Source of the DNA: a virus
Taxonomy: Duplodnaviria > Caudoviricetes
Direction: 5' to 3' (one strand)
Virus record (IMG/VR): IMGVR_UViG_3300032138_000002
Span: 32,001 to 96,000 of that record
Length of the DNA: 64,000 bases
Under the pieces are notes generated by a model that was not told where the DNA came from, searched no databases, and saw only the letters and a program-made list of their open reading frames with translations. Each line of letters begins with the position of its first letter. Within the stretch, counting starts at the first letter, position 1. Position numbers and translations under genes: made by a program. Of the stretch, positions 1 to 64,000 are shown in pieces.

Positions 1-606
1 ATCGATATCCTGCTCAACCCCCTTAAAGCTTTTATACCACCCATAGGGGATATTAAACTTACCGTTCGAACTAAACCGCAACATCCCAGAAAATGAAAGT
101 TGTCGCATCAAGTAAAACTTTATTGCGCGCATGAAATCACTAGTAAAGTTAGTGTTCCTGTAATAATAGTAATAGCGATCAGCCAGCTTGTACCACTCCG
201 CATTCATTTCTCGCTTGGTTTCTTTAAGCTCGACCTTCTTACGTTTCAGATCGTCTGCACTTGTCGCGCTATTTGCCGCTAGTTGTTCAACTTCGGCCTT
301 CAGAGCCGTCACTTTCGCTTCAAGCTCGGGGTCTTTTTCGATTTCTTTAACGGCTGCACCATACTCCTTACTAAGACGGTTAATCTCTGAGACCAAATCC
401 TCAGGGCTTTCTTCTAAAACCCTATAGAAGTTAATCAACTCTTCATAATTGTCATTGATAACTGCCTTTTCCGGTTGAAGACATAGCCACACGGCTCCGC
501 CGCCAATGAACGGCTCATAGAAAGTATCGTAACTTTCAGGGAGATGGTCTTCTACAACTTTAAGCTCTTTTCTCTTCCCTCCGGAAAATTTAAAGAATGG
601 TTTCAT
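1..606 (-). CDS. Dam-family (D12 class) DNA adenine methyltransferase, runs off the left edge
   Basis: Not in the ORF track. Manual translation from ATG at 606 gives MKPFFKFSGGKRKEL...YEPFIGGGAVW...INDNY...FSGMLRFSSNGKFNIPYG (motifs X, I, II and the Dam TRD), open to position 1, with a coiled-coil-like insertion. Confidence 0.9.
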   Translation of the reverse strand, partial: MKPFFKFSGGKRKELKVVEDHLPESYDTFYEPFIGGGAVWLCLQPEKAVINDNYEELINFYRVLEESPEDLVSEINRLSKEYGAAVKEIEKDPELEAKVTALKAEVEQLAANSATSADDLKRKKVELKETKREMNAEWYKLADRYYYYYRNTNFTSDFMRAIKFYLMRQLSFSGMLRFSSNGKFNIPYGWYKSFKGVEQDID

Positions 607-1255
607 TTTCTTCCTCATATTTTTCAATTATTCGCTTAGCCAGAGTCAAGTAAGCATGCTCGTTAATTGGGCGCTGGTCTTCCCGGCTTTTGTTGAGTGC
701 GTCGAAATCCACCTCCACCAGATCAGCGAACTCCCTCCCCGTCATCAGGTGGCGAGAAGCCCTCTTATCTTTAAAGCTGGCATTCTCCAAATCCTCAGTA
801 TTCCACAGTACGATGAGGCCTTTCACCTTTTTGTTCGTCTGTTGCTGGAGGAAGGCTGTGATCATTTCTAGTTTGTCTATCTCTCCAGTGGACTTCTTAG
901 TATCGAAGTTGTTGCCATCTTTTAATTCGACGACGCAGACGGAATCTCGTGTTACAACTATAAAATCTGGGTTCACAGACTTCTCTAATCCGGGAACATC
1001 CTTTTCCTTCAGCGTCGTTTTATAATATAAACAGGGGGCTTCTTCAAAATCAATATCTGCATATGCTCGCTTTAAGAGGCCCGGGAGACCGGATCCAAGA
1101 AAGACCAGTTCCTCAAGCTCGTTCCCGTTACGGATCACTGTGGACTGTGTTTGTTGACATACTCTCGCAAGGGGGAGATTGCCATAAGTTCGGTAATAGC
1201 CGCTGCTCTCAATCTCTTCATCAGTTTTTGGTTTAGCATCTTCTAAAAGTGCCAT
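590..1255 (-). CDS. PD-(D/E)xK nuclease, putative type II restriction endonuclease
   Basis: NPDFIV...VELKDG catalytic motif; its 3' end overlaps the MTase start. Confidence 0.65.
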   Translation of the reverse strand: MALLEDAKPKTDEEIESSGYYRTYGNLPLARVCQQTQSTVIRNGNELEELVFLGSGLPGLLKRAYADIDFEEAPCLYYKTTLKEKDVPGLEKSVNPDFIVVTRDSVCVVELKDGNNFDTKKSTGEIDKLEMITAFLQQQTNKKVKGLIVLWNTEDLENASFKDKRASRHLMTGREFADLVEVDFDALNKSREDQRPINEHAYLTLAKRIIEKYEEENETIL

Positions 1256-1277
1256 TTTGCTCTCCTATGCATAACTT

Positions 1278-1306
1278 AAAAGGGGAGTGGTTTTACCCAC
1301 CCCCCT
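1278..1306 (-). terminator. GC hairpin plus U-tract, intrinsic terminator candidate
   Basis: Minus strand GGGGGGTGG-GTAAAA-CCACTCCCC-TTTT, downstream of the 5'-3' exonuclease gene. Confidence 0.55.
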
Positions 1307-1335
1307 ATAGTACCAGAATGAAATTAATTTGTCAA
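1307..1335 (-). promoter_or_regulatory. sigma70-type promoter for the REase-MTase pair
   Basis: TTGACA, 17 nt spacer, extended -10 TGgTACTAT. Confidence 0.8.
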
Positions 1336-1341
1336 GGACTT

Positions 1342-2316
1342 TTAACAATTTTGATATACAAGGTGCTGACTGATCTGCCACAAAGACGACCAGTCAAAGA
1401 CTCCGAAGCCGTCGTCGTTCATCATTTTGATCACCTCCGTCTTACTATAGGAACAATCAAAATTGAAAAGGGCTTCGCGAATATTACTCTTGGCGCTGAT
1501 TGGTAAGTTGGGTGCATATAATTGCATAATTTTATAGTTGTCTCTTACAACATCGATGTTCTCTAAAATGCTCGTGTACAATTTTAGGCGTGAATCCGAG
1601 TTGTCGTTGCAAACTTCTATAAGATCATCGATTGTAATAGACGCACTCTCACCAAAAAAATTCATTTTTTTAGCTAAAGTCTTGAGGCCGACACCGGGCA
1701 CGCCAGGAAGATTATCACTCTTATCTCCAGCTATGGCCCGGGCCAATGCAAAATTGGTAGGGTGGATCCTGTGGCGTTCGATTATAACGTTCTTGTTAAG
1801 AACCTCTTTTTGTACGGGGCGAAAAAGAACCGTGGTATTGTCACACAACTGATAAAAGTCTTTGTCACTGGATACAATGATCTTCTGATACTCTCGCAAG
1901 TTAGGTTCTTGTACAATGTGGGCGATTACGTCGTCGGCTTCAATGCCGGGAATCATAATCTGGATGATGGGGAGGTTGTTAATATATTCCACGGCGCGGG
2001 TTTGTTGCCAGATTTTATTCTCCAGTTCTTGGTTCTCGTCTAAAAGGCCCTGAATGCCCCTATTTAAGCGAATAGGGCTCCGACCCTCCTTGTAGTCCTT
2101 ATTGACGATTCTTTTGCGCTTAGAGCCTCCTGGGCCGTCCCACACCACCACCACTTGATCGGGCTTAGTCTCGCGCATTAACTTCTGGAGGATTTTAAGA
2201 AATCCTTTAGTGCCGCCAATTGGCTGGCCGTTCGAAGATAATGAGGGGTCTACAATATATGCCCTGAAGTACATGTTCAGGGCATCAATTACTAGGTATC
2301 TCTTTTGTTTCTTCAA
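1342..2316 (-). CDS. 5'-3' exonuclease / flap endonuclease (T4 RNase H or PolI N-terminal-like)
   Basis: IDALN, VVWDG, YKEGR, EADDVI, SSDKD and GDKSDNLPGVPGVG (H3TH) motifs. Confidence 0.93.
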   Translation of the reverse strand: MKKQKRYLVIDALNMYFRAYIVDPSLSSNGQPIGGTKGFLKILQKLMRETKPDQVVVVWDGPGGSKRKRIVNKDYKEGRSPIRLNRGIQGLLDENQELENKIWQQTRAVEYINNLPIIQIMIPGIEADDVIAHIVQEPNLREYQKIIVSSDKDFYQLCDNTTVLFRPVQKEVLNKNVIIERHRIHPTNFALARAIAGDKSDNLPGVPGVGLKTLAKKMNFFGESASITIDDLIEVCNDNSDSRLKLYTSILENIDVVRDNYKIMQLYAPNLPISAKSNIREALFNFDCSYSKTEVIKMMNDDGFGVFDWSSLWQISQHLVYQNC

Positions 2317-2542
2317 TGAATTGCTTTATTTTGGGTAATATGGCCTTTATAAAGGCCTTGTAGGTTAGAGGGGTGTCGTTCTCATCGTAAGTCTTTAATT
2401 CAATATTCCAGGAATAGTAAAACTGTTTTCCATCAATCAATAAAGACTGTTGTCGCCCATGGGCATCGATGTGAGTATAACATAGTTGAAAGGCCACGCC
2501 GGGGAAACGGGAAAGAAGTTTCTTTTGGAAAGCTTCTTCCAT
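2285..2542 (-). CDS. hypothetical protein
   Basis: 85 aa ORF coupled to its neighbours in the operon. Confidence 0.6.
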   Translation of the reverse strand: MEEAFQKKLLSRFPGVAFQLCYTHIDAHGRQQSLLIDGKQFYYSWNIELKTYDENDTPLTYKAFIKAILPKIKQFIEETKEIPSN

Positions 2543-2991
2543 TATTGTTTTTCTCTGGTACCAGCCACATAATCAGTTAGAGGAAATAAAACGCACCAGT
2601 TAGCATCCTGATTGCGACCCATATGATGATCCCAATGCCATCGCATATGCTTCTTACCCCAAGCGGGGTTCAGGTGTGAATACTTGTGCAGATAATAATA
2701 CATCATACCATAAATAGCCATCGATGTCAAGATAATTGGTTGAGACCACAGAATAGGCACGTGAATCAGGAATAGCGTGGCGATGCCCACCGCCTCAAAA
2801 TTGTAGAAGCCCTGCAAATATGTTAAATCAAATCCGTTAGTTTTGCGCGCATTCGCGTGGTGGTCGTGCCAGTGAAAACTCCAGATACTATTTTTATTTT
2901 TTCCTAGGCCATGGAGCAAATATTTATGAATGAGCCATTCGTACATGTTAGTAAGAAGAATTCCCACCACTATTTTTAGAAGCACCATCAT
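2542..2991 (-). CDS. fatty acid hydroxylase / sterol desaturase family protein
   Basis: His boxes EWLIHKYLLH, HWHDHH, YLHKYSH, HWDHH plus hydrophobic segments. Confidence 0.82.
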   Translation of the reverse strand: MMVLLKIVVGILLTNMYEWLIHKYLLHGLGKNKNSIWSFHWHDHHANARKTNGFDLTYLQGFYNFEAVGIATLFLIHVPILWSQPIILTSMAIYGMMYYYLHKYSHLNPAWGKKHMRWHWDHHMGRNQDANWCVLFPLTDYVAGTREKQ

Positions 2992-3500
2992 TTTAAGAAT
3001 ATAGACCAGTCAGGGTGCCGGGTATTGGAAGGAAAAAGGCCATAATATATATCATATCGTGGTGCTCTCGGCACTGTTATTAAAGACATCGATGTGTCGG
3101 AAAGTAGATGATTATTTTTTTTATTATTGCAAGTGTAGCATGCACAGACACAATTTTCAAACGTGCTTTCCCCCCCGCGAGAAACTGGTATAATATGGTC
3201 GATGGTAAGTTGGGTGCGATCTGAACGCTTGCCACAATACTGACATCTAAAATTATCTCTTTTTTTAATAATCTTCTTAGAAAATTTTACTTTGCCGCGA
3301 TAATACTTAACATGCGTTTTTAACCGCAGCGTGGAAGGTAGCGCAATTGCCCGGGTACAAGACCTAATGTTAATCCCCTCCCACTGAGAGACTACATCTA
3401 CTTTTTCTCGGTGCATTAGCTTAAGGCCTCTCTGCCATGTTACAAATCGTAAAGGGCGATAATCAGAATTGAGAAGAAGTATTTTTTGATCGACCGCCAT
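2988..3500 (-). CDS. HNH endonuclease (McrA-like)
   Basis: RDNFRCQYCG...TIDHIIPVSRGG...NCVCACYTCNNKK. Confidence 0.92.
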   Translation of the reverse strand: MAVDQKILLLNSDYRPLRFVTWQRGLKLMHREKVDVVSQWEGINIRSCTRAIALPSTLRLKTHVKYYRGKVKFSKKIIKKRDNFRCQYCGKRSDRTQLTIDHIIPVSRGGESTFENCVCACYTCNNKKNNHLLSDTSMSLITVPRAPRYDIYYGLFPSNTRHPDWSIFLK

Positions 3501-3525
3501 CTACTATAACTATGCACTCGCTGCA

Positions 3526-3894
3526 TTATCGGTGGCGGCGGTGGCGTCTAGGGCGGCGCTGGTGGCGCCGTTGTTGGCGGTTGGGGCGCTGGTGGGGTCG
3601 GTAATGTGGGCGCTGGTAGTTATATCGATAACTGTGGCCACGGTAAGAGCGCCTATAGGTGCTGTAAGGGGTGTAGTCATAGTGGCACGACTGATCGTGA
3701 TACTCTACTGTAGAAGAATCGTACGTGTGGCGGCGTGCGCGGTCACATCGTTCTACGCGGTATTCCCACGCATCATAGCGATAATCGTACTCCCACACCT
3801 TGCAATAATCGACACAAATTAGTTGAGCATTAGCTTGTGACGTTGCAAAAGTAAAGAGGAGAAAGGCTGTGAGGAAGTGAAAGACACACCTCAT
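3526..3894 (-). CDS. secreted protein with Arg/His/Gln-rich C-terminal tail
   Basis: Signal peptide ending ANA-Q, four Cys in the mature part, C-terminal RPHYRPHQRPNRQQRRHQRR... Confidence 0.6.
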   Translation of the reverse strand: MRCVFHFLTAFLLFTFATSQANAQLICVDYCKVWEYDYRYDAWEYRVERCDRARRHTYDSSTVEYHDQSCHYDYTPYSTYRRSYRGHSYRYNYQRPHYRPHQRPNRQQRRHQRRPRRHRRHR

Positions 3895-5009
3895 TTGCTT
3901 TCCTCAGACTCAATGTCATAAAAGTCGGCGGCGGTACCTTCGCGCTTATCAAACTTCAGAATAACCTCTTCGTCCATGATGTTTAACACACGTTTCCGGA
4001 AGGCTTCTTCTTGGATTTTTTCTTTCCACCTCGAAGGCTGGAATTTTATCTCCGTTCCGTCTCCCATCGCCATTGTATACCAAGATCCCGCACTTTTTAG
4101 ATGTTTGGACCCACGAATGGCCTCAAACCAGCTTTCTTCGTCCTGGATGCCAATATCGTCACCCCATAGAATTTTAAAAGTACATTGGCGGCCCTGAGTT
4201 CCAAAACGGCTCTTCTTAAGAGTGGCCTTAACTTCTGAACCTACCCTAAACCCGCGGTCGTCCGTGATAAACGATGCTTTCGCTTTTCTACCTGTTAGCC
4301 AGATCCGAAGGGAATAAGCATAAATCATTGCTTTGCCTCCGGGTGTCATATATGGTTCGACCATCGCTTCCGATGGGCTTCGGGTAATATTTGTCTTTAA
4401 TTGATTTAAGACCAGGAATGTGGATTTGCTATTTGCGATCGGAACAGTAAGTTTACTCATACCTTTCGCCAGAATACGGGCTTTCACGGCCATCGAAGAG
4501 AGGGGATTAAAGTCTCCTTCAACATCGCTAATGGCGGGTGTGAGAGCCAGACTGTCCCAAATAAAAAGCATCTGAGTGTCATTGCTGCCCAGTAAATCCT
4601 CAATGGTCTCCAGAACGAACTCAACGCTCTGCGCTTGCACATATAACATTCGGGCGACGTCGCAGCCTGCACGTTCTAAGAAAGTGGGGTCGATCGCCGA
4701 TTCCGAATCAAAATAAATTACATCAATGCCCATTTTTTGAGCATTAGCGGCAACTTGAGCGGCCATATAACTTTTTCCGGAAGCTTCGAGGCCGGCGATT
4801 TCCACCACTTTACCTACCGGAATGCCCGAGAGCCTGCCACGAGAAACAATTGAATCTAGCCATCTTGACCCCGTGGGAATCCACTCTGTTACGGCCGTCG
4901 GGTTTTCTTCAGTTAAATCATGGGCAAGTAAGACACCTGCTTTTTTATTAATCATTGTGCGCATATCATCGATTGATAGACGCCCTGCTTTATCTTTCTT
5001 CTTTGCCAT
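3891..5009 (-). CDS. recA: RecA/UvsX recombinase
   Basis: IPTGS, Walker A GLEASGKS, DSESA, WDSL, NQL and TPGGKA motifs. Confidence 0.93.
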   Translation of the reverse strand: MAKKKDKAGRLSIDDMRTMINKKAGVLLAHDLTEENPTAVTEWIPTGSRWLDSIVSRGRLSGIPVGKVVEIAGLEASGKSYMAAQVAANAQKMGIDVIYFDSESAIDPTFLERAGCDVARMLYVQAQSVEFVLETIEDLLGSNDTQMLFIWDSLALTPAISDVEGDFNPLSSMAVKARILAKGMSKLTVPIANSKSTFLVLNQLKTNITRSPSEAMVEPYMTPGGKAMIYAYSLRIWLTGRKAKASFITDDRGFRVGSEVKATLKKSRFGTQGRQCTFKILWGDDIGIQDEESWFEAIRGSKHLKSAGSWYTMAMGDGTEIKFQPSRWKEKIQEEAFRKRVLNIMDEEVILKFDKREGTAADFYDIESEESK

Positions 5010-5080
5010 AATTTTTCCTCAGATGTGTATAAGTTGAGGCATCTGTAAACCCATGCCTCCCTGCGGTTTGAGGGCGGGAA

Positions 5081-5845
5081 TTAACTTCCCGCAAGATCCT
5101 GGAAGGCAGCCTCGACATCGGAAACTTCAGTCCCCGCGTTGGTGGTCGTCCCGTACTTCTGGGTTTCGTTCGAGCGGCTTTCGGCACTTTGATTACCGGA
5201 AAGGAACTCGTCCAAAATTACTTCCACCTCGGCGGGTGTCTTACGCTCGAACAAGGAATTAAACTCTGGAATGTTTTCCAAAAGTTCCTTGCATCGATCT
5301 GGACCATCATCGCACAAGACAGAGGTTTGGCGACGCGGAGTGATGGTAGTCTGAGGGAACTGTGCCCCTGCTGGCTTACCATACTTAATCACTAGATCAG
5401 TACCCGTCTCGGTATCGGTGATATCACCATATTCCGGGTTGAGTACCAGATTCAGCAACTCCTCATAGGCCATTCTACCGTATCCCCAGATACGGATGCC
5501 TAGATGCTCCTCTCCACGCACTAGAACCGGGGAAAAGAAGCGCTGGCGAGGTAACAGGCTTTTAGCGAGCTTAACGCTATCATCTGTACCTTCGTCAAAT
5601 AGCTCTCGAACAAAAGCGCTCAGAGCATCTTCTTCACCAAAGTTCTTCTTTGGGCTAAGAAAGGGAGGCGTATTGCCTACGTTATAGTGAAACCAGAAGT
5701 CGCGGAATGGGTCGCCGTCGGCATTAGTCACAATGCGTACGACGCTTTCGCCATCCTTCGGTTTCCAGAAGACCTGGGAGTTATTTCCTCCCCTGCTCTG
5801 AAGGGTTGTCAAGCGATGCTTGATCTTTTCCATATTAATAGCCAT
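5081..5845 (-). CDS. gp32-like single-stranded DNA-binding protein
   Basis: FWKP...VRIV...PF...FHY, IWGYG, YGDITD..TGTDL, acidic C-terminal tail; adjacent to recA. Confidence 0.8.
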   Translation of the reverse strand: MAINMEKIKHRLTTLQSRGGNNSQVFWKPKDGESVVRIVTNADGDPFRDFWFHYNVGNTPPFLSPKKNFGEEDALSAFVRELFDEGTDDSVKLAKSLLPRQRFFSPVLVRGEEHLGIRIWGYGRMAYEELLNLVLNPEYGDITDTETGTDLVIKYGKPAGAQFPQTTITPRRQTSVLCDDGPDRCKELLENIPEFNSLFERKTPAEVEVILDEFLSGNQSAESRSNETQKYGTTTNAGTEVSDVEAAFQDLAGS

Positions 5846-5917
5846 ATAATTCTCCTTACAAGTTAAGCTATAGTCAGAGTGACAAATCTTTCACTCTGCT
5901 GATTTAAAGTTACTCCT

Positions 5918-5946
5918 ACTATACCAAATTAAATCAGTTTTGTCAA
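5918..5946 (-). promoter_or_regulatory. sigma70-type promoter for the ssb-recA operon
   Basis: TTGACA, 17 nt spacer, TGgTATAGT. Confidence 0.8.
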
Positions 5947-5954
5947 GTAAAAAA

Positions 5955-6818
5955 TTAATCTGATACCAGATTATTTATTTTTTGTCGCTGAATTGTAGGG
6001 GTACTATAAACGACATAGATATAGTCGTCTTCGTAATTCGTGGAAAATACACCATAACTTGTCTTTAGTTCCTCTGTGCCTGTGTCTTTTACTTGAGACT
6101 TCAAGCGCGCAAATAATTTGCCGTCGCTCTCGAGTCTTTTTTTATTAATAGCATAATAATAACGTAAATCGCGGGGTTTGTAGAGAGAAAAGAAGGTTTT
6201 GGTTTCTTTTGCCTTTTCATCAAAGAAACCAAAAGTGGAGATACGGTGTGTTTCGTAGGGATCTCCAAAGGTGTCGGTAACGGGGTCGATGTGGTTGTAA
6301 ACATTTAACATGTGAAAAGTAGAGACAATCATTTCATTAAGCCGCTGAAAATACCCGATGACGGGTACCTCACCTATAATGTCTTCCACGGACGTGTTAT
6401 CCACAAGCCATAAACGTTCGAGCGTAGCCGAACGAGCGTACTCCTGCAAAATATTAAAAACCAGCCACTCTTGCATTCGACGGCGCTCGGGAAGTAATTT
6501 TACATCTGGACGGATGTACATAACACTCACGCGGCAGTGCCTTAAATGTTGTAACGTTTGAAGAAGACATCCTGAGATATCTCCGGATCCGCCGACCACA
6601 AACAGTACTTCTCCGGTACAGTTCTTGAAGAAGCTCTTCAAGCTTGGACACTTCTTTTCATAGCGCTCGGGATTGCACTGCCATGGCATGTCGTATATGC
6701 CGTTCTTTTTCAAGCCAGTTAAGCCAACATCAATTTTATAAATGTTGTATTGTTTGTATTTTGCAAAACCATCCGCAATATTACAACCCGCTGCTCCTAG
6801 CCCGACAACAATATCCAT
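5955..6818 (-). CDS. divergent tubulin/FtsZ-superfamily protein
   Basis: N-terminal VGLGAAGCNIAD (T1 loop), degenerate T4 loop VGGSGDISG, RP motif, LVDN, later RLNE. Confidence 0.72.
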   Translation of the reverse strand: MDIVVGLGAAGCNIADGFAKYKQYNIYKIDVGLTGLKKNGIYDMPWQCNPERYEKKCPSLKSFFKNCTGEVLFVVGGSGDISGCLLQTLQHLRHCRVSVMYIRPDVKLLPERRRMQEWLVFNILQEYARSATLERLWLVDNTSVEDIIGEVPVIGYFQRLNEMIVSTFHMLNVYNHIDPVTDTFGDPYETHRISTFGFFDEKAKETKTFFSLYKPRDLRYYYAINKKRLESDGKLFARLKSQVKDTGTEELKTSYGVFSTNYEDDYIYVVYSTPTIQRQKINNLVSD

Positions 6819-6819
6819 C

Positions 6820-7158
6820 TTATTTCCTCGGGCGTGTGTTTACACATTCCAAAATTATGCGATTGTTGAAGGCACCGCGGGCTTCTCTTTTAGCCAGCAT
6901 CACCTTTTCTAATTCGTCTATATCGATTTTCATGGCGTCAAGCAGTGCACCGAAGACCTCCGCAATATCGGCCATCTCTTCAATAGAGGGATCTTCTAAG
7001 AATTCTTGGGCTTCCTCTACCAACTTCTCTTGGAGCTTTTGCTGGTATTGTTTCTTGGTTGCCACACGGGTGTAAAACTCTTTGCCCGCTTCCGACATAA
7101 TCTGTGGGATTTTATCGCGGACCAACTTATCATATACTATAATACTTCTTGACTTCAT
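6820..7158 (-). CDS. all-alpha NTP pyrophosphohydrolase (MazG/PRA-PH-like)
   Basis: YDKLVRDKIP...KLVEEAQEF...EEMADIAEV...KREARGAF. Confidence 0.88.
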   Translation of the reverse strand: MKSRSIIVYDKLVRDKIPQIMSEAGKEFYTRVATKKQYQQKLQEKLVEEAQEFLEDPSIEEMADIAEVFGALLDAMKIDIDELEKVMLAKREARGAFNNRIILECVNTRPRK

Positions 7159-8339
7159 AGGCTTAACTCTTGCATCTCTCCATAATTTTTACCGGCTGAC
7201 AAGTTTACTTTAAACTTGCCTAAATCGGTATCTCCGAAGGTTTCTTTAATGAGGGGTACTAAATGTTTGTCGTCACTATGCAAATCAATAACCAAACTGT
7301 CGTGCACGCAAAAAGCAATATGTGATTGTTTTGTCTTCAGCAGTTCGTTGACTGCCACCATTCGACGCAAAAACAAATCACTAGTTGTGCTTTGAATTAT
7401 ATAGTTAACGGCGTGGTGATCGTCGGATTCAATTTCTCTTCCAAATTCCGTGCGCACCATCTCGCCGTCCCAATATTGTTTTTTAATTTTATCTCGATCA
7501 TAAAATTTTGTCGCCGGGCTTTCTGCCGCAGGATTGTATAACCAAGCAAAAATATTCTTTTTGGCCTCATCGCGGCTCATATCCGTTTTAAAGACATGTT
7601 TGATGTTCCACTCATGAATGTCCTCTTTCGGCTGTTCATTGCCAGCTAGGGCTAAAAGCGTGCGAATTTCGGCCGAATTAAAGTCTAACTCTAAAAACCA
7701 CTCATTGGTCGGCCTTACGATACCTCGATATTCTTTAGGCATCGTCAATGCCGGAAAACTCCCTCTCTTGGTAGTGAGGCGCCCAGTCTTGGTTCCAAAC
7801 AGATTATAACTAATGTAGGGGTCAGCTTTTTTGATTTTCTCGTGCCAGTTACGTGTCTTATATTGGTGCAGCTTGCTCCGGAGTGCTGAAAATTCCAAAT
7901 TTAAAGGGCGTACCTGAATTTCTGACAAGATCTTCTGCACTTCTAAAAGAAGATCATAATTTGGAGGCTTTTCGTAGTTCTCAAATACGTGCTCGGTTAT
8001 CTTATTTTTGATCTCGCAGAAATCACGCAAGAAGCTCTCGGGGACCAAATCATAAAAGCAGTTCTCGTTTAAATCAACGCGAGCTTCATGAATCGCTCTG
8101 TAAAACGCCAGCATTCTCCCATAAACATCGTCCCAGGTATCCTTGATGCTATCGGGGCATACATCTCCTAGGCTTTTACCACCACAATAGAGCGCCGCAT
8201 ATTCTATGGATCGATCCTCCAAGAAATTCGCATAATTCCACGTCCTCATGAGGTTCTCTGGGAACATATGATAATATAATTGTCCGCTGGCATATATGCC
8301 GACGCACTCGTTCTTTATGTCAAGTGTCTGGAAATACAA
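7155..8339 (-). CDS. compact family A DNA polymerase
   Basis: TKTGRLT, motif A LDFNSAEIR, motif B RDEAKKNIFAWLY, NYIIQS, motif C HDSL; TTG start is uncertain. Confidence 0.85.
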   Translation of the reverse strand: MYFQTLDIKNECVGIYASGQLYYHMFPENLMRTWNYANFLEDRSIEYAALYCGGKSLGDVCPDSIKDTWDDVYGRMLAFYRAIHEARVDLNENCFYDLVPESFLRDFCEIKNKITEHVFENYEKPPNYDLLLEVQKILSEIQVRPLNLEFSALRSKLHQYKTRNWHEKIKKADPYISYNLFGTKTGRLTTKRGSFPALTMPKEYRGIVRPTNEWFLELDFNSAEIRTLLALAGNEQPKEDIHEWNIKHVFKTDMSRDEAKKNIFAWLYNPAAESPATKFYDRDKIKKQYWDGEMVRTEFGREIESDDHHAVNYIIQSTTSDLFLRRMVAVNELLKTKQSHIAFCVHDSLVIDLHSDDKHLVPLIKETFGDTDLGKFKVNLSAGKNYGEMQELSL

Positions 8340-8347
8340 ATAGGGTT

Positions 8348-9763
8348 CTAGTAGGTTGTGGGTTGACCCGGTATACTAGTTATAACAGAATTAAAGGCCT
8401 TTGTCAAGGCTTCTTTTGGATTTTCCGTATCACATTTAATAAAGCTTTGGCATGTCGTAGGGTTAACTAAGTTTCCAACGTAATGCTTGATCTTTTCTTT
8501 TACGTATACTTGGGCCTTTGTAAACCCATAAAAGTTATTAAACATCACAATGTTTTTGACCATTGCGTCATAGTCGCTTTGTGAAATTCGCAAATTATGT
8601 TCGAGAATTTTAGAATCCATGATAAATTTTAACATATACATATCACTGTATTGAAGATTAAAATTCTCATGAGTAGCCAACTCTCTTTTTAATAATGCAA
8701 AAGTGCCGGCACAACTTTTCGGTGTTGACAACCCCGTCCTCTTGGTATAATAGGAAAAATGGGGATCAAAGTCCTTACTAGTTGCAACCAAATTAGTTAA
8801 CTTAACATCTTTATTTCTATAATCTGATAATTTTACTTTGACATAATTCTCAAACTTCGCGAGGCGATTAAACCCTTCTACAATGTGATGGCGAACCAGG
8901 GCTATGTCGCTCAAATACGCGGGGATAAAGTATTCACTAAATAAATTAGTAGAGGTGCCCGGGTCGTAGCGCAAATCATAATCCTTAGAATCTATAAAGT
9001 CGCCGGTGGCCGTATTAACAAATCTCGTTAATGGCACCATCCATTGTTGCATGGGAATGGAAGAAACATTGGCGACCAGGCGCCATGGAGCGTATCTATC
9101 TATATAAAAGCCGTGTTTGACCGCTGCGTTTTTATAAAAGAGAAAAGCCGGATCTCGTAGAAATAATTGTTTTTGTTGATAGGTGCCATCAAAGTTCGCC
9201 TTAGCGGTATCCAAGATAAGTCCGCTAGCTTTTGGAGAACACCAACCGGATTTTATAAACGAACTCAGAGAGAGGGGTGTCATCGCAGCAAAAATACGAA
9301 TGTAGCCAATTAATTGGTTAACGTAGTCTTCGACACTTATCACCTTTTGGGATAAACGAGAACCCAATAAATATTTGTTAAATACATCAAAATATTTGGT
9401 GGCGTAGAAGTCATAGAGGTCGTTGGGGTCTGACCATCCTTGAACAGCATGGAGATCTGCGAAACGCGAAAGATTATCAACTCTGCGTGCTGCAGTTGCC
9501 TTAAGAATATGAGTTTGGAGTGCGTTGAATGAGTCAATGACAAAGTTGAGTGCTTGGGTAGATTGGTCGTTGTACAACGTTTCTTTTATACGAATCTCGG
9601 CCTGGTGAGCGGGGATGTATACCGCATCCTGTATTTTATTAACTTTGCCATATAAAGTCTTTTCATTCCGCATGTCAATAAACTCTGGGGAAGGAGGTAC
9701 CACTAATCTATCGTAGAATTTAGCATCCCGATATCTAGTGTAGGAATCGCGTGTTGGGGCCAT
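8348..9763 (-). CDS. hypothetical protein, end of the tail/baseplate operon
   Basis: 471 aa ORF coupled to the upstream gene; no recognisable motif. Confidence 0.7.
   Translation of the reverse strand: MAPTRDSYTRYRDAKFYDRLVVPPSPEFIDMRNEKTLYGKVNKIQDAVYIPAHQAEIRIKETLYNDQSTQALNFVIDSFNALQTHILKATAARRVDNLSRFADLHAVQGWSDPNDLYDFYATKYFDVFNKYLLGSRLSQKVISVEDYVNQLIGYIRIFAAMTPLSLSSFIKSGWCSPKASGLILDTAKANFDGTYQQKQLFLRDPAFLFYKNAAVKHGFYIDRYAPWRLVANVSSIPMQQWMVPLTRFVNTATGDFIDSKDYDLRYDPGTSTNLFSEYFIPAYLSDIALVRHHIVEGFNRLAKFENYVKVKLSDYRNKDVKLTNLVATSKDFDPHFSYYTKRTGLSTPKSCAGTFALLKRELATHENFNLQYSDMYMLKFIMDSKILEHNLRISQSDYDAMVKNIVMFNNFYGFTKAQVYVKEKIKHYVGNLVNPTTCQSFIKCDTENPKEALTKAFNSVITSIPGQPTTY
8379..8407 (-). promoter_or_regulatory. 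sigma70-type promoter for the polA-tubulin block
   Basis: TTGACA, 17 nt spacer, TGtTATAAC, inside the 3' end of the upstream gene. Confidence 0.65.
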
Positions 9764-12700
9764 CAGAATGGGCCTCCTTCATCCGTACTCTCATCGGGCT
9801 TTTCATAATCAAATCCGATTGTCCGGTCAGTAAACACCGATAACTCTCGCCCCTCCACTTGCCGAAACAGATCATTTTCAGCGCTAGATTGTTGCGGGCC
9901 TGCTCCGGTTTGTGCGCCCTCTTCAGCGCGTTCAAGCGTTCCGATGACTTCAATACGATCTTGAATACTTTTTTCAAGTTCCTTTTGAGAGGCCGGGCCA
10001 AAGGCAGACCCAAAAGAATTCCAAAAGGATTCAATGGTGCTGGTCCACTCGGGTTTGTTGGCAGCATTTACTTTCAGTTGGTGTCGTGTTTTGGTAACAA
10101 AATAATATCCCCCTAGTCCCATGAGGCGCGCTCGTGAAATTGCACCTTGCTGTTCCGCAGCTAAAGACCCTAACGCGTCGACATCGTGGCCCGTGTTGGC
10201 GATCCTTCGGCGGAAATTCTGAATGTCCTTATTAACGTCTCCCATGCCCCATGGCATGCGCAAATAAAAATATCTACCTGCTTTAAAAGCAATATTGCCT
10301 ATTGTTGTAAAATTGCAATTATAGACCTCGCTTAACTGGGTTGAGTTTCCGAGAAGGCCTTTTTCGGCCCGGGCTTCCATCAAGAATGGCTGATCTGCGC
10401 GATTAAGTTGTATATTCTTAATAGGCACCCCCTCGCGCCCTAATTCTACATAAATAACCCCCTTGCTTGTGTCTAATGTTTTATCGTTTTTTAAAAAAGA
10501 CGGGTCGGAAGTTTCCACTGCGATGACACACAAATTTTGGTCGATGCCCAAAGGAGCGGCATCTAAAAAGCTTGTGAGATCCTCATCATTAGTTGTTCCC
10601 GTCGTCCGATTATTGCTTAGGGACGCGTCGCGACCTAAAGATTGACGGACCTCGGGGCCCAGGAAGAAGCCGTCGCTGTCATCGTGCGTGGAATGGGCGA
10701 GTCGGGAAGTTGCCTTTACTCCGATCGGCTGATTTTTTGTAATATCCTGATATTGTACAAACGGTCTATATGCTTTGGAAATTTTCTCTCCGGTTGGACC
10801 TGTTGCTCGGCCCGAATAATTATTGAGAGGCTTGATTACCAAATCTATTAAAGCATCTTTTAAAAAAGCCTTGAAAGAATAAGTTTCTTTCATGGGATCC
10901 AATACCTTTCTCACCCAAAAGTCTGCAAAGCTGCTGTACGCAATGGGAAAAGAAGCTAAATTAATCACATGGGTCGTTTCATCACTCAAGTAGGCTGTCC
11001 ACTCAAAATTGCTGAGAATATGGGTTGCAGTTTTGAACGTCTGGGCCTCTTCCAGGCTTACCAAACCCTGATAGCCCTCGATGGCGTTTGCGCGTCTTTC
11101 GTCACCAACCAAGATCCTCCCGTCGACGTCTGTAAATATATTTAAGGCATCTTCAATAAGATCTCCGAAATGGACCCATCGGAGTGTCGCCCCCACAAAA
11201 AGTTCCTGCTCCTTGTCGTCGAACATCGCTTCGAAGCCGGTCTTCCCAGTCGCTTTTTGATATTCTTTCCAGTAAGCCTGATCGATCTTAGGATTCAGCT
11301 TAAGGGGCCCTGTTAGCGTCTCCTTGCGATCAATTGTCTTTGGTGTCTCCCCCTTACGCTCACTTTTTAGTCGCTCGGTCTGTGCCCTTTCGACGTTGTT
11401 CATGGCTTCGCCTATCTCCTCTTGGTCGTCGCCAGTAGTAGAAACCCCTTCGACCCCGGAATCGGTCATTTGGGCGGCAATTGCCTCTCTTATGTCCGAA
11501 GCGGCGGAGCGAGCTTGCGAAACTCTTTTAGTCCGGGCGGACTGAGCCGTTTGATAGTCCCTTTGTGTTTGGGCATCCGGGGGCGCGCCGCCATCAGATG
11601 AGCGTTCATGGTTTTTGACCGCTGTGCGCTCATCTTTCGTGTAAGACGTACCTACTTGAGTTGAAAACACGTAGTTCTCTAGGAGAGACTTGGGGAGAAA
11701 GATGCTATTTATCCGAGGTGTATTATTGTTGTAGTGGCCGGTCCCCAAGGCGCGAATAAGATGACCCTGTGTGTGGGCTAGAACTCTTTCTTTTGTCATC
11801 TTAGTTTCTTTACGATACAGTTCCATGAAATTCTTGGCTAGCCAATACCGGTATACTCGCACAGCCTGTACGCTAAGTCGACCTTGGATCCGCTCTCGGC
11901 GGTCATGCTCTGTGAAGTGTACGATGACCGTTCCTTCTTCTAATACGTCCTGGTTTGCAATCGAGATAGAGGGCGCGTGACGTCCAAAGTTTTCACCCGG
12001 ATTGACGCCAAAGAGATCGTGATAATCATATGCGGAGAATCGGGCTCCTTTGGTTATGCCATTGGTGCTGAACAACGAATCAAATTCTTTGGGGTGGCTA
12101 TCGACAATACCCACAGTCTTAGCAGAAAGCTTTGCCTTTTCTTCCATGGCACTCCCCAAATTAATTCCCGACCTTTCTATGAGTGTGGTGCGGACGGAAG
12201 TAGCGAATTGCTCCTCTATGTGCCCAACTCGAATCAGATTTGTGCGAACGGGATCTGCGGCTATGGCCTCTTGGGATCCATTAAACTCAAACTCTATCTC
12301 AAAAGGGCCGCCGGGGATTTCAGGTTTAAAGAATATTTGATGTTGTTTCAGCGTTAAGAACATGGACAGGCGCTGGGCTTTTATCGCATTAAAAATATAT
12401 TCCGGGTTACTCCCTGGAATGGCTTTTGTGGCTTGCCTAAGAAATTCTTTGTCCGGAAGGTCGTACCCTACCTCAACTAAAATACGGAAATAAGCATCAT
12501 TGAAGACCCTATCTTCTATGGCATCCTCTCCGGCTAGCTTCACCATCTTTTTTGGTCGCAAAATAAGGTCCGAAAATGCCACCTTTTGTTCCCCATCAGT
12601 GTACTCATGGAAAAAGGCATCCGTGCTTGAAAAATAAAGACGCAACTTACAATTAATAAAGTAGTCCACTTCAGCCGGGTTAGTTCCTAAAAAATCAAAC

Positions 12701-13176
12701 GTAAAATCCTTCAAACCCACTGCTAAATGTCCCGGCATAACGTTTGCATATGAATCGGCCGGTAGGGGCGATGTTTGCTGTAAAGTCCTAGGGTCCCCAA
12801 AATTATTAAGAGGCAATAACACTCGGGGCGGATTTTCATCTCGTTCATTGCGGGGCTTAATTTTATAAATCTTTAATTTAGGATTAAGGGACGAAAGTAA
12901 CTCTTTGGGAAGTTTTTCCATTAAAGAAAAGTTTCGTATTTTATCTCCACTCAAAACACCGTTGTCGAGGAGGGCTAAATATTGAGAATGGTGCTCAAAA
13001 TTATTAGGCATAAAAAGAAACCTTTTATAACCCCCATTTTGAGGGGGCGCATGATACATCGCAAAAAGATCCAAGTTATCAGTTAAAAAAGCCTGTTCAT
13101 TAAAAGTATCTAGCTCATTGGCTTCGGTGATATCTTTAGGTAGCTGCTGGGTGTCTTGTGTTTGATCCGATCCCAT
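9763..13176 (-). CDS. putative baseplate hub protein
   Basis: 1137 aa, follows the LysM/gp53-like gene; C-terminal TIGN...LGGYYFVTKTRH resembles hub beta-barrel ends. Confidence 0.55.
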   Translation of the reverse strand: MGSDQTQDTQQLPKDITEANELDTFNEQAFLTDNLDLFAMYHAPPQNGGYKRFLFMPNNFEHHSQYLALLDNGVLSGDKIRNFSLMEKLPKELLSSLNPKLKIYKIKPRNERDENPPRVLLPLNNFGDPRTLQQTSPLPADSYANVMPGHLAVGLKDFTFDFLGTNPAEVDYFINCKLRLYFSSTDAFFHEYTDGEQKVAFSDLILRPKKMVKLAGEDAIEDRVFNDAYFRILVEVGYDLPDKEFLRQATKAIPGSNPEYIFNAIKAQRLSMFLTLKQHQIFFKPEIPGGPFEIEFEFNGSQEAIAADPVRTNLIRVGHIEEQFATSVRTTLIERSGINLGSAMEEKAKLSAKTVGIVDSHPKEFDSLFSTNGITKGARFSAYDYHDLFGVNPGENFGRHAPSISIANQDVLEEGTVIVHFTEHDRRERIQGRLSVQAVRVYRYWLAKNFMELYRKETKMTKERVLAHTQGHLIRALGTGHYNNNTPRINSIFLPKSLLENYVFSTQVGTSYTKDERTAVKNHERSSDGGAPPDAQTQRDYQTAQSARTKRVSQARSAASDIREAIAAQMTDSGVEGVSTTGDDQEEIGEAMNNVERAQTERLKSERKGETPKTIDRKETLTGPLKLNPKIDQAYWKEYQKATGKTGFEAMFDDKEQELFVGATLRWVHFGDLIEDALNIFTDVDGRILVGDERRANAIEGYQGLVSLEEAQTFKTATHILSNFEWTAYLSDETTHVINLASFPIAYSSFADFWVRKVLDPMKETYSFKAFLKDALIDLVIKPLNNYSGRATGPTGEKISKAYRPFVQYQDITKNQPIGVKATSRLAHSTHDDSDGFFLGPEVRQSLGRDASLSNNRTTGTTNDEDLTSFLDAAPLGIDQNLCVIAVETSDPSFLKNDKTLDTSKGVIYVELGREGVPIKNIQLNRADQPFLMEARAEKGLLGNSTQLSEVYNCNFTTIGNIAFKAGRYFYLRMPWGMGDVNKDIQNFRRRIANTGHDVDALGSLAAEQQGAISRARLMGLGGYYFVTKTRHQLKVNAANKPEWTSTIESFWNSFGSAFGPASQKELEKSIQDRIEVIGTLERAEEGAQTGAGPQQSSAENDLFRQVEGRELSVFTDRTIGFDYEKPDESTDEGGPF

Positions 13177-13184
13177 CTTTTCTC

Positions 13185-13514
13185 CTAGGTCAATGCCAGC
13201 ACGTCATCGAGGGGAAGAGGTATATATATAACATCTCCCAGACTCACCTCTGCCTCCATAGGGCGCTTATTAAACCAGGCAATAACCCACCAGTATTGAG
13301 TAGTACCATAATATTGTTCAGATAATTTATAAAAACGATCGCCCATTTTCCATGTATGATTAATAATATTTAATTTTTGTATCTGAGCGGGGCTAGGATA
13401 ATTAATCATTGGTGTTGTAAAGTGGCGGATAAACTTTTTTCCTCGATCACGGATAAAAGAGCGATAAATTTTTTGGGCATTGTTAATAACCCCATATGAA
13501 TAATTTCTTGACAT
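13185..13514 (-). CDS. LysM-like baseplate wedge protein (gp53-like)
   Basis: GDRFYKLSEQYYGTTQYWWVIAWFN...GDVIYIP. Confidence 0.85.
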   Translation of the reverse strand: MSRNYSYGVINNAQKIYRSFIRDRGKKFIRHFTTPMINYPSPAQIQKLNIINHTWKMGDRFYKLSEQYYGTTQYWWVIAWFNKRPMEAEVSLGDVIYIPLPLDDVLALT

Positions 13515-13544
13515 TGTTTTGTTCCTTGTGTAATGACTGCGGGG

Positions 13545-14591
13545 CTACAAGTTATCCCAGAAAGAGCCGTCATCATCGAGCATTTCGTTTACTTGAGCCT
13601 CTTTTACAGCCCGGGTTGTATCGGGGGGTCTACTGAGCGGATCCACGTAAGCCCTCTGATCCAACTCTTGTTGAGCGGCGTTTAATTCTTCGTCGATGCC
13701 CTGTGTCGCCCCTGGTGAAGTGACGCTAGCTTCTGGAGTTCCGGTTGGGGTGGGCCTCGCCGTTTGATTTCCCTTGGAATTTAAAGCATACGGCACGTGG
13801 CGGTGGGAAAATTCTGGTGCACCGTCTTCTCCGATAAACCAGCCGGGAGTTACATCGTTGAAGGGATGGTAATTAAATTGAAGACTAATATTAGAAGGAT
13901 AAAAAATTCCTTCCTTACCCTGATCCCAGAAGAAGCCCGCATCCATATTAAAACTATAACTGAGGCCATCAATATATCCTTTAAGGCCGCTTTCTTTTGC
14001 ACTTGGACTTTTTACGCCCGCAGAGTTCCCATCGACTATAAAATTAAGAAATTTAATTTTGAAAAGCGGGTCTCCGCCAGATTTAACATATTTCTGAGGG
14101 ATTCCGGCTGACATTTCTTTTTCTGATACGGGGTGAAGCATTTTCACAAGCATGGAAAGTGCTTCGAGGTTTCGTTTGGCTTCGGCAGTGCTTCCGGCGA
14201 CGACATCTAACCCAATAGAAATAATCCTTTCAATCGTCTTAACCTTTTTGAGTGGCTCGGGATGTCCTACCAAAACTTCCGAAGCTAAATCACTCCGAAA
14301 TTGGTCGTCCCACGCATTTAACATTGCCTTAAGGCGAATTGTTTTCTTAGCGTGCACGCCATAAATCTCGATGAATAAATCGTGGTTGTTAGCCATGCTG
14401 TCGGTGCCGTCAGTAGAATACCCCTGAAACAAAGCCGGTGCCACCGTTTGGCTTGGGGACCCGGGGACATCCGACGGACACACAGTTTCTTCGCTTTGTC
14501 CAAAAGCTTGCATGTATTCGGGCGAATCCAAGAAACTCGGGTTTGCTACCGATTGTTGTGGTGTGGTGGGGTCTATGGGGGAAGTGGCCAT
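13545..14591 (-). CDS. putative tail tube initiator / baseplate protein
   Basis: Lies between tape measure and LysM genes; tube-like pattern R.ISIGLDV...GYIDGLSYSF. Confidence 0.55.
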   Translation of the reverse strand: MATSPIDPTTPQQSVANPSFLDSPEYMQAFGQSEETVCPSDVPGSPSQTVAPALFQGYSTDGTDSMANNHDLFIEIYGVHAKKTIRLKAMLNAWDDQFRSDLASEVLVGHPEPLKKVKTIERIISIGLDVVAGSTAEAKRNLEALSMLVKMLHPVSEKEMSAGIPQKYVKSGGDPLFKIKFLNFIVDGNSAGVKSPSAKESGLKGYIDGLSYSFNMDAGFFWDQGKEGIFYPSNISLQFNYHPFNDVTPGWFIGEDGAPEFSHRHVPYALNSKGNQTARPTPTGTPEASVTSPGATQGIDEELNAAQQELDQRAYVDPLSRPPDTTRAVKEAQVNEMLDDDGSFWDNL

Positions 14592-14622
14592 TGAATGATT
14601 AACCTTTATATACTATTAATTA

Positions 14623-17004
14623 TTAAGCTCTTCGAAAATCTCGTGGAACATCGATACTAATAATCTTTTCTTGGGTGTCGATCACGGCAATTTGGCCTCG
14701 ATTGTGTAAGCTGTCTGATTTATTTGCTTGTTTCATGCCTTGAGCGACTGCGTTAGCCAATTGACGTCCTGAAGCGGGGCCCTGGGTCATCATATTACGA
14801 TTTAACGCTAGCATTCCGGCTGTTAGTCCTTGGATATTTCTATTGTTAATAACAGACGAGGCCGGAGGTGCTGCGATAATTTCGCCCCCTAGACCTTCGT
14901 TAACTCCAATGGCTGGTACTGCCGGAGTGTTATCGGTGCCATTCTCAAATAGACTACCGATCCACCCGGCCGCGGCTCCTACGCCGGCGCCGATGAAGGT
15001 GCCAACACCAGGGATGACACTGCCTATGGTAGCGCCTAGTGCTGCCCCTCCGGCGATCATACTACCGGTGCTGTCTTCTTTAATACCATGGTGCAGCAGG
15101 GCCCCTCCACCGATTGCACCCGCTCCGCGCATTGCCCATTTGCCCAGTCCGCCGACTTTTCCCATGAAACCACCACCGCCGGCCGGCCTTCTTGGGCCGA
15201 TAAAGCCGCCGGATCCGCCCATTCGGGCAGCATTGAGCATATGATATTCCGATGTTAGGAGGGCGACGGCAACGCCTTCAGCCTCCAACGCAGCGATATT
15301 TTTGGCTGTCATTGGTATCATAAAGGCCGCGGCTGTACGTAGGGCTTTCATAAATTTGATCACCATCATCAGCGCGGCGGCTACACCCATTATTTTACCG
15401 GGCCAACCGCCAAGTGCGGCATTAAATGTGGCGAAACCTGCCAGTATGCCAGAAATTACGGTGAAGAAGCCCTCAAAAGATATGGCGAAACTCATCATTG
15501 TCATTTTCAGTTCTTCAAAAATAGACATCGAGCGGCGTGCCAAATCGGCATGCCTTTCTTGTTGTTCGGCTGCAGCCTCCATCTCGGCGCGGTTCACGTG
15601 CATGCTTTGATTGAAGAACTGAGCCGCATCAGCTACATTGTTAAAACCGGCTGCTGTGGCCAAAGCTTGTTTCTCATGGTGCCCCATTGCCTCAAAGGAT
15701 TTTCCAGACAACTCAATGGTTTGGTGAAGCAATTCCATTCTTTCAGATTCGGTAGCGTAGACCATATCGATGGAATTAAGGTAGGCGCCCCCCAATATTC
15801 CATTTAAGCGTCCGACACTTTCGGCTGCACCGGCAAAAGTATCAAACTTTTTAGCGACGGCAACAAGCTTGTTCATTGAAACACCCGTTTGTTCGGACAT
15901 AATCCCCAAGTCTTTAACAATATTTGTCGCTTGAGCCCCGCGGGACGCTAGTGCTTCGAGAGCTTGGGCTGTGTCCCCTAGGAATTTATTAACATCCATA
16001 TTGAGAGCTTTTGCAAAATCTACAAACTCTCCTGTCATTTCTTTTGCTTGTGCAGTCCCCAAATTTAATGTTCGGCTTAGGGATTGAAAAACTGCACTGG
16101 TTTGTGCGGAGCCCACTCCCGCTCGTTCCAACGTAGCCACGAATACGGTGAGTTCTTGTTGGGCGGAAGCAGTCATATTCCTAAAGTCGGTTGTGTTTTT
16201 GTAAAGGGCGTTAAAAGCGGTGCTAGCAGTATCGATGCCTAAACCCATTCCTCGTAGTTCGGTCGCAGAGTCACTAAGTGTATCAACAAAATCACTATTA
16301 GCACCTGTGCTTTTCACTGTTCCAGCAGTCAACGCATCCATTTGCCCCGTTAACTCATACGTCCACGTTGCAAACCCTCCGGCAAATCTACTTAAACCTT
16401 GTTCAGCCATGTCTTTAAAGTTTAGTTTGGCCTCATTAAGACCGCCGACGAGCTTGCCCAGGCCCATGGCTACGCCGCCGAGTAGTGTCTTCTCGAATTC
16501 TTTCCCCATCGATACCATACTTAAGAGGTGACCGCCGGCCGCCTTTACAGAACGATTAACTTGATCATTCTGGTCATTTATTTTTTTGAGAATTCGTTCT
16601 TGTTTGACATACTCTTCATTCTGTTTTTGAATGGCAACGCGTTGTGCGTCCGTGAGATTGACAAACTCCTGAAGAATTGCGGCCTTTTCCTCTAAAGCAA
16701 GCTTCTCTTTTATTTGATCATTAGTTAGATCCGCACCGATATCTTTCTTTGCTTCCAGGAATCCTAGTTCATCCTGTACATCTTTTAGGCGCCTACGATT
16801 TGCGTCAGCGCCTTCCTTGGCGAGATCTATATTTTTTTGAGCGGCTGCAGCGAGCGCCTCTGCGTTTTCAACGGCCTGCTTAAGATAATTAAAGGTGTCC
16901 CCTGTCGCCTTGGCCATGTCACGAGATTGTTTGGTTACGAGAGCGAGTGCATCTGCCAGAGCTTTTACATCGGAAACTTGAGGAAGATTAGGATCATCAG
17001 CCAT
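14623..17004 (-). CDS. tape measure protein
   Basis: Long helical Ala-rich protein with a hydrophobic segment and Gly-zipper C-terminus, downstream of the tail chaperone. Confidence 0.8.
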   Translation of the reverse strand: MADDPNLPQVSDVKALADALALVTKQSRDMAKATGDTFNYLKQAVENAEALAAAAQKNIDLAKEGADANRRRLKDVQDELGFLEAKKDIGADLTNDQIKEKLALEEKAAILQEFVNLTDAQRVAIQKQNEEYVKQERILKKINDQNDQVNRSVKAAGGHLLSMVSMGKEFEKTLLGGVAMGLGKLVGGLNEAKLNFKDMAEQGLSRFAGGFATWTYELTGQMDALTAGTVKSTGANSDFVDTLSDSATELRGMGLGIDTASTAFNALYKNTTDFRNMTASAQQELTVFVATLERAGVGSAQTSAVFQSLSRTLNLGTAQAKEMTGEFVDFAKALNMDVNKFLGDTAQALEALASRGAQATNIVKDLGIMSEQTGVSMNKLVAVAKKFDTFAGAAESVGRLNGILGGAYLNSIDMVYATESERMELLHQTIELSGKSFEAMGHHEKQALATAAGFNNVADAAQFFNQSMHVNRAEMEAAAEQQERHADLARRSMSIFEELKMTMMSFAISFEGFFTVISGILAGFATFNAALGGWPGKIMGVAAALMMVIKFMKALRTAAAFMIPMTAKNIAALEAEGVAVALLTSEYHMLNAARMGGSGGFIGPRRPAGGGGFMGKVGGLGKWAMRGAGAIGGGALLHHGIKEDSTGSMIAGGAALGATIGSVIPGVGTFIGAGVGAAAGWIGSLFENGTDNTPAVPAIGVNEGLGGEIIAAPPASSVINNRNIQGLTAGMLALNRNMMTQGPASGRQLANAVAQGMKQANKSDSLHNRGQIAVIDTQEKIISIDVPRDFRRA

Positions 17005-17019
17005 TTATATACCCCCTGA

Positions 17020-17355
17020 TTAAGAAAATGGCCAAGGCACTCCGGTTTTTATATAAAATTCTTTTGCCGCTTTGTCTGTCAATGTTTTAAGATTTTGGGA
17101 GGTGGGGTGTGCCCCTCCATATGTAACAAGAGCTTGAACATAATTCTTTTCCAATCCTAGTGTTCTGGAAAGAATTTCAATCTGATCAGGGGTGCCGGTG
17201 ATAGAAAGGGCTGGTGCCGCTCCGGCCATCATCTGAGATATTGCCCACCCAAGGCGAGCGCCCATTTGTTGGAGACTGCTTTCATCGAGCTTTCCTGATT
17301 TTGAAACAGTAAAGTCAATGCTCTGTTTTATCTTATCTTCATTAACGGTCGACAT
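17020..17355 (-). CDS. hypothetical protein
   Basis: 111 aa with RBS and upstream CTATTTA motif. Confidence 0.7.
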   Translation of the reverse strand: MSTVNEDKIKQSIDFTVSKSGKLDESSLQQMGARLGWAISQMMAGAAPALSITGTPDQIEILSRTLGLEKNYVQALVTYGGAHPTSQNLKTLTDKAAKEFYIKTGVPWPFS

Positions 17356-17374
17356 AATAAATTCCTTAGCATAT

Positions 17375-17381
17375 TAAATAG
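17375..17381 (-). promoter_or_regulatory. late-promoter motif CTATTTA
   Basis: Intergenic, about 20 nt upstream of the 17355 start. Confidence 0.65.
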
Positions 17382-17387
17382 TTTGCA

Positions 17388-17546
17388 TTAACTATTTTTC
17401 TTCATTGCTTCTTGTTCATCCTTCAAGTACTTAACAAGTCTTTGGACAAACCAATCTCGAATTTGGATGGGGAGGGCGTACGCTTCGGCAAAACTCCAAT
17501 GGCCACGATGCTTTAGGAAGAAGAACTGTTCGTAGACGTTTTCCAT
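17388..17546 (-). CDS. tail chaperone C-terminal module, probably translated by frameshift from the upstream gene
   Basis: VYEQFFFLKHRGHWSFAEAYALPIQIRDWF; no RBS before the ATG; frame is open back through a T7 run. Confidence 0.7.
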   Translation of the reverse strand: MENVYEQFFFLKHRGHWSFAEAYALPIQIRDWFVQRLVKYLKDEQEAMKKNS

Positions 17547-17553
17547 GTATTTG

Positions 17554-18375
17554 CTATTGAGGCCAAAAAAACTCCGCCGTGAGCGGCAGAGAGACCTCCT
17601 CGTCAGCAAAGCAAGTGGGGCACTCAAACGGTACGTTCATATTTAAGTCGGGAGTTATCTCCTGATACAACTTGCGAAAGTATCGTGAATCGGCAGCCGG
17701 CATGCTATCAACATAACGGCTAATCGTAAGGCGCTCGTCATTTCCGTTAACTGAATTTAACACCAACTTAATAGTGTCGGTCAGTGTAGTTTCGGGAAGA
17801 TTCTTTTTCTTTTTTGCCTCCAACAACTGAGCAAGTCGTTTTTCATCTGCTCCTGTGGTGAGCCGGAAGGTAATTTCCCAGCCAGACTTTGGAAGTGTGG
17901 TGGAAAATGTCCCGTTGTTGTGGTCGGTAACCTCTGAAGGTGTAAGCGCTTCCTGATCTATAGACTGATTAAAAACAGTCTGGAGATCCGTGGTTTGTTT
18001 AGATCGCGAGGAGCACTGTGGGCACTGCATTGCATATGTATAACTGTCTCCGTAACCACTAATACGGGCGGCGAGGATAAGGGCGTTCTTATCTCCAATC
18101 AAAAGCGCGTTGGTTTCTACCGCGGGATTGACAATAAGGTTTTTAAGCATCCGATCTACAGCTAACCCTTTTCGAAGCAGCGAAGGGGACGTCAACGTAT
18201 CCTCGTCCCTAGCGGTCATATAGCGAATTTCTAGAGTTTCAGCGTTATGAAGTGGGTGATCTTCCGCGTAATATCGCCCCTTCGATGGGAGGGGCACCAA
18301 CTCTGTAGGTACGGGAATGGAAATCCCCATTCCGGCCGGTGGCCCGGGAGTGGCTGTAGGAGCATCAGTTGTCAT
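17554..18375 (-). CDS. tail/baseplate assembly chaperone (gp26-like)
   Basis: LPSKG..Y, MTARDEDTL, GDKNAL, two CxxC motifs; sits between tube and tape measure. Confidence 0.8.
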   Translation of the reverse strand: MTTDAPTATPGPPAGMGISIPVPTELVPLPSKGRYYAEDHPLHNAETLEIRYMTARDEDTLTSPSLLRKGLAVDRMLKNLIVNPAVETNALLIGDKNALILAARISGYGDSYTYAMQCPQCSSRSKQTTDLQTVFNQSIDQEALTPSEVTDHNNGTFSTTLPKSGWEITFRLTTGADEKRLAQLLEAKKKKNLPETTLTDTIKLVLNSVNGNDERLTISRYVDSMPAADSRYFRKLYQEITPDLNMNVPFECPTCFADEEVSLPLTAEFFWPQ

Positions 18376-18402
18376 TGTTCACCTCGATAAAGTAATAAGG
18401 TA

Positions 18403-18430
18403 ATTATAACACATAGTTATTTTTTGTTAA
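18403..18430 (-). promoter_or_regulatory. extended -10 sigma70-type promoter
   Basis: TTAACA, 16 nt spacer, TGtTATAAT; the 12-mer TGTTATAATTAC recurs at 37833-37844. Confidence 0.6.
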
Positions 18431-18442
18431 CACTAAAATTTT

Positions 18443-18994
18443 TTAAGATTGGCCCGGGCCGAGGTGTCGAGCCCAGTCATATGCTAAAGTAAGTGTTACG
18501 GTGACCATCGCATCGCTTTCATAATTTAGTTCACCGAATTGGAAAGTTTGGATCCAAGGATTCCACAACTCCCAAGTTTCAATAACTTGATTTGGCATCC
18601 CGTTAAGGTCACCAATTTGTTGAAGTCGTACAATTTCACCGAGGGCGCGGACTGACTGTTCCTTTGATAGAGTAAACAATCCGTTACTATTAACGCCTAG
18701 GCGACGATTGGGATCTTGATAGCCGGCCTCATTAAGTGTGTCCATTAACATACCGGCGGTATCAGGCTCAATGGGATCGACCAAGGTAACTTGGATGTTT
18801 TGCCACTCAGTGCCACCTGGATACTTAAATGTGTGACCAAAATATTTATGAGTAGTGGTATTAACCTGGAGATTTGGCTTTCCAACGGACTTGACTGTAT
18901 AAGCAGGGATATCGCCCATGAGCAAGATCCATCTATGCTGCCTTTTAGGCTCTAAACTTGCCTGTGCCCAAAATTTGTCTGAATTTGATACCAT
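18443..18994 (-). CDS. tail tube protein (gp19-like)
   Basis: EPKRQHRW...KP...W..I.VTLVDP...WEL...FGELNY...TLAYDWA; directly after the sheath. Confidence 0.88.
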   Translation of the reverse strand: MVSNSDKFWAQASLEPKRQHRWILLMGDIPAYTVKSVGKPNLQVNTTTHKYFGHTFKYPGGTEWQNIQVTLVDPIEPDTAGMLMDTLNEAGYQDPNRRLGVNSNGLFTLSKEQSVRALGEIVRLQQIGDLNGMPNQVIETWELWNPWIQTFQFGELNYESDAMVTVTLTLAYDWARHLGPGQS

Positions 18995-19017
18995 TTATTT
19001 AAATCTCCTGTGTGTAA

Positions 19018-19024
19018 TAAATAG
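19018..19024 (-). promoter_or_regulatory. late-promoter motif CTATTTA (tail tube)
   Basis: Intergenic, upstream of the AGGAG RBS. Confidence 0.7.
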
Positions 19025-19037
19025 ATGTCGATTAAAA

Positions 19038-22000
19038 TTAATCATCGAAGGATGCACCACTATCTGTAATAACAAAGTCGACCGCTACAAATTCAATGGC
19101 CTGTGCCGGTTTCAAGAATACCTTCGCATACATGATATTACGATCAATCATCTCCGGTGTAGTTGTAGTGTCATCTAAGATAACTTTATAGTCTGTGAGC
19201 CCCTGGCCAGCTTGAATGCCGCTCAGAAGCGATTCTGCCTTACCTTTGAACTTGGACCAAGTAGCTTGGACGTTTTGTTCGAAAAGCATCGTGGCAGAAA
19301 TACGGGAAATCTCTCTCTTGACAAGAAGCAATAGACGACGTACATTGATACGATCCAATGCGGATGTCGTCATCTGCAATGTCTTCTGCCCAAAGATTAC
19401 AATACCTTCCGCGGGGAAAGTCGCAATTGGATTGACATTTGCTTCATAAAGATTATCACGATCCCGAGAACTCAGTCGTGATTTTGTTGCTACCACCGGG
19501 AGGCCAGCGGCGCCTTGAGTAAGTCCACCGCGAGTAAATCCTGCGGGGGCAAACCAGGCGGCGCGTTTCTTCTCACTGGAAGAAATAGTTCCAAGAGCAA
19601 CAACCGAAGGAGGTACATTGACCAAGGCATTATTAATATTGTCTCGGATTTGTACCCATGGGAAGTAAGCGCATCCATAACTGGAGTTAAGGTTTCTCTC
19701 TTTAAGAGAATTAACCGCATTCTCGACGTTTGGTCGACGAGCGGCGGCGCTTGTTGTGCCAGCGGTCGTAGGAACATAGTCGTTCTCCAGATCAATAATC
19801 GCCAATGCATCGCCGCGGTCCTCACAGGCTTCAATAAGTCCTGCGGTGAGCCCGGGTGTATTGATACCTGGCATCAGCGCAAGGTTCATCTCTACACTTT
19901 CTGGATCGCGGATGGTGTCCACGCAACGCTTAATGGTGTTGAACGGGGAGCTTGTGCGCTCGTTAGCACCGTCGACGTTCGTAAGCGTGTTACGAAGAGG
20001 GTCTAACTCGGTAATATCGAAACCATCGAAACCGCCATGGAAGACAGTTGTGAAACGATTAAAGCGATAATTAGATCCAGTCAATAGTAGTGCATAATCG
20101 TTTATAGCACTAATCGAACGCTGAGCTAACGTACTATCTGCGCGGGAGCCTGATACGTATACCGCATCTTTAACGGTGCCGTCCGGGGAGGTAGACGCTG
20201 ACAGGTCATCAAGCGTAAATACCCACGAGGAGGACTGATAGGTGGCGTTTCCTACAGAAAGGTTACTAGAGATGCGTTTAATAACGTCTGAGACGCTCGC
20301 GTCATAAGTATTGTAGGAAGTGGGTCGACCTACTTTGGCGCCGAAATACGCCTGACGAGGTGACGTGTCACCATCACTTCCAGATTCGCGCAATCCGATG
20401 GTTGGGAAAATATAAGAAGCGGATAGAGAACTAGTCGCTTGTTGGGTAGCGGGGGCCAGAGCGGCATATGGGCTAAAATCACAACCTACAAATGGCTGGG
20501 GGCCTAAGGTGCCGGTAATAACTGCTGGAAGAATAAGCTGTGACGAATCTCCCGTGCCGGCTGTTTCCCCTTTAAGGGCGTAGTAGCCCTGCGCTGGGCC
20601 AACTCCACCGGTAATGAGTGAGGTCGTCTGATAGCGAGGAGGTCCGAATACACCGAAAGGCAAGAGACGAGCATCTGTTGCTGCATCTGCGACGTCTGTG
20701 TTCATTTCAACACGAATAAACTTTGAAACGTTGGGATAGTCCCCTTCGATACGATAACGCTTGTCCACATCATCCCAGGTATAGCTATAATCACCGATAA
20801 CTCGGGCAATATAATTTTCTGAGTTTGGATTAAGTGTAAGCCCTGTAAATCTCTCGAATACAACAGGTGCCTTATCGCTATCTTTAAGGGAACGTAAAAC
20901 GACAGAAAATGTTCCGTAGTCCGTAGTGTTGGTGGAAGACGGGCGGACGTCCTCAATGGAGATCTTTAGGTGGTTTTGAAGCCATTCACCATGGTTCAAC
21001 CCGTGAAGTTTGAACAACTGCTGCATTTTTTCCGCGTTGAAAGTGGTCCGATCACCTAAGTCTTGTCCAATAAACCAGCCTGTGCGGCCATCGCCAAAAC
21101 TAGATTGGTGGTTGGCCCATTCAAGATTGTCGTCCTGTGACGCAAGACCTAAAAGAACTCCATGTGTAATTTGCCCTTGACCACTAAGATAGGTATCATC
21201 ATAAAGACCTACGTTACTTTGATTGGGCTTGTTACCGGCACTACCCGTTTGGAGCATACAATCGAATGTTTCGCCCAGGAAATAAGACTTAGCTGATCCA
21301 ACTACTTGATCATTGACCAGTGTAGGATTTGTATTAAAGACTTTACGGATATAACGTGCAGAATTTCTATTTAAATTAAAGCGCACATTTTCGGCGGTTC
21401 CCGCTGCAATTGCGGCCTGTGTGCCGATGCTCATAATAAAGCCGCCACCACTTTGAGTCGCGATCATCTGAGCCTGGGAAGCTGTTGGGTGACCACTACC
21501 GATACCGCCCTGGTTACCCGAAAGGGCGAGCGTAATAACGGCTGTGGAGGCGCCCGAAGAAGCCGTGGTATAAAAAACAGCCGCCAAAGATCCAGACTGG
21601 GTTTCGAGAGCGGAACTCGAATTAAAGAGGAAAAGTCCGTATGCGCCGCCTCCCGTAGTTGGGCTAACTGTTCCAAAGTCAACGCCGTTCGGGGCATCAG
21701 CAGATGCTCCCCAACCGGCGCGACCGGCGGTAGTGCGTTCTGCATTTTCAGCGCCAAGTGTTCTCATAATAGTGCAAGGAGAGTTGTTTTTCAGCCATGC
21801 TTGTGCTGCGTATGCCGCGTATGTGGGGGAGGTATAATTCCCTTCTCGCCACACATCGCCACCTTGCCCGCCGGCGATTGGGTTACCAAATACCTGAATA
21901 AATTCAGAAAAAGACCGTACGGTGATGGGACGCATTGCTGGTCCTCTTTCGGTGCGTCCAATAATAACTGGACCGGGGGGTGTTGGGGCTCCGGGGAGCC

Positions 22001-22064
22001 CTGAGTTGTCGATCTCCTCTAATAGGATACCTGGCGAAACAAATTTAAATTTCTTCTCGGCCAT
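19038..22064 (-). CDS. tail sheath protein (gp18-like), about 1008 aa
   Basis: FVSPG..EEID, GRTERGP, WFAPAGFTRG, NPIATFP, GQKTLQ, DRINVRRL; start moved to MAEKK behind AAGGAG. Confidence 0.95.
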   Translation of the reverse strand: MAEKKFKFVSPGILLEEIDNSGLPGAPTPPGPVIIGRTERGPAMRPITVRSFSEFIQVFGNPIAGGQGGDVWREGNYTSPTYAAYAAQAWLKNNSPCTIMRTLGAENAERTTAGRAGWGASADAPNGVDFGTVSPTTGGGAYGLFLFNSSSALETQSGSLAAVFYTTASSGASTAVITLALSGNQGGIGSGHPTASQAQMIATQSGGGFIMSIGTQAAIAAGTAENVRFNLNRNSARYIRKVFNTNPTLVNDQVVGSAKSYFLGETFDCMLQTGSAGNKPNQSNVGLYDDTYLSGQGQITHGVLLGLASQDDNLEWANHQSSFGDGRTGWFIGQDLGDRTTFNAEKMQQLFKLHGLNHGEWLQNHLKISIEDVRPSSTNTTDYGTFSVVLRSLKDSDKAPVVFERFTGLTLNPNSENYIARVIGDYSYTWDDVDKRYRIEGDYPNVSKFIRVEMNTDVADAATDARLLPFGVFGPPRYQTTSLITGGVGPAQGYYALKGETAGTGDSSQLILPAVITGTLGPQPFVGCDFSPYAALAPATQQATSSLSASYIFPTIGLRESGSDGDTSPRQAYFGAKVGRPTSYNTYDASVSDVIKRISSNLSVGNATYQSSSWVFTLDDLSASTSPDGTVKDAVYVSGSRADSTLAQRSISAINDYALLLTGSNYRFNRFTTVFHGGFDGFDITELDPLRNTLTNVDGANERTSSPFNTIKRCVDTIRDPESVEMNLALMPGINTPGLTAGLIEACEDRGDALAIIDLENDYVPTTAGTTSAAARRPNVENAVNSLKERNLNSSYGCAYFPWVQIRDNINNALVNVPPSVVALGTISSSEKKRAAWFAPAGFTRGGLTQGAAGLPVVATKSRLSSRDRDNLYEANVNPIATFPAEGIVIFGQKTLQMTTSALDRINVRRLLLLVKREISRISATMLFEQNVQATWSKFKGKAESLLSGIQAGQGLTDYKVILDDTTTTPEMIDRNIMYAKVFLKPAQAIEFVAVDFVITDSGASFDD

Positions 22065-22098
22065 AGTTGCATATCTCCTTTGCAAAGTAATTCTTTAA

Positions 22099-22105
22099 TA
22101 AATAG
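22099..22105 (-). promoter_or_regulatory. late-promoter motif CTATTTA (sheath)
   Basis: Intergenic, about 35 nt upstream of the start. Confidence 0.7.
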
Positions 22106-22129
22106 TAGTACTTCACGGTAAAAGAACTT

Positions 22130-23011
22130 TTAGTCTCGATAAAATCCTCTTTTATCAATTTGGTCTGGTAGATCCTTCCCTATCACTCTTTCGCGGGGTA
22201 TTTTTACCTCGACTGCGTTCTCCCGAATTACGATCTTTGGCTTCTCTTGATTTTTGCCTTCTCCGATAACATATCCAAGTACTTTTATTTGTACCGTTGT
22301 TTGGTATGCGCGCTCGTCTTCACCCATCGAAGTAACATTATTTTTCTGAGTAAAGTTCTCCTGAACAAAAGATTCAAAGGTATGTTCGTCTTTTTCCAAA
22401 AGAAAATAATTGATACCGCCTGGTTTAGCAATAAAGGGTTCCACCATCTGATTCATTTGTTGTTGATATTGAGATGTCAAAAACACATTATAAGTAATGT
22501 CAACATAAACCGGCATTGGAATAGAAATAGTCTGATATACTACTTTAGAATTTTTTCCCGGGAAAGTGAGTTGGTGTCGACCTCCCTTGGCATAACGAAA
22601 GGTGTCAGCATCAGCAAAATTCTTAGTCTTCGTTTGGTTAATTCGTCTTGCCACAGTAATCGATCCGCCTTGTGCATCGTTTATAGGGGGGATGTTACCA
22701 AAGAATATTCCTTTGCGGGAAGGGCTTTTATTAACAGTCGCCCTCTCGATTGTAATACTCGGAAAAATAAGGGCGTCGCTATCGGTTCGTGAATGTTTGT
22801 TGAGTTTTATTTGAAAAGCTCTTTCTGCCGAGAGCCACATTACAGGAACTTTTCTGAACCCTTTATTGGTATCGCAGAAAATGTCAAAATTCCGGTCCAT
22901 ATGATCATAGAATGCTTCGTCAATAGTTTCTAGCGTTGAGGGGGAAATGAGCCTCTCTTCCAGAATACCGGGTTTGTCGACACCCGTATAGTTGTTATCA
23001 TCATTCGGCAT
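22130..23011 (-). CDS. tail terminator / sheath stabiliser (gp15-like)
   Basis: KVPV...ER, P.ITI.R, PVYVDITY, QQMNQMVE; lies between neck and sheath. Confidence 0.7.
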   Translation of the reverse strand: MPNDDNNYTGVDKPGILEERLISPSTLETIDEAFYDHMDRNFDIFCDTNKGFRKVPVMWLSAERAFQIKLNKHSRTDSDALIFPSITIERATVNKSPSRKGIFFGNIPPINDAQGGSITVARRINQTKTKNFADADTFRYAKGGRHQLTFPGKNSKVVYQTISIPMPVYVDITYNVFLTSQYQQQMNQMVEPFIAKPGGINYFLLEKDEHTFESFVQENFTQKNNVTSMGEDERAYQTTVQIKVLGYVIGEGKNQEKPKIVIRENAVEVKIPRERVIGKDLPDQIDKRGFYRD

Positions 23012-23498
23012 TAAAGAGCCCCTCTCTAGCATACACACATTTTGCACTTATTTCCATTTTATGATTGATCTGACCATAAATCTGCATTGGCTCATCAGTT
23101 GTTACAATTTCGTAGTGGTTATCACCATATTGAACAAAATCGCCTACTCGGACAAACAAGTCTTGGTCTTCCGTTAAGCGCCGTTTGTGGAAGTGGATTG
23201 TTAAACTCGTCCACTTGTCTACACCGACATTATCTTTGAATTTGGTCGGATTGCCATCCCAGTCGACCAAAGCATAAACGCGGATGGGGGGTAAAAATGT
23301 TTTATATATTGCTTCACCGTAGATGCGGTGAAAATTAGTATCTATATCACTAATAGGGTAATATAAAACCTGTTGCCCGATAACATCTTCGATCAGTTCA
23401 TCATTAACCTGTTTTATAAGATTTCTTTCTTTCTGCCCCACAAAAAGCGGTGGTGGGGGAGCGGCCGGCTGCGACCATTTATTTTTATCGTTCGACAT
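23001..23498 (-). CDS. neck protein (gp14-like)
   Basis: IGQQVLYY, IYGEA, VGDFV..G..YEI; synteny. Confidence 0.72.
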   Translation of the reverse strand: MSNDKNKWSQPAAPPPPLFVGQKERNLIKQVNDELIEDVIGQQVLYYPISDIDTNFHRIYGEAIYKTFLPPIRVYALVDWDGNPTKFKDNVGVDKWTSLTIHFHKRRLTEDQDLFVRVGDFVQYGDNHYEIVTTDEPMQIYGQINHKMEISAKCVYAREGLFNAE

Positions 23499-23502
23499 CT
23501 AC

Positions 23503-24822
23503 CTACCCCTGGAATATCGGCAGGGGCATGCGTTCTTGAACCTTCACAACCGCTTCTGACTTGACCGCGGCCTCTTGAGCCATCTTTGTATATGTCAGTT
23601 CGTCCAGAATGGCTTTGAGTTCATCACGTAAAGAAGTTTGCTCATCCTTTGCCTGACCTAATAGGGCGTCACCGTTTAAACTCAGATTGCTTCCGGGAAT
23701 TGGTATCTGTCCAAACTTACTCCGGATTTGACCCAACATCCCTTTACAGATAGAAAGGGCGAACCGGCGGATCCATTGTTTACCAATAGAATTGATTTCT
23801 TCATATTTAAGATTTTTAAATGGCAAGTTGTTCATATTATTGACGCCGTTTACGTTGTTAAGCCGATTGGCGTCTTCTTCCCATGGCTCGTTCTCATTTG
23901 AAATAACAAATTCAACCCACATTTTCTTGGGACCCACTGTCGTAGTTAAGGGGAAAATTCTCAATTTATTATTTTTCAATTCATAGGAATACTGTGAGTT
24001 GCGTGTGTATATTGCGTCTTCAAAGGCCGCGGCTTGGAGTTTATTTTGCCAGACAGGAACGATTTGAAATTGAGAATCATCAGCCCACTGGCCGTAGTTC
24101 TGTAGGTTTCCTACGGTGTTAAGCCCTCCATAGTATCCAAAAAACCTCCACATTGCTTGAGGGGTTTTATAATAAACTTTACGAATGAGCAATCGATTAT
24201 CGCCTACCTTATTATAATAAGGAAGTGTGCTATCAGAATCGGCACTAGAAGATATAATACTTTGAAGATCGTAATCTTGAACCGATGCCGTAGTATTAAA
24301 TGAGGCGGAATAAACTGTCTCATAGCCGTTTAGATTCACCTCATTAGAAGTTGCTTGTCCGTATTTTCTTTCGTAGGCAAATGTAATGTTTGGAAACTTC
24401 GCACCTACATTGGACCCCATATAGTTGTCGTCTCCGAGACTTAAGCTCGAAGAAAGGCTTCCTGATTTATATTCACCTTTGCTATCGAAACTTCCTGTCT
24501 GAGAGCCTAATAAATCTGACAACGAATTCTTAGATTGGTGAAGATTCATCAAATAAGAATATTCGAGAACTGCCTCTTCGTAGGCCGCATAAACCTGGTT
24601 TTCGGTGATCTCAATATCTAAAATCTCCCCACCCAATTTTTTATAAACATATGCAACCTGGTCTTGGGCTCCTGTAATAAAGTCCAAACTTCCAGTGTAC
24701 ATCCCGAAAACTATTCCGTTTTCGACTTGCGTGCCGCCGGTGGCTTGACCGACGAAGGTGCCGCTTGCAGGAAGCGTAATAGAGCTAGTAACGCTCGATG
24801 GGGATAAGTTGACTGTCGACAT
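23503..24822 (-). CDS. neck protein (gp13-like)
   Basis: KLGGEILDIEITE, WIRRFALSICK..LGQIRSKF..IP...LNGD. Confidence 0.85.
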   Translation of the reverse strand: MSTVNLSPSSVTSSITLPASGTFVGQATGGTQVENGIVFGMYTGSLDFITGAQDQVAYVYKKLGGEILDIEITENQVYAAYEEAVLEYSYLMNLHQSKNSLSDLLGSQTGSFDSKGEYKSGSLSSSLSLGDDNYMGSNVGAKFPNITFAYERKYGQATSNEVNLNGYETVYSASFNTTASVQDYDLQSIISSSADSDSTLPYYNKVGDNRLLIRKVYYKTPQAMWRFFGYYGGLNTVGNLQNYGQWADDSQFQIVPVWQNKLQAAAFEDAIYTRNSQYSYELKNNKLRIFPLTTTVGPKKMWVEFVISNENEPWEEDANRLNNVNGVNNMNNLPFKNLKYEEINSIGKQWIRRFALSICKGMLGQIRSKFGQIPIPGSNLSLNGDALLGQAKDEQTSLRDELKAILDELTYTKMAQEAAVKSEAVVKVQERMPLPIFQG

Positions 24823-24840
24823 ACATGTGTTCCTCTAGTG

Positions 24841-24847
24841 TAAATAG
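24841..24847 (-). promoter_or_regulatory. late-promoter motif CTATTTA (neck)
   Basis: Directly after a terminator, about 19 nt upstream of the start. Confidence 0.7.
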
Positions 24848-24854
24848 TTTTATC

Positions 24855-24893
24855 AAAAAGAAACCCCCCCTCTCACGAATGAAAAGGGGGGCC
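24855..24893 (-). terminator. intrinsic terminator
   Basis: CCCCCCTTTTCA-TTCG-TGAGAGGGGGG followed by TTTCTTTTT. Confidence 0.8.
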
Positions 24894-24924
24894 ATAATTA
24901 AGAAATTATTATTGAGAACCTAAC

Positions 24925-25380
24925 TTAGGCTATCGTTGGGGTGTCGTTAAGCCATCCCTTGACGTACCATTTGGCTCCATCGCACCAAAATGACAGACTA
25001 TCGCCTACGGCAGCATTAGCTAGTGTAATACTGTCTGCAGCGTTAACCGCTAAGCGGTCGACGGGCGAAGCTGTTGAGTCATTCGCGTTATCGTAGATAG
25101 CACCGTTGCCAGTACCAGTAGGGAAGTTGATAACATGAGCAAATGCGGTTTCAGCGAAAACCTCAAAGTACAATCCCGATTCAACAGCCGGCAATGTAAT
25201 AGTAGAAGCATTGCTCCCTCCCAGCACAATGAGTGCGCCGGATTGGGATGGTGTTAAAGTTTCCGATGCTCCAGCGCCACTTAAGGTGACGACTTGCATC
25301 GAAGTTCGCTGTGTAGTTACGCCGGTACCCATTGTCATACCGGACATCCTTCTCAATAAATTAACTGATCTTTTAGACAT
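24925..25380 (-). CDS. putative capsid decoration / head fibre protein
   Basis: TLTPSQSGA...TITLPA..GLYF pattern, directly after the MCP; start moved to MSKRS behind AGGAGG. Confidence 0.6.
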   Translation of the reverse strand: MSKRSVNLLRRMSGMTMGTGVTTQRTSMQVVTLSGAGASETLTPSQSGALIVLGGSNASTITLPAVESGLYFEVFAETAFAHVINFPTGTGNGAIYDNANDSTASPVDRLAVNAADSITLANAAVGDSLSFWCDGAKWYVKGWLNDTPTIA

Positions 25381-25450
25381 AATAAAAAACCCTCCTTTTG
25401 TTTGTTTCTTTAATTGAATGCATTCACAACCTGTAAAAGGGTGTGCATAG

Positions 25451-25457
25451 TAAATAG
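25451..25457 (-). promoter_or_regulatory. late-promoter motif CTATTTA (decoration gene)
   Basis: Directly after the MCP terminator. Confidence 0.7.
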
Positions 25458-25479
25458 GTCGCAGTACAATGTTTATCAC

Positions 25480-25518
25480 AAAAAAAAGGCCCCTCAAGGA
25501 CGAATCCATGAGGGGCCT
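25480..25518 (-). terminator. intrinsic terminator after the major capsid gene
   Basis: GGCCCCTCATGGA-TTCG-TCCTTGAGGGGCC followed by a T-run. Confidence 0.9.
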
Positions 25519-25547
25519 GCTCTTTGAGAAGCATATTAAGTTATTAC

Positions 25548-27362
25548 TTAGACAAGATCTTGAATAACAACAAGGCCGTACATATCAGGACGTACCATCT
25601 TCTTCGCGTAACGGGTCATTACACCCTTACGAGGAACAAAGTCCTCGACACCGAAGATAGTTGGGGTCACCTGAAGTGGTACATATGGAGCATAAACATA
25701 ACCGCTCTCAAGGAACGAGTTACCCTTACGTCCAACAAGGACCACATTACGGGGGAAGTACGGATCTACATGTACATCCCACTTCTTGCTAAGAGAACCA
25801 ACTCTTACAGCACCAACGGAACCGCGGTCGCCGTCACCAGTGACGTCGGCACGGAAGCCCGAAGTGAACTCAAGAATGCTAGCAACCTCTGGGGAGCAAA
25901 CAATGAAGTTTGCACCACCACGAAGTGTCTTGCGGTGGATACGTGCGGAGACGTCATTAACTGTCTCACACAGCGTTTCATACCATTCAGACACTGTACC
26001 GGTGAAGTCAGGAGCGACAGTGGTTGCTCCAATTTCTGCACCAGTCTCGCGGTTAACGAACTTGCCAGCAGCACGGGACCAGTAGAGAGTTCCACCAGTT
26101 GCGCCCTTAATGAGGTCCTCAAGGATCTCACGGTCGATCTCCAAAGCGATCTGCTCTGAGAGAATACCAGTAAGTTCAACCTCTGCGTCGAGGTTGTGAT
26201 AAGCGTTGAGGTCCTGGCCAAGCTCGGGGGTCCACTTTGCCTTCAGCTTCTTGGTCATCGCAGTAACGGATACCGAATCAACTTTAATGTCGATCTCTGG
26301 AATTTGAGCGCTATTCTCCAATCCCCAAGTATTAGTACCAACTACAGCACCAATCGCCTCGGCAGAGCCAGCAGCAGGTGTGCCAGCAAAGTTGTCGTCA
26401 ATTGGGAAACCAAGGACGAAATTGAGGCCACTAGCTGAAAGACACGACAGGAGGTTTGTGGTCGCCGCCGCGCCGTTGGACAGGACCTGAGAACCAGTAG
26501 CTTCCCAAACCATCTTAATCTTGAAGACCGCATTTCCGGCGTTAGCACCGGTCGAGCCGGTAGAAACCGTTGTCAGGCGTCGTACGAGACGCCCTGGTCC
26601 AGTACCTGCCTGACTCAGTGAGGAATTTTGGTCCACGTTGATTGCAACCATATCGCGGATATTCAACTGGGCGAGCCCAGCAGCACCGGTCAACTCAGTA
26701 ATAGCAACTTGAGAGCCAGAAAGATCTGGATCAAACTGACACAACCTGTCCAAGATATCTTGATTAGCTTGAGAGAGTGGGTAGTCTCCACCACCGCCGC
26801 CCACACCAACGGTACCGGAAGCGATGTGTCCCATTCCGCCGGCCCCGCGAGTGTCGCCCTGGAGGACGAAGGATGCGGTTGGGGATGCATAACCTTGATT
26901 AAGGTTATAGAAACTGTCACTAGCCGTATCGCCGGTGAGTGTTACACCACCAGTGATTTCCTGACCAACAACTCCACCACCATAAAGTGATTCATCGACA
27001 GACGCCCACAAACGTGGGGTAGCGCTATCGATTGTGAAATCGAGGAAGAATACGAGACCAGATGGAAGGCTCATTGGTTGAACACTAACAAGGTCATTCG
27101 CGATGAGGCTACCGAAAACACGGCGGACGAGAGGGAATGCTACTGCAGCAAATCCTTCTACATCACCCTGTGCCATGGTAGACGCTTCGCGGAGAAGCTC
27201 TTTAGCTTGGTTCTCAAGCAAGCGAGCCATACAGTTTTTGTGACTATCGTTACCGACACCTTCAAGAAGACCGGTCTTTTCCCATTTTGAAATGAGAGCA
27301 GCACCTTCCTTTTGTAAGTCGCGGTTAACGATGCCTTCAGTAAGTTTTTCTAAAACAGACAT
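25548..27362 (-). CDS. major capsid protein (gp23-like)
   Basis: LLENQ, PLVRR, VQPMSLPSGLVF, KLKAKWTPELGQDL.A.H, EIDREI, YAPYVPL, MTRYA. Confidence 0.97.
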   Translation of the reverse strand: MSVLEKLTEGIVNRDLQKEGAALISKWEKTGLLEGVGNDSHKNCMARLLENQAKELLREASTMAQGDVEGFAAVAFPLVRRVFGSLIANDLVSVQPMSLPSGLVFFLDFTIDSATPRLWASVDESLYGGGVVGQEITGGVTLTGDTASDSFYNLNQGYASPTASFVLQGDTRGAGGMGHIASGTVGVGGGGGDYPLSQANQDILDRLCQFDPDLSGSQVAITELTGAAGLAQLNIRDMVAINVDQNSSLSQAGTGPGRLVRRLTTVSTGSTGANAGNAVFKIKMVWEATGSQVLSNGAAATTNLLSCLSASGLNFVLGFPIDDNFAGTPAAGSAEAIGAVVGTNTWGLENSAQIPEIDIKVDSVSVTAMTKKLKAKWTPELGQDLNAYHNLDAEVELTGILSEQIALEIDREILEDLIKGATGGTLYWSRAAGKFVNRETGAEIGATTVAPDFTGTVSEWYETLCETVNDVSARIHRKTLRGGANFIVCSPEVASILEFTSGFRADVTGDGDRGSVGAVRVGSLSKKWDVHVDPYFPRNVVLVGRKGNSFLESGYVYAPYVPLQVTPTIFGVEDFVPRKGVMTRYAKKMVRPDMYGLVVIQDLV

Positions 27363-27386
27363 TTTAATACTCCTTTTGTATATCGT

Positions 27387-28466
27387 TTAAGATTTGTTAA
27401 TCCCGGCTAAAGTTTTCCAGCGATTAGACACTGTATCTTTAACGGGTTTTTCCTCGCGACGAGGAATTGTTGTTGAAGGGCGGCTGACAGCCTCGCTCAG
27501 TGATTGTGGCTTCGATTTTGTTTCTTGGCCCACGGCGCTTTGAAGTGTGTCATAAATAACCTTTGTTTCTTCAACGGACGAAGTGCTGGATAAGGACTCG
27601 ACAATTTTTGATTTTTGTCGCTCATTCAAGGAGGTGCTACCCAAAACTTTGTTTGTGTAATAAAGCTGAGCGTTGGTTAAATTAACCTCTTCTAGCTTTA
27701 CTTTAATTTTTGATAACAAAGAGGTGAGATTATTATTGTTCTCAATAATTTCATCTTTCTTTGCTGTCAAAGTTTTAATTTGCTCTTCTAACTCAAGCTT
27801 CTCTGTGGAAGCGAGTTGAACAGCGTGTCTCAATTCTTCTGCATCATATGGATTGGTTTCGACTGCATCAGATCCGTCTTCCCACTCTGTAGCATCTACA
27901 GCAAGACGAGCTTTGAGCGCATCCTCTAAATATCTCTCGCGTGTTGTATTGGTGCCACCACCAGGGGTGCCACTCGGTACAGGATTTAGATTTAAAGTTA
28001 CCTTTTCCATAATTTGCGCAATCAGTTCTTCGGGAATATCCAAGTCAACGTCTTCTTGGAGAGAGAGGTTAAGATCTATCTCTTCCTCATCTTCTTCTTC
28101 GTCTTCGTCTTCGAGGCCGGCCTCAATTTCACCAGCTAAAGCCTCAGGGTCTTGCATTTGGTTATCCAGATCGGCTGCGATAGCGTCAAGGTCAATCGTA
28201 ACCTTACCACCTTCTTCAGGGCACGCACACAGATTTTCACCATCCGTATCTGCGCGGGGTACGTCAGCAAAGTCTGCTGCGACATCAACTTCAGCGTCGC
28301 CAATATCTGTCATGCCAGCTTCGTCTTCGGGTTGTTCAAGCAGGCTTTGTACGGCCGTTTTCACTTCCTCAGAATATTTTTCAATTATATTCTGTTCTGC
28401 ATTTTTAAGTGCAGCTTCGCGTAGAGCCTCTGCGTCGACGATGGCTTGTTCTAGCATTTTTGACAT
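27387..28466 (-). CDS. prohead scaffold/core protein (gp22-like)
   Basis: Acidic coiled coil directly upstream of the MCP with many L/I-x-E sites, ending RWKTLAGI; start moved to MSKML. Confidence 0.8.
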   Translation of the reverse strand: MSKMLEQAIVDAEALREAALKNAEQNIIEKYSEEVKTAVQSLLEQPEDEAGMTDIGDAEVDVAADFADVPRADTDGENLCACPEEGGKVTIDLDAIAADLDNQMQDPEALAGEIEAGLEDEDEEEDEEEIDLNLSLQEDVDLDIPEELIAQIMEKVTLNLNPVPSGTPGGGTNTTRERYLEDALKARLAVDATEWEDGSDAVETNPYDAEELRHAVQLASTEKLELEEQIKTLTAKKDEIIENNNNLTSLLSKIKVKLEEVNLTNAQLYYTNKVLGSTSLNERQKSKIVESLSSTSSVEETKVIYDTLQSAVGQETKSKPQSLSEAVSRPSTTIPRREEKPVKDTVSNRWKTLAGINKS

Positions 28467-28500
28467 GTCACATTCTCCATAAACTGATTGCAATCAAAGA

Positions 28501-28507
28501 TAAATAG
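28501..28507 (-). promoter_or_regulatory. late-promoter motif CTATTTA (scaffold-MCP)
   Basis: Intergenic, about 35 nt upstream of the start. Confidence 0.7.
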
Positions 28508-28533
28508 TCATTATTAAAGTAAAACACCCATTC

Positions 28534-28950
28534 TTAAAAAGAAGAACAACCGGCTTTTAGATCATCGTCGACGTGAAGGGCTGCGTCAACTTGAAAATAA
28601 ATCTTGTCGCAGCCGGCGATTTCAAAGATCTCGTAGTTGTTTCCATTGGAGGTCATAGTCACCGGGTTGTTGTTACTCGCCGTAAGAGGCGCCCACTGTG
28701 CGAAGGCATGGTTATACCCCCAAACAGTTAAGGTACGGGGGTCACTATCCCCCTTAGCTCGGAACAATATATGTAAGAATCGCTGGTTGTCCGTGGTATA
28801 CCCCTGATTTAAACCAATTGGTTTACCACCCGCACCGCTGGGGTCACTGTGTGAAGATGTTACCTCGGCACCAAAAGGACCTGCCAAATTAGTTATTTGC
28901 CGTGTTCTTTGTCCTTTAGGCCTATAGTTCTTATCATATGCATCACCCAT
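28534..28950 (-). CDS. hypothetical protein (head module)
   Basis: 138 aa, AGGAG RBS, upstream CTATTTA. Confidence 0.7.
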   Translation of the reverse strand: MGDAYDKNYRPKGQRTRQITNLAGPFGAEVTSSHSDPSGAGGKPIGLNQGYTTDNQRFLHILFRAKGDSDPRTLTVWGYNHAFAQWAPLTASNNNPVTMTSNGNNYEIFEIAGCDKIYFQVDAALHVDDDLKAGCSSF

Positions 28951-28980
28951 TGTATTCTCCTAAGTCAATGATATCTCTTT

Positions 28981-29199
28981 TTAAATAGTATCTCTTTCTC
29001 GTTTTAGCTTATCTAAAACTTTTTTTCGTTGCTTCTGCGCTCTTTTCTTTTTTACTGAAGGTTTCTCGTAGCGCATTCGGTCTCGGACATGCTGCAATAT
29101 GCCCTCTTTTTTGACCTTGCGCGAAAACCTTTTCAGTGTTCTTTCAATAGCTTCGTTGTGTCGTGGTCGAATTTCAACATTAACCGGGCGGTTGCTCAT
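28981..29199 (-). CDS. rpsU: ribosomal protein bS21
   Basis: E.IERTLKRFSRKVKKEGIL...RMRYEKPSVKKKR signature. Confidence 0.9.
   Translation of the reverse strand: MSNRPVNVEIRPRHNEAIERTLKRFSRKVKKEGILQHVRDRMRYEKPSVKKKRAQKQRKKVLDKLKRERDTI
28982..28988 (-). promoter_or_regulatory. late-promoter motif CTATTTA overlapping the bS21 stop
   Basis: About 32 nt upstream of the 28950 start. Confidence 0.6.
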
Positions 29200-29624
29200 T
29201 TTTTACCTTCTAGCAAAGCGTTCCACACTCTTTTGTTGTCACCCATCAAGCTTGAGATGTCGACGCCGGCGTCGCTGGGGTCTGTTCCTGTCATGGACCC
29301 GTGCTGAGCGCCCGTATCTCCCCTCATCGGAGTGGTTCCTTCAAAGAGGTCGACGCCGTTATAAGCGGAATTTCCGATAGCATCCAACATTTGTTTGCGT
29401 GTTTCTTCAATTTTGGTTCGCCGGCGAGTTTGTTCCTCGGATATAAGTGTTTCGTCCACCGGGGCGGCTTTGGGTTTTTGAGGAGCCTCAACTATAGGCT
29501 GTGTGCCTAGACCTTTTACCACTTCCGAGACGACGGTGGATAAAAACCCCTCTTCGATGAGGGCTTCTTGAATACATTCTTTAACGAGGGGCTTAAGAAT
29601 ATTTTTTAATTCTGATTTTTTCAT
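29196..29624 (-). CDS. hypothetical head-module protein
   Basis: Begins MKKSELKNILKPLVKECIQEAL; translationally coupled to the protease gene. Confidence 0.75.
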   Translation of the reverse strand: MKKSELKNILKPLVKECIQEALIEEGFLSTVVSEVVKGLGTQPIVEAPQKPKAAPVDETLISEEQTRRRTKIEETRKQMLDAIGNSAYNGVDLFEGTTPMRGDTGAQHGSMTGTDPSDAGVDISSLMGDNKRVWNALLEGKK

Positions 29625-30232
29625 GTGCTTCGTAATATATCGTTTAAGGCGCGGTTAATTCGGTCTGCTTTTGTAAACACTTTATCTAAATTTAGATCCT
29701 TCCCCTCGGTCATCATAAATGCCCCGGGGGTCGATGGCTCAGAAACAAAATCAAAACATATTAATTGGAAGTCATCTTCCACGATTGTTTGCCCTTGCGA
29801 TTCAGACACCGATCCTAATCCACGGGAAGAAATACCAAGTTTCACCCCTGACTGGACTAGTGAACTGAGAATTTGGCCCGATGGGGTGTCAAGCACTTGT
29901 ACTTTTCCCATGAGCGCATTTTCCTGCCACCAAACTTCTGTAATAAGGTGGGACGCGTTCGCTAGGTTAATAATTTCATTGTCCGGATGGTCTAGTTCGC
30001 CTAGGGCGCGTCGTTCATCTACGAGTTTGGAATAAAGATCTGCTTCTCGGCGAAGCACGCCCTCAGGGTATACGCGGCGGTTGCCGTTTTCAACTCCGTA
30101 ACGTTGCATTACGCCTGTTAAAAAGGTAGCCTTTCCTTCTTTGACGAGCTTTTTCTCAGCTTCGGTAAGAAAGTCTTGACAGACGCCTCCATCGCAAAGC
30201 TCATAAAATTCTCTTAATAAATATTTACTCAT
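29621..30232 (-). CDS. prohead core protease (gp21-like)
   Basis: NGNRRVYP, ALGELDHP, ASH, GISSRGLGS, DFVSEPSTPGA; start moved to MSKYLLRE. Confidence 0.95.
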   Translation of the reverse strand: MSKYLLREFYELCDGGVCQDFLTEAEKKLVKEGKATFLTGVMQRYGVENGNRRVYPEGVLRREADLYSKLVDERRALGELDHPDNEIINLANASHLITEVWWQENALMGKVQVLDTPSGQILSSLVQSGVKLGISSRGLGSVSESQGQTIVEDDFQLICFDFVSEPSTPGAFMMTEGKDLNLDKVFTKADRINRALNDILRST

Positions 30233-30234
30233 CG

Positions 30235-30303
30235 TCACGAACCTTTGCAGCAACGTCTAACTGGCTGTAACATCCACTTGTGTGTATATGCGCTTGTTTT
30301 CAT
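30235..30303 (-). CDS. 22-aa micro-ORF MKTSAYTHKWMLQPVRRCCKGS
   Basis: GGAGA RBS, ATGA overlap with the upstream stop, ends 2 nt before the protease start. Confidence 0.55.
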   Translation of the reverse strand: MKTSAYTHKWMLQPVRRCCKGS

Positions 30304-30614
30304 TCGTATGATCTCCCAATTTTAATTCCACTATCGTCTATAATCATGTTGAGAGCATAGGAAGTTCCGGCGCTCAAAGACCCTAAAAGTAAAAAATTAA
30401 CAAAATTATAGTCAAAATTAAATAGTTCCGTGAACTTGTTTATACCACACAGAAATACGCCCACCCAAAATCCGGTGCACATACAACAGTGCAAAAGCTC
30501 GCAGATCCAATCTGATTTGGCTGAGAGATATTCTCTTGTGGGCTGCATAATACGACTATACACGATTATAGACGTCATACCATAAGAGCATAAAACAAAA
30601 TATAGAAGAGCCAT
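30300..30614 (-). CDS. DUF1360-like small membrane protein
   Basis: ELLHCCMCTGFWVG motif between transmembrane segments. Confidence 0.7.
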   Translation of the reverse strand: MALLYFVLCSYGMTSIIVYSRIMQPTREYLSAKSDWICELLHCCMCTGFWVGVFLCGINKFTELFNFDYNFVNFLLLGSLSAGTSYALNMIIDDSGIKIGRSYE

Positions 30615-31193
30615 CTATTCCTCGTAACGATAGAAAGAAGTCATTCCATAGGGGCCACGAATATATCCTGGGCGTAAGGAACCCTGTCTCTCTCTTTCTG
30701 GGACTTCTCCTAAGTCAGTAGAATCCATGTCATCAGGGTCGGTAAGATCATCCACCCATTCCTCTTCTAGGTCATGATATTTACGGAAATACGGCTTCTC
30801 TTCTTTAATAAATTCAGTTATCATTGAGAGGACCACCTGGGGAGCACTTACCCCCTCTTCGTTTGGTGTGGCAATCGTCCCTTCGATCGATCCGTATACG
30901 GCGCCGCCTCTTACAGTTTCGGGCATAATAACCCCTTTCTTGCGAAGAAAATAAAAGAAACGGTCTTGAGTGGCATAAATTCTATCTTCCATCAAATCTT
31001 TAGGAAAAGTTATAACCGTATTAGAAGAGGGGACAATTACAATATCAATATCCTGGTGGTCAAAAACCATCAGGTTACCATCCAGTGTGCGGCGAGCATC
31101 TAAGCGTACGCGTGCTTGTATTTCCTTTTCCGGCGTTTCTCCGGAAGGTGGAGCCTCATCGGCCGGCTTTCCTACGGTGATATTAATTGCCAT
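30615..31193 (-). CDS. hypothetical protein
   Basis: 192 aa, coupled in the head operon. Confidence 0.75.
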   Translation of the reverse strand: MAINITVGKPADEAPPSGETPEKEIQARVRLDARRTLDGNLMVFDHQDIDIVIVPSSNTVITFPKDLMEDRIYATQDRFFYFLRKKGVIMPETVRGGAVYGSIEGTIATPNEEGVSAPQVVLSMITEFIKEEKPYFRKYHDLEEEWVDDLTDPDDMDSTDLGEVPERERQGSLRPGYIRGPYGMTSFYRYEE

Positions 31194-32010
31194 CAGATGT
31201 TATCTCGCGTGCTAGACTTTGAATTTTAAGCACCTTCTCTACTAAAGGTTTCCCAATTCGCTCATTTTTAAAATTATTAAGCATTTCCAAAACTTTTTGA
31301 GTTTTTTCTACCATACCTTTATCTGTACTAATTTCGTCCGTTTTAAGTGAATCGTTTACTAACTGCTTCAGGCGGGAGATCTCTTCATTAAGGTATACCT
31401 TCAAATCAATGCCGTTGTCGGCAAACGATGCGATATACTTGGAGAGAAGTGCTGTTTGCTCTTTGAACAATGTCTGTGTGTATTCCGTATTGAACTTCTC
31501 TACGAAAGTTTTAAAAGTCAAATTATCGATGGGCTGAAGGATATCCTCGTTACCGGGCTTAGAGGCCAACTTCTGTATCAATGTTTCTTCTAGAAGAACG
31601 CGCTTCTTGATCGAAGTTTCGGAATTAAAAAGTTGGCTAATTGTTGCCAGAGTTTTATAATTGGGGAGAAAACCCGAGAAAAAAGATTTACCCAAAGATT
31701 TATTAATCTTATCAATAATATGACTTTGTTCGGTATAAAGTTTTTTATGATCTAACTTTTCATGCAATTTACGAATTTCAAAAACCATTTTTTCTGCCAC
31801 GTGTGGCTGTAAGTCATATGTCTCACAGAGGGTCTCGTAGAGCTTAAGCTCTTTGGCCATCACAGTATTTCTAGAGAAGTGCTCTTTAACAATAGTAAGA
31901 ACAGTGTTCTTCATCTCCTTGTTTTTATTTACAACAGCTTTTGTCAACTCTCTCATAAGCGCCTCATAAATTAAGGCGGTATTGCGTTTTTTATTATGCT
32001 TCGATTTCAA
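31183..32010 (-). CDS. hypothetical head-assembly protein
   Basis: KHNKKRNT start, helical, directly after the portal; TTG start with GGAG RBS. Confidence 0.75.
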   Translation of the reverse strand: MKSKHNKKRNTALIYEALMRELTKAVVNKNKEMKNTVLTIVKEHFSRNTVMAKELKLYETLCETYDLQPHVAEKMVFEIRKLHEKLDHKKLYTEQSHIIDKINKSLGKSFFSGFLPNYKTLATISQLFNSETSIKKRVLLEETLIQKLASKPGNEDILQPIDNLTFKTFVEKFNTEYTQTLFKEQTALLSKYIASFADNGIDLKVYLNEEISRLKQLVNDSLKTDEISTDKGMVEKTQKVLEMLNNFKNERIGKPLVEKVLKIQSLAREITSDGN

Positions 32011-33971
32011 TTCTTTTTCTCCTCTAATTCCCTGATAAGTTTTTTCACTTCGAAGTTCGTCTTAAGAATATTCTTCTCCCCATCGTCATAACTAGTTTCA
32101 TCACCTTCGGAAATCCCCTTAGTTAATTGGCTCACGTCGGTGGTGCCAGGGAAGAGGGTGTTAATGGTAGTCGGCGTCTTGCCCCCTAAACTACGCATAT
32201 TTTTAAGTCTAGGTGCGGAGGTCGACCTTCTATCACCCCCTCGTTGGCTTGCTGGTGTGTAAGTCTTGCCGTGGGAAGACCTTGTGGAAGTCAGTTTCTT
32301 GCCGTCGGGCCCGCGAACCACTATTTTGTCAGACCTGTTGCCAGGTGACGCCAGGAGTGGTGAATCTTCGTCGGGCTCTTCGGCATCAGGTTCGGGCGTT
32401 TCGGCTCCGGGTGTCTCGGATTCGCCGCCTCCGCCCAAGTCGGCGCCAAGATCTGCGCCGAAGTCTCCACCAAGATCGCCGCCTAGATCAGCGCCTAAGC
32501 CACCACCGCCAGTGGCGTCGACAGAAATTTCCGTTTCAGACTGAAGGAGCGCTTCAAACTTTCTATCATGGAACAGTTCTCTTTGATTTCGTAAAAATTC
32601 CTCATGAGATACATTAAAAATGTTTTGGGCAATCCATCGTTTACTAAAATACCCTTCGGTTGCGGCAGAGGCTATAGTAAATTTTTGATTGAGGTGTTCT
32701 AGTTCTTGCATCTCCGCGATTTTCGAAGGGTTGTTTAATTGTAGGGAAAAAGATAGCAAATCTTCATGTCGATAGCCCAAAGTGTATAAATGAATAATGC
32801 CCATTTTTTCCAATTCGGCGACAACGGCGCGTTGTAGTCTTTGCACCGTGCGAGAGAAACGCACATCTTTTTGAGAGAGAGTTGTCTTATCTTCATCGCC
32901 CCCTTCCCCTCTAAACAAATAAGATTGAGGAATTTTCAAGGCTGCAAAGAGCTTGTCTTTAAGATATTTGATGTCGTCAATATCTCCAGTGTAAGTTCCG
33001 CCGGGCAAAGTTTCAACCTTCGAACTGACTGTTCCGCGGACGGGTATGAAGTAGTCTTCTTCGATGCTCATCGGGTTATATCGTAGATCTACGCGGCCTG
33101 TATTGGAATCCACAACTTGATTTCTTTTCATCTGGGTCATGACTTTTTGCATATATTGTTCAACGTCATCGGGCTGCACCGCACCAACATCAATATAAAA
33201 TACTCGACGCTCGGGGGAGCGAACAATGCGATAAGCCATTACCGCATCTTCCAACAAATTAAGTTGTCGGAATATTCGTCGTGACGCTTCTAAAACAGAA
33301 GTTCCGTATGGGGTATATTTATTGTTGCCTAAAACACGAAAATGGGCGATCTGCCAATTCTCAAAAGTAAGGCCGCCTGAATTCCATTGAAATTGGACAT
33401 AGCTAGGGTTTGTCTTATCTAAGCCCTCTAAGCGCTCAATTTCACTGGCTGGTAGACTAATAACATTTGAGATGCCCTCTTTCTCATCTATATCCATATA
33501 AAGAAAGTGATCCCCAAATTTGCACATTGCGCGGCACCAGCCAAACAGATTAAACTCAATATTTAATATGTCGTCGTAAAGATGTACTAATATTGCTTTG
33601 AGTTCCTCATTGGGGCAATTAACGTTAAGAACTTTATTAAACGCGTTGGAAGTAGACATCTCATCCGCATAAATATCAATCGCAGACGCAATAATGGGCT
33701 CGTACTCCATTTGGTCAAAGTCGCCATATCTCTCAACACGATTTTGATTGGCAAGAATATTCGAAGTAAGATTCTCGAAAGGATCATATGACGCCTTTTT
33801 AAATTGCTGACCAGTAGCGGACTGGAAGTAATACTTATCTAGCTGTCGCCTCTTTTCTCTTCGGGGGGTTTGGCGCCTATAATTTGTAAGCGGCCCCGAA
33901 AAAATTCGCGTCAACCTTTTATATAAGGATGATTTAGGGTTTCTGTTAGTCTTTTCGCCTGGTCTTGCCAT
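32007..33971 (-). CDS. portal protein (gp20-like)
   Basis: YRIVRSPERRVFYIDVG, EEDYFIPVRG, TLPGG, ALKIP, DVRF. Confidence 0.95.
   Translation of the reverse strand: MARPGEKTNRNPKSSLYKRLTRIFSGPLTNYRRQTPRREKRRQLDKYYFQSATGQQFKKASYDPFENLTSNILANQNRVERYGDFDQMEYEPIIASAIDIYADEMSTSNAFNKVLNVNCPNEELKAILVHLYDDILNIEFNLFGWCRAMCKFGDHFLYMDIDEKEGISNVISLPASEIERLEGLDKTNPSYVQFQWNSGGLTFENWQIAHFRVLGNNKYTPYGTSVLEASRRIFRQLNLLEDAVMAYRIVRSPERRVFYIDVGAVQPDDVEQYMQKVMTQMKRNQVVDSNTGRVDLRYNPMSIEEDYFIPVRGTVSSKVETLPGGTYTGDIDDIKYLKDKLFAALKIPQSYLFRGEGGDEDKTTLSQKDVRFSRTVQRLQRAVVAELEKMGIIHLYTLGYRHEDLLSFSLQLNNPSKIAEMQELEHLNQKFTIASAATEGYFSKRWIAQNIFNVSHEEFLRNQRELFHDRKFEALLQSETEISVDATGGGGLGADLGGDLGGDFGADLGADLGGGGESETPGAETPEPDAEEPDEDSPLLASPGNRSDKIVVRGPDGKKLTSTRSSHGKTYTPASQRGGDRRSTSAPRLKNMRSLGGKTPTTINTLFPGTTDVSQLTKGISEGDETSYDDGEKNILKTNFEVKKLIRELEEKKN
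32424..32510 (-). repeat. imperfect 12-bp tandem repeat encoding (L/F)G(A/G)D in the portal C-terminus
   Basis: GGGGLGADLGGDLGGDFGADLGADLGGGG. Confidence 0.7.
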
Positions 33972-33974
33972 CGT

Positions 33975-35564
33975 TTATCCTTTGAGGACCCATATAAAGT
34001 CCTTTAATTTATCTACTTCTTGCCTAGCTTTTCGTATATCTTGAGTTGGATTTTTATATCCGTGCATTCCGGGGATTGCTGTCGATAATGTGCTTTCTGT
34101 TCTGAACATTGATTCTAACATAGCTTGCTGATATTTTAAATCTTTTTCTATTTCCACAAACACCGTGTCCCGAATCCAGCACCCTATGGCAAAAGACATA
34201 ATCAGATCGTCATGGTAACTTCGCATTGCTTGGGGGCGCCCATTGATCCATACAAAGGTTTTCAGTTCATTCCATAAACGAGAAGAATATGTGGTTACCA
34301 TCTTGTTCCGTACGAATTCTTCCATTTTGGCTATAATCATAGGGCGCGTCTTTAAAGAGGTCGTAAACCCTGCAATAGCGGAATTGTTATATTCTGCCTG
34401 GCTCTGCTCAATAAATTCATGAGTGGATTTGATAGAGTGATATATGTTTGGATACTCGTGCTCTTTGAGTTTTTCTAAAACAGAAAACCCTACCGTGTTA
34501 TTTTCGACGACGATCATACATTCGCCGTACTCTTTTCCTGCGTCAAAAAGGATATTAGAAAAAACGTCCGGGGTTACCTTTCCTTGATATTCTCCGACGA
34601 TCTCCATTGTGTTTAACTTAAAAACTTGGAAGACAGAATAATCTTTGCCATCTCCTCTTGCAACGTCTGCCGAAATTAAATATTTAGAGGCCGCATCATA
34701 GTTCTCCCAAATCCAAAAATTGCGGTCGAAGCCGGTTCGATACTTAGGCTTTTGAATCAATTTTTGAATACGTCCAATATCATCCGGATGAATAACTGTT
34801 TCGCCCGAAGTATTAAAATTGCACTTTAACTCTTGTGCGATTTGTCTCCGGGACATATTTTTTGTTTCTTTTTCAAACCATTCCATATCACGATCAGGGT
34901 GGGTGTCCCACATGAGAGTGGTTGGAAAAAAATCATTAGCCCCTTGGTCAGCTTCCGAAAACGTTTTATGAAACCAATTTCCCACTCCATTTGGGGTGGA
35001 CAAAGCAATACAGCGCCCACCAGTAGACAAAGTGGGGTAAAGACCGGTCCACAGAGCATCTAGACCTTCCACGTGGGCAGCCTCGTCAATTACTAAAAGC
35101 GACAGCGCTTCGGAACGACCGGCGTCCCCCGATGTGGTCGATGCTTTAATTTGAGAACCGTTGGAGAGTTCAAAACTATTTCTATTATCTATAGAAACAT
35201 TGGCAATCTGGATCCAGTCTGGTAAGTTTTTAACAATGGCTTTTACCTTTTTTACAAGGTTGGCGGCTGTGGTATACTTGGTTGCCATCACTAGAATATT
35301 TTTATCGCGGTGGAACATCATCAGCCAGGCGACATAAGCTGCTGTTATTGTTGATATCCCCAATTGTCGAGCTTTCAGAATAACATTAAAACGGTGAGCC
35401 TCATAGTTTTCGATTAGGTCTTCCTGATAATTATAAAGTTTAAAAGGAATGAGGCCTTGCATCGGGTGGGATATCTTGGCGTAACTATTTATAAAATACG
35501 AAGGATCCTTCCCGCATTTAATAATTTCTTTGGTAATCTGTTGTTTTGTTAACTGAAAAGACAT
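33975..35564 (-). CDS. terminase large subunit (gp17-like)
   Basis: LKARQLGIST, LLVIDEAA, STPNG, ADVARGDGKDYS, HDDLIM. Confidence 0.96.
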   Translation of the reverse strand: MSFQLTKQQITKEIIKCGKDPSYFINSYAKISHPMQGLIPFKLYNYQEDLIENYEAHRFNVILKARQLGISTITAAYVAWLMMFHRDKNILVMATKYTTAANLVKKVKAIVKNLPDWIQIANVSIDNRNSFELSNGSQIKASTTSGDAGRSEALSLLVIDEAAHVEGLDALWTGLYPTLSTGGRCIALSTPNGVGNWFHKTFSEADQGANDFFPTTLMWDTHPDRDMEWFEKETKNMSRRQIAQELKCNFNTSGETVIHPDDIGRIQKLIQKPKYRTGFDRNFWIWENYDAASKYLISADVARGDGKDYSVFQVFKLNTMEIVGEYQGKVTPDVFSNILFDAGKEYGECMIVVENNTVGFSVLEKLKEHEYPNIYHSIKSTHEFIEQSQAEYNNSAIAGFTTSLKTRPMIIAKMEEFVRNKMVTTYSSRLWNELKTFVWINGRPQAMRSYHDDLIMSFAIGCWIRDTVFVEIEKDLKYQQAMLESMFRTESTLSTAIPGMHGYKNPTQDIRKARQEVDKLKDFIWVLKG

Positions 35565-35582
35565 ACACTTTCTTATTCTCTT

Positions 35583-36110
35583 CTACACCAAGCGATCATT
35601 TTTGCCCAAAGACAGCCAATCTCTGATCGCCTGGTCCAGGCGATCTTTATCGGAAGAGGCGTTGACTTCTGCAACCCCGGTTAACCCACCAATAGTATAA
35701 TTTTGTTTCGCGACAACCCAAGTTCGAAAGGTGTTCAGGTGTTCTACTTGAATGTCCGCTTCGCCATCACGCGTTAAAGTTAACGCGTCTCCAGTAATCT
35801 TTTTATACTCTCTTTTAAGATAGTTTACAATATCGGCTAGGTGTTGATCGATGTCGCCCTCGAACTTGTTGACCTTATGTACGTCCTTAAGTTTTGATTC
35901 GGAATGGTAGGTGAGCATCAAGGTTTTACCTTGGACGCGCACGTTATACCCATCCATAATCCTATAGTCTAAATTAATGTTTCCTTTGTCCCTTTCCAGT
36001 CCGGCGTCTTTTGTTTCACCGTCGACTACTAAGTTGGGATCTTGAGAGCCATCGTAATTGAGTGCGGCGGCTTGTGAGATGCCTTTAATAACATCCATAA
36101 TGTGTGCCAT
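35583..36110 (-). CDS. hypothetical protein upstream of terminase
   Basis: 175 aa, AGGAG RBS, motif variant CTACTTA upstream. Confidence 0.75.
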   Translation of the reverse strand: MAHIMDVIKGISQAAALNYDGSQDPNLVVDGETKDAGLERDKGNINLDYRIMDGYNVRVQGKTLMLTYHSESKLKDVHKVNKFEGDIDQHLADIVNYLKREYKKITGDALTLTRDGEADIQVEHLNTFRTWVVAKQNYTIGGLTGVAEVNASSDKDRLDQAIRDWLSLGKNDRLV

Positions 36111-36150
36111 GAGAATTCTCCTAAATAACGTTACTTTGTAAGTAGTTGTC

Positions 36151-36630
36151 TCAATCTAATTCAGTCTTAGATCTTATAAAATCAATAGTATAACACCGGG
36201 CGCGACCCAGTAAGCATAAAATTTCTTTTTTATTAAATCCCACAATTATGGTATTTTTAATAATAAAAAGTGGGACTGCGTTGAGTTCGCCCTTATACCC
36301 AATTTTTTTTGCCAAATCAAGAAGTTCTTGATATTGTTCGGGATTATTCATATTTTTCTCGATATACGAAATTCCGAGTTCATCGAGGAAGTGCTTAGCT
36401 ACTTTACAAAACGTGCACCACGAAGTTGAATACATAATTACACTCACCGATTTTTGGTCGGTCGTTACTAATATGGGTTTTTCTATTTGGTACAGGTCGA
36501 TCTCGCCCATTTCCTCTTCGGCCGCGGCCATATCATCAAGACCCTGCATTAGGACGGAACAAGATACGGGAACAATGATGAGGGCTAGAATTAAAACAAA
36601 CAGTCGCCAACTACTAAGAATTGTTTTCAT
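36151..36630 (-). CDS. membrane-anchored glutaredoxin/NrdH-like protein
   Basis: N-terminal TM segment, YSTSWCTFC, AVPLF..GF. Confidence 0.8.
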   Translation of the reverse strand: MKTILSSWRLFVLILALIIVPVSCSVLMQGLDDMAAAEEEMGEIDLYQIEKPILVTTDQKSVSVIMYSTSWCTFCKVAKHFLDELGISYIEKNMNNPEQYQELLDLAKKIGYKGELNAVPLFIIKNTIIVGFNKKEILCLLGRARCYTIDFIRSKTELD

Positions 36631-36784
36631 TTTTTCGTTTTTCCTCTATTTCTAAATCGAAGACCCTTTTAGTTACCTCTTCAAGGTGGGTGTAATCAAT
36701 ACTCTGGTACATCTCGCGAAGATTTGTTATTGCTTCTTTGAAGGTCAGTTTTTCTCTTTCTATATCAATACAAATTATGCACAT
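36614..36784 (-). CDS. 56-aa hypothetical protein (MCIICIDIEREKLT...)
   Basis: Manual translation; fills the gap between neighbours, below the ORF-track cutoff. Confidence 0.65.
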   Translation of the reverse strand: MCIICIDIEREKLTFKEAITNLREMYQSIDYTHLEEVTKRVFDLEIEEKRKNENNS

Positions 36785-37081
36785 TTACTCGCCCTCCGAA
36801 TGAGATATACTGCTTGCCTCTTTGGAGAGACCTAACAAAATTCGAATTTCCTCTATAATATCCCCAAGATGCCCCACTTTATCAATAGATATATCTAAGA
36901 CACCAGTTCCATGCATGGCTTCTAACTTTTCTCCCAAACTTTTGTCTAGAGCGGCAACATAAGAGTCTAGCGCGGGGTCTTGGCGGGGTGCGCCAAAGTC
37001 CACATCTACAACATCACCTTCTAGCGCTAAAGCTATTTCTTCCTTAATAATTTCTTTTAATCTTTTTGGATCTAATTTCAT
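36785..37081 (-). CDS. putative internal head protein
   Basis: Begins MKLDPKRLKEIIKEEIALALE. Confidence 0.6.
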   Translation of the reverse strand: MKLDPKRLKEIIKEEIALALEGDVVDVDFGAPRQDPALDSYVAALDKSLGEKLEAMHGTGVLDISIDKVGHLGDIIEEIRILLGLSKEASSISHSEGE

Positions 37082-37452
37082 TCTTGATTTTCTCCTTGGT
37101 AACCCTTTTCGGCGGTGCGTTCAAGGACGTCCGCCAATTTCGGACCTTGATTAAGCATCTGCAGCCACGCTTGCTGTTGTACGTCTGTTAATTCTTGATA
37201 ATGAACGACTGCTGAAGCTAGGGTTTCTTTAAAAACCTGATTAACTGTAGCTTCATCTATCTCCGCCAACAAGTCCTCTTTGAGTTCTCCCATATTGCGG
37301 AGGGCTGTGGCTACGTAAGCTTTTGGTTTTTTAATTCCTGCTTTTTTAGCCTTTTTGACTTTCGCATCAAATGTAGGCGCATTCAAGATACCGGCTTTTT
37401 TACTTACCTCTTCTCGAATTATTCTTTTTAGATCTTCTATTTTTAACTTCAT
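37078..37452 (-). CDS. putative internal head protein
   Basis: Start moved to MKLKIEDLKRIIREEV behind GGAG. Confidence 0.6.
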   Translation of the reverse strand: MKLKIEDLKRIIREEVSKKAGILNAPTFDAKVKKAKKAGIKKPKAYVATALRNMGELKEDLLAEIDEATVNQVFKETLASAVVHYQELTDVQQQAWLQMLNQGPKLADVLERTAEKGYQGENQE

Positions 37453-37828
37453 CTTGTTCTGGTCTCCACCCTGTCTCCCACCGCGCTTCTCGGCCCTCGA
37501 CATATTCCATATAACATTTATAACAACATCCGTATCTATTATTATACACATCGTCCTTTAAAGAAAAAGAGTAGACATCACACACAAGGCATGTTCTTTC
37601 TACTCGTTTATTAAGTAGTCTTTTGTCAACAAGAATATCATTTTCTTTGACTTTTTGATTTTTGTCTTTGTGGTGGTCTTCGCGACTTTGTTGGTCACTA
37701 AGCTGTTCTAAATAATCTTTTTCTTTATCTTCATCCCAGTTCTTTCTAGGATGCTGGATTGTTTCCTCCCCGTATTTTTTAGATATCGCCTGTTCTACCT
37801 GGGCTATATATTTTTCATCTCGCTTCAT
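37400..37828 (-). CDS. zinc-finger-like hypothetical protein
   Basis: CLVC...CCYKC; start moved to MKRDEK, 7 nt after TGtTATAAT. Confidence 0.7.
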   Translation of the reverse strand: MKRDEKYIAQVEQAISKKYGEETIQHPRKNWDEDKEKDYLEQLSDQQSREDHHKDKNQKVKENDILVDKRLLNKRVERTCLVCDVYSFSLKDDVYNNRYGCCYKCYMEYVEGREARWETGWRPEQDEVKNRRSKKNNSRRGK

Positions 37829-37861
37829 AAAAGTAATTATAACATCTTTTTCTTTATTATT

Positions 37862-37935
37862 AAAGCAAGATGCCCCATCCAAGCCGAAACCTGAACGGGG
37901 CATCTTTTTATCGGTTAGCCGGAACTAATCGACTT
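37862..37935 (-). ncRNA. candidate small structured RNA (or terminator) behind a CTATTTA motif
   Basis: Hairpin TCGATTAGT-TCCG-GCTAACCGA, then AAGATGCCCGTTCAGGT-TTCG-GCTTGGATGGGGCATCTT. Confidence 0.4.
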
Positions 37936-37940
37936 GTAAT

Positions 37941-37947
37941 TAAATAG
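37941..37947 (-). promoter_or_regulatory. late-promoter motif CTATTTA before the structured RNA
   Basis: Intergenic, just after the fibre stop codon. Confidence 0.6.
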
Positions 37948-37950
37948 AAA

Positions 37951-40287
37951 TTACTTAGTGTTGTTCTCAACTTTGGCGGCCAATTCCTTGACAGCTTCTA
38001 CGAGAACAGCGGTAAGACGGGCATAGTCAAGACCGAAGTGATCGCCTTCGCCATTGCTGGCGCGGACAACCTCAGGAATAACCTGGTTTACTTCCTGCGC
38101 GATAAATCCGATATCGGACTTACCATCATTCTTCCAGTCGTAGCTTACGCCACGAAGGGACTTAACTGTATCAAGAGCGTTATCAAGCGAGTTGATATTA
38201 GTCTTGAGAGTCTCGTCGGAGTAAGTAATGTAGGAATGTGCTTTAACGGTACCATTGGTAGAATCGTTTGGAAGCACGAGGCCAGCAGCATTACCCCAAG
38301 TCATGGTTTTGAGCGAACCAGCCACTCTAACCTTGAAGTCTATTTTGGCATCTTCTTCTGTAGCCGTGACGTCAGTCTGAGTTACAAGAATCTTAGCGAG
38401 AAGATCCGAGGCACCACCAGAGTCATCAGCGTAGAAATCAATCTCGCCAACTTCATCGTTATCAGCAGGAGAAGCGCTGTTCTTGTTGAACTTAAGTGTA
38501 GCTGGATTTGCATCAGCGTTGGTGTTCTGAAGTTCAAGAACTGGCTTGTCGCTTGTGCCGCTATCAATCACAACGCTTGGCGAAGTAATTGCAACAGCGG
38601 TAGTTGCGTCAATGTCCAAAGTAGCTGTGGAGATCTCAACCTCGACGTCAGCGTCGATGTCAAGTTGTCCGTCAGCACTAGAGTTAACGAAAGTCGCAGT
38701 ATCCTGGAAGCAAAGCTTGTTGGTACTATTCAGAGTGAGGCCTGTGCCATCAGTATGAGTAAGAGTTGTGTCTTGGTCATTACCAAACTGGATAGTAGAA
38801 CTATCAGCAAGATAAAGGTCAGAGAACTCAAGAGCAGTGCTACCCAAAGTTCCGCCATCAGCGGCGTTTGGGAGAACGTTACCGTCAACCTTAACGTCAC
38901 CGCCGGCTGGATCGAGAACGATGTCAGCAGCAGCAACCATCTTAAAGTCAGTATCAACATCAAGGTAGTCAGCGGCGCTGTCTACTTCAAGGCGGATTGC
39001 TCGAAGGTTACCACCAGCAACGCTAAGAAGGTCGCCAGTTTGAGTCATGGTGACATCACCACTATCCCAGTTGATTACTCCACCTTCAGCAAGGAAGAGG
39101 TCGGAGAAGGCTGTGCCTGCTTGACCTAAGTAAGCGCCATCATCGGCGTCAGGCACCATTCCAGTTTGGAAAACTGCTTGGCCGGATACGTTCATAGCCG
39201 CGTTAACATCCAAAGTAGTACAATCAATGTTTACGTCCGTAGTGGCAGCGATGTCAAGATCTGCTCCCGAAGAGCCGTTGATGTACTGAGTAGCATCATT
39301 GAACTCGATTTTGTTGGTCGAAGCCATGAGAAGCGACGTTGCCGAAGCATCAAAGCGGGCGATTTCGCCAACTGGGTTACATTCAAAGAGAATGTCATCG
39401 CCACTTACTGAAGACGAAATGGACTGCCCGGAAGCATGAGCCATGTTAAACTTCATTTGCAAAGTGCCGCCATCCTTTAAAAGAACAGCACCACCGTCGG
39501 CGTCAAGGATAACCTTGTCCGAAGCGTCGAGGTTGATGTCAGCGGCGTCACCACCAACAAGGTCTAAGTCAGCAGCAAGGGAAGCCGAAACTACCATCTT
39601 GCTAGAAGATTGACTGATTGCACCAAATTGTACCCCATCATCTTTGAAAAGAACATCAGCGCCACCAGCATCAAGAATGATGTCGGTGCTGCAATCCAAG
39701 GTAAGATTACCTGTGGAAGTGATGGAAATGGGTGTAGCCGCGATTGTGAGACCGGTTGTGCCATCGTGAGTGAGTGTGGCGTCGCCACCATCACCTAAAG
39801 AAAGAACAGCAGAGTCGGAACTCAAGGTTACGTCGTCAGCGACGTCGAGGTCGCCAGCGCATACGACTTGACCACCACCACCAAGTGTGATGGTGTTGGT
39901 TGCTGTTGTGGTCGCAGCGAAAATGATTTTATTTTCATCTGCGTCACCGATGATGTTGCCACCAAGAGTGAGGTTACCTGCGATAGTAACATTGGTTGGA
40001 AGACCGAAAGTCATTGTGGTTCCCGCGAATGAGGTTTCAACCTCAAGCGAGGTACCAGCAAGAGTAAAGGTATCCGAACTCAAGTCAATATCGCCACTGC
40101 CGGAGTCACCAGCTACGGTAAGACTATTACCACCAGCTAAGTCGACAATACCGGTCGATTGAGAAATATATAGTTTTGGAACTGTAGCAGAACCCGACGC
40201 GAAAATGCGCGGATGTGTGTTACCCACACCACCCGAAACATTTGCGATGTTTTCGTACTCAGAAAAAACTTGATAAGTTGTAGACAT
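37951..40287 (-). CDS. tail fibre/spike with C-terminal peptidase S74 chaperone
   Basis: Asp/Gly/Ser-rich beta repeats; YSDETLKTNI...GFIAQEV..VIPEVV...DYARL..L.EAVKEL. Confidence 0.88.
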   Translation of the reverse strand: MSTTYQVFSEYENIANVSGGVGNTHPRIFASGSATVPKLYISQSTGIVDLAGGNSLTVAGDSGSGDIDLSSDTFTLAGTSLEVETSFAGTTMTFGLPTNVTIAGNLTLGGNIIGDADENKIIFAATTTATNTITLGGGGQVVCAGDLDVADDVTLSSDSAVLSLGDGGDATLTHDGTTGLTIAATPISITSTGNLTLDCSTDIILDAGGADVLFKDDGVQFGAISQSSSKMVVSASLAADLDLVGGDAADINLDASDKVILDADGGAVLLKDGGTLQMKFNMAHASGQSISSSVSGDDILFECNPVGEIARFDASATSLLMASTNKIEFNDATQYINGSSGADLDIAATTDVNIDCTTLDVNAAMNVSGQAVFQTGMVPDADDGAYLGQAGTAFSDLFLAEGGVINWDSGDVTMTQTGDLLSVAGGNLRAIRLEVDSAADYLDVDTDFKMVAAADIVLDPAGGDVKVDGNVLPNAADGGTLGSTALEFSDLYLADSSTIQFGNDQDTTLTHTDGTGLTLNSTNKLCFQDTATFVNSSADGQLDIDADVEVEISTATLDIDATTAVAITSPSVVIDSGTSDKPVLELQNTNADANPATLKFNKNSASPADNDEVGEIDFYADDSGGASDLLAKILVTQTDVTATEEDAKIDFKVRVAGSLKTMTWGNAAGLVLPNDSTNGTVKAHSYITYSDETLKTNINSLDNALDTVKSLRGVSYDWKNDGKSDIGFIAQEVNQVIPEVVRASNGEGDHFGLDYARLTAVLVEAVKELAAKVENNTK

Positions 40288-40387
40288 AAAAAACCCTCCT
40301 ATGTTTTGTTTTTTATATGTTTTGGCTAGAGATGTACCTCTGCACCCCTAATCACTTAGGAAGTAGTCGGCAAACCCTCGCCACTAC

Positions 40388-40394
40388 TAAATAG
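40388..40394 (-). promoter_or_regulatory. late-promoter motif CTATTTA (tail fibre)
   Basis: Intergenic; overlaps the inverted repeat AATAGAGC-N5-GCTCTATT. Confidence 0.65.
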
Positions 40395-40433
40395 AGCACT
40401 GCGCTCTATTAAGAACAAAAAAACCATAGTTTT

Positions 40434-41249
40434 TTATTTTTTTAATTTATTAATTTCTCGCTGCAATAAATCTATTTGTTTTTGTTGATCTTTTATAGCT
40501 TCTATCAATATCGGCGTTAAGCGAGAATAATCAATTCCCAATAGCTCGCTCTGAGAGTCTACAATTTCTGGAAGAATTATCTGCATTTCCTGGGCGATAA
40601 GTCCCACCTCGGGAGACCCGCCCGTTTTTAAATTATAAGTTACACCCTGCATCGAGCGTACCTTTTCAATCGCACCATCAATGGGTTTAATATTAGTTTT
40701 AATTCGTTCATCTGAATAAGTAACATATGCCGAAGCCTTGATCTGGCCCGTCTGCGCGTTGTTCGGAAGAATAAGCCCATAGCTAGAATTTGGAGCTATC
40801 CCAATACCCACTGAACCTGCGAAATAACCTCCTTGAGAACCCGTCAATTGTGCCGTGATGGTCGTAGTGTCGGCTGCCGCGTTCCCCAAGGTCACGCTTC
40901 CAGAGACACCCAGAGTGCCGCCGACGCCAAGAGACCCCGTTGTGTCGATATAACCATTTCCGCTAGCTATCCAGCCGACATCATCCTCAAGGCCCGCTGC
41001 AGCTATAGTTATGGTGCCGGCACCATCGTCTGTTATCGTTATGTTCGAGCCGGTCGCAAGACTTTTAAATTGTAATTCTGTGCCAGACTTTTGATAAAAA
41101 ACGCCGTCGGCTCCAGGATCCCCTACGTTTGCGGCAGTGTTGACTTCACCACCACTAGACGCGTCCGAATACTGGATGATCTTTTTACGTAATTTCCCTT
41201 CGGTATAATCGGCAATGTTGCCGACACCGGGACGAAAAGATTTAGCCAT
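40434..41249 (-). CDS. short fibre protein with peptidase S74 chaperone
   Basis: YSDERIKTNI...GLIAQEM...DYSRLTPILIEAIKD. Confidence 0.85.
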   Translation of the reverse strand: MAKSFRPGVGNIADYTEGKLRKKIIQYSDASSGGEVNTAANVGDPGADGVFYQKSGTELQFKSLATGSNITITDDGAGTITIAAAGLEDDVGWIASGNGYIDTTGSLGVGGTLGVSGSVTLGNAAADTTTITAQLTGSQGGYFAGSVGIGIAPNSSYGLILPNNAQTGQIKASAYVTYSDERIKTNIKPIDGAIEKVRSMQGVTYNLKTGGSPEVGLIAQEMQIILPEIVDSQSELLGIDYSRLTPILIEAIKDQQKQIDLLQREINKLKK

Positions 41250-41263
41250 GACAATATAGTCTC

Positions 41264-41683
41264 CTACTTAAGAGCGTATGAGGCTCCTATAGTAATTAGT
41301 AGGCCGGTGCCAATGCCGCCTAGAAACCACCACGTAGTATTGTCTCTTTCTAATGCTAAGTCTTGTAAGCTCTCAATTTGACCATTCTTTATGGAGAGCA
41401 TGGAATCATATTTTTTGTTAGCTGCATCCAGATCAGCTTGCAAATTGTCGATCGTAAGGCCTAATTCGGCTCGCAGTCGCTCTTCTAGAATTTCTAAGTT
41501 CAAACTATGTTGAGCAATCAAAGCTTCTCTCTGCGCAATCGTCTCGGCAACTGCGGCAGCATTATATAATATCCCACTATATGGTGCTGTATCACCCTCA
41601 CTCAAAGGGGCAATCTGTGGGAGTTCTGCCATAGCCTGAAAAGGAAACAGCATTAATAAAAATATTGAAACTAGTTTAGTCAT
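41264..41683 (-). CDS. exported coiled-coil protein with C-terminal TM (spanin-like candidate)
   Basis: Signal peptide ending AMA-E, coiled coil, C-terminal WWFLGGIGTGLLITIGASY. Confidence 0.5.
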   Translation of the reverse strand: MTKLVSIFLLMLFPFQAMAELPQIAPLSEGDTAPYSGILYNAAAVAETIAQREALIAQHSLNLEILEERLRAELGLTIDNLQADLDAANKKYDSMLSIKNGQIESLQDLALERDNTTWWFLGGIGTGLLITIGASYALK

Positions 41684-41686
41684 TAT

Positions 41687-42103
41687 CTATATATTTTTTA
41701 AAATATCTTGTACTGCTTCTTGTGTTTGTGCTTTAAAAATCTTAAGGGCATCTTCTTTTTCAATTTTATGCTTTTTTAAAACTTTTATGAGATTTTTGAC
41801 AGCCTTTTGTCTTTTCGCGTCTTCGCGAGGAGCAGAACGACGCATATGATAGCCTCCCCAAGCATTAATAATTTGTAAATCTCTATTTCCAATCGTATAT
41901 TTACGTGTTTGAGTTGTCTGGACGGGAACTTCTCGTTCTGGAGTTTGAGCGGCTACATCCTGGGGTGCCATGGCGCCAAAGCCAGATAGTGTCCCCATTC
42001 CTAAAGCCAACTTCTGTTTCCAATTCAATTCATTAAGTTCCTCTGTAAGAAGCCCTTGTTCGAACTTTTTCCAATTCTCTAATATTAGTTTCATATCACT
42101 CAT
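41687..42103 (-). CDS. hypothetical protein, possible internal virion protein
   Basis: MSDMKLILENWKKF...LLTEELNE followed by a hydrophobic segment; start set by GGGAGA RBS. Confidence 0.6.
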   Translation of the reverse strand: MSDMKLILENWKKFEQGLLTEELNELNWKQKLALGMGTLSGFGAMAPQDVAAQTPEREVPVQTTQTRKYTIGNRDLQIINAWGGYHMRRSAPREDAKRQKAVKNLIKVLKKHKIEKEDALKIFKAQTQEAVQDILKNI

Positions 42104-42515
42104 TAGGTTTCTCCCATATTTCAAATCCGAACTCTTCTTTAATTAGTTCGGCTAATTTATTTGGGTCATCCTTTGTTTCTTCAATAATTTCTTTAACCCG
42201 TTGTTTTTGTTGAGATGTAATTTTCTGGCTTTCCTCCTCCAGCTTCCTCTCTATAAGTTTCAAAGTGAGTTGATATTTTTTAAGATTATCCTCACGCTCT
42301 TTAATCGCTTGTGCGTGAGCCTCTTCTAGCGCGGAGACTTCTGCTTTGTGGGCGGCCCGGGCGTCTGCTAACATCTTTTTGGCGTTGCGGGTGTTTTTGC
42401 TAAAAATTGCATAAAGGAGAATGGTGTACACTAAAAGTGCAACAATCTTCCAATTATGTTTACACCACAACCACGCTTTAGCTAGGCCGGTTTTGAAAGC
42501 CAACCATGTCATCAC
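42096..42515 (-). CDS. i-spanin-like protein
   Basis: N-terminal TM plus long coiled coil, directly after the holin-like gene. Confidence 0.5.
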   Translation of the reverse strand: MMTWLAFKTGLAKAWLWCKHNWKIVALLVYTILLYAIFSKNTRNAKKMLADARAAHKAEVSALEEAHAQAIKEREDNLKKYQLTLKLIERKLEEESQKITSQQKQRVKEIIEETKDDPNKLAELIKEEFGFEIWEKPNE

Positions 42516-42715
42516 CTGTTATCACCATGTTTCCAGCGACTGGCAATATCAGCCAAACCTTCAATGCCAATATAAGCTAGCGCAACGGCAACCCATTCGT
42601 CTGAACCTAATTTATCCATTGCCAAAAAAGCTGTTGCTGTCGCCCATACAACAAGCTTTCGTGAGGCCCAACGCTCCAGCCAGCGGTCCATGCGTGCTCT
42701 CGTTTTATCACTCAT
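42512..42715 (-). CDS. holin-like two-TM protein
   Basis: 67 aa, SRKLVVWATATAFL / WVAVALAYIG. Confidence 0.55.
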   Translation of the reverse strand: MSDKTRARMDRWLERWASRKLVVWATATAFLAMDKLGSDEWVAVALAYIGIEGLADIASRWKHGDNR

Positions 42716-42730
42716 GATTTTCTCCTTGAG

Positions 42731-42979
42731 TTAATGGGATAAATAGCTTCTATTCTCCAAAAAACACTCATATTCTTCACAAGCTTCATTTAATTTTTCA
42801 AAGGCTATAAGGCGCTCTCCATAGGAAGCTTGATCATCATTTACAACTTGTCTATATTCATCTATTTCCTCTTTTAGCCTTTTAAACTTACGGACTTGTT
42901 TCAGTAACTGGTCCAGCTTCTGCTCGTACTTTTCGCGCAAGATTTGGTATTTGTAATCGTTGAGTTGTGCTGTGGTCAT
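42731..42979 (-). CDS. hypothetical coiled-coil protein
   Basis: 82 aa with AGGAG RBS. Confidence 0.65.
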   Translation of the reverse strand: MTTAQLNDYKYQILREKYEQKLDQLLKQVRKFKRLKEEIDEYRQVVNDDQASYGERLIAFEKLNEACEEYECFLENRSYLSH

Positions 42980-42992
42980 ATATATTTTCTCC

Positions 42993-45900
42993 TTATTGGT
43001 TAATATATGCTAGGCCGTCGACTTTTTCAATTTCGATAGTGGTGTCGACGCAATCTTTGAGGGAATCAAGGTGAGAAATAAGAAAAACCGTTTTAAATTG
43101 GGTTTTGATCATATCAGTTAATATTCGGATGAACCCCTCCATGTTGTCTTCGTCAAGGGACGTCCCCGGTTCGTCCAAGATAAATAAATCTGGCTTGGGG
43201 AGATTTGATACACTAAGTAGCGCAAGCCTAATGGCCATAGCAGCAATTGTCTTTTCAGCACCGGAACCCAACTCGATGGGCCGGGGTTCGTACTTAGAGT
43301 GCTTAATATTGATCTCAAGTTTTTTATCATTAGTCTCAAAGAAGACCTCAAAATCAACAATGTTAGATAAAATCTTGGCAATCTCCTCATTAATGACCGG
43401 TAACTTGTTTTTAATGATATCATAGGGAATTCCATCTTTGGAGCGCATGCACTTCTCATAAAGGTCGTAGGCCGCATAGTCTAGACGTAGTATCGCAAGT
43501 TCTTGTCGCTGGTCTCCGAGATTTTGTAATCGCTGTTCAAGGGAGCCATGGTTCTTATGAAGTTGTAGAAGTTCTTCTTCGCATATACCGAGCAGTTGCT
43601 CTTTCTCTTTTATTTGTGCGCATGTTGTTTTTTTCTGACTTAAGAGTTTTTCCAGATTTTCAATAGCTTCGCGATTGTTTTCATATTCAAGCAATTCCAT
43701 ATTAAGTCTCTCAACAGCCAATTGATTTGTGATAATCATATTATTATTTTTTTCGACAATTAGTTGGAGGTCTGAAATTACACGTTGTGTCTTATTTTCT
43801 TTATCAGCGATCTCTTCGTAACGTTCAACATATTGTTGCACCTTGTCGGGCTGTAGAAACTGAATTTTAGTTTCGGTCTCCGTTGAATATGTGCCTATTC
43901 TCTTGATCGCCTCTTCAATAATGTTAACGGTATTCGCCGATTTGTGGGCGTCCTTAATAAACTTACAGTGAGAGTACTCGCTGCCGCATGGAACTTCATC
44001 TAACAACGTAGATTTCTTCTTAGCTGCTAATAAGTCTTTGTCTTTATGACGTTTTTCGTTGTAAAGGTTATCCAGTTCTTGACGGTGTTCTTTGATAATC
44101 TGTTGAGTTTGTACGAATTCATCAATATCAAATACTGATTTAAGCTTGCGGACTTTTTCCAAATAAGCCTGGTGATCTTTAACCTGAGTATCACTAGCGA
44201 GATTTGCGCGAATAAGTTCTTGCACTTCGCGCTGTTTCGCCTCTAAAGAATTTTTAACTTCTTCATAATTTATAATTTCTGCGGGGATGGAACTAATTTT
44301 ATTTTTTATTTCCGCGAGGATATTTTGTTTCTTGCTGATTGTGCGCTTTACAGATCCGCAATATTTCTTCTTTTCCTTAGTAACTTTTTCGCTCTCTGCG
44401 ATATCGGCTTTTATCTCTTCAACTTCACTATCAAACTCTTTCTCTTCCAAACGTTTGATCGCCGACCTAATATCGGTGCATTCCTCTTTGGCCAATTTAT
44501 ATTTTTTATCGAAAATTTCTAAATCCAAAAATTTAGCCAAGATCTCTTTGCGTTTTACAGACCCTTCTTTAATATAGGAAAGGGAATCAGTCTGAGATGC
44601 CATAGATGTCAGCAAGAAATCGTCGAAGGTCCCGAAAATCTTACGGATTTTCTTGTCCGTATCTTGCCGACTTAAACCGTTTAGTTCTTGTTCGTCCCCT
44701 GTCACACCATCCTTTCGGGAAAACCCTACGTTAGTTTTTGCTTCTTTCGTGGTTTTGCCGTGCAACGTTCTTAGATATTTTTCTGAGTTTCTATCGATAG
44801 AGTAGAGTTTATCCCCCACCCATATATTAACTCTGCCCTGACAGTATTCTTTATTCTGATTGATCACATCAAGATTTTTTCTGTTGTTCTTGGACGTTTT
44901 ATCAAACATCGTGTACAGAATACTGTCGACCACGCTCGATTTACCAGAATAGTTTTTTCCGAATATGCCAACGATGCCCTCAAGGTTCCGAAAGTTGATT
45001 TTGTTGCCTTCCCCGTAGTTAAAAAGATTATCCCACTCTATAGAATCAATCCTCCAGCTTGTATTGCGAATAACATCCTCTTCTTCCTCAACGACGGTGT
45101 TAAATCGCTTGTTCAAATCAAGAACTTTATCCAGAATTTCCTCCGAGGGGTCGTAATCCTTCAAGTATTCGCGAATGAACTTTTCTTGGACACCAATATC
45201 GCGAAGGTCTTCTTGAAGCAAATTACTTGTCAAATTTTCTACATTCCCTCTATTGCCAGTCGCCTTGTTCACAAAGGTTACCACCTCGGGCTTGAACTTC
45301 GTCTTGGCTACCTCCACAGCTTTTTTAAGAACATTTAAAGAGAGATTATTGCGCGATACAACACGCAGCCGGGCGTTCGGAGGCACCACAGCCTTTTTAG
45401 GGATTTTGCCCTTGGGGGTAAGTTCTACAGTAACGAAGGGTTTGGGATTGGGAACAGCAACATGTTCGCAAGTATAGTTGTCTTTATCTTGAATATCCCA
45501 AACCAGATATCCTTTATCATTAGTTTCTCCATGGTTTTGTTGGACTGTCGAACCACAATAACGCACTCGGCCGTCGTCGTCCAAGATCTGATTAGTCTTG
45601 TGAATATCCCCGAGAAACACATAATCGTAATTCTTAAAAATAGAGATATCATTTTCCCCGTATTCCATAACCCAATTTTGGTCCGTCTTGCAGCCGCTAA
45701 TTGAGCCATGGTGAAGTGCAATGTTTATTCGATCTAGATCAGCCGGTTCTTTCCAATTTTCTTCATCAAATACGGATAAGACATTTAAAGAAAAGATATC
45801 ATCGATGTGCGTCTCCCCGGATTGTTTTAAGAAATGAAGCTGCGGGTGGTTGAGCGCTTCTACAATGGGGGTGATGGCGTCTTGCCGGCTACTATTTTTT

Positions 45901-46151
45901 AAATTTCCGTCATGATTGCCGGGAATTACATACGTCGGGGCGATGTCTGCTAAATTCTTCAAAAACCATTGGGCCATGTCAAAATATTCAGGGCTTAATT
46001 GGGTCTTGGTATGGGCGAGGTCACCGCAATGGATAATGCAATCCACTTTTTCTTTCTTAAGATTTTCGAATATTTGTGTGAAGACCTTACGATATTCATG
46101 GTGGTACTTCAGATTCCGGATGTGGGTATCTGCAATGTGGGCGAACTTCAA
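42993..46151 (-). CDS. fused Mre11/SbcD nuclease - Rad50/SbcC ATPase (gp47-gp46)
   Basis: ADTH, GDL, GNHD, GDIH metallophosphoesterase motifs; Walker A GKNYSGKS, coiled coil, GSGAE, LFILDEP, ISH. Confidence 0.93.
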   Translation of the reverse strand: MKFAHIADTHIRNLKYHHEYRKVFTQIFENLKKEKVDCIIHCGDLAHTKTQLSPEYFDMAQWFLKNLADIAPTYVIPGNHDGNLKNSSRQDAITPIVEALNHPQLHFLKQSGETHIDDIFSLNVLSVFDEENWKEPADLDRINIALHHGSISGCKTDQNWVMEYGENDISIFKNYDYVFLGDIHKTNQILDDDGRVRYCGSTVQQNHGETNDKGYLVWDIQDKDNYTCEHVAVPNPKPFVTVELTPKGKIPKKAVVPPNARLRVVSRNNLSLNVLKKAVEVAKTKFKPEVVTFVNKATGNRGNVENLTSNLLQEDLRDIGVQEKFIREYLKDYDPSEEILDKVLDLNKRFNTVVEEEEDVIRNTSWRIDSIEWDNLFNYGEGNKINFRNLEGIVGIFGKNYSGKSSVVDSILYTMFDKTSKNNRKNLDVINQNKEYCQGRVNIWVGDKLYSIDRNSEKYLRTLHGKTTKEAKTNVGFSRKDGVTGDEQELNGLSRQDTDKKIRKIFGTFDDFLLTSMASQTDSLSYIKEGSVKRKEILAKFLDLEIFDKKYKLAKEECTDIRSAIKRLEEKEFDSEVEEIKADIAESEKVTKEKKKYCGSVKRTISKKQNILAEIKNKISSIPAEIINYEEVKNSLEAKQREVQELIRANLASDTQVKDHQAYLEKVRKLKSVFDIDEFVQTQQIIKEHRQELDNLYNEKRHKDKDLLAAKKKSTLLDEVPCGSEYSHCKFIKDAHKSANTVNIIEEAIKRIGTYSTETETKIQFLQPDKVQQYVERYEEIADKENKTQRVISDLQLIVEKNNNMIITNQLAVERLNMELLEYENNREAIENLEKLLSQKKTTCAQIKEKEQLLGICEEELLQLHKNHGSLEQRLQNLGDQRQELAILRLDYAAYDLYEKCMRSKDGIPYDIIKNKLPVINEEIAKILSNIVDFEVFFETNDKKLEINIKHSKYEPRPIELGSGAEKTIAAMAIRLALLSVSNLPKPDLFILDEPGTSLDEDNMEGFIRILTDMIKTQFKTVFLISHLDSLKDCVDTTIEIEKVDGLAYINQ

Positions 46152-46159
46152 AATTTCTC

Positions 46160-47098
46160 CTAAATTTTTATTGAATCCAGCGCGTGGTCTATCATAAATG
46201 TATCAGGGCTCATGAAAATAGCGTTTTGTTTTCTCTCAGAGAATTCTTCTTTCGACATTTCTCCGATGTCCTGATACCCGGATGTATCGATTTTGTAAAC
46301 CTCTGCCCCGTAAGACAGAAGTTTATGGATAATATTAATAGATTTTTTCTTTGCATCCTCATCCAGAGCGACGAAAACTGACGCATCATTTTTAATGATT
46401 TCTTGAAATAGCAAGCTGTTAACTCGTAGTGTTGATCCCAGCATGGGAATTGAATTAGGGCCGGCGACGATCGCATCAAAGGCCCCTTCGACTAAAACGA
46501 CGTCTTTATTCCAATCCACAAAGAGATGGTTAAAAATAATGTCCCGGGAGGCCGAAGGGTTTAAATATTTTCTCCAGTCGTCAGTGAAGCTACGAGCGAT
46601 GAAGTAGTTCACGCGACCTTCCATATCAAAAGAAGGTACAATTATTCTCCCTTCGAACTGACCGCGAAGACAATAGCCTATTTTCCATTTTACTATATCT
46701 TCCTGTGTAATATTACGATTTTTAAGATAATTGAGGGCTCTCATAGACGAGAGTTCTTTGTTCCCTCCAGTTAGTGTAACAAATTCTTCCGGAAGAGTCA
46801 AGTAGTTTTTTATATTTTTTTTAACAATATCGTCAAAAAGCTTATCGAACTCTGTAATATCCTCTTTACCCGATAAGCGGTCCCAATCCTTAAGTTGGGC
46901 ATAACTACCAAATCTTTTGATGACGCGGCGGATTTTACGCCCATGTACATCACAGATCCAGCACTTGTATACATCACGCTCAGTATTTACTGACATCTTC
47001 CTTTTATGGTGACGGCAATAAGGACAATAATATAGACGTTCCTCGTTAGAAACAAAAGGTTTCCCGAGGATATCTTTTAAGATTTTATACTTTTCCAT
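46160..47098 (-). CDS. DNA primase (Zn finger plus TOPRIM)
   Basis: CPYC...CWIC, YLKNR, RIIVP, KYLN, VEGAFDA, LDED. Confidence 0.9.
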   Translation of the reverse strand: MEKYKILKDILGKPFVSNEERLYYCPYCRHHKRKMSVNTERDVYKCWICDVHGRKIRRVIKRFGSYAQLKDWDRLSGKEDITEFDKLFDDIVKKNIKNYLTLPEEFVTLTGGNKELSSMRALNYLKNRNITQEDIVKWKIGYCLRGQFEGRIIVPSFDMEGRVNYFIARSFTDDWRKYLNPSASRDIIFNHLFVDWNKDVVLVEGAFDAIVAGPNSIPMLGSTLRVNSLLFQEIIKNDASVFVALDEDAKKKSINIIHKLLSYGAEVYKIDTSGYQDIGEMSKEEFSERKQNAIFMSPDTFMIDHALDSIKI

Positions 47099-47607
47099 CC
47101 GGCCTTTGCAATAATATAAGCATCTGCTCTATCATAAGATCCTGGTTTAGGATTTCCGTGTCTCGTATATTCTATATTAAACTTATTTTCTTTGTCGAGT
47201 ACAAAATTCAAAACAACTTCTTTTGCCTTTTTTCCTTTTTCTACTTTTATACCACAAGATTTTCTCGCAGTTGGCGCAGAAATATAGTGGGGAGGTTTAA
47301 GATATTCCCCTTGACATATATATGATACAATACCATTAAATTTAGCTAATGTCAACAATGTTTTTGCTGATGAAAAGCCTGGTCTAAAAGACAAAAGAGG
47401 TTGTTCGATAAAAACCTCTGTAATATCATATCGTTTTACTTGATACAGCCAGTGTATCATGTTTTGTATTTCTTTCCCTTTTTCGTATAAAGTGGGGAAA
47501 TGGTTTTTGTTTCTTAGATCCCAGGCTTCGCAATAAACCAGTTCGCCGTCATCATTCAGAACCGTCGCTCCAACAATAGACGTAGATACATCTAAGCCCA
47601 AAATCAT
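47077..47607 (-). CDS. RuvC-like Holliday junction resolvase
   Basis: ILGLDVST, VFIEQP, L..FNG, DRADAY. Confidence 0.85.
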   Translation of the reverse strand: MILGLDVSTSIVGATVLNDDGELVYCEAWDLRNKNHFPTLYEKGKEIQNMIHWLYQVKRYDITEVFIEQPLLSFRPGFSSAKTLLTLAKFNGIVSYICQGEYLKPPHYISAPTARKSCGIKVEKGKKAKEVVLNFVLDKENKFNIEYTRHGNPKPGSYDRADAYIIAKAGWKSIKS

Positions 47608-47619
47608 AATATGATTATA

Positions 47620-48957
47620 TCAGATATCGATCTTTAATTTAAATGTAAAATCTCGAGTCGCCGTTTTTTTAATTGGGTTGGCCAATTTCGCAATTCCAAT
47701 CAAATTTTTATTTCTATCGTAAACACCCACTTTAGAAATGTAAGTGGTTTTTGCGAAGCTCCCGGTTCCATTGGGAAAAGAACTGCTCACGATATTCTTA
47801 ATTTCAAAGGTGGGGTCTTGGGTATACCCGGCTGAGCCACTCATAACGCCGTGCATAGAGCCCGAAAAGGAAGCGTTGGTATCTCCGGCTGCTGAAGCGG
47901 TGTTTGCGACCGTAAAGGTGGGGTTATTAGAGAAATTCAACTGCCCGCGGGGTGCATGTGCGAACATAGTCACAACGGGAGTATGGTTGGTGCCCTCGAA
48001 TTCCATGCTATAACTAGAAGAGGGTATATTAAGAGAACCTGAACCATCGTTGGGAATTCCGGTGCCCCAATAAGTCCACGTGGGGTTCGTGGCGGCGGTT
48101 GTAGCATTATAAGTTTCAGTATGGGGACTTAGAGCCCATGAACCAGTCAATAATACGATGCCTTCATTGTAAAGTACGACGCCTGCGACGCTCCCACTCT
48201 CGAAACCGGCGTAGGTTCCGCTTACCTCAATTAAATTACCGTTTTTATAGATATCTTTACATTGTGCTGCGAGTGTCCCACTCACATAAAATTTAATATC
48301 CATTGACCCCTTTTTAACTCCGGATCCACAAAAAATAGAAGGGATGTTAATAAAGTTTAGTTCTTGTGTTCCCTTATCCCACTGTGCAGTTCCATCGGAA
48401 ACATTTGCAGAAGCAGTATAAGCATATTGATCACTTAAATACGTATAATAATTTAATGTATTTTTCAAGGCATCAATGTGAGAACTGCTGACAGTCAGGA
48501 TTTGGGTCTTGTTTAGTTCGGGTAAAAAGACTTCTTTATTAGCCAAAATGAAGCGAGACTGATTCGTCCCAAAATATTGTCTAGCAATACTTGCTGAGAG
48601 CGGGTAACTGGAGGTCATCCTTGTGCCGTAGTCAGTTGTGTTATAAGACCCCGTAGTTATAGTGGAAAAGCCCATGCCTGAGGACCCCTTTACTATGAAG
48701 GGGCGGATTAAGGAAATATTGCCGGTGCCGGTTTCCCAATTATAAGTATCTAAATCTTCTGCTCTATCAACATTGAGTTCATACAAACTCACACTACCAA
48801 CAGGGTTTAACGTTACGTTAGTGGGGGTGATACTTCCGCTTTCATAAGGGGTGTTATTAAAAAAGACACTGCCACTATAAACCGTAAAGGAATTTCGTGG
48901 ATAAGTCTTAATTCTGTTTACTAAGACGTCATCTCTTCCAAACTTATAGTACGACAT
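47620..48957 (-). CDS. virion structural protein (baseplate/collar)
   Basis: FSNNPT...YISKVGVYD..NLIGIAKLANPIKK...FKLKIDI; paralogous C-terminus with the next gene. Confidence 0.7.
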   Translation of the reverse strand: MSYYKFGRDDVLVNRIKTYPRNSFTVYSGSVFFNNTPYESGSITPTNVTLNPVGSVSLYELNVDRAEDLDTYNWETGTGNISLIRPFIVKGSSGMGFSTITTGSYNTTDYGTRMTSSYPLSASIARQYFGTNQSRFILANKEVFLPELNKTQILTVSSSHIDALKNTLNYYTYLSDQYAYTASANVSDGTAQWDKGTQELNFINIPSIFCGSGVKKGSMDIKFYVSGTLAAQCKDIYKNGNLIEVSGTYAGFESGSVAGVVLYNEGIVLLTGSWALSPHTETYNATTAATNPTWTYWGTGIPNDGSGSLNIPSSSYSMEFEGTNHTPVVTMFAHAPRGQLNFSNNPTFTVANTASAAGDTNASFSGSMHGVMSGSAGYTQDPTFEIKNIVSSSFPNGTGSFAKTTYISKVGVYDRNKNLIGIAKLANPIKKTATRDFTFKLKIDI

Positions 48958-48972
48958 CGCATGACACCGCGG

Positions 48973-49998
48973 CTAATAATCCAACCTTACTCTTAACGTA
49001 AGCTCGGTTTCTGGGGATTTCTTTAATGGTTCAGATATTTTGGCTGTCGCTAATAGTTCGTTATCAGCAGAATAGAGGCCTACAGCCGTAATATAAGACT
49101 GTGGCTGATCTAGTGTCGATTCCTTGACACGGATTTTACTGGCTGAAAGATATGTGGGGTTTGAACTATAGTTAAATTCATTATGATTTGCTCGGCAAAA
49201 ATATACCGTCGAGTTTAACTCTGTAGTGTTGTTCCAATCATTGTTGTTCCAAATGTGTCGGAAAGCATCACAAGAGGCGCTAATAGCAGAGCCTGTCAAC
49301 ACGGCAACCAATCGCTCGGCGTCGGAGTTTGCGATACATTGAGCAAAAGAGGACGTGTGAAGAACCGCTATACCAGCTTGATAGAACAGAAGTCCGACGT
49401 TGCCCGAGAGTGAGCTAGACAGAATAGAATATTCACCAGCCGGAGAATCAGTATAAAAATCAGTAATGTTATTAGTAGTGGGGCAAGTGATTGTATCATT
49501 AGTTCCACTCATTGCTGATGGCCATTGGCGAGCGATATCCTTGTCTAGACTAAGTGTGAAGCTTCCTTTCTTAACTTCGTCTTTGCAGAGAAGTCTCGCA
49601 AAACTAACAAAGAAAACTTCTTTAAGTTTGCCACCACCAGGAATTTGAAATTCTTTAATGGCACCGGTCACGTCGTGGCCCATAAGTACTTGAGCCATTT
49701 GATTATAAATGTTAATCTTCTTGTCTTGCTGAGTTACATTAGAAGATGCACTCAAAGCCGAATTAGCTGAATATCCAAACGAGACATCAAATATATGATT
49801 TGCCGAAGAACTCAAATAAGGATAATCGTAGGTCGATTGGAACATGCCGTGAGAATAATTCTTTATGTTGGTCGTCGCAGTAGCGAGTTCACTATAAGTT
49901 CCGGAAACGATTGACCCCGTGAGAGGAATTGCTTCGTGCAACAAAGTCTTTGTTGCCGTAACGTCGTCGCTAGTTAATGGTTTGAAAGTAGTTGCCAT
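48973..49998 (-). CDS. virion structural protein (baseplate/collar)
   Basis: YSSNPT...YITAVGLY...LLATAKISEPLKK...LRVRLDY. Confidence 0.7.
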   Translation of the reverse strand: MATTFKPLTSDDVTATKTLLHEAIPLTGSIVSGTYSELATATTNIKNYSHGMFQSTYDYPYLSSSANHIFDVSFGYSANSALSASSNVTQQDKKINIYNQMAQVLMGHDVTGAIKEFQIPGGGKLKEVFFVSFARLLCKDEVKKGSFTLSLDKDIARQWPSAMSGTNDTITCPTTNNITDFYTDSPAGEYSILSSSLSGNVGLLFYQAGIAVLHTSSFAQCIANSDAERLVAVLTGSAISASCDAFRHIWNNNDWNNTTELNSTVYFCRANHNEFNYSSNPTYLSASKIRVKESTLDQPQSYITAVGLYSADNELLATAKISEPLKKSPETELTLRVRLDY

Positions 49999-50010
49999 GT
50001 TTTAATCACC

Positions 50011-50988
50011 TTATGAGTTTATCTTCAGGAATCTTACTGGGATGTCAATTCTATATCCCGTGGTTACACCTGTTACTTTAATCGTTGTATCAATATAATT
50101 CGTAATCGCTGTGTCACCGTTAACTCTTGTAAAGTTTGCGGTGGTCGAGACCGTTCCCATCTTTTCAAATAAAGTGTCACTGCGTTGGAGTTCTATAGTT
50201 GCTAAAAGTTTGAATTCCAACTTGGTTCCGCGGGGGCCGCGGATTGTTTCAGTGGCCTCGCTTGTGGTATCTGTGCTACTAATTCGAGAAACAAAGTTAC
50301 CATCGGAACCGAGCGAAACATAATAAGTTGCGATCTGGTCGTCGTCCACAAATGATTTGCGGGCGGGTGTTCCAGTCGTGGATACAACCGTTCCCAAACG
50401 ATCATCGATCTCCAGGAGATATTGTGTCTCTACCAAGTCTCTGTCAAGGGGGATTTTGGGATCAATGTCGGCGGTGTCCAAGCCCTGGTCCAATCGGATA
50501 TGTGATCCGACCCTAGGGTTAATTCCGTTCATCATCCCGTTACCACTTGTAAATAGGCCCGGGTTTGATGTCGCATCCTCTAAGCGAGAGGTTGTCTCGT
50601 CGGAAAGAATAATGAACTTTTCATTAGCTTGTGCTGTGCGCTCGTTACGCTGTGTGTCTTTCATTGTCTCGTTCAATTTAGTAATTGGCAGATACAACAA
50701 GTCAGTGCGGGGGATAGAAACAAGTTTAGATTTCAAAAAAGAAGTGTTATTTGTGAAAGCTTCCAATATAGGGGTTTGCAAAATCTCCAAATCATAATAA
50801 GCGGAGCCACTTGGGTGGGCGCCCTTTGAATTGTTTGAATTGCGGAAAAGTTCATAATTAATTTCGTCATCTCCCAGTGCAAATTTTGTAATGGCGAAAG
50901 TACCATCCCCCTTCGCTAAGCGAAAGCGGCCCGTGTCGGTTAAAACTGCATCCAGAATGATGTCTCCTGAGTTATCTAAAAATCCCAT
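50011..50988 (-). CDS. virion structural protein
   Basis: N-terminal DAVLTDTGRFRLAKG...KFALGDDEINY. Confidence 0.7.
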   Translation of the reverse strand: MGFLDNSGDIILDAVLTDTGRFRLAKGDGTFAITKFALGDDEINYELFRNSNNSKGAHPSGSAYYDLEILQTPILEAFTNNTSFLKSKLVSIPRTDLLYLPITKLNETMKDTQRNERTAQANEKFIILSDETTSRLEDATSNPGLFTSGNGMMNGINPRVGSHIRLDQGLDTADIDPKIPLDRDLVETQYLLEIDDRLGTVVSTTGTPARKSFVDDDQIATYYVSLGSDGNFVSRISSTDTTSEATETIRGPRGTKLEFKLLATIELQRSDTLFEKMGTVSTTANFTRVNGDTAITNYIDTTIKVTGVTTGYRIDIPVRFLKINS

Positions 50989-51029
50989 ATTTATTCTCCC
51001 GTGAATTCAAAATAATTAGTTATTCCTTT

Positions 51030-51036
51030 TAAATAG
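51030..51036 (-). promoter_or_regulatory. late-promoter motif CTATTTA, with tandem variant CTAATTA at 51013-51019
   Basis: Intergenic, upstream of the 50988 start. Confidence 0.65.
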
Positions 51037-51066
51037 TCCATATTTTATAAAAAAACTAAAGGGTTA

Positions 51067-54000
51067 CTAACATGTCTCCGTTATTTGTGATTGTTGCGTA
51101 GTCTCAACATTTTTCAAAGTGCACGACAAGTTGATGTCTAATTTTTTACAACTGTTTTTTGACGTCAATCTTATCTTAAATTTCTTGCTGTTGTCAAAGA
51201 TACTTTCATCGGCCACCCCTAGTTTAATTTGTCCAGATTTTCCGCCAATAGTAATCTCCCCATTTTCGTTGGGTGTCACGCCAGAATCTTCCAAGTTCAA
51301 CATTACTTGTTGCAGAGCCGGCTTTATTAATAATAATTTTCTTGCAGGGATAGATGTCTTCGGTTGGAGTTTTTTAAAGTCATAAAGTTTCATATCGAGG
51401 TAAGTGATTCCATCCGTCGAAACTAATTGTACCTCATGAATTGCAGTAGGATTGGAGATATTTCCGTGGATATCGGCCATCCTAAAAATATAATAATATT
51501 TTGTGTTAGGTTTAAGAGTATCACGAAATCCATCAGATGTTATGTCTTCTAATAATATTTTTTTATAAAATTCTGCATTTCTGAAATCTCCATAACTCTC
51601 GGGAGGCACTTCGGTCCTGAATATTTCAAAAGCTGATGGGGGATCATCGGACACATATTGGATTTTGTCTGTGGCTTTAAGAGTAAGTTCATCGAAAATT
51701 GTTTTTTGATTTTCGTAATATTTTTGAATTACTGGACCGTCGCTCTCTAAAATAGCAATCGGCGTTTGATAAACAGGGCCGCCCACTGTAGAACGGAAAT
51801 TGATGAGCAATTTATTGTTGACACTCTTATAGGGGACCAATTCCACCTCGGGTGCCATCGGTGGTTTATTCCTAACAAGCATCTCCGTCGTATAATAAGG
51901 AAGTTCAAATATTTTCATGCATGGGTAAGAATCAGCAATAATTTTAAGGGAGGTGGTGATATCCCAATTTATGCCCCCTTCAGATGCGTTAGGCTGATCG
52001 GACTGGGCTACGGGGGACATGTTGTCGGTAGAAAAGCCAAAGGCGGATCCGCCTAACTGAGTTAATATTTTGTCGACTGCTTGTTCCATTTGAGCCGCGG
52101 TCCCACAGGTATACGTGTCACCAGTAAGACCATTTAATTCGAAACCTCTATAGTAATACTTGGTACCAAAAACCATCCGCTGAGCATATATATTATACGT
52201 ATACATTTTAGATTGCTTCACGCGAGTATCTATATAATGTAAAAACTCCATTTCAGAATCGACCGCGCAATAAAAGTTACCTTCGACTTCGCCCGTTTTT
52301 TTATCAATCTTCTCAATTCTATAACCTATGGTTTCGGAAGTCGCTTTCGAGGGTTTTTTTAAAATTTCCCCTAAAGTGCGCGTAGATGTCACAAATTTTT
52401 CAAAGACATCACTATAACGTGAGTTAGTATAAAGTTTCTGGATTTCCGATTTGGAAAACGTATCGCTTGCATTGTCTCCGAGATCCCCAGTTGCAACAAT
52501 AGGCAGGTTACGCGGATATTTACTTTGGTAAGCCGGGTTCGGACTCTCTCTTACCCCATAATAGTCTTCACCAAACAAAGACCCGTAAAGTAAAAATTTC
52601 ATGAAATCTAAACTATCATAGTCCAGAGCGTTTCCCGTTGCGGCCGCATATCCCGGAGAGCCGGGATTTAATATAATCAAGCTGTATTTATCCCAATCAT
52701 TCGAAATGAGGCCTTCTTCCTCTTCCGGAAAGCCTTCTAAATACGACGGATTAAAATTATGAGTAGGGACTTTGTACCCGGCAGCACGCTGGAGATATTT
52801 ATTGTAAACTTTTAACAACGCTAGTTGCAAGGAGCCGCCCATTTTGTTAGGGCCCCGTCCGAGAAAATCTGCAAAGGGGACCGGCGTGTGGTCGCCTGTG
52901 GCATTGTCCCCCATTCCATTAATGACCTTATATGGGGACGCCTTAGGATCTTCCAACTTTATAACAAGCGCGTTGTACATGGGGAAAAGGCTCTTCTTCT
53001 GTTTGGCGGTGCTTAAAATGTCTTTTATTCCCGAAGCGGGAGTTAACAACAAATCGCGAGTATTATATAAAGTAGCATTTAATGCCGCAGGGCCGAAACC
53101 TGGTTCATCAACATCCGTTAGATATTTGGAACTTAAAATACAAGCCCACCGTTCAAAATATTGCCCGAAATCTCTTTCTCTTGTTTCCCCGATAGCATTC
53201 CGATTAATTTTTTGTACGGACCCAGGAACGTTGGGCTTGCCAGTAAGAATGTCCGTAAACACTCCCTCGACATTTCCATTAAGGGTTAAGAAGTTGTGGT
53301 AGACGTCAGTCAACCATTCCCGACTCGGGTTTTGCTCATCAAAGTCAAAAACCCCATTTTGCATATTGAGTTGTCCAGTGGATGGGGATGGGGAGTATTC
53401 CTCTGCGATGGCGATATTGATGTCTGGTAATACCCTTTCTGGAACGATTGGTGAGTTGATGGCCTCCTCATAACTCTTAATAAATCCATTATATTGTGCC
53501 GTCTCTTCTATGGGAAGGGCCGATGCGCCAAATCCGTCTTTGGAAGAATTGGGCGTAGGGAAATTGGTAGTAAAGTCATAAAAAGGCTTATTAAGTTGTG
53601 GCAAGAGATTAAAATAAAGTTTCCGGAGAGGTTCCTTAAGTTGTTCTTTGAGTTCCTCTATATTGGGATTATCCGCAGATGTTGTGCGTTGGTTAATCAC
53701 ATAAATCTCTTCTCGGACTGCCAGTGAGTTTAAATTAAAAGAACCTGTTCCTACAGTATTCAGGTTGTCCTCGTAGATTTGCAAAGTTTTGTTAAACACT
53801 CCAAACTGTGCTAGCTCTGGACCCCAAGCGTGTTGGAGCCACTCAGCCTCCGCCTGTGCATAAACCTCATCATACTGTTCTTGAGTATTTTCCCACGTTC
53901 CTGCATCTTGCAGACTTACTATCTTTTGGAGGACTATTTTTTGTATATGACCGCCTGATAGGCCATTTTCGACGCCCGAACCGTAGACATCTGTAACAAT

Positions 54001-55419
54001 TGGGCTAAGCTTGGTGACGCCGGTTGGGAGCGGCAAGGACTGGTTAACACTATTGATACGTGTGTTTTTAGTAGTAAAATTACTATTAGGATTGTTTTGA
54101 AGCAGTTGTTCGCAATTGGCCATGCGCGTTTTTAAATTATAGAGGAGATCATCCCATGATTTATTTTTTTCGTATATTTTTTCCCCCGTTGACCAAGGCG
54201 TGTCTAATGGAGAGGGTAAGGTTGCAGGTCCCCCACCAGCTTTATATGCGGCCCATTCTTGATCAAAAGCTTCTGTTTTGACGATGGTTTCATTAGCGTG
54301 TGGTACCTCAGTATAATCTCCGGGTTGAACCGTAACGAATTCCATGTCGGGGTGCCAGTCTTTAGGAAATAAAAATCGTGTAGGGCACATAACAATACTA
54401 TCATCAGTAATTGCGCCGGGTGGGAGCGGGGTGCCTTGCAAATTGGGACCATTTAAAACCGCTATTTGGTACCAATCATATTCGTTGGGAGAAAAAACCA
54501 ACTTGTCTCCGGTGGTCAACACATAAGATGTTTTGTTTTCGAGCGATTGAAATTCAGGCGGTCTCGAAGTTGCGCGATATTGAAAGTCTGCGGCTAGATC
54601 CTCATCAATATCATTAACATAGTCGGTGTAGGCTATAGCATCATTTGAAGTCACACTCGACCAAAAAGCTCCAGTGAACATTCGAACGGGGTCAGATGGC
54701 AAATAAGCGCCGCCGGCGGCGCCCTTTACTTGCATAAGAAACTCTAGAAAATTTACGCCAGTCGGAGTTTCTTGTTTAAACCACTTTAAGAGATCTAGTC
54801 GACTATAAGTCCCATTCCAAAATACATCCTTACCAGGAGTGGCGGGAGCTTTTTCTGCCTCCGCGGTCACGTACTGAATATACATGTCTAGCATATCTTT
54901 ATCTAGGACTAGGGCCTTGCTGTTAGGTGCATCATAGGCGTTCTGAGTTAACACTGTTGTTTTATCTGCGGGAATGGGGTTCCCGGGAGCCCCTATTCCA
55001 CCTTCGCCGACAACCTTAGCGGAACCGCCGGGGCCACTGAGGTCTAAACCTGCCGGATTAGCTACATTTTTGCCCGGGCCGGGTGTTGTTTCTGGTACTT
55101 TAGGTACTTTGTTGGCTTCATTAAAAGCATCCTCTATAGCTTTTGCTGCTGCCGCGGCTGCAGCGGCAGCTTGCATTCCCTCTTCTTGTGCTTTGACTTT
55201 TTGGCTTTCGGCTTCCGAAACCGCTGTCGCTGTTGTAGTTCCGTCCGTTGTATTGGTTTTAGCCGGGGCGGCCGCACCAGAACCCAGGCCTGCCGCTTGA
55301 TTTCCTTTGGTGTCGCCGTTAAGGTCAAGGTTACCTCGTTTATTGCCACCGCGCGGCGCCGGTGTTTTAGGAAGCGGCTGCGGTGGAAATGGTGGAAATG
55401 TTGGTGGGAGATTAGCCAT
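51067..55419 (-). CDS. large putative virion protein (1450 aa)
   Basis: Pro/Ala-rich N-terminus; Fn3-like C-terminal patterns (GYRIEK...YTY, FEIFR...YYYIFR). Confidence 0.65.
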   Translation of the reverse strand: MANLPPTFPPFPPQPLPKTPAPRGGNKRGNLDLNGDTKGNQAAGLGSGAAAPAKTNTTDGTTTATAVSEAESQKVKAQEEGMQAAAAAAAAAKAIEDAFNEANKVPKVPETTPGPGKNVANPAGLDLSGPGGSAKVVGEGGIGAPGNPIPADKTTVLTQNAYDAPNSKALVLDKDMLDMYIQYVTAEAEKAPATPGKDVFWNGTYSRLDLLKWFKQETPTGVNFLEFLMQVKGAAGGAYLPSDPVRMFTGAFWSSVTSNDAIAYTDYVNDIDEDLAADFQYRATSRPPEFQSLENKTSYVLTTGDKLVFSPNEYDWYQIAVLNGPNLQGTPLPPGAITDDSIVMCPTRFLFPKDWHPDMEFVTVQPGDYTEVPHANETIVKTEAFDQEWAAYKAGGGPATLPSPLDTPWSTGEKIYEKNKSWDDLLYNLKTRMANCEQLLQNNPNSNFTTKNTRINSVNQSLPLPTGVTKLSPIVTDVYGSGVENGLSGGHIQKIVLQKIVSLQDAGTWENTQEQYDEVYAQAEAEWLQHAWGPELAQFGVFNKTLQIYEDNLNTVGTGSFNLNSLAVREEIYVINQRTTSADNPNIEELKEQLKEPLRKLYFNLLPQLNKPFYDFTTNFPTPNSSKDGFGASALPIEETAQYNGFIKSYEEAINSPIVPERVLPDINIAIAEEYSPSPSTGQLNMQNGVFDFDEQNPSREWLTDVYHNFLTLNGNVEGVFTDILTGKPNVPGSVQKINRNAIGETRERDFGQYFERWACILSSKYLTDVDEPGFGPAALNATLYNTRDLLLTPASGIKDILSTAKQKKSLFPMYNALVIKLEDPKASPYKVINGMGDNATGDHTPVPFADFLGRGPNKMGGSLQLALLKVYNKYLQRAAGYKVPTHNFNPSYLEGFPEEEEGLISNDWDKYSLIILNPGSPGYAAATGNALDYDSLDFMKFLLYGSLFGEDYYGVRESPNPAYQSKYPRNLPIVATGDLGDNASDTFSKSEIQKLYTNSRYSDVFEKFVTSTRTLGEILKKPSKATSETIGYRIEKIDKKTGEVEGNFYCAVDSEMEFLHYIDTRVKQSKMYTYNIYAQRMVFGTKYYYRGFELNGLTGDTYTCGTAAQMEQAVDKILTQLGGSAFGFSTDNMSPVAQSDQPNASEGGINWDITTSLKIIADSYPCMKIFELPYYTTEMLVRNKPPMAPEVELVPYKSVNNKLLINFRSTVGGPVYQTPIAILESDGPVIQKYYENQKTIFDELTLKATDKIQYVSDDPPSAFEIFRTEVPPESYGDFRNAEFYKKILLEDITSDGFRDTLKPNTKYYYIFRMADIHGNISNPTAIHEVQLVSTDGITYLDMKLYDFKKLQPKTSIPARKLLLIKPALQQVMLNLEDSGVTPNENGEITIGGKSGQIKLGVADESIFDNSKKFKIRLTSKNSCKKLDINLSCTLKNVETTQQSQITETC

Positions 55420-55421
55420 TA

Positions 55422-58022
55422 TTAATCCTCCACCGTAAATACGGTATCGATTTGCATGTTTTTATCAAAGGGGTCATCGAATATTCCTGCTTTTTTGTCT
55501 ACCAGCGGTCTCAAGCGGCAAAGGTCACCCGGAATTAATTCCATCGGAGAACTCACTTGTTTATAAATAGCCTTCTTTGCTTTTTGCAAATCTCCAGCGA
55601 CTGTTGCATATCGAACAAACTTTTCAATTACCACAGGCTTCATCTGTTCTGAGGCCTGTTTCCGGGGATTATAATTATCAAACAATTTTTGCAAAACTAT
55701 ATGTGGATTTTTACCTTTGTTTTTAGCCCGGCTCAATGCGGCATCCAATTGAAGTTGATCTCCATAATTTAAAGATCCTGTCATATCGGTGGTTTCGTCG
55801 AGAACCGAAACATATTCGTCGGCTTCTCGTTTAGAATCGTATTGATAAATATTATCAACAGTTATACTATTTTTGCTTCCCCACTCTATTAATTTTAACG
55901 TTGCCGTATTGTCGTTAGTTCCGATATTCTCGACGCTACGGATTTTTGTAGCAACCTTGCTGTCTTCTTTGATCAAGGCAATATCAATATTAAGCGACGG
56001 GGGAATCGGGTTTTCTCCCAGTTCTTGTTGTAAAGAGCCCGGGCCCAATGGGATAGCCTGCGGGAGCAGGAATGACCCGGGGATGGTAGTACTAGGGCCG
56101 CGGGTGCTTTGGGCCACTAGAGGTGGTGTCAAGGCCGTCAGAGTGCTAAGGCTTACCGTCGACGGGCCAACATTCTTTGTTGAAACGTCCATATATTTTC
56201 TTCCGAAATTTTTGGGGGCGTTAAGACTTATTTTGTCTTCTTTAAACCACTTTTCCCTAACAATTGTTCTGGAACCCCTAGAGCCCTCAACATTGGTCGC
56301 CACCAAGTCACCTTTAAGAAACTTTTTATTTTGGCCGGCATTGTTCTTGCCCAAAATCTGTCCGACCCGGGTTAACAATTGTCGATTAAATTCAATGAGT
56401 TTGCTCATATTGGCCGGCGTCGTGCAGGAAATGTTAAGCAGTTGAGACATTTTAGTCACATTGATTGGATTAGAAGAAAACATGTTCAAAACTTCTACAT
56501 GTGCTAACAGCGCGTTGGTGATTTTCTGTTGGTCTGACCGGTAGACCTCCTCGGCTGTGGAACTATATCTCCCCTGTTCCTTATTAAACATTCCTTTCTG
56601 TGTGGTTCGATCATAAAAAGAAGTAAACACATCATCGATCTCGTTTAATTGGCGATATTTTGGTTCTAAGACTGGAGCGAGAGGGTCTGTTACCTCTATT
56701 TTGAAAGAGTATGTATATGTGCCGGCAGTTTTAGTAGCCGCTTCATAATCGGTTCCGGAGAACATGCGAATTTTAGTTGTTTCAGTATTTCTTCGTGTTT
56801 CTTTTATTCCGCCAATCTGTTGCCGAACTCCGTTAACTCCTTCTGTTTCCATTATTTCTGTGTTTCGGCCTATTAAATCCGAAAATGTAGCCACCAGATG
56901 TGGTTCTTCATCAGGACTATTGCGAAAAATGCTTAATTGTTTTATTTGAAAGCCGCGCAATAGCTGCTCCTGCGTCGTATCAAAGTGTTGTAGAGTTGCG
57001 CCGCGGCTTATTTGAGAAAGCAGCGTTTCCATATCCAATGAAAAGACAAAATTTACTTGTTTTTCCAAGTCTCTCGTTAATTGAAAATCTATAAATATTG
57101 GGGCGTTTTTAGCGTGGAGTGTGTGATTATCTGTGCGCACCTCATCAGATTGGTACCACGCAGGTTTCCCGATATTATTTTGCGCGGCTGTGCGGGGAGT
57201 TTTAGCCTGTGAGGCCGCCTTAGGGGTCATCCATAAAGGTTGAATTGGTGGCATATAATACAACATATCCAACACACGTAGGTCTTGTACTAAAGGGTCC
57301 ATAACGGCCAGGCCCCCTTGAATCACACTTTTATAAGCAGGGAAGCCGGCCGAAACCTTGTTCATCGTCGGAGAAGAGGACATGTCCAAAAACGGAACTA
57401 CAATGAACATCATAAAGCTTGTGGAGGCCGGGGCGGTAAATAACGTAGAGGCCGTAAATGGGAGATCAATAACAATTTTCCCGTTAGTTGTGTTAGTCCG
57501 CCGTTGGAGGCGCGCGAGTTTTTGTTTTAAAACAGAGGAATCAACGCTAATAATTTCATGTTCATACCCGGTAGATTTCCCATTTTGGCGCGGACCTACG
57601 GCGCCAATGGTTGTAGCCGTTGTGGCTGTAGTTACGCTAGTGGGTGTGATCAGTTGATCTAAACTTCTGTAATGATTTAAAATATATTGGGCCGAGTGAG
57701 GTGACGAACTTTTAGGAAGGGCCCGATAAAGTTTTTCGTCTGTTATCTTCAGGACCAAATAATTCATGCTCTCGGCAATACCTTTTTTGTATAACCAACC
57801 AGTTGTTACCTTCTCTTTATTATTCCTACCAATAACCATTTCGCTAAAAAAGCTGACGCGGGCTTTAATATCATTAGCCCCTTTGCCTGCAATGGTAACC
57901 ATTATATCTTTAACATTAGGTATGCTAGTTTCGCGATTTCCGGTGCGTGATAAATCAGTTCTACGCAAACCTTCGGGAGGAATAATTCGATTCACACGGT
58001 TTCTGTCGTTCGGTGGTGTCAT
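55422..58022 (-). CDS. large hypothetical protein, structural operon
   Basis: About 866 aa, coupled to neighbours; start set at MTPPND. Confidence 0.65.
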   Translation of the reverse strand: MTPPNDRNRVNRIIPPEGLRRTDLSRTGNRETSIPNVKDIMVTIAGKGANDIKARVSFFSEMVIGRNNKEKVTTGWLYKKGIAESMNYLVLKITDEKLYRALPKSSSPHSAQYILNHYRSLDQLITPTSVTTATTATTIGAVGPRQNGKSTGYEHEIISVDSSVLKQKLARLQRRTNTTNGKIVIDLPFTASTLFTAPASTSFMMFIVVPFLDMSSSPTMNKVSAGFPAYKSVIQGGLAVMDPLVQDLRVLDMLYYMPPIQPLWMTPKAASQAKTPRTAAQNNIGKPAWYQSDEVRTDNHTLHAKNAPIFIDFQLTRDLEKQVNFVFSLDMETLLSQISRGATLQHFDTTQEQLLRGFQIKQLSIFRNSPDEEPHLVATFSDLIGRNTEIMETEGVNGVRQQIGGIKETRRNTETTKIRMFSGTDYEAATKTAGTYTYSFKIEVTDPLAPVLEPKYRQLNEIDDVFTSFYDRTTQKGMFNKEQGRYSSTAEEVYRSDQQKITNALLAHVEVLNMFSSNPINVTKMSQLLNISCTTPANMSKLIEFNRQLLTRVGQILGKNNAGQNKKFLKGDLVATNVEGSRGSRTIVREKWFKEDKISLNAPKNFGRKYMDVSTKNVGPSTVSLSTLTALTPPLVAQSTRGPSTTIPGSFLLPQAIPLGPGSLQQELGENPIPPSLNIDIALIKEDSKVATKIRSVENIGTNDNTATLKLIEWGSKNSITVDNIYQYDSKREADEYVSVLDETTDMTGSLNYGDQLQLDAALSRAKNKGKNPHIVLQKLFDNYNPRKQASEQMKPVVIEKFVRYATVAGDLQKAKKAIYKQVSSPMELIPGDLCRLRPLVDKKAGIFDDPFDKNMQIDTVFTVED

Positions 58023-59020
58023 CAGCAAACGTCTCCGGGATCTTCAGGATCAATGTCATAAATATCTTTAGGTGATGTATCCCCTGATAAATCCTGTTGT
58101 GTATCATCGCAAGCGATGATTTTGTCCGAGAGAGCATTTTGTTTTTTACTAAACTCATGTTTCTCGGGAAGTTGACACAAAATTGTATTAGGAACTTGTT
58201 CATCGGTCATAATATCAAAATAATATTCCACAGTGTCGGGATTGTCGGTATCTAATTCTCCAGAAAAATAGAGTTGTTTTAAAACCGTCTTACTGTTTTG
58301 AGTTTCTTCTACAAAAACTTCAATATCAAAATTTTCTGTCAAGAAATCTGTGTTCTTTTCTAAAATAGATAAAATGAGGCCGTCATCTTTAATTTGAATG
58401 GTGCCTCCGTCATCGAACTCCAAAGTCTCCTCAAGATCACCTAAAAGTGGATCCCAATCATCATCGTTAGGAAATGTCTGTTTGTTGGCGAGTGGGTTTT
58501 CAATGAGATTTCCCTGAGCATTATATTGTGTAACATAAGTTTCGAAAGCAATTGTAGAGTTAAGTTGTGGAATATTTAAATTTCTGCCGCCTGCACCGGT
58601 AATATAATTTTCAGAAGTATTCAATTCCCCGAACAAATATTGTACGTCCCACGCTGGTGCAAAGTTGCCTGATAATGCGCAGTTTCCTAGCGGCACCCCC
58701 AGAGCGTATTCCTTCTCACTTAAGTTTTGTGTCTTAATTTGCATATTCATACCGGCAGTATTATTAAAGTCGCTGTCGCGGAGGTTTTCCTCGATGCCTC
58801 TAAAAACATGTTGAGTATGTAATCGGGGAGTTTTAGTTTTAATTCGCGTCTCCGCCCCATTCTGGGATTCCGTAATCCCGCCGGCGTTCCCATCATATAA
58901 AATGTCATCATCAAAAAATGCATAATAAACCGGTTGCATTTTTCCTTGGGCCAACAGGCGCTTGCCAAATTGGGTAAGCTGAATATCGAGGACATCTTCT
59001 TGAGGGTTAAAAAATTTCAT
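58022..59020 (-). CDS. virion structural protein
   Basis: N-terminal LDIQLTQFGKRLLAQG...AFFDDDILY, similar to 50011..50988. Confidence 0.65.
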   Translation of the reverse strand: MKFFNPQEDVLDIQLTQFGKRLLAQGKMQPVYYAFFDDDILYDGNAGGITESQNGAETRIKTKTPRLHTQHVFRGIEENLRDSDFNNTAGMNMQIKTQNLSEKEYALGVPLGNCALSGNFAPAWDVQYLFGELNTSENYITGAGGRNLNIPQLNSTIAFETYVTQYNAQGNLIENPLANKQTFPNDDDWDPLLGDLEETLEFDDGGTIQIKDDGLILSILEKNTDFLTENFDIEVFVEETQNSKTVLKQLYFSGELDTDNPDTVEYYFDIMTDEQVPNTILCQLPEKHEFSKKQNALSDKIIACDDTQQDLSGDTSPKDIYDIDPEDPGDVC

Positions 59021-59033
59021 AGTCTTTCAATAA

Positions 59034-62000
59034 TTACTCGGAATTATCCTTTTTTGTGAACTCTATTTCGGTATCAACCTTGGCTAGTTCCACCAATGAG
59101 AAGAAGTCATAAGGCCAGTTATAACTGTAATTTGGAGTTTTCTTTTCTCCGCCAACTTCGAATTGGAAAGCAAAACGGTCATCGTCGGTAGAATCTGCTG
59201 TCGCTGCATAGTAGTTAGAAGCGGCTCGGCGTTTAACCTTAAATATCATCCACTGAGTTTCCGCGGGGGGCGCTTTGCCTCCGAAGAACTCATTAGAAGT
59301 CATCTCGTGGGATATCGAAACTGATTGTTTTTCTGCTGTCTTGGCGATTTTGGGCATTAGATTTTGCCAAATATCAGAGAGATCCTCACGGTCCAAATCA
59401 TGTGTAAATTCAAACATATACATTGCAAATGGGGAAATTTTAGTATCTGTCAAGAAATCTAAATGTGGGGGGATCACATATTTTTCCATCGTTTCGACCA
59501 TATGAACAATGGAATCGCCCGGGATACGATTAGTTGTTTCTAATCTTTCAATTTCCCGTTTATTAGCAATACCTCGAACATACTTGATTTGTGATTTCAA
59601 AAGAGGAAAGAATTTTCTTTTTCCTTTCTTTTGCACAAAAGGAATAGCAACAACACATTCTCCAATCTCTTTTTTGCTCGCGAGTTCCCCAACTCGTTTT
59701 TTTGTACCTTCAAATCCGCACACGTCTAGAAGAGACCCCGTATTTGTACTTTCTAGCGTGTTGACCTTATCCGGAAAACTTTCTTTAATGCCTAAGAAAA
59801 TGCCTGCGGATCCGCTTGGAACATAACCGTATTGTCCCCAAATAGTGGTGGCTTGGCTTCCTGACGAGTATGGAGTTTCTCCGGTTTCTGCTATATATTG
59901 TGATAGGTTATTGTTGGCCGATTGAGTGAAATTTAGAGTTGGGCATTCGAATTTTGGACTGATTGTCCACACATCGTATGAAGAATCCGACGCATCTTCG
60001 GCTGTGGATGCCACAAACTCATCGCCGGAGGTTTCGCCGGCCTCGTATGTAACTTTTTTGACACTCGTTTTGCCAAATAAATTTACTGAAGATGTCAACC
60101 TCATTTGTGACAGACCCGCGGTGTGGCCGTTGTCGGTAGCTCGTCGCAACCACTCCGTATCGTCATTAGCACTAGATGTAAATATAGTTTCTATTTTGCA
60201 CCCTGCTAATATCTCGTCTAAAGTAAAAAATTTAGTTTCATTTTCTAGGAGAGCCTCATGTTGGTGTGGGGTAAAGGCCACGCGTGCTACCGCAGAACCA
60301 TAAAAATAAGGGGGAGTAAAGGGGGCAAAAGCAGGGTCGGTGACATTTATAGATTCTGCATAATATCCTGGAGGTTTAAGTGGGTGAGACACTTCGCTGG
60401 AACTCACAAACTGGCATGGGGGGCCAAAAAATGTCCCACGATAGTTTCTGCTGCCCGTTACATAAGTGCGCATATCATCCGAACCAGTAGTTTCCAAAAC
60501 AACAATATCGGTTAGCCCCTCGCTCATTACAAAATCCGAACTCTTACGTAGCTCTACATCCATATAATAAGTGGATCCCGATTGCATACTTTTAAAAGTT
60601 CTTTCAGGTTTAGAGGTGAGGTTTACAAACCTTGAATTATTTAAGAAAAATTGTGGAATTTCGGCTAAAAAGTTATTCATCGCCAGGGGATAGTTAAGCT
60701 TATTTTCTCCGTTCCAGTCAAAAAAGGAGTTATCTGTGGTTGGCCCGTATAGCGATGCAGTGGGTCTGTGTGGATATTGCATGTATATCGCGCTGGAGCC
60801 ATCTGATGCCGAGGGTGGTAGATAACGACTTGGGTCTACCAAAGCTTCGAATGGAAGTCGATAATTGAATAAACCGCCCGCTCCAGACAAATATCCTAGT
60901 CCGGTGGAGGCGTTGGCGTCATCAACATTCGGGCCTAAAGTTCCAGAACCCAGTGATCCGGTTACGGTAGGCCAATCTACTGCAATACCACTCTTTATTG
61001 AGTTGTACAGGATGCCCGGAGCGAAAAATGGTTGCATTAAAGATATAAGACGTTCTGCGTCGTAAGATCCCGTTTTAGTCAATGATGATCCCGATATGTT
61101 CTCCCCAAACGACCGAGAGAGTTCACTGCCCAATTGTACGCTGCGGAGAACCGGATAAAAACCATTATAGGGCAATAATTTTTTAACCCCTTCGCACGTC
61201 AAAGTAATTTTATTAACTTTGTTATTTTCTTCTTTGAATTCTCCAAAATGTTTCATAAAGTCTGTATTACTATAAATTTGGAAAAAGTTTTCATTATAAC
61301 TAGATGTCGGAGTGTCTGCGCTGGCTGATACCGCGGTTCCGTTAAGCGTTAGAAATCGATTATTAAAAGAAAAACCATTATCAATATAGTGATCCATATG
61401 TTCTGATATGCGGAATTCTGGTACCACACTATAGTTTTTACCGAATGTCCGGATGTCCGATGCGTAGTCCTCATAGGTATCGTGCCATGGCGCATTGTCA
61501 GACATCACATCAGCATTCCAAAACCCGCCGCTGGGGATAGTGGAGGAAACACTAGGGTTGGTGATACCTTGTTTGAGAAAAAGCCCGGGGTATTTTATAG
61601 TGTTGAACGCTGGGTCACCACGGAGCGCGCCGGCGCTGGAAGAGTATAATATTGCCCAATTATTAAAGTAAATATACGATTGAGAGGCCGTCAGGGGACC
61701 TTGCCAGCCGCCGTCCGCATATTGCCCCGAAGCTCCATAAGTATAGGGAAAGCTACTTGTGGCTGTAGCTCTCAACCATTGTCGCCACATAGAGTTATAT
61801 AATTCACCATTTGGATATTGCCGTAAAATATACGGGAAACTACCGGTTCCGGTGAACCATTGGTTTGAATCCAAAGGCCATGCAGATAGGCCGAGCTTCC
61901 ACATAGCCATTCTGTCATTCTTGGGTACATCCCCCGAGAGAAAATAGTTAAGCGAGGCTGAACCCACATACTGAGACAGTGTGGTGCCCATAGAGTTTTT

Positions 62001-64000
62001 AGCCATATTATTATTACGTACACGATAGGAAGGCGCGTTTGGAAAGAGCGGTGCGAGAAGGGGGAGATCGGTGACCCCACGAGACCGCCAAAAAGTATTC
62101 TGCGTTCCCAGAGTTCTATTAAAAGCTGCCGAACCACTTTCCTCTACGAATTCTAGACGGCCTCGAACTTTGGCTAAGTATGTGTTTTCTTCACGAGGGT
62201 AAACTGTTTCTCTATAAGTAAAGCTATTAAGAGTAACGTCTGTATTGTTTGCCACGCGATCTACAATGACATCATGTACTTGTTCCTGATTAGTTGGAAC
62301 TCCTAAGCGTAAATCCATTTCCGCATTAGTCATGAAGTCCAAATTGTTGCCGTAAGTATCTCGCAACTCTACGATATTATTCATATTATCTTGAAGTTGG
62401 TGTGTCATTGGCTTAAACTTAGACGAAGCAGGAGGTACAGTGAACTTTTTGATGTCTCTAGCATACTTTAAAGTATTTTCTTTTAACTCTCCGGCATAAT
62501 AACTTCCCTGCGGCCGAGGGCCTGATGGGAGTGGGCGAGTAACAAGTATATCAATAGTGTTATTCTTTCTTTGCTCTCGGACAATTGGATTATCATGACC
62601 GCGAATCTGTTTCCACGTAGGCCACCCATAAGGACCTTGGCGATGGTGAATAAGACCGTTAAGGAGTTTGGATCCCGAAATAGCTGTATACGAAGGATTA
62701 GAAGAGAGGGAATAAAGAAGTCCGCCTCTATAATTAAAGTCCGTTGACGAAGCAATGTTTTGAGAGGGGTAACCCCTCGTATTTGTACTCGAAGTAATGG
62801 GCTCATAGATGTTGGAGTTAAGTCCTACGAAATCATTGGCTAAAAAGCCTGTTAAGCCGGAGTTAACATCTGGCCCATACACACGCCCGGGAGTAAAAAG
62901 GGCGCTTCCGAGAGAACTTGCGGTGAGGAATTTAATGGGACTAGACCATCCTGCAATTCCGGCTGCACCAGAAACCGTTCCGTCATAATATCGACTATTA
63001 GATGTGTACCCTACTAATGGGTGGGTACCTACGTTTGCCCCACTGATTGAAGAAGTGATCCAGGCATATTGTAATTCGCTTCGGGGGATGGACACATTCA
63101 TAAATAAATTATCATACACAGATGCCGTCACATAACGATTAGGATTAAATTCACTCAGCACATCCATGGCAGCGTTGCCAAATTTCATGATACGGTGTGT
63201 GTTACGGTTGACTTGCTGCCAAGAAGCTGTAGTATCGTAGTTGTCAGCTTGGATTGAGCCAAATTCGCTATCGATACCAAATTTGCCACAGTGTCGTGCT
63301 GTCAACACATTCAGGCCGTCATCGCGAGTATGAATTTCCGTATGAACATCGATGGCCATTTTATTATTGTCGTTGGCGCCGTCGGATCCAGAACTAGCAA
63401 TTACAGTCTGATTCTTATAAGGTAACGCATTATAAACTGAATATTCTTCGGACGGTGTGTTCATATACCCTCGCGAACTAATTTCAAAGCCGCCGGGTGA
63501 GGCACAGCGATTAACGATAATCGACTCTGTTTTAGGTCGCGAGGGTAATTCGAAGTTAAGGTTTCCTGTCAAGAACGCAACTTCCGGCGTTTGAGAGGCT
63601 AAGTCTTCGGAATTATGAACAAACCATCGGTTATTTGCCGTACGGCTATTGGAGGATACCACGTCGGTGTTGCGAGAGAAGTTTCCAATTACAGTGGTTT
63701 TTTGTTGGGCAGACCCCGTAGCTGTCTTAAGATTTTTAATAACAACCGGGCGTTTCGTGCCAAGATTAATATCAGATCTTGCAAGATCCAGATTAAGTGT
63801 TCCGGATTTTGTTTTACGGGGCTCATAAATACTGACATCTGCGCCAATGCCGCCGGCTAACGTTGCCGGGGAAGCGCCTGTGCCGCCGGCAACAAAAGTT
63901 CCGACAACATCTGTGAACGTAATATCATTTCCCGCGGCGCCCGGAGCGGTCGCGGTCACCTTGAATTTATTCGTAGTGCTGCCTGCTTCGGCAGTGATCC
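59034..64000 (-). CDS. very large S/G/T-rich virion protein, 5' end beyond the window
   Basis: Frame is open to the window edge (ITAEAGSTTNKFKVTATAPG...); more than 1650 aa. Confidence 0.75.
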   Translation of the reverse strand, partial: ITAEAGSTTNKFKVTATAPGAAGNDITFTDVVGTFVAGGTGASPATLAGGIGADVSIYEPRKTKSGTLNLDLARSDINLGTKRPVVIKNLKTATGSAQQKTTVIGNFSRNTDVVSSNSRTANNRWFVHNSEDLASQTPEVAFLTGNLNFELPSRPKTESIIVNRCASPGGFEISSRGYMNTPSEEYSVYNALPYKNQTVIASSGSDGANDNNKMAIDVHTEIHTRDDGLNVLTARHCGKFGIDSEFGSIQADNYDTTASWQQVNRNTHRIMKFGNAAMDVLSEFNPNRYVTASVYDNLFMNVSIPRSELQYAWITSSISGANVGTHPLVGYTSNSRYYDGTVSGAAGIAGWSSPIKFLTASSLGSALFTPGRVYGPDVNSGLTGFLANDFVGLNSNIYEPITSSTNTRGYPSQNIASSTDFNYRGGLLYSLSSNPSYTAISGSKLLNGLIHHRQGPYGWPTWKQIRGHDNPIVREQRKNNTIDILVTRPLPSGPRPQGSYYAGELKENTLKYARDIKKFTVPPASSKFKPMTHQLQDNMNNIVELRDTYGNNLDFMTNAEMDLRLGVPTNQEQVHDVIVDRVANNTDVTLNSFTYRETVYPREENTYLAKVRGRLEFVEESGSAAFNRTLGTQNTFWRSRGVTDLPLLAPLFPNAPSYRVRNNNMAKNSMGTTLSQYVGSASLNYFLSGDVPKNDRMAMWKLGLSAWPLDSNQWFTGTGSFPYILRQYPNGELYNSMWRQWLRATATSSFPYTYGASGQYADGGWQGPLTASQSYIYFNNWAILYSSSAGALRGDPAFNTIKYPGLFLKQGITNPSVSSTIPSGGFWNADVMSDNAPWHDTYEDYASDIRTFGKNYSVVPEFRISEHMDHYIDNGFSFNNRFLTLNGTAVSASADTPTSSYNENFFQIYSNTDFMKHFGEFKEENNKVNKITLTCEGVKKLLPYNGFYPVLRSVQLGSELSRSFGENISGSSLTKTGSYDAERLISLMQPFFAPGILYNSIKSGIAVDWPTVTGSLGSGTLGPNVDDANASTGLGYLSGAGGLFNYRLPFEALVDPSRYLPPSASDGSSAIYMQYPHRPTASLYGPTTDNSFFDWNGENKLNYPLAMNNFLAEIPQFFLNNSRFVNLTSKPERTFKSMQSGSTYYMDVELRKSSDFVMSEGLTDIVVLETTGSDDMRTYVTGSRNYRGTFFGPPCQFVSSSEVSHPLKPPGYYAESINVTDPAFAPFTPPYFYGSAVARVAFTPHQHEALLENETKFFTLDEILAGCKIETIFTSSANDDTEWLRRATDNGHTAGLSQMRLTSSVNLFGKTSVKKVTYEAGETSGDEFVASTAEDASDSSYDVWTISPKFECPTLNFTQSANNNLSQYIAETGETPYSSGSQATTIWGQYGYVPSGSAGIFLGIKESFPDKVNTLESTNTGSLLDVCGFEGTKKRVGELASKKEIGECVVAIPFVQKKGKRKFFPLLKSQIKYVRGIANKREIERLETTNRIPGDSIVHMVETMEKYVIPPHLDFLTDTKISPFAMYMFEFTHDLDREDLSDIWQNLMPKIAKTAEKQSVSISHEMTSNEFFGGKAPPAETQWMIFKVKRRAASNYYAATADSTDDDRFAFQFEVGGEKKTPNYSYNWPYDFFSLVELAKVDTEIEFTKKDNSE

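Follow-up and report, generated by a model that had tools for sequence, protein, structure and literature searches.

A directional Ser/Thr-Gly/Ala-Ser motif enriched in tail, baseplate and neck proteins of an uncultured T4-like phage, possibly a signal for O-glycosylation by phage enzymes

Described systems of protein O-glycosylation and virion decoration

General O-glycosylation in Bacteroidota follows the sequon D-(S/T)-(A/I/L/V/M/T) and acts on exported proteins. The phage described here resembles that system in having a candidate three-residue O-glycosylation sequon on many proteins, and some of its relatives infect Bacteroidota; however, the sequon differs, virion proteins assemble in the cytoplasm and the phage glycosyltransferases (GTs) are without membrane segments. 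As an earlier note on this DNA had held, the two signals are distinct, the enriched motif being [ST]-G/A-S, with aspartate, like every centre other than G, A and S, unenriched between [ST] flanks.

Mycobacteriophage virions are glycosylated by phage-encoded GTs, and the glycans are carried on the C-terminal ends of the subunits of capsid and tail tube (work of Freeman et al. 2023, as summarised in PMC12619734). Our phage is likewise tailed and encodes soluble GTs, and the proposed O-glycans would lie on structural proteins assembled in the cytoplasm, but the motifs are scattered along proteins of the baseplate, tail and neck, are missing from the presumed tube and make only a weak case in the capsid; moreover, the host phylum is different and glycosylation here is a sequence-based proposal. 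C-terminal acceptor sites on capsid and tube are not found, since the motifs of the major capsid protein (MCP) are central (its last 150 residues contain none) and the presumed tube protein, encoded by ORF 18443, lacks the motif.

The enzyme Aah recognises a strand-loop-strand type of geometry, without a sequence consensus (PMC3835316). Aah and TibC, acting on AIDA-I and TibA, are comparable in that Ser/Thr residues would be O-glycosylated in the cytoplasm at many sites of a beta-rich protein; they differ in that a clear tripeptide is present here, that the candidate phage enzymes match GT2 and GT4 families in Pfam rather than a named heptosyltransferase family, and that the substrates would be virion proteins rather than secreted adhesins. 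GtfA/GtfB O-glycosylate Ser/Thr in an S-x-S-type sequence before export (PMC6973325), which is similar to the sequence considered here, although the SRRP acceptors are long serine-rich repeats whereas our tripeptides are isolated within folded domains. Chloroviruses and giant viruses encode their own glycosylation machinery, as described in PMC9614988 and PMC5408694, and thus also decorate their own particles with a viral sugar-nucleotide pathway and GTs, but they are eukaryotic viruses with different capsid proteins. In the literature found, no tailed-phage counterpart with a defined sequon was described, nor was mass-spectrometric O-glycosylation of a phage tail fibre, and neither proteomic nor structural data for the phages immuto, RM378 and Mel-JY01 were located.

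The tripeptide and the proteins that carry it

The source is an uncultured 159-kb T4-like phage (genome about 90% complete), from which a window, the whole stretch of 64,000 nucleotides that was analysed, supplied most of the proteins listed in Table 1. Counts of the broad motif, [ST][GAS][ST], were compared with 2,000 shuffles, performed both over whole proteins and within 40-aa blocks, and the strict core, [ST]GS, was compared with other residue orders of the same composition, a control that is independent of composition. Pooled over the genes from position 19038 on, 152 motifs were counted against 79 and 87 expected (whole-protein and block shuffles; z 8.7 and 7.3), with Ser/Thr-Gly/Ala-Ser two- to threefold above chance in a few proteins of the tail, baseplate and neck. 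Between [ST] flanks, G was enriched 3.2-fold, A 2.5-fold and S 1.7-fold, T stood at 0.4-fold, and the same test on the rest of the proteome gave about 1.0. In the three top proteins TGS occurred 16 times (GTS 0, TSG 1, STG 1, GST 4) and SGS 18 times (GSS 5, SSG 6), and the permutation test narrows the core motif to a directional [ST]-G-S. A hydrophobic residue usually stands on both sides of this core, but the flanks carry little information, and the motif is therefore not a hidden shared domain.

Several trivial origins of the excess were considered. Codons within the motifs are diverse, with shifts only for Thr ACG (30% vs 14%) and Gly GGA (40% vs 25%), and the excess is therefore not a DNA repeat or codon artefact. 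A duplicated domain or paralogy was rejected as the sole cause because BLAST similarity among the virion proteins is limited to two C-terminal pairs, namely the 40-aa C-terminus of 47620 and 48973 and the C-terminal domain of the two fibres. A statistical artefact, in which S/T/G-rich loops or low complexity inflate the counts, might be suspected from the higher S, T and G content of the enriched proteins relative to the remaining ones and from one Mel-JY01 protein that is 65% S+T+G. Against this, shuffling within blocks of 30 or 40 aa does not remove the excess, the same residues in T-centred or other orders are unenriched, the codons are diverse and the excess recurs in orthologues from 80 contigs; the permutation control effectively refutes this explanation, to which we assign only a very small probability. 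The expectation of the earlier note that the motif is neither low-complexity sequence nor a product of S/T/G composition was thus borne out (z of about 6, 4 and 7 for the top three proteins), and the excess is confirmed: it is real, has a direction, arises at the protein level and is limited to proteins of the virion module.

Table 1. Positions of the motif carriers, of an unenriched control and of the candidate modifying enzymes
Feature	Position	Strand	Remarks
Tail sheath, 1,015 aa	19038..22085	(-)	17 motifs; N-terminal and insertion regions large and not conserved
gp13-like head-tail adaptor, 439 aa	23503..24822	(-)	9 motifs, all within the N-terminal 195 residues
gp23-like MCP, 604 aa	25548..27362	(-)	9 motifs, most of them in the central insertion; weak case
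Long tail-fibre or baseplate-wedge-like protein, 778 aa	37951..40287	(-)	15 motifs, mostly A-/S-centred; weak case
Short tail-fibre protein, 271 aa	40434..41249	(-)	5 motifs, 4 of them [ST]GS
445-aa virion-module protein	47620..48957	(-)	strongest carrier, 20 motifs
341-aa distant paralogue of 47620	48973..49998	(-)	common C-terminal module of about 40 aa; 12 motifs
1,450-aa protein	51067..55419	(-)	unenriched, internal negative control; same virion-gene block
Giant virion protein, 3,221 aa	59034..64000 in window, gene to 68699	(-)	C-terminal part in window
GT2 (536 aa), GT4-417, GT4-423	genome 131.3-135.5 kb, outside window		candidate writers

Enrichment is concentrated in the 47620/48973 paralogues, the giant protein and a 545-aa protein. 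For 47620, 6 motifs were expected (z 6.0 and 5.8 by whole-protein and block shuffle) and 9 [ST]GS stood against 4 in the four permutation classes; for 48973 the expectation was 4.3 (z 4.0 and 3.7). The giant protein has 39 motifs in its window part (z 7.0 and 7.1) and 68 against 27.7 expected over its full 3,221 aa (z 7.9), with 23 [ST]GS against 24 summed over four permutation classes (p 8e-6). Hand counts of about 20 (47620), about 12 (48973) and at least 15 (sheath) had been given previously and were reproduced exactly, at 20, 12 and 17; the repeated occurrences then reported for the gp13-like neck protein, the fibres and the giant amount to 9, 15 plus 5, and 39.

The sheath, gp13-like protein, MCP, fibres and the protein at 55422 are individually weak (p 0.015-0.11), and the MCP, the long fibre and 55422 fail the permutation test. 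The sheath shows a moderate excess (z 2.4-2.9; [ST]GS 5 vs 2, p 0.005), the gp13-like protein reaches z 2.7-4.4, the short fibre z 1.6-2.0 (permutation p 0.017), and the long fibre z 2.0-2.2 with 2 [ST]GS against 9 permutations and hence no enrichment in the strict test. The sheath motifs had been thought to lie mostly in its insertion region, but only 10 of the 17 are outside the conserved sheath domain. In the MCP the proposed contrast between insertion and core is visible with the broad motif (7 vs 2.7 expected in the insertion, p 0.009; 1 vs 1.3 in the conserved cores); in the strict test on the MCP, 3 [ST]GS stand against 4 permutations.

Other products of the virion genes are flat. The 1,450-aa protein at 51067 has 3 motifs where 5.7 are expected, its orthologues in 69 relatives show a ratio of 0.72, the proteins at 50011 and 58022 from the same block are unenriched, and a 2,576-aa giant of this block has no [ST]GS against 10 permutations; enrichment ‘only’ in outward-facing proteins was therefore an overstatement. 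Counts are indeed low in the portal (2), TerL (0) and the 183-aa presumed tail tube at 18443 (0), but the expectation is just as low (0.5-3), so these proteins are not depleted.

Conservation, modelled structure and distribution among phages

Across orthologues from 80 contigs the excess is 3.05-fold in the 47620 family and 2.58-fold in the 48973 family, while neighbouring proteins are at about 1. Metagenomic homologues of the 445-aa carrier number more than 2,700; tblastn of GenBank phages returned none. The T4-like phages with such carriers form a large aquatic clade. About half of the sites in the two families are kept across more than 60 homologues (for 47620, about 10 of 20 in at least 67% of 63 homologues), and substitutions at conserved sites remain within class, with S/T at position 1, G/A/S at position 2 and mostly S at position 3. 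G227 and T271 of 47620 are invariant, as are TGS27, SGT32 and SSS63 of 48973 in 44 orthologues. The AF2 model of 47620 is beta-rich (pLDDT 72) and places SGS28 and SGT226 in two-residue hairpin loops, which fits the geometry recognised by Aah; of its confidently modelled sites, 65% are within 2 residues of a strand end, a marginal difference from the null of 44% (p 0.06). In the 48973 model (pLDDT 61) the invariant N-terminal motifs are poorly modelled and of little use, but conserved sites in both models are found in hairpins, at helix junctions and where strands end. The carrier proteins matched no Pfam or PHROG family, Foldseek of the carrier model against the PDB gave no match at E <= 0.001, a wide VIA-align search gave only a weak Ig-like sandwich (best Z 4.5), and the ESM Atlas search returned viral hypothetical clusters only.

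These features bear on a purely structural explanation, in which [ST]-G-[ST] has nothing attached and serves as an element of hairpins, strand caps or helix junctions, the Gly occupying the turn and the Ser/Thr hydroxyls capping the backbone in clade-specific beta-rich families, with shared ancestry accounting for the link to GTs. The positional conservation of about half of the sites, some of them invariant, would suit it, as would their location at helix-helix junctions, in hairpin loops and at the ends of strands, all of them places that favour G, S and T anyway. The 47620 and 48973 proteins are, moreover, paralogues, and the two top proteins contained in the window are therefore not independent. 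Variable and insertion runs of the 47620 family, which are probably its most exposed loops, also show no excess (46 motifs vs 47 expected, ratio 0.98), and there is therefore no general pressure to coat the exposed surface. The idea of a surface-wide coat signal had to be abandoned, as enrichment is found in few families and is absent from variable loops and several large proteins.

Other observations are harder to reconcile with a structural element. Proteins of one genome that are unrelated by BLAST are enriched alike, the flanks are nearly uninformative, and comparable beta-rich T4 proteins show no excess. Homologues with the same C-terminal module (in RM378 and LR756508, and one in Mel-JY01) can be without it. 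The sites in the sheath are not common to the Mel-JY01, immuto, RM378 or T4 sheaths, and the Mel-JY01 orthologue of the gp13-like protein is also enriched, mostly at other positions; orthologues of both proteins keep motif density while positions differ, as expected for selection on the motif itself. On balance we regard the structural explanation as unlikely, while giving it appreciable weight.

Ten phage genomes were compared by the ratio of [ST]GS to its permutations. An excess was seen in our phage (2.37), the Flavobacterium phage immuto (1.9-2.7; gp056, gp052 and gp047 are among its enriched proteins), the Rhodothermus phage RM378 (2.87) and the Microcystis phage Mel-JY01 (2.41, two low-complexity proteins left out), and none in T4 (0.56), a Variovorax phage (1.0), the cyanophage Syn19 (1.25) and TJE1 (1.44), nor in LR756511 (0.94, part of the genome). 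The Mel-JY01 protein that is 65% S+T+G distorts genome totals. The 34 T4 proteins compared, with fibres, Hoc and baseplate among them, show no enrichment, and the excess is therefore not generic to T4-like virions. LR756508, the closest GenBank relative by MCP (52% identity), is without excess over its whole 484 kb (1.16), which also speaks against the structural explanation, and it has only one GT4-423-type gene.

All four genomes with a pair of GT4 genes show the motif excess, against none of the six without the pair (Fisher p 0.005, phylogeny ignored), a comparison of the kind that the earlier note had proposed, and the excess tracks the GT4 pair better than it tracks capsid phylogeny. The four positive genomes form one broad clade, however, and the co-occurrence may therefore rest on one or two evolutionary events. 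Phages without the pair show a mild overall excess of 1.2-1.3-fold, and a few Variovorax-phage proteins reach z of about 3.3-3.5 on the broad motif, both of which would be compatible with a structural element. TJE1, whose mini sugar cluster and GT4-423 homologue come without significant motif excess, and the LR756511 head region were considered as natural experiments; neither shows an excess and neither is decisive alone.

Candidate writers and the proposed glycosylation signal

Enzymes that might write the modification had been placed outside the window, and candidates are indeed present elsewhere in the genome: a GT2 gene, a pair of GT4 genes and an operon for sugar nucleotides. The GT/sugar cluster occupies 136 to 113 kb; it runs in the same direction as the baseplate/giant block (112 to 79 kb) and lies immediately upstream of that block. 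The GT trio is kept in all five near-complete relatives; tblastn found no homologue of the 536-aa GT2 in GenBank phages. Pfam matches of the candidates are to the GT2, GT4 and GT4-conflict families only: GT4-423 matches PF00534 (39.7 bits), PF13692 and PF20706, with a match to ‘GT4-conflict’, and GT4-417 matches PF20706 (24.1 bits) and PF00534 (21.3 bits), both just below cut-off. Both GT4 paralogues keep the EX7E motif (EGFGxxxxE block), and a degenerate GtfB-like role for one of them was thereby ruled out. No GT or sugar-operon protein has a transmembrane segment, and no multi-pass protein resembling a flippase, polymerase or priming transferase is encoded in the genome; from their sequences, the two GT4 enzymes appear soluble and catalytically intact.

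The genomic setting of the GT4 genes may also be read differently, with a functional motif whose partner is not the GT pair: the motif might receive another modification (e.g. phosphorylation or acylation) or be the place where a decoration or assembly protein docks, and the products of the GT/sugar cluster would act on phage DNA or on an envelope glycan of the host. GTs of DNA-hypermodifying viruses are well documented (bioRxiv 10.1101/2023.12.21.572611, PMC13326640; the latter does not mention this phage clade). The GT4 genes of our phage abut PD-(D/E)XK nuclease and PhoH genes, and in all four lineages GT4 genes adjoin genes of DNA metabolism (PD-(D/E)XK nuclease, DNA polymerase, RNR, GuaB), a neighbourhood which, together with the ‘GT4-conflict’ match, is compatible with DNA glycosylation; the sugar operon furthermore includes kinase-like and sulfotransferase-like genes. 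However, neither a hydroxymethylase nor a TET-type enzyme was detected in the approximately 90% complete genome, though other routes exist: PF00303 (thymidylate synthase/dCMP hydroxymethylase) gave no match while its controls worked, and PF12851 (TET/JBP) gave none here or in any control genome and is hence uninformative. In these data the distribution of the motif is matched by no candidate protein kinase or acyltransferase, and the co-occurrence with the GT4 pair would have to be coincidence, so that a partner other than the GT pair seems distinctly improbable. The presumptive late promoter CTATTTA, which precedes many virion genes, has no copy between 84 and 150 kb, a span that includes the giant baseplate genes too, and is thus uninformative on the timing of GT expression.

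In the reading we prefer, selection acts on the short motif [ST]-G/A-S in some of the tail, baseplate and neck proteins, where it would mark the residues to be O-glycosylated in the cytoplasm, while the virion proteins fold or once they have folded. The writers would be the phage's own soluble enzymes, the adjacent GT4 pair and the GT2, supplied by the phage-encoded sugar-nucleotide operon, and recognition may, by analogy with Aah/TibC, depend on strand-loop-strand or element-boundary geometry with a hydroxyl residue at the loop. We infer that these GTs act on the carrier proteins and recognise the motif. Chemically this is a proposal, and the chance that the motif is an acceptor signal for the phage GTs is, in our estimate, just short of even. 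The broader statement, that a very large aquatic T4-like clade coats hairpin and cap sites of its tail, baseplate and neck proteins with an O-glycan of its own making by means of an [ST]-G/A-S sequon and a GT4 pair, is put forward more tentatively still.

A structural motif would be of modest interest, as a rule by which this clade in particular builds its beta-rich tail proteins. The signal is robust under both readings, and immuto, RM378 and Mel-JY01 are cultured. If it is a sequon, this would be the first sequon-defined protein glycosylation of tailed phages outside actinobacteriophages, and virion glycosylation would extend from a few actinobacteriophages to abundant marine and freshwater myoviruses, with a bearing on adsorption, particle stability, grazing and host recognition. 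Glycosites could then also be predicted in metagenomes from a sequence rule, and the sugar-nucleotide and GT genes of aquatic phages, which commonly go under the label of auxiliary metabolic genes, would gain a function.

Tripeptide excess and its directional core

The excess of the [ST][GAS][ST] tripeptide (the broad motif) in virion proteins is real and specific, and the hand counts on which the earlier note based it were exact on recount. Against whole-protein and 40-aa-block shuffles, respectively, the 445-aa protein 47620 (five-digit names are window start coordinates) contains 20 broad motifs (6.1 and 6.6 expected, z ~6) and the 341-aa protein 48973 contains 12 (4.3 and 4.7 expected, z ~4), while the giant protein 59034 has 39 in the part inside the window (~14 expected) and 68 over all 3,221 aa (27.7 expected, z 7.9). 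The sheath, gp13-like adaptor, major capsid protein (MCP), fibres and protein 55422 were modest one by one (p 0.015–0.11); the MCP held 7 broad motifs in its insertion, where 2.7 were expected (p 0.009), and a single one in its cores. Between [ST] flanks, only G (3.2-fold), A (2.5-fold) and S (1.7-fold) were over-represented as centres and T was depleted (0.4-fold), with the remaining proteome flat. Flanking positions -2, -1 and +1 show only a weak hydrophobic preference. Diverse codons encode the motif residues, which places the signal at the protein level. Within the motifs of the enriched genes (window 19038–64000), Thr ACG (30% vs 14% elsewhere) and Gly GGA (40% vs 25%) were also elevated, a local codon-context bias (ACG-GGA).

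A stricter, composition-free control, in which [ST]GS was counted against permutations of the same residues, sharpened the core to [ST]-G-S with a fixed direction. Counts in the top three proteins were 16 for TGS (GTS 0, TSG 1, STG 1, GST 4) and 18 for SGS (GSS 5, SSG 6), and T-x-T showed no enrichment. By this test 47620, giant 59034 and a 545-aa protein just past the window are clear carriers, the sheath, gp13-like adaptor, fibre 40434 and 48973 are suggestive, and the MCP, fibre 37951 and 55422 showed no [ST]GS enrichment. A second giant (2,576 aa), also past the window, has 0 [ST]GS vs 10 permutations; it shares an operon with the motif-rich giant, which is three genes downstream.

The virion gene module

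The source genome (159,483 bp, ~90% complete; window at bases 32,001–96,000) carries nearly all of its genes on the minus strand, and PHROG matches identified a T4-like module in the window. In GenBank, the MCP is closest to that of uncultured phage LR756508 (52% identity), followed by its counterparts in Flavobacterium phage immuto (51%), Microcystis phage Mel-JY01 (48%) and Rhodothermus phage RM378 (43%). Between the fibre and baseplate genes lie the primase and a single 1,052-aa fusion ORF with an SbcD-like nuclease part at the N-terminus and an SbcC-like one at the C-terminus, and upstream of the sheath region is a 793-aa protein unusually high in Ala (15%) and Gly (11%). Across the whole genome, the coding (minus) strand has 23 copies of CTATTTA and the opposite strand 7. 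Of the 23, 15 are found no more than 120 nt upstream of gene starts (in most cases no more than 45 nt), preceding mostly virion genes (e.g. window 22099, 24841, 28501, 37941 and 51030), and there are no copies in genome 84–150 kb, a distribution consistent with a late-promoter role.

Features of the phage genome and their coordinates
Feature	Coordinates	Strand	Basis or location
Sheath	window 19038	-	PHROG match
gp13-like adaptor	window 23503	-	PHROG match
gp23-like MCP	window 25548	-	PHROG match
gp20-like portal	window 32007		PHROG match
TerL	window 33975		PHROG match
Two fibre proteins	window 37951, 40434	-	PHROG matches
SbcCD fusion	window 42993-46151		PHROG match
Primase			PHROG match
793-aa protein	window 14623-17004		
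Second giant, 2,576 aa	genome 104568-112298 (window coordinates 72568-80298)		
Nucleotidyltransferase-RibB fusion	genome 124375-125817 (L005:12176-13618)		
GT2 protein, 536 aa	genome 131.3-135.5 kb		outside window
GT4 proteins, 417 aa and 423 aa	genome 131.3-135.5 kb		outside window

Conservation and structural context of the motif

Homologues of 47620 number >2,700 in metagenomes, many of them marine, and zero in GenBank phages. In a 64-sequence alignment, about half of its 20 sites (~10) keep the motif in 67% or more of the homologues. Substitutions respect residue class: position 1 is S or T, the centre is G, A or S, and position 3 is mostly S. All homologues show the enrichment individually (median 14 vs 4.1). 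The 48973 family is conserved in a like pattern, with TGS27, SGT32 and SSS63 invariant. Among 80 IMG/VR relatives the enrichment was 3.05-fold in 47620 orthologues and 2.58-fold in those of 48973, and was lacking in orthologues of the neighbours 50011 (1.1-fold), 51067 (0.7-fold), primase (1.0-fold) and SbcCD (0.4-fold). Shared strings indicate that 48973 is a distant paralogue of 47620. Both contain a ~40-aa C-terminal module (window 47620–47745 and 48973–49098; consensus ending ...TFKLKLDI / ...LRVRLDY), which recurs in 2–5 proteins apiece of immuto, Mel-JY01, RM378 and LR756508 and probably serves a multi-paralogue family in common for baseplate attachment or oligomerisation.

With the ten best-conserved sites masked, the other alignable sequence of the 47620 family was still 2.3-fold enriched. 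Truly variable or insertion runs held 46 motifs vs 47 expected, and enrichment is absent from the family members of RM378 and LR756508 and from one of Mel-JY01; both results count against the surface-wide coat proposed in the earlier note. A strong rival to the reading as a glycosylation sequon, and a somewhat less likely one, is an unmodified motif that serves structurally as a cap or turn. In the AF2 model of 47620 (beta-rich, pLDDT 72, no recognisable PDB fold found), SGS28 and SGT226 form two-residue hairpin loops, and 65% of the confidently modelled sites are no more than two residues away from a strand end vs 44% of random S/T/G/A residues (p 0.06); the confident sites of the poor 48973 model (pLDDT 61) are at a strand end and helix junctions. 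A purely inherited structural feature is argued against by the motif excess being common, within one genome, to proteins unrelated by BLAST, and by relatives of the sheath and gp13-like adaptor, which are also enriched at mostly different positions.

Candidate glycosyltransferases and their distribution

The earlier note placed the writer enzymes outside the window, and candidates were indeed found there: a GT2 and two GT4 glycosyltransferases (GT4-417 and GT4-423, named by length). Together with neighbouring sugar genes they form a cluster that immediately precedes the giant/baseplate gene block on its upstream side and runs in the same direction. The glycosyltransferase trio is kept in 5/5 near-complete relatives, and both GT4 paralogues retain the EX7E motif. 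Adjoining sugar genes encode a UDP-GlcNAc 2-epimerase, an RmlB/GDP-mannose-dehydratase-like enzyme and methyltransferases. The same run includes a protein that joins a nucleotidyltransferase domain to an intact RibB (DHBP synthase) domain, near transaldolase-like, APH-kinase-like and sulfotransferase-like genes, pointing to an unusual activated sugar or polyol. No TM segments were found in the GT or sugar-gene proteins, and the ~90% complete genome encodes no large multi-TM protein. A rival role for the GT genes is phage DNA hypermodification, for which such enzymes are well documented. GT4-423 matches Pfam GT4-conflict, and the GT4 genes of each lineage adjoin DNA-metabolism genes (PD-(D/E)XK nuclease, DNA polymerase, RNR or GuaB). 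A thymidylate-synthase/hydroxymethylase family gene was not found in the ~90% complete genome, and a TET/JBP search gave hits neither here nor in any control genome.

The motif excess is not generic to T4-like virions, as none of 34 T4 proteins (gp34, gp37, gp12, gp10, Hoc and baseplate included) shows it. The genome-level [ST]GS/permutation ratio was 2.37 in this phage, 1.9–2.7 in immuto, 2.87 in RM378 and 2.41 in Mel-JY01, against 0.56 in T4, 1.0 in Variovorax phage V45v66, 1.25 in Syn19, 0.94 in the 41-kb head region of LR756511, 1.44 in TJE1 and 1.16 in LR756508 (whole 484 kb). The Mel-JY01 value leaves out two low-complexity proteins, which swamp genome-level motif statistics; one (PP395634.1, 635–3052; 805 aa) is 65% Ser+Thr+Gly with 123 broad motifs, and the adjoining 508-aa protein has 26 vs 10 expected. 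The broad motif with block shuffles was more graded: 1.44-fold overall in this phage and 1.2–1.3-fold in Syn19, the Variovorax phage and a sampled LR756508 region; a few proteins among these three reach z ~3–3.5.

Homologues of both GT4s are adjacent in immuto and Mel-JY01, and in RM378 a clear homologue of GT4-423 precedes a divergent gene resembling GT4-417 (profile E 1e-7). LR756508 and TJE1 have the GT4-423 type only, and neither type was found in Syn19, the Variovorax phage or, among the 34 structural proteins searched, T4. Motif excess thus accompanies 4/4 genomes with the GT4 pair vs 0/6 others (Fisher p 0.005), with the LR756511 region counted as pair-less without a search. The pair-bearing genomes belong to one broad clade, so that few independent events lie behind the co-occurrence; LR756508, which is discordant, is this phage's closest relative by capsid. 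Immediately upstream of its terminase genes, Tetrasphaera phage TJE1 (NC_019930.1, 5388–10731) has a small sugar cluster made up of a nucleotidyltransferase, a nucleotide-sugar epimerase, a methyltransferase and a GT4 with 24% identity to GT4-423, an arrangement resembling actinobacteriophage virion-glycosylation cassettes.

In the proven mycobacteriophage virion glycosylation, as described in PMC12619734, capsid and tube subunits carry their glycans at the C-termini, whereas the motif of this phage is dispersed; the closest mechanistic analogue, Aah/TibC, acts without a sequence consensus, unlike the tripeptide here. A glycosylation sequon is the best single explanation of the motif, as a candidate reading that stands at a little short of an even chance.
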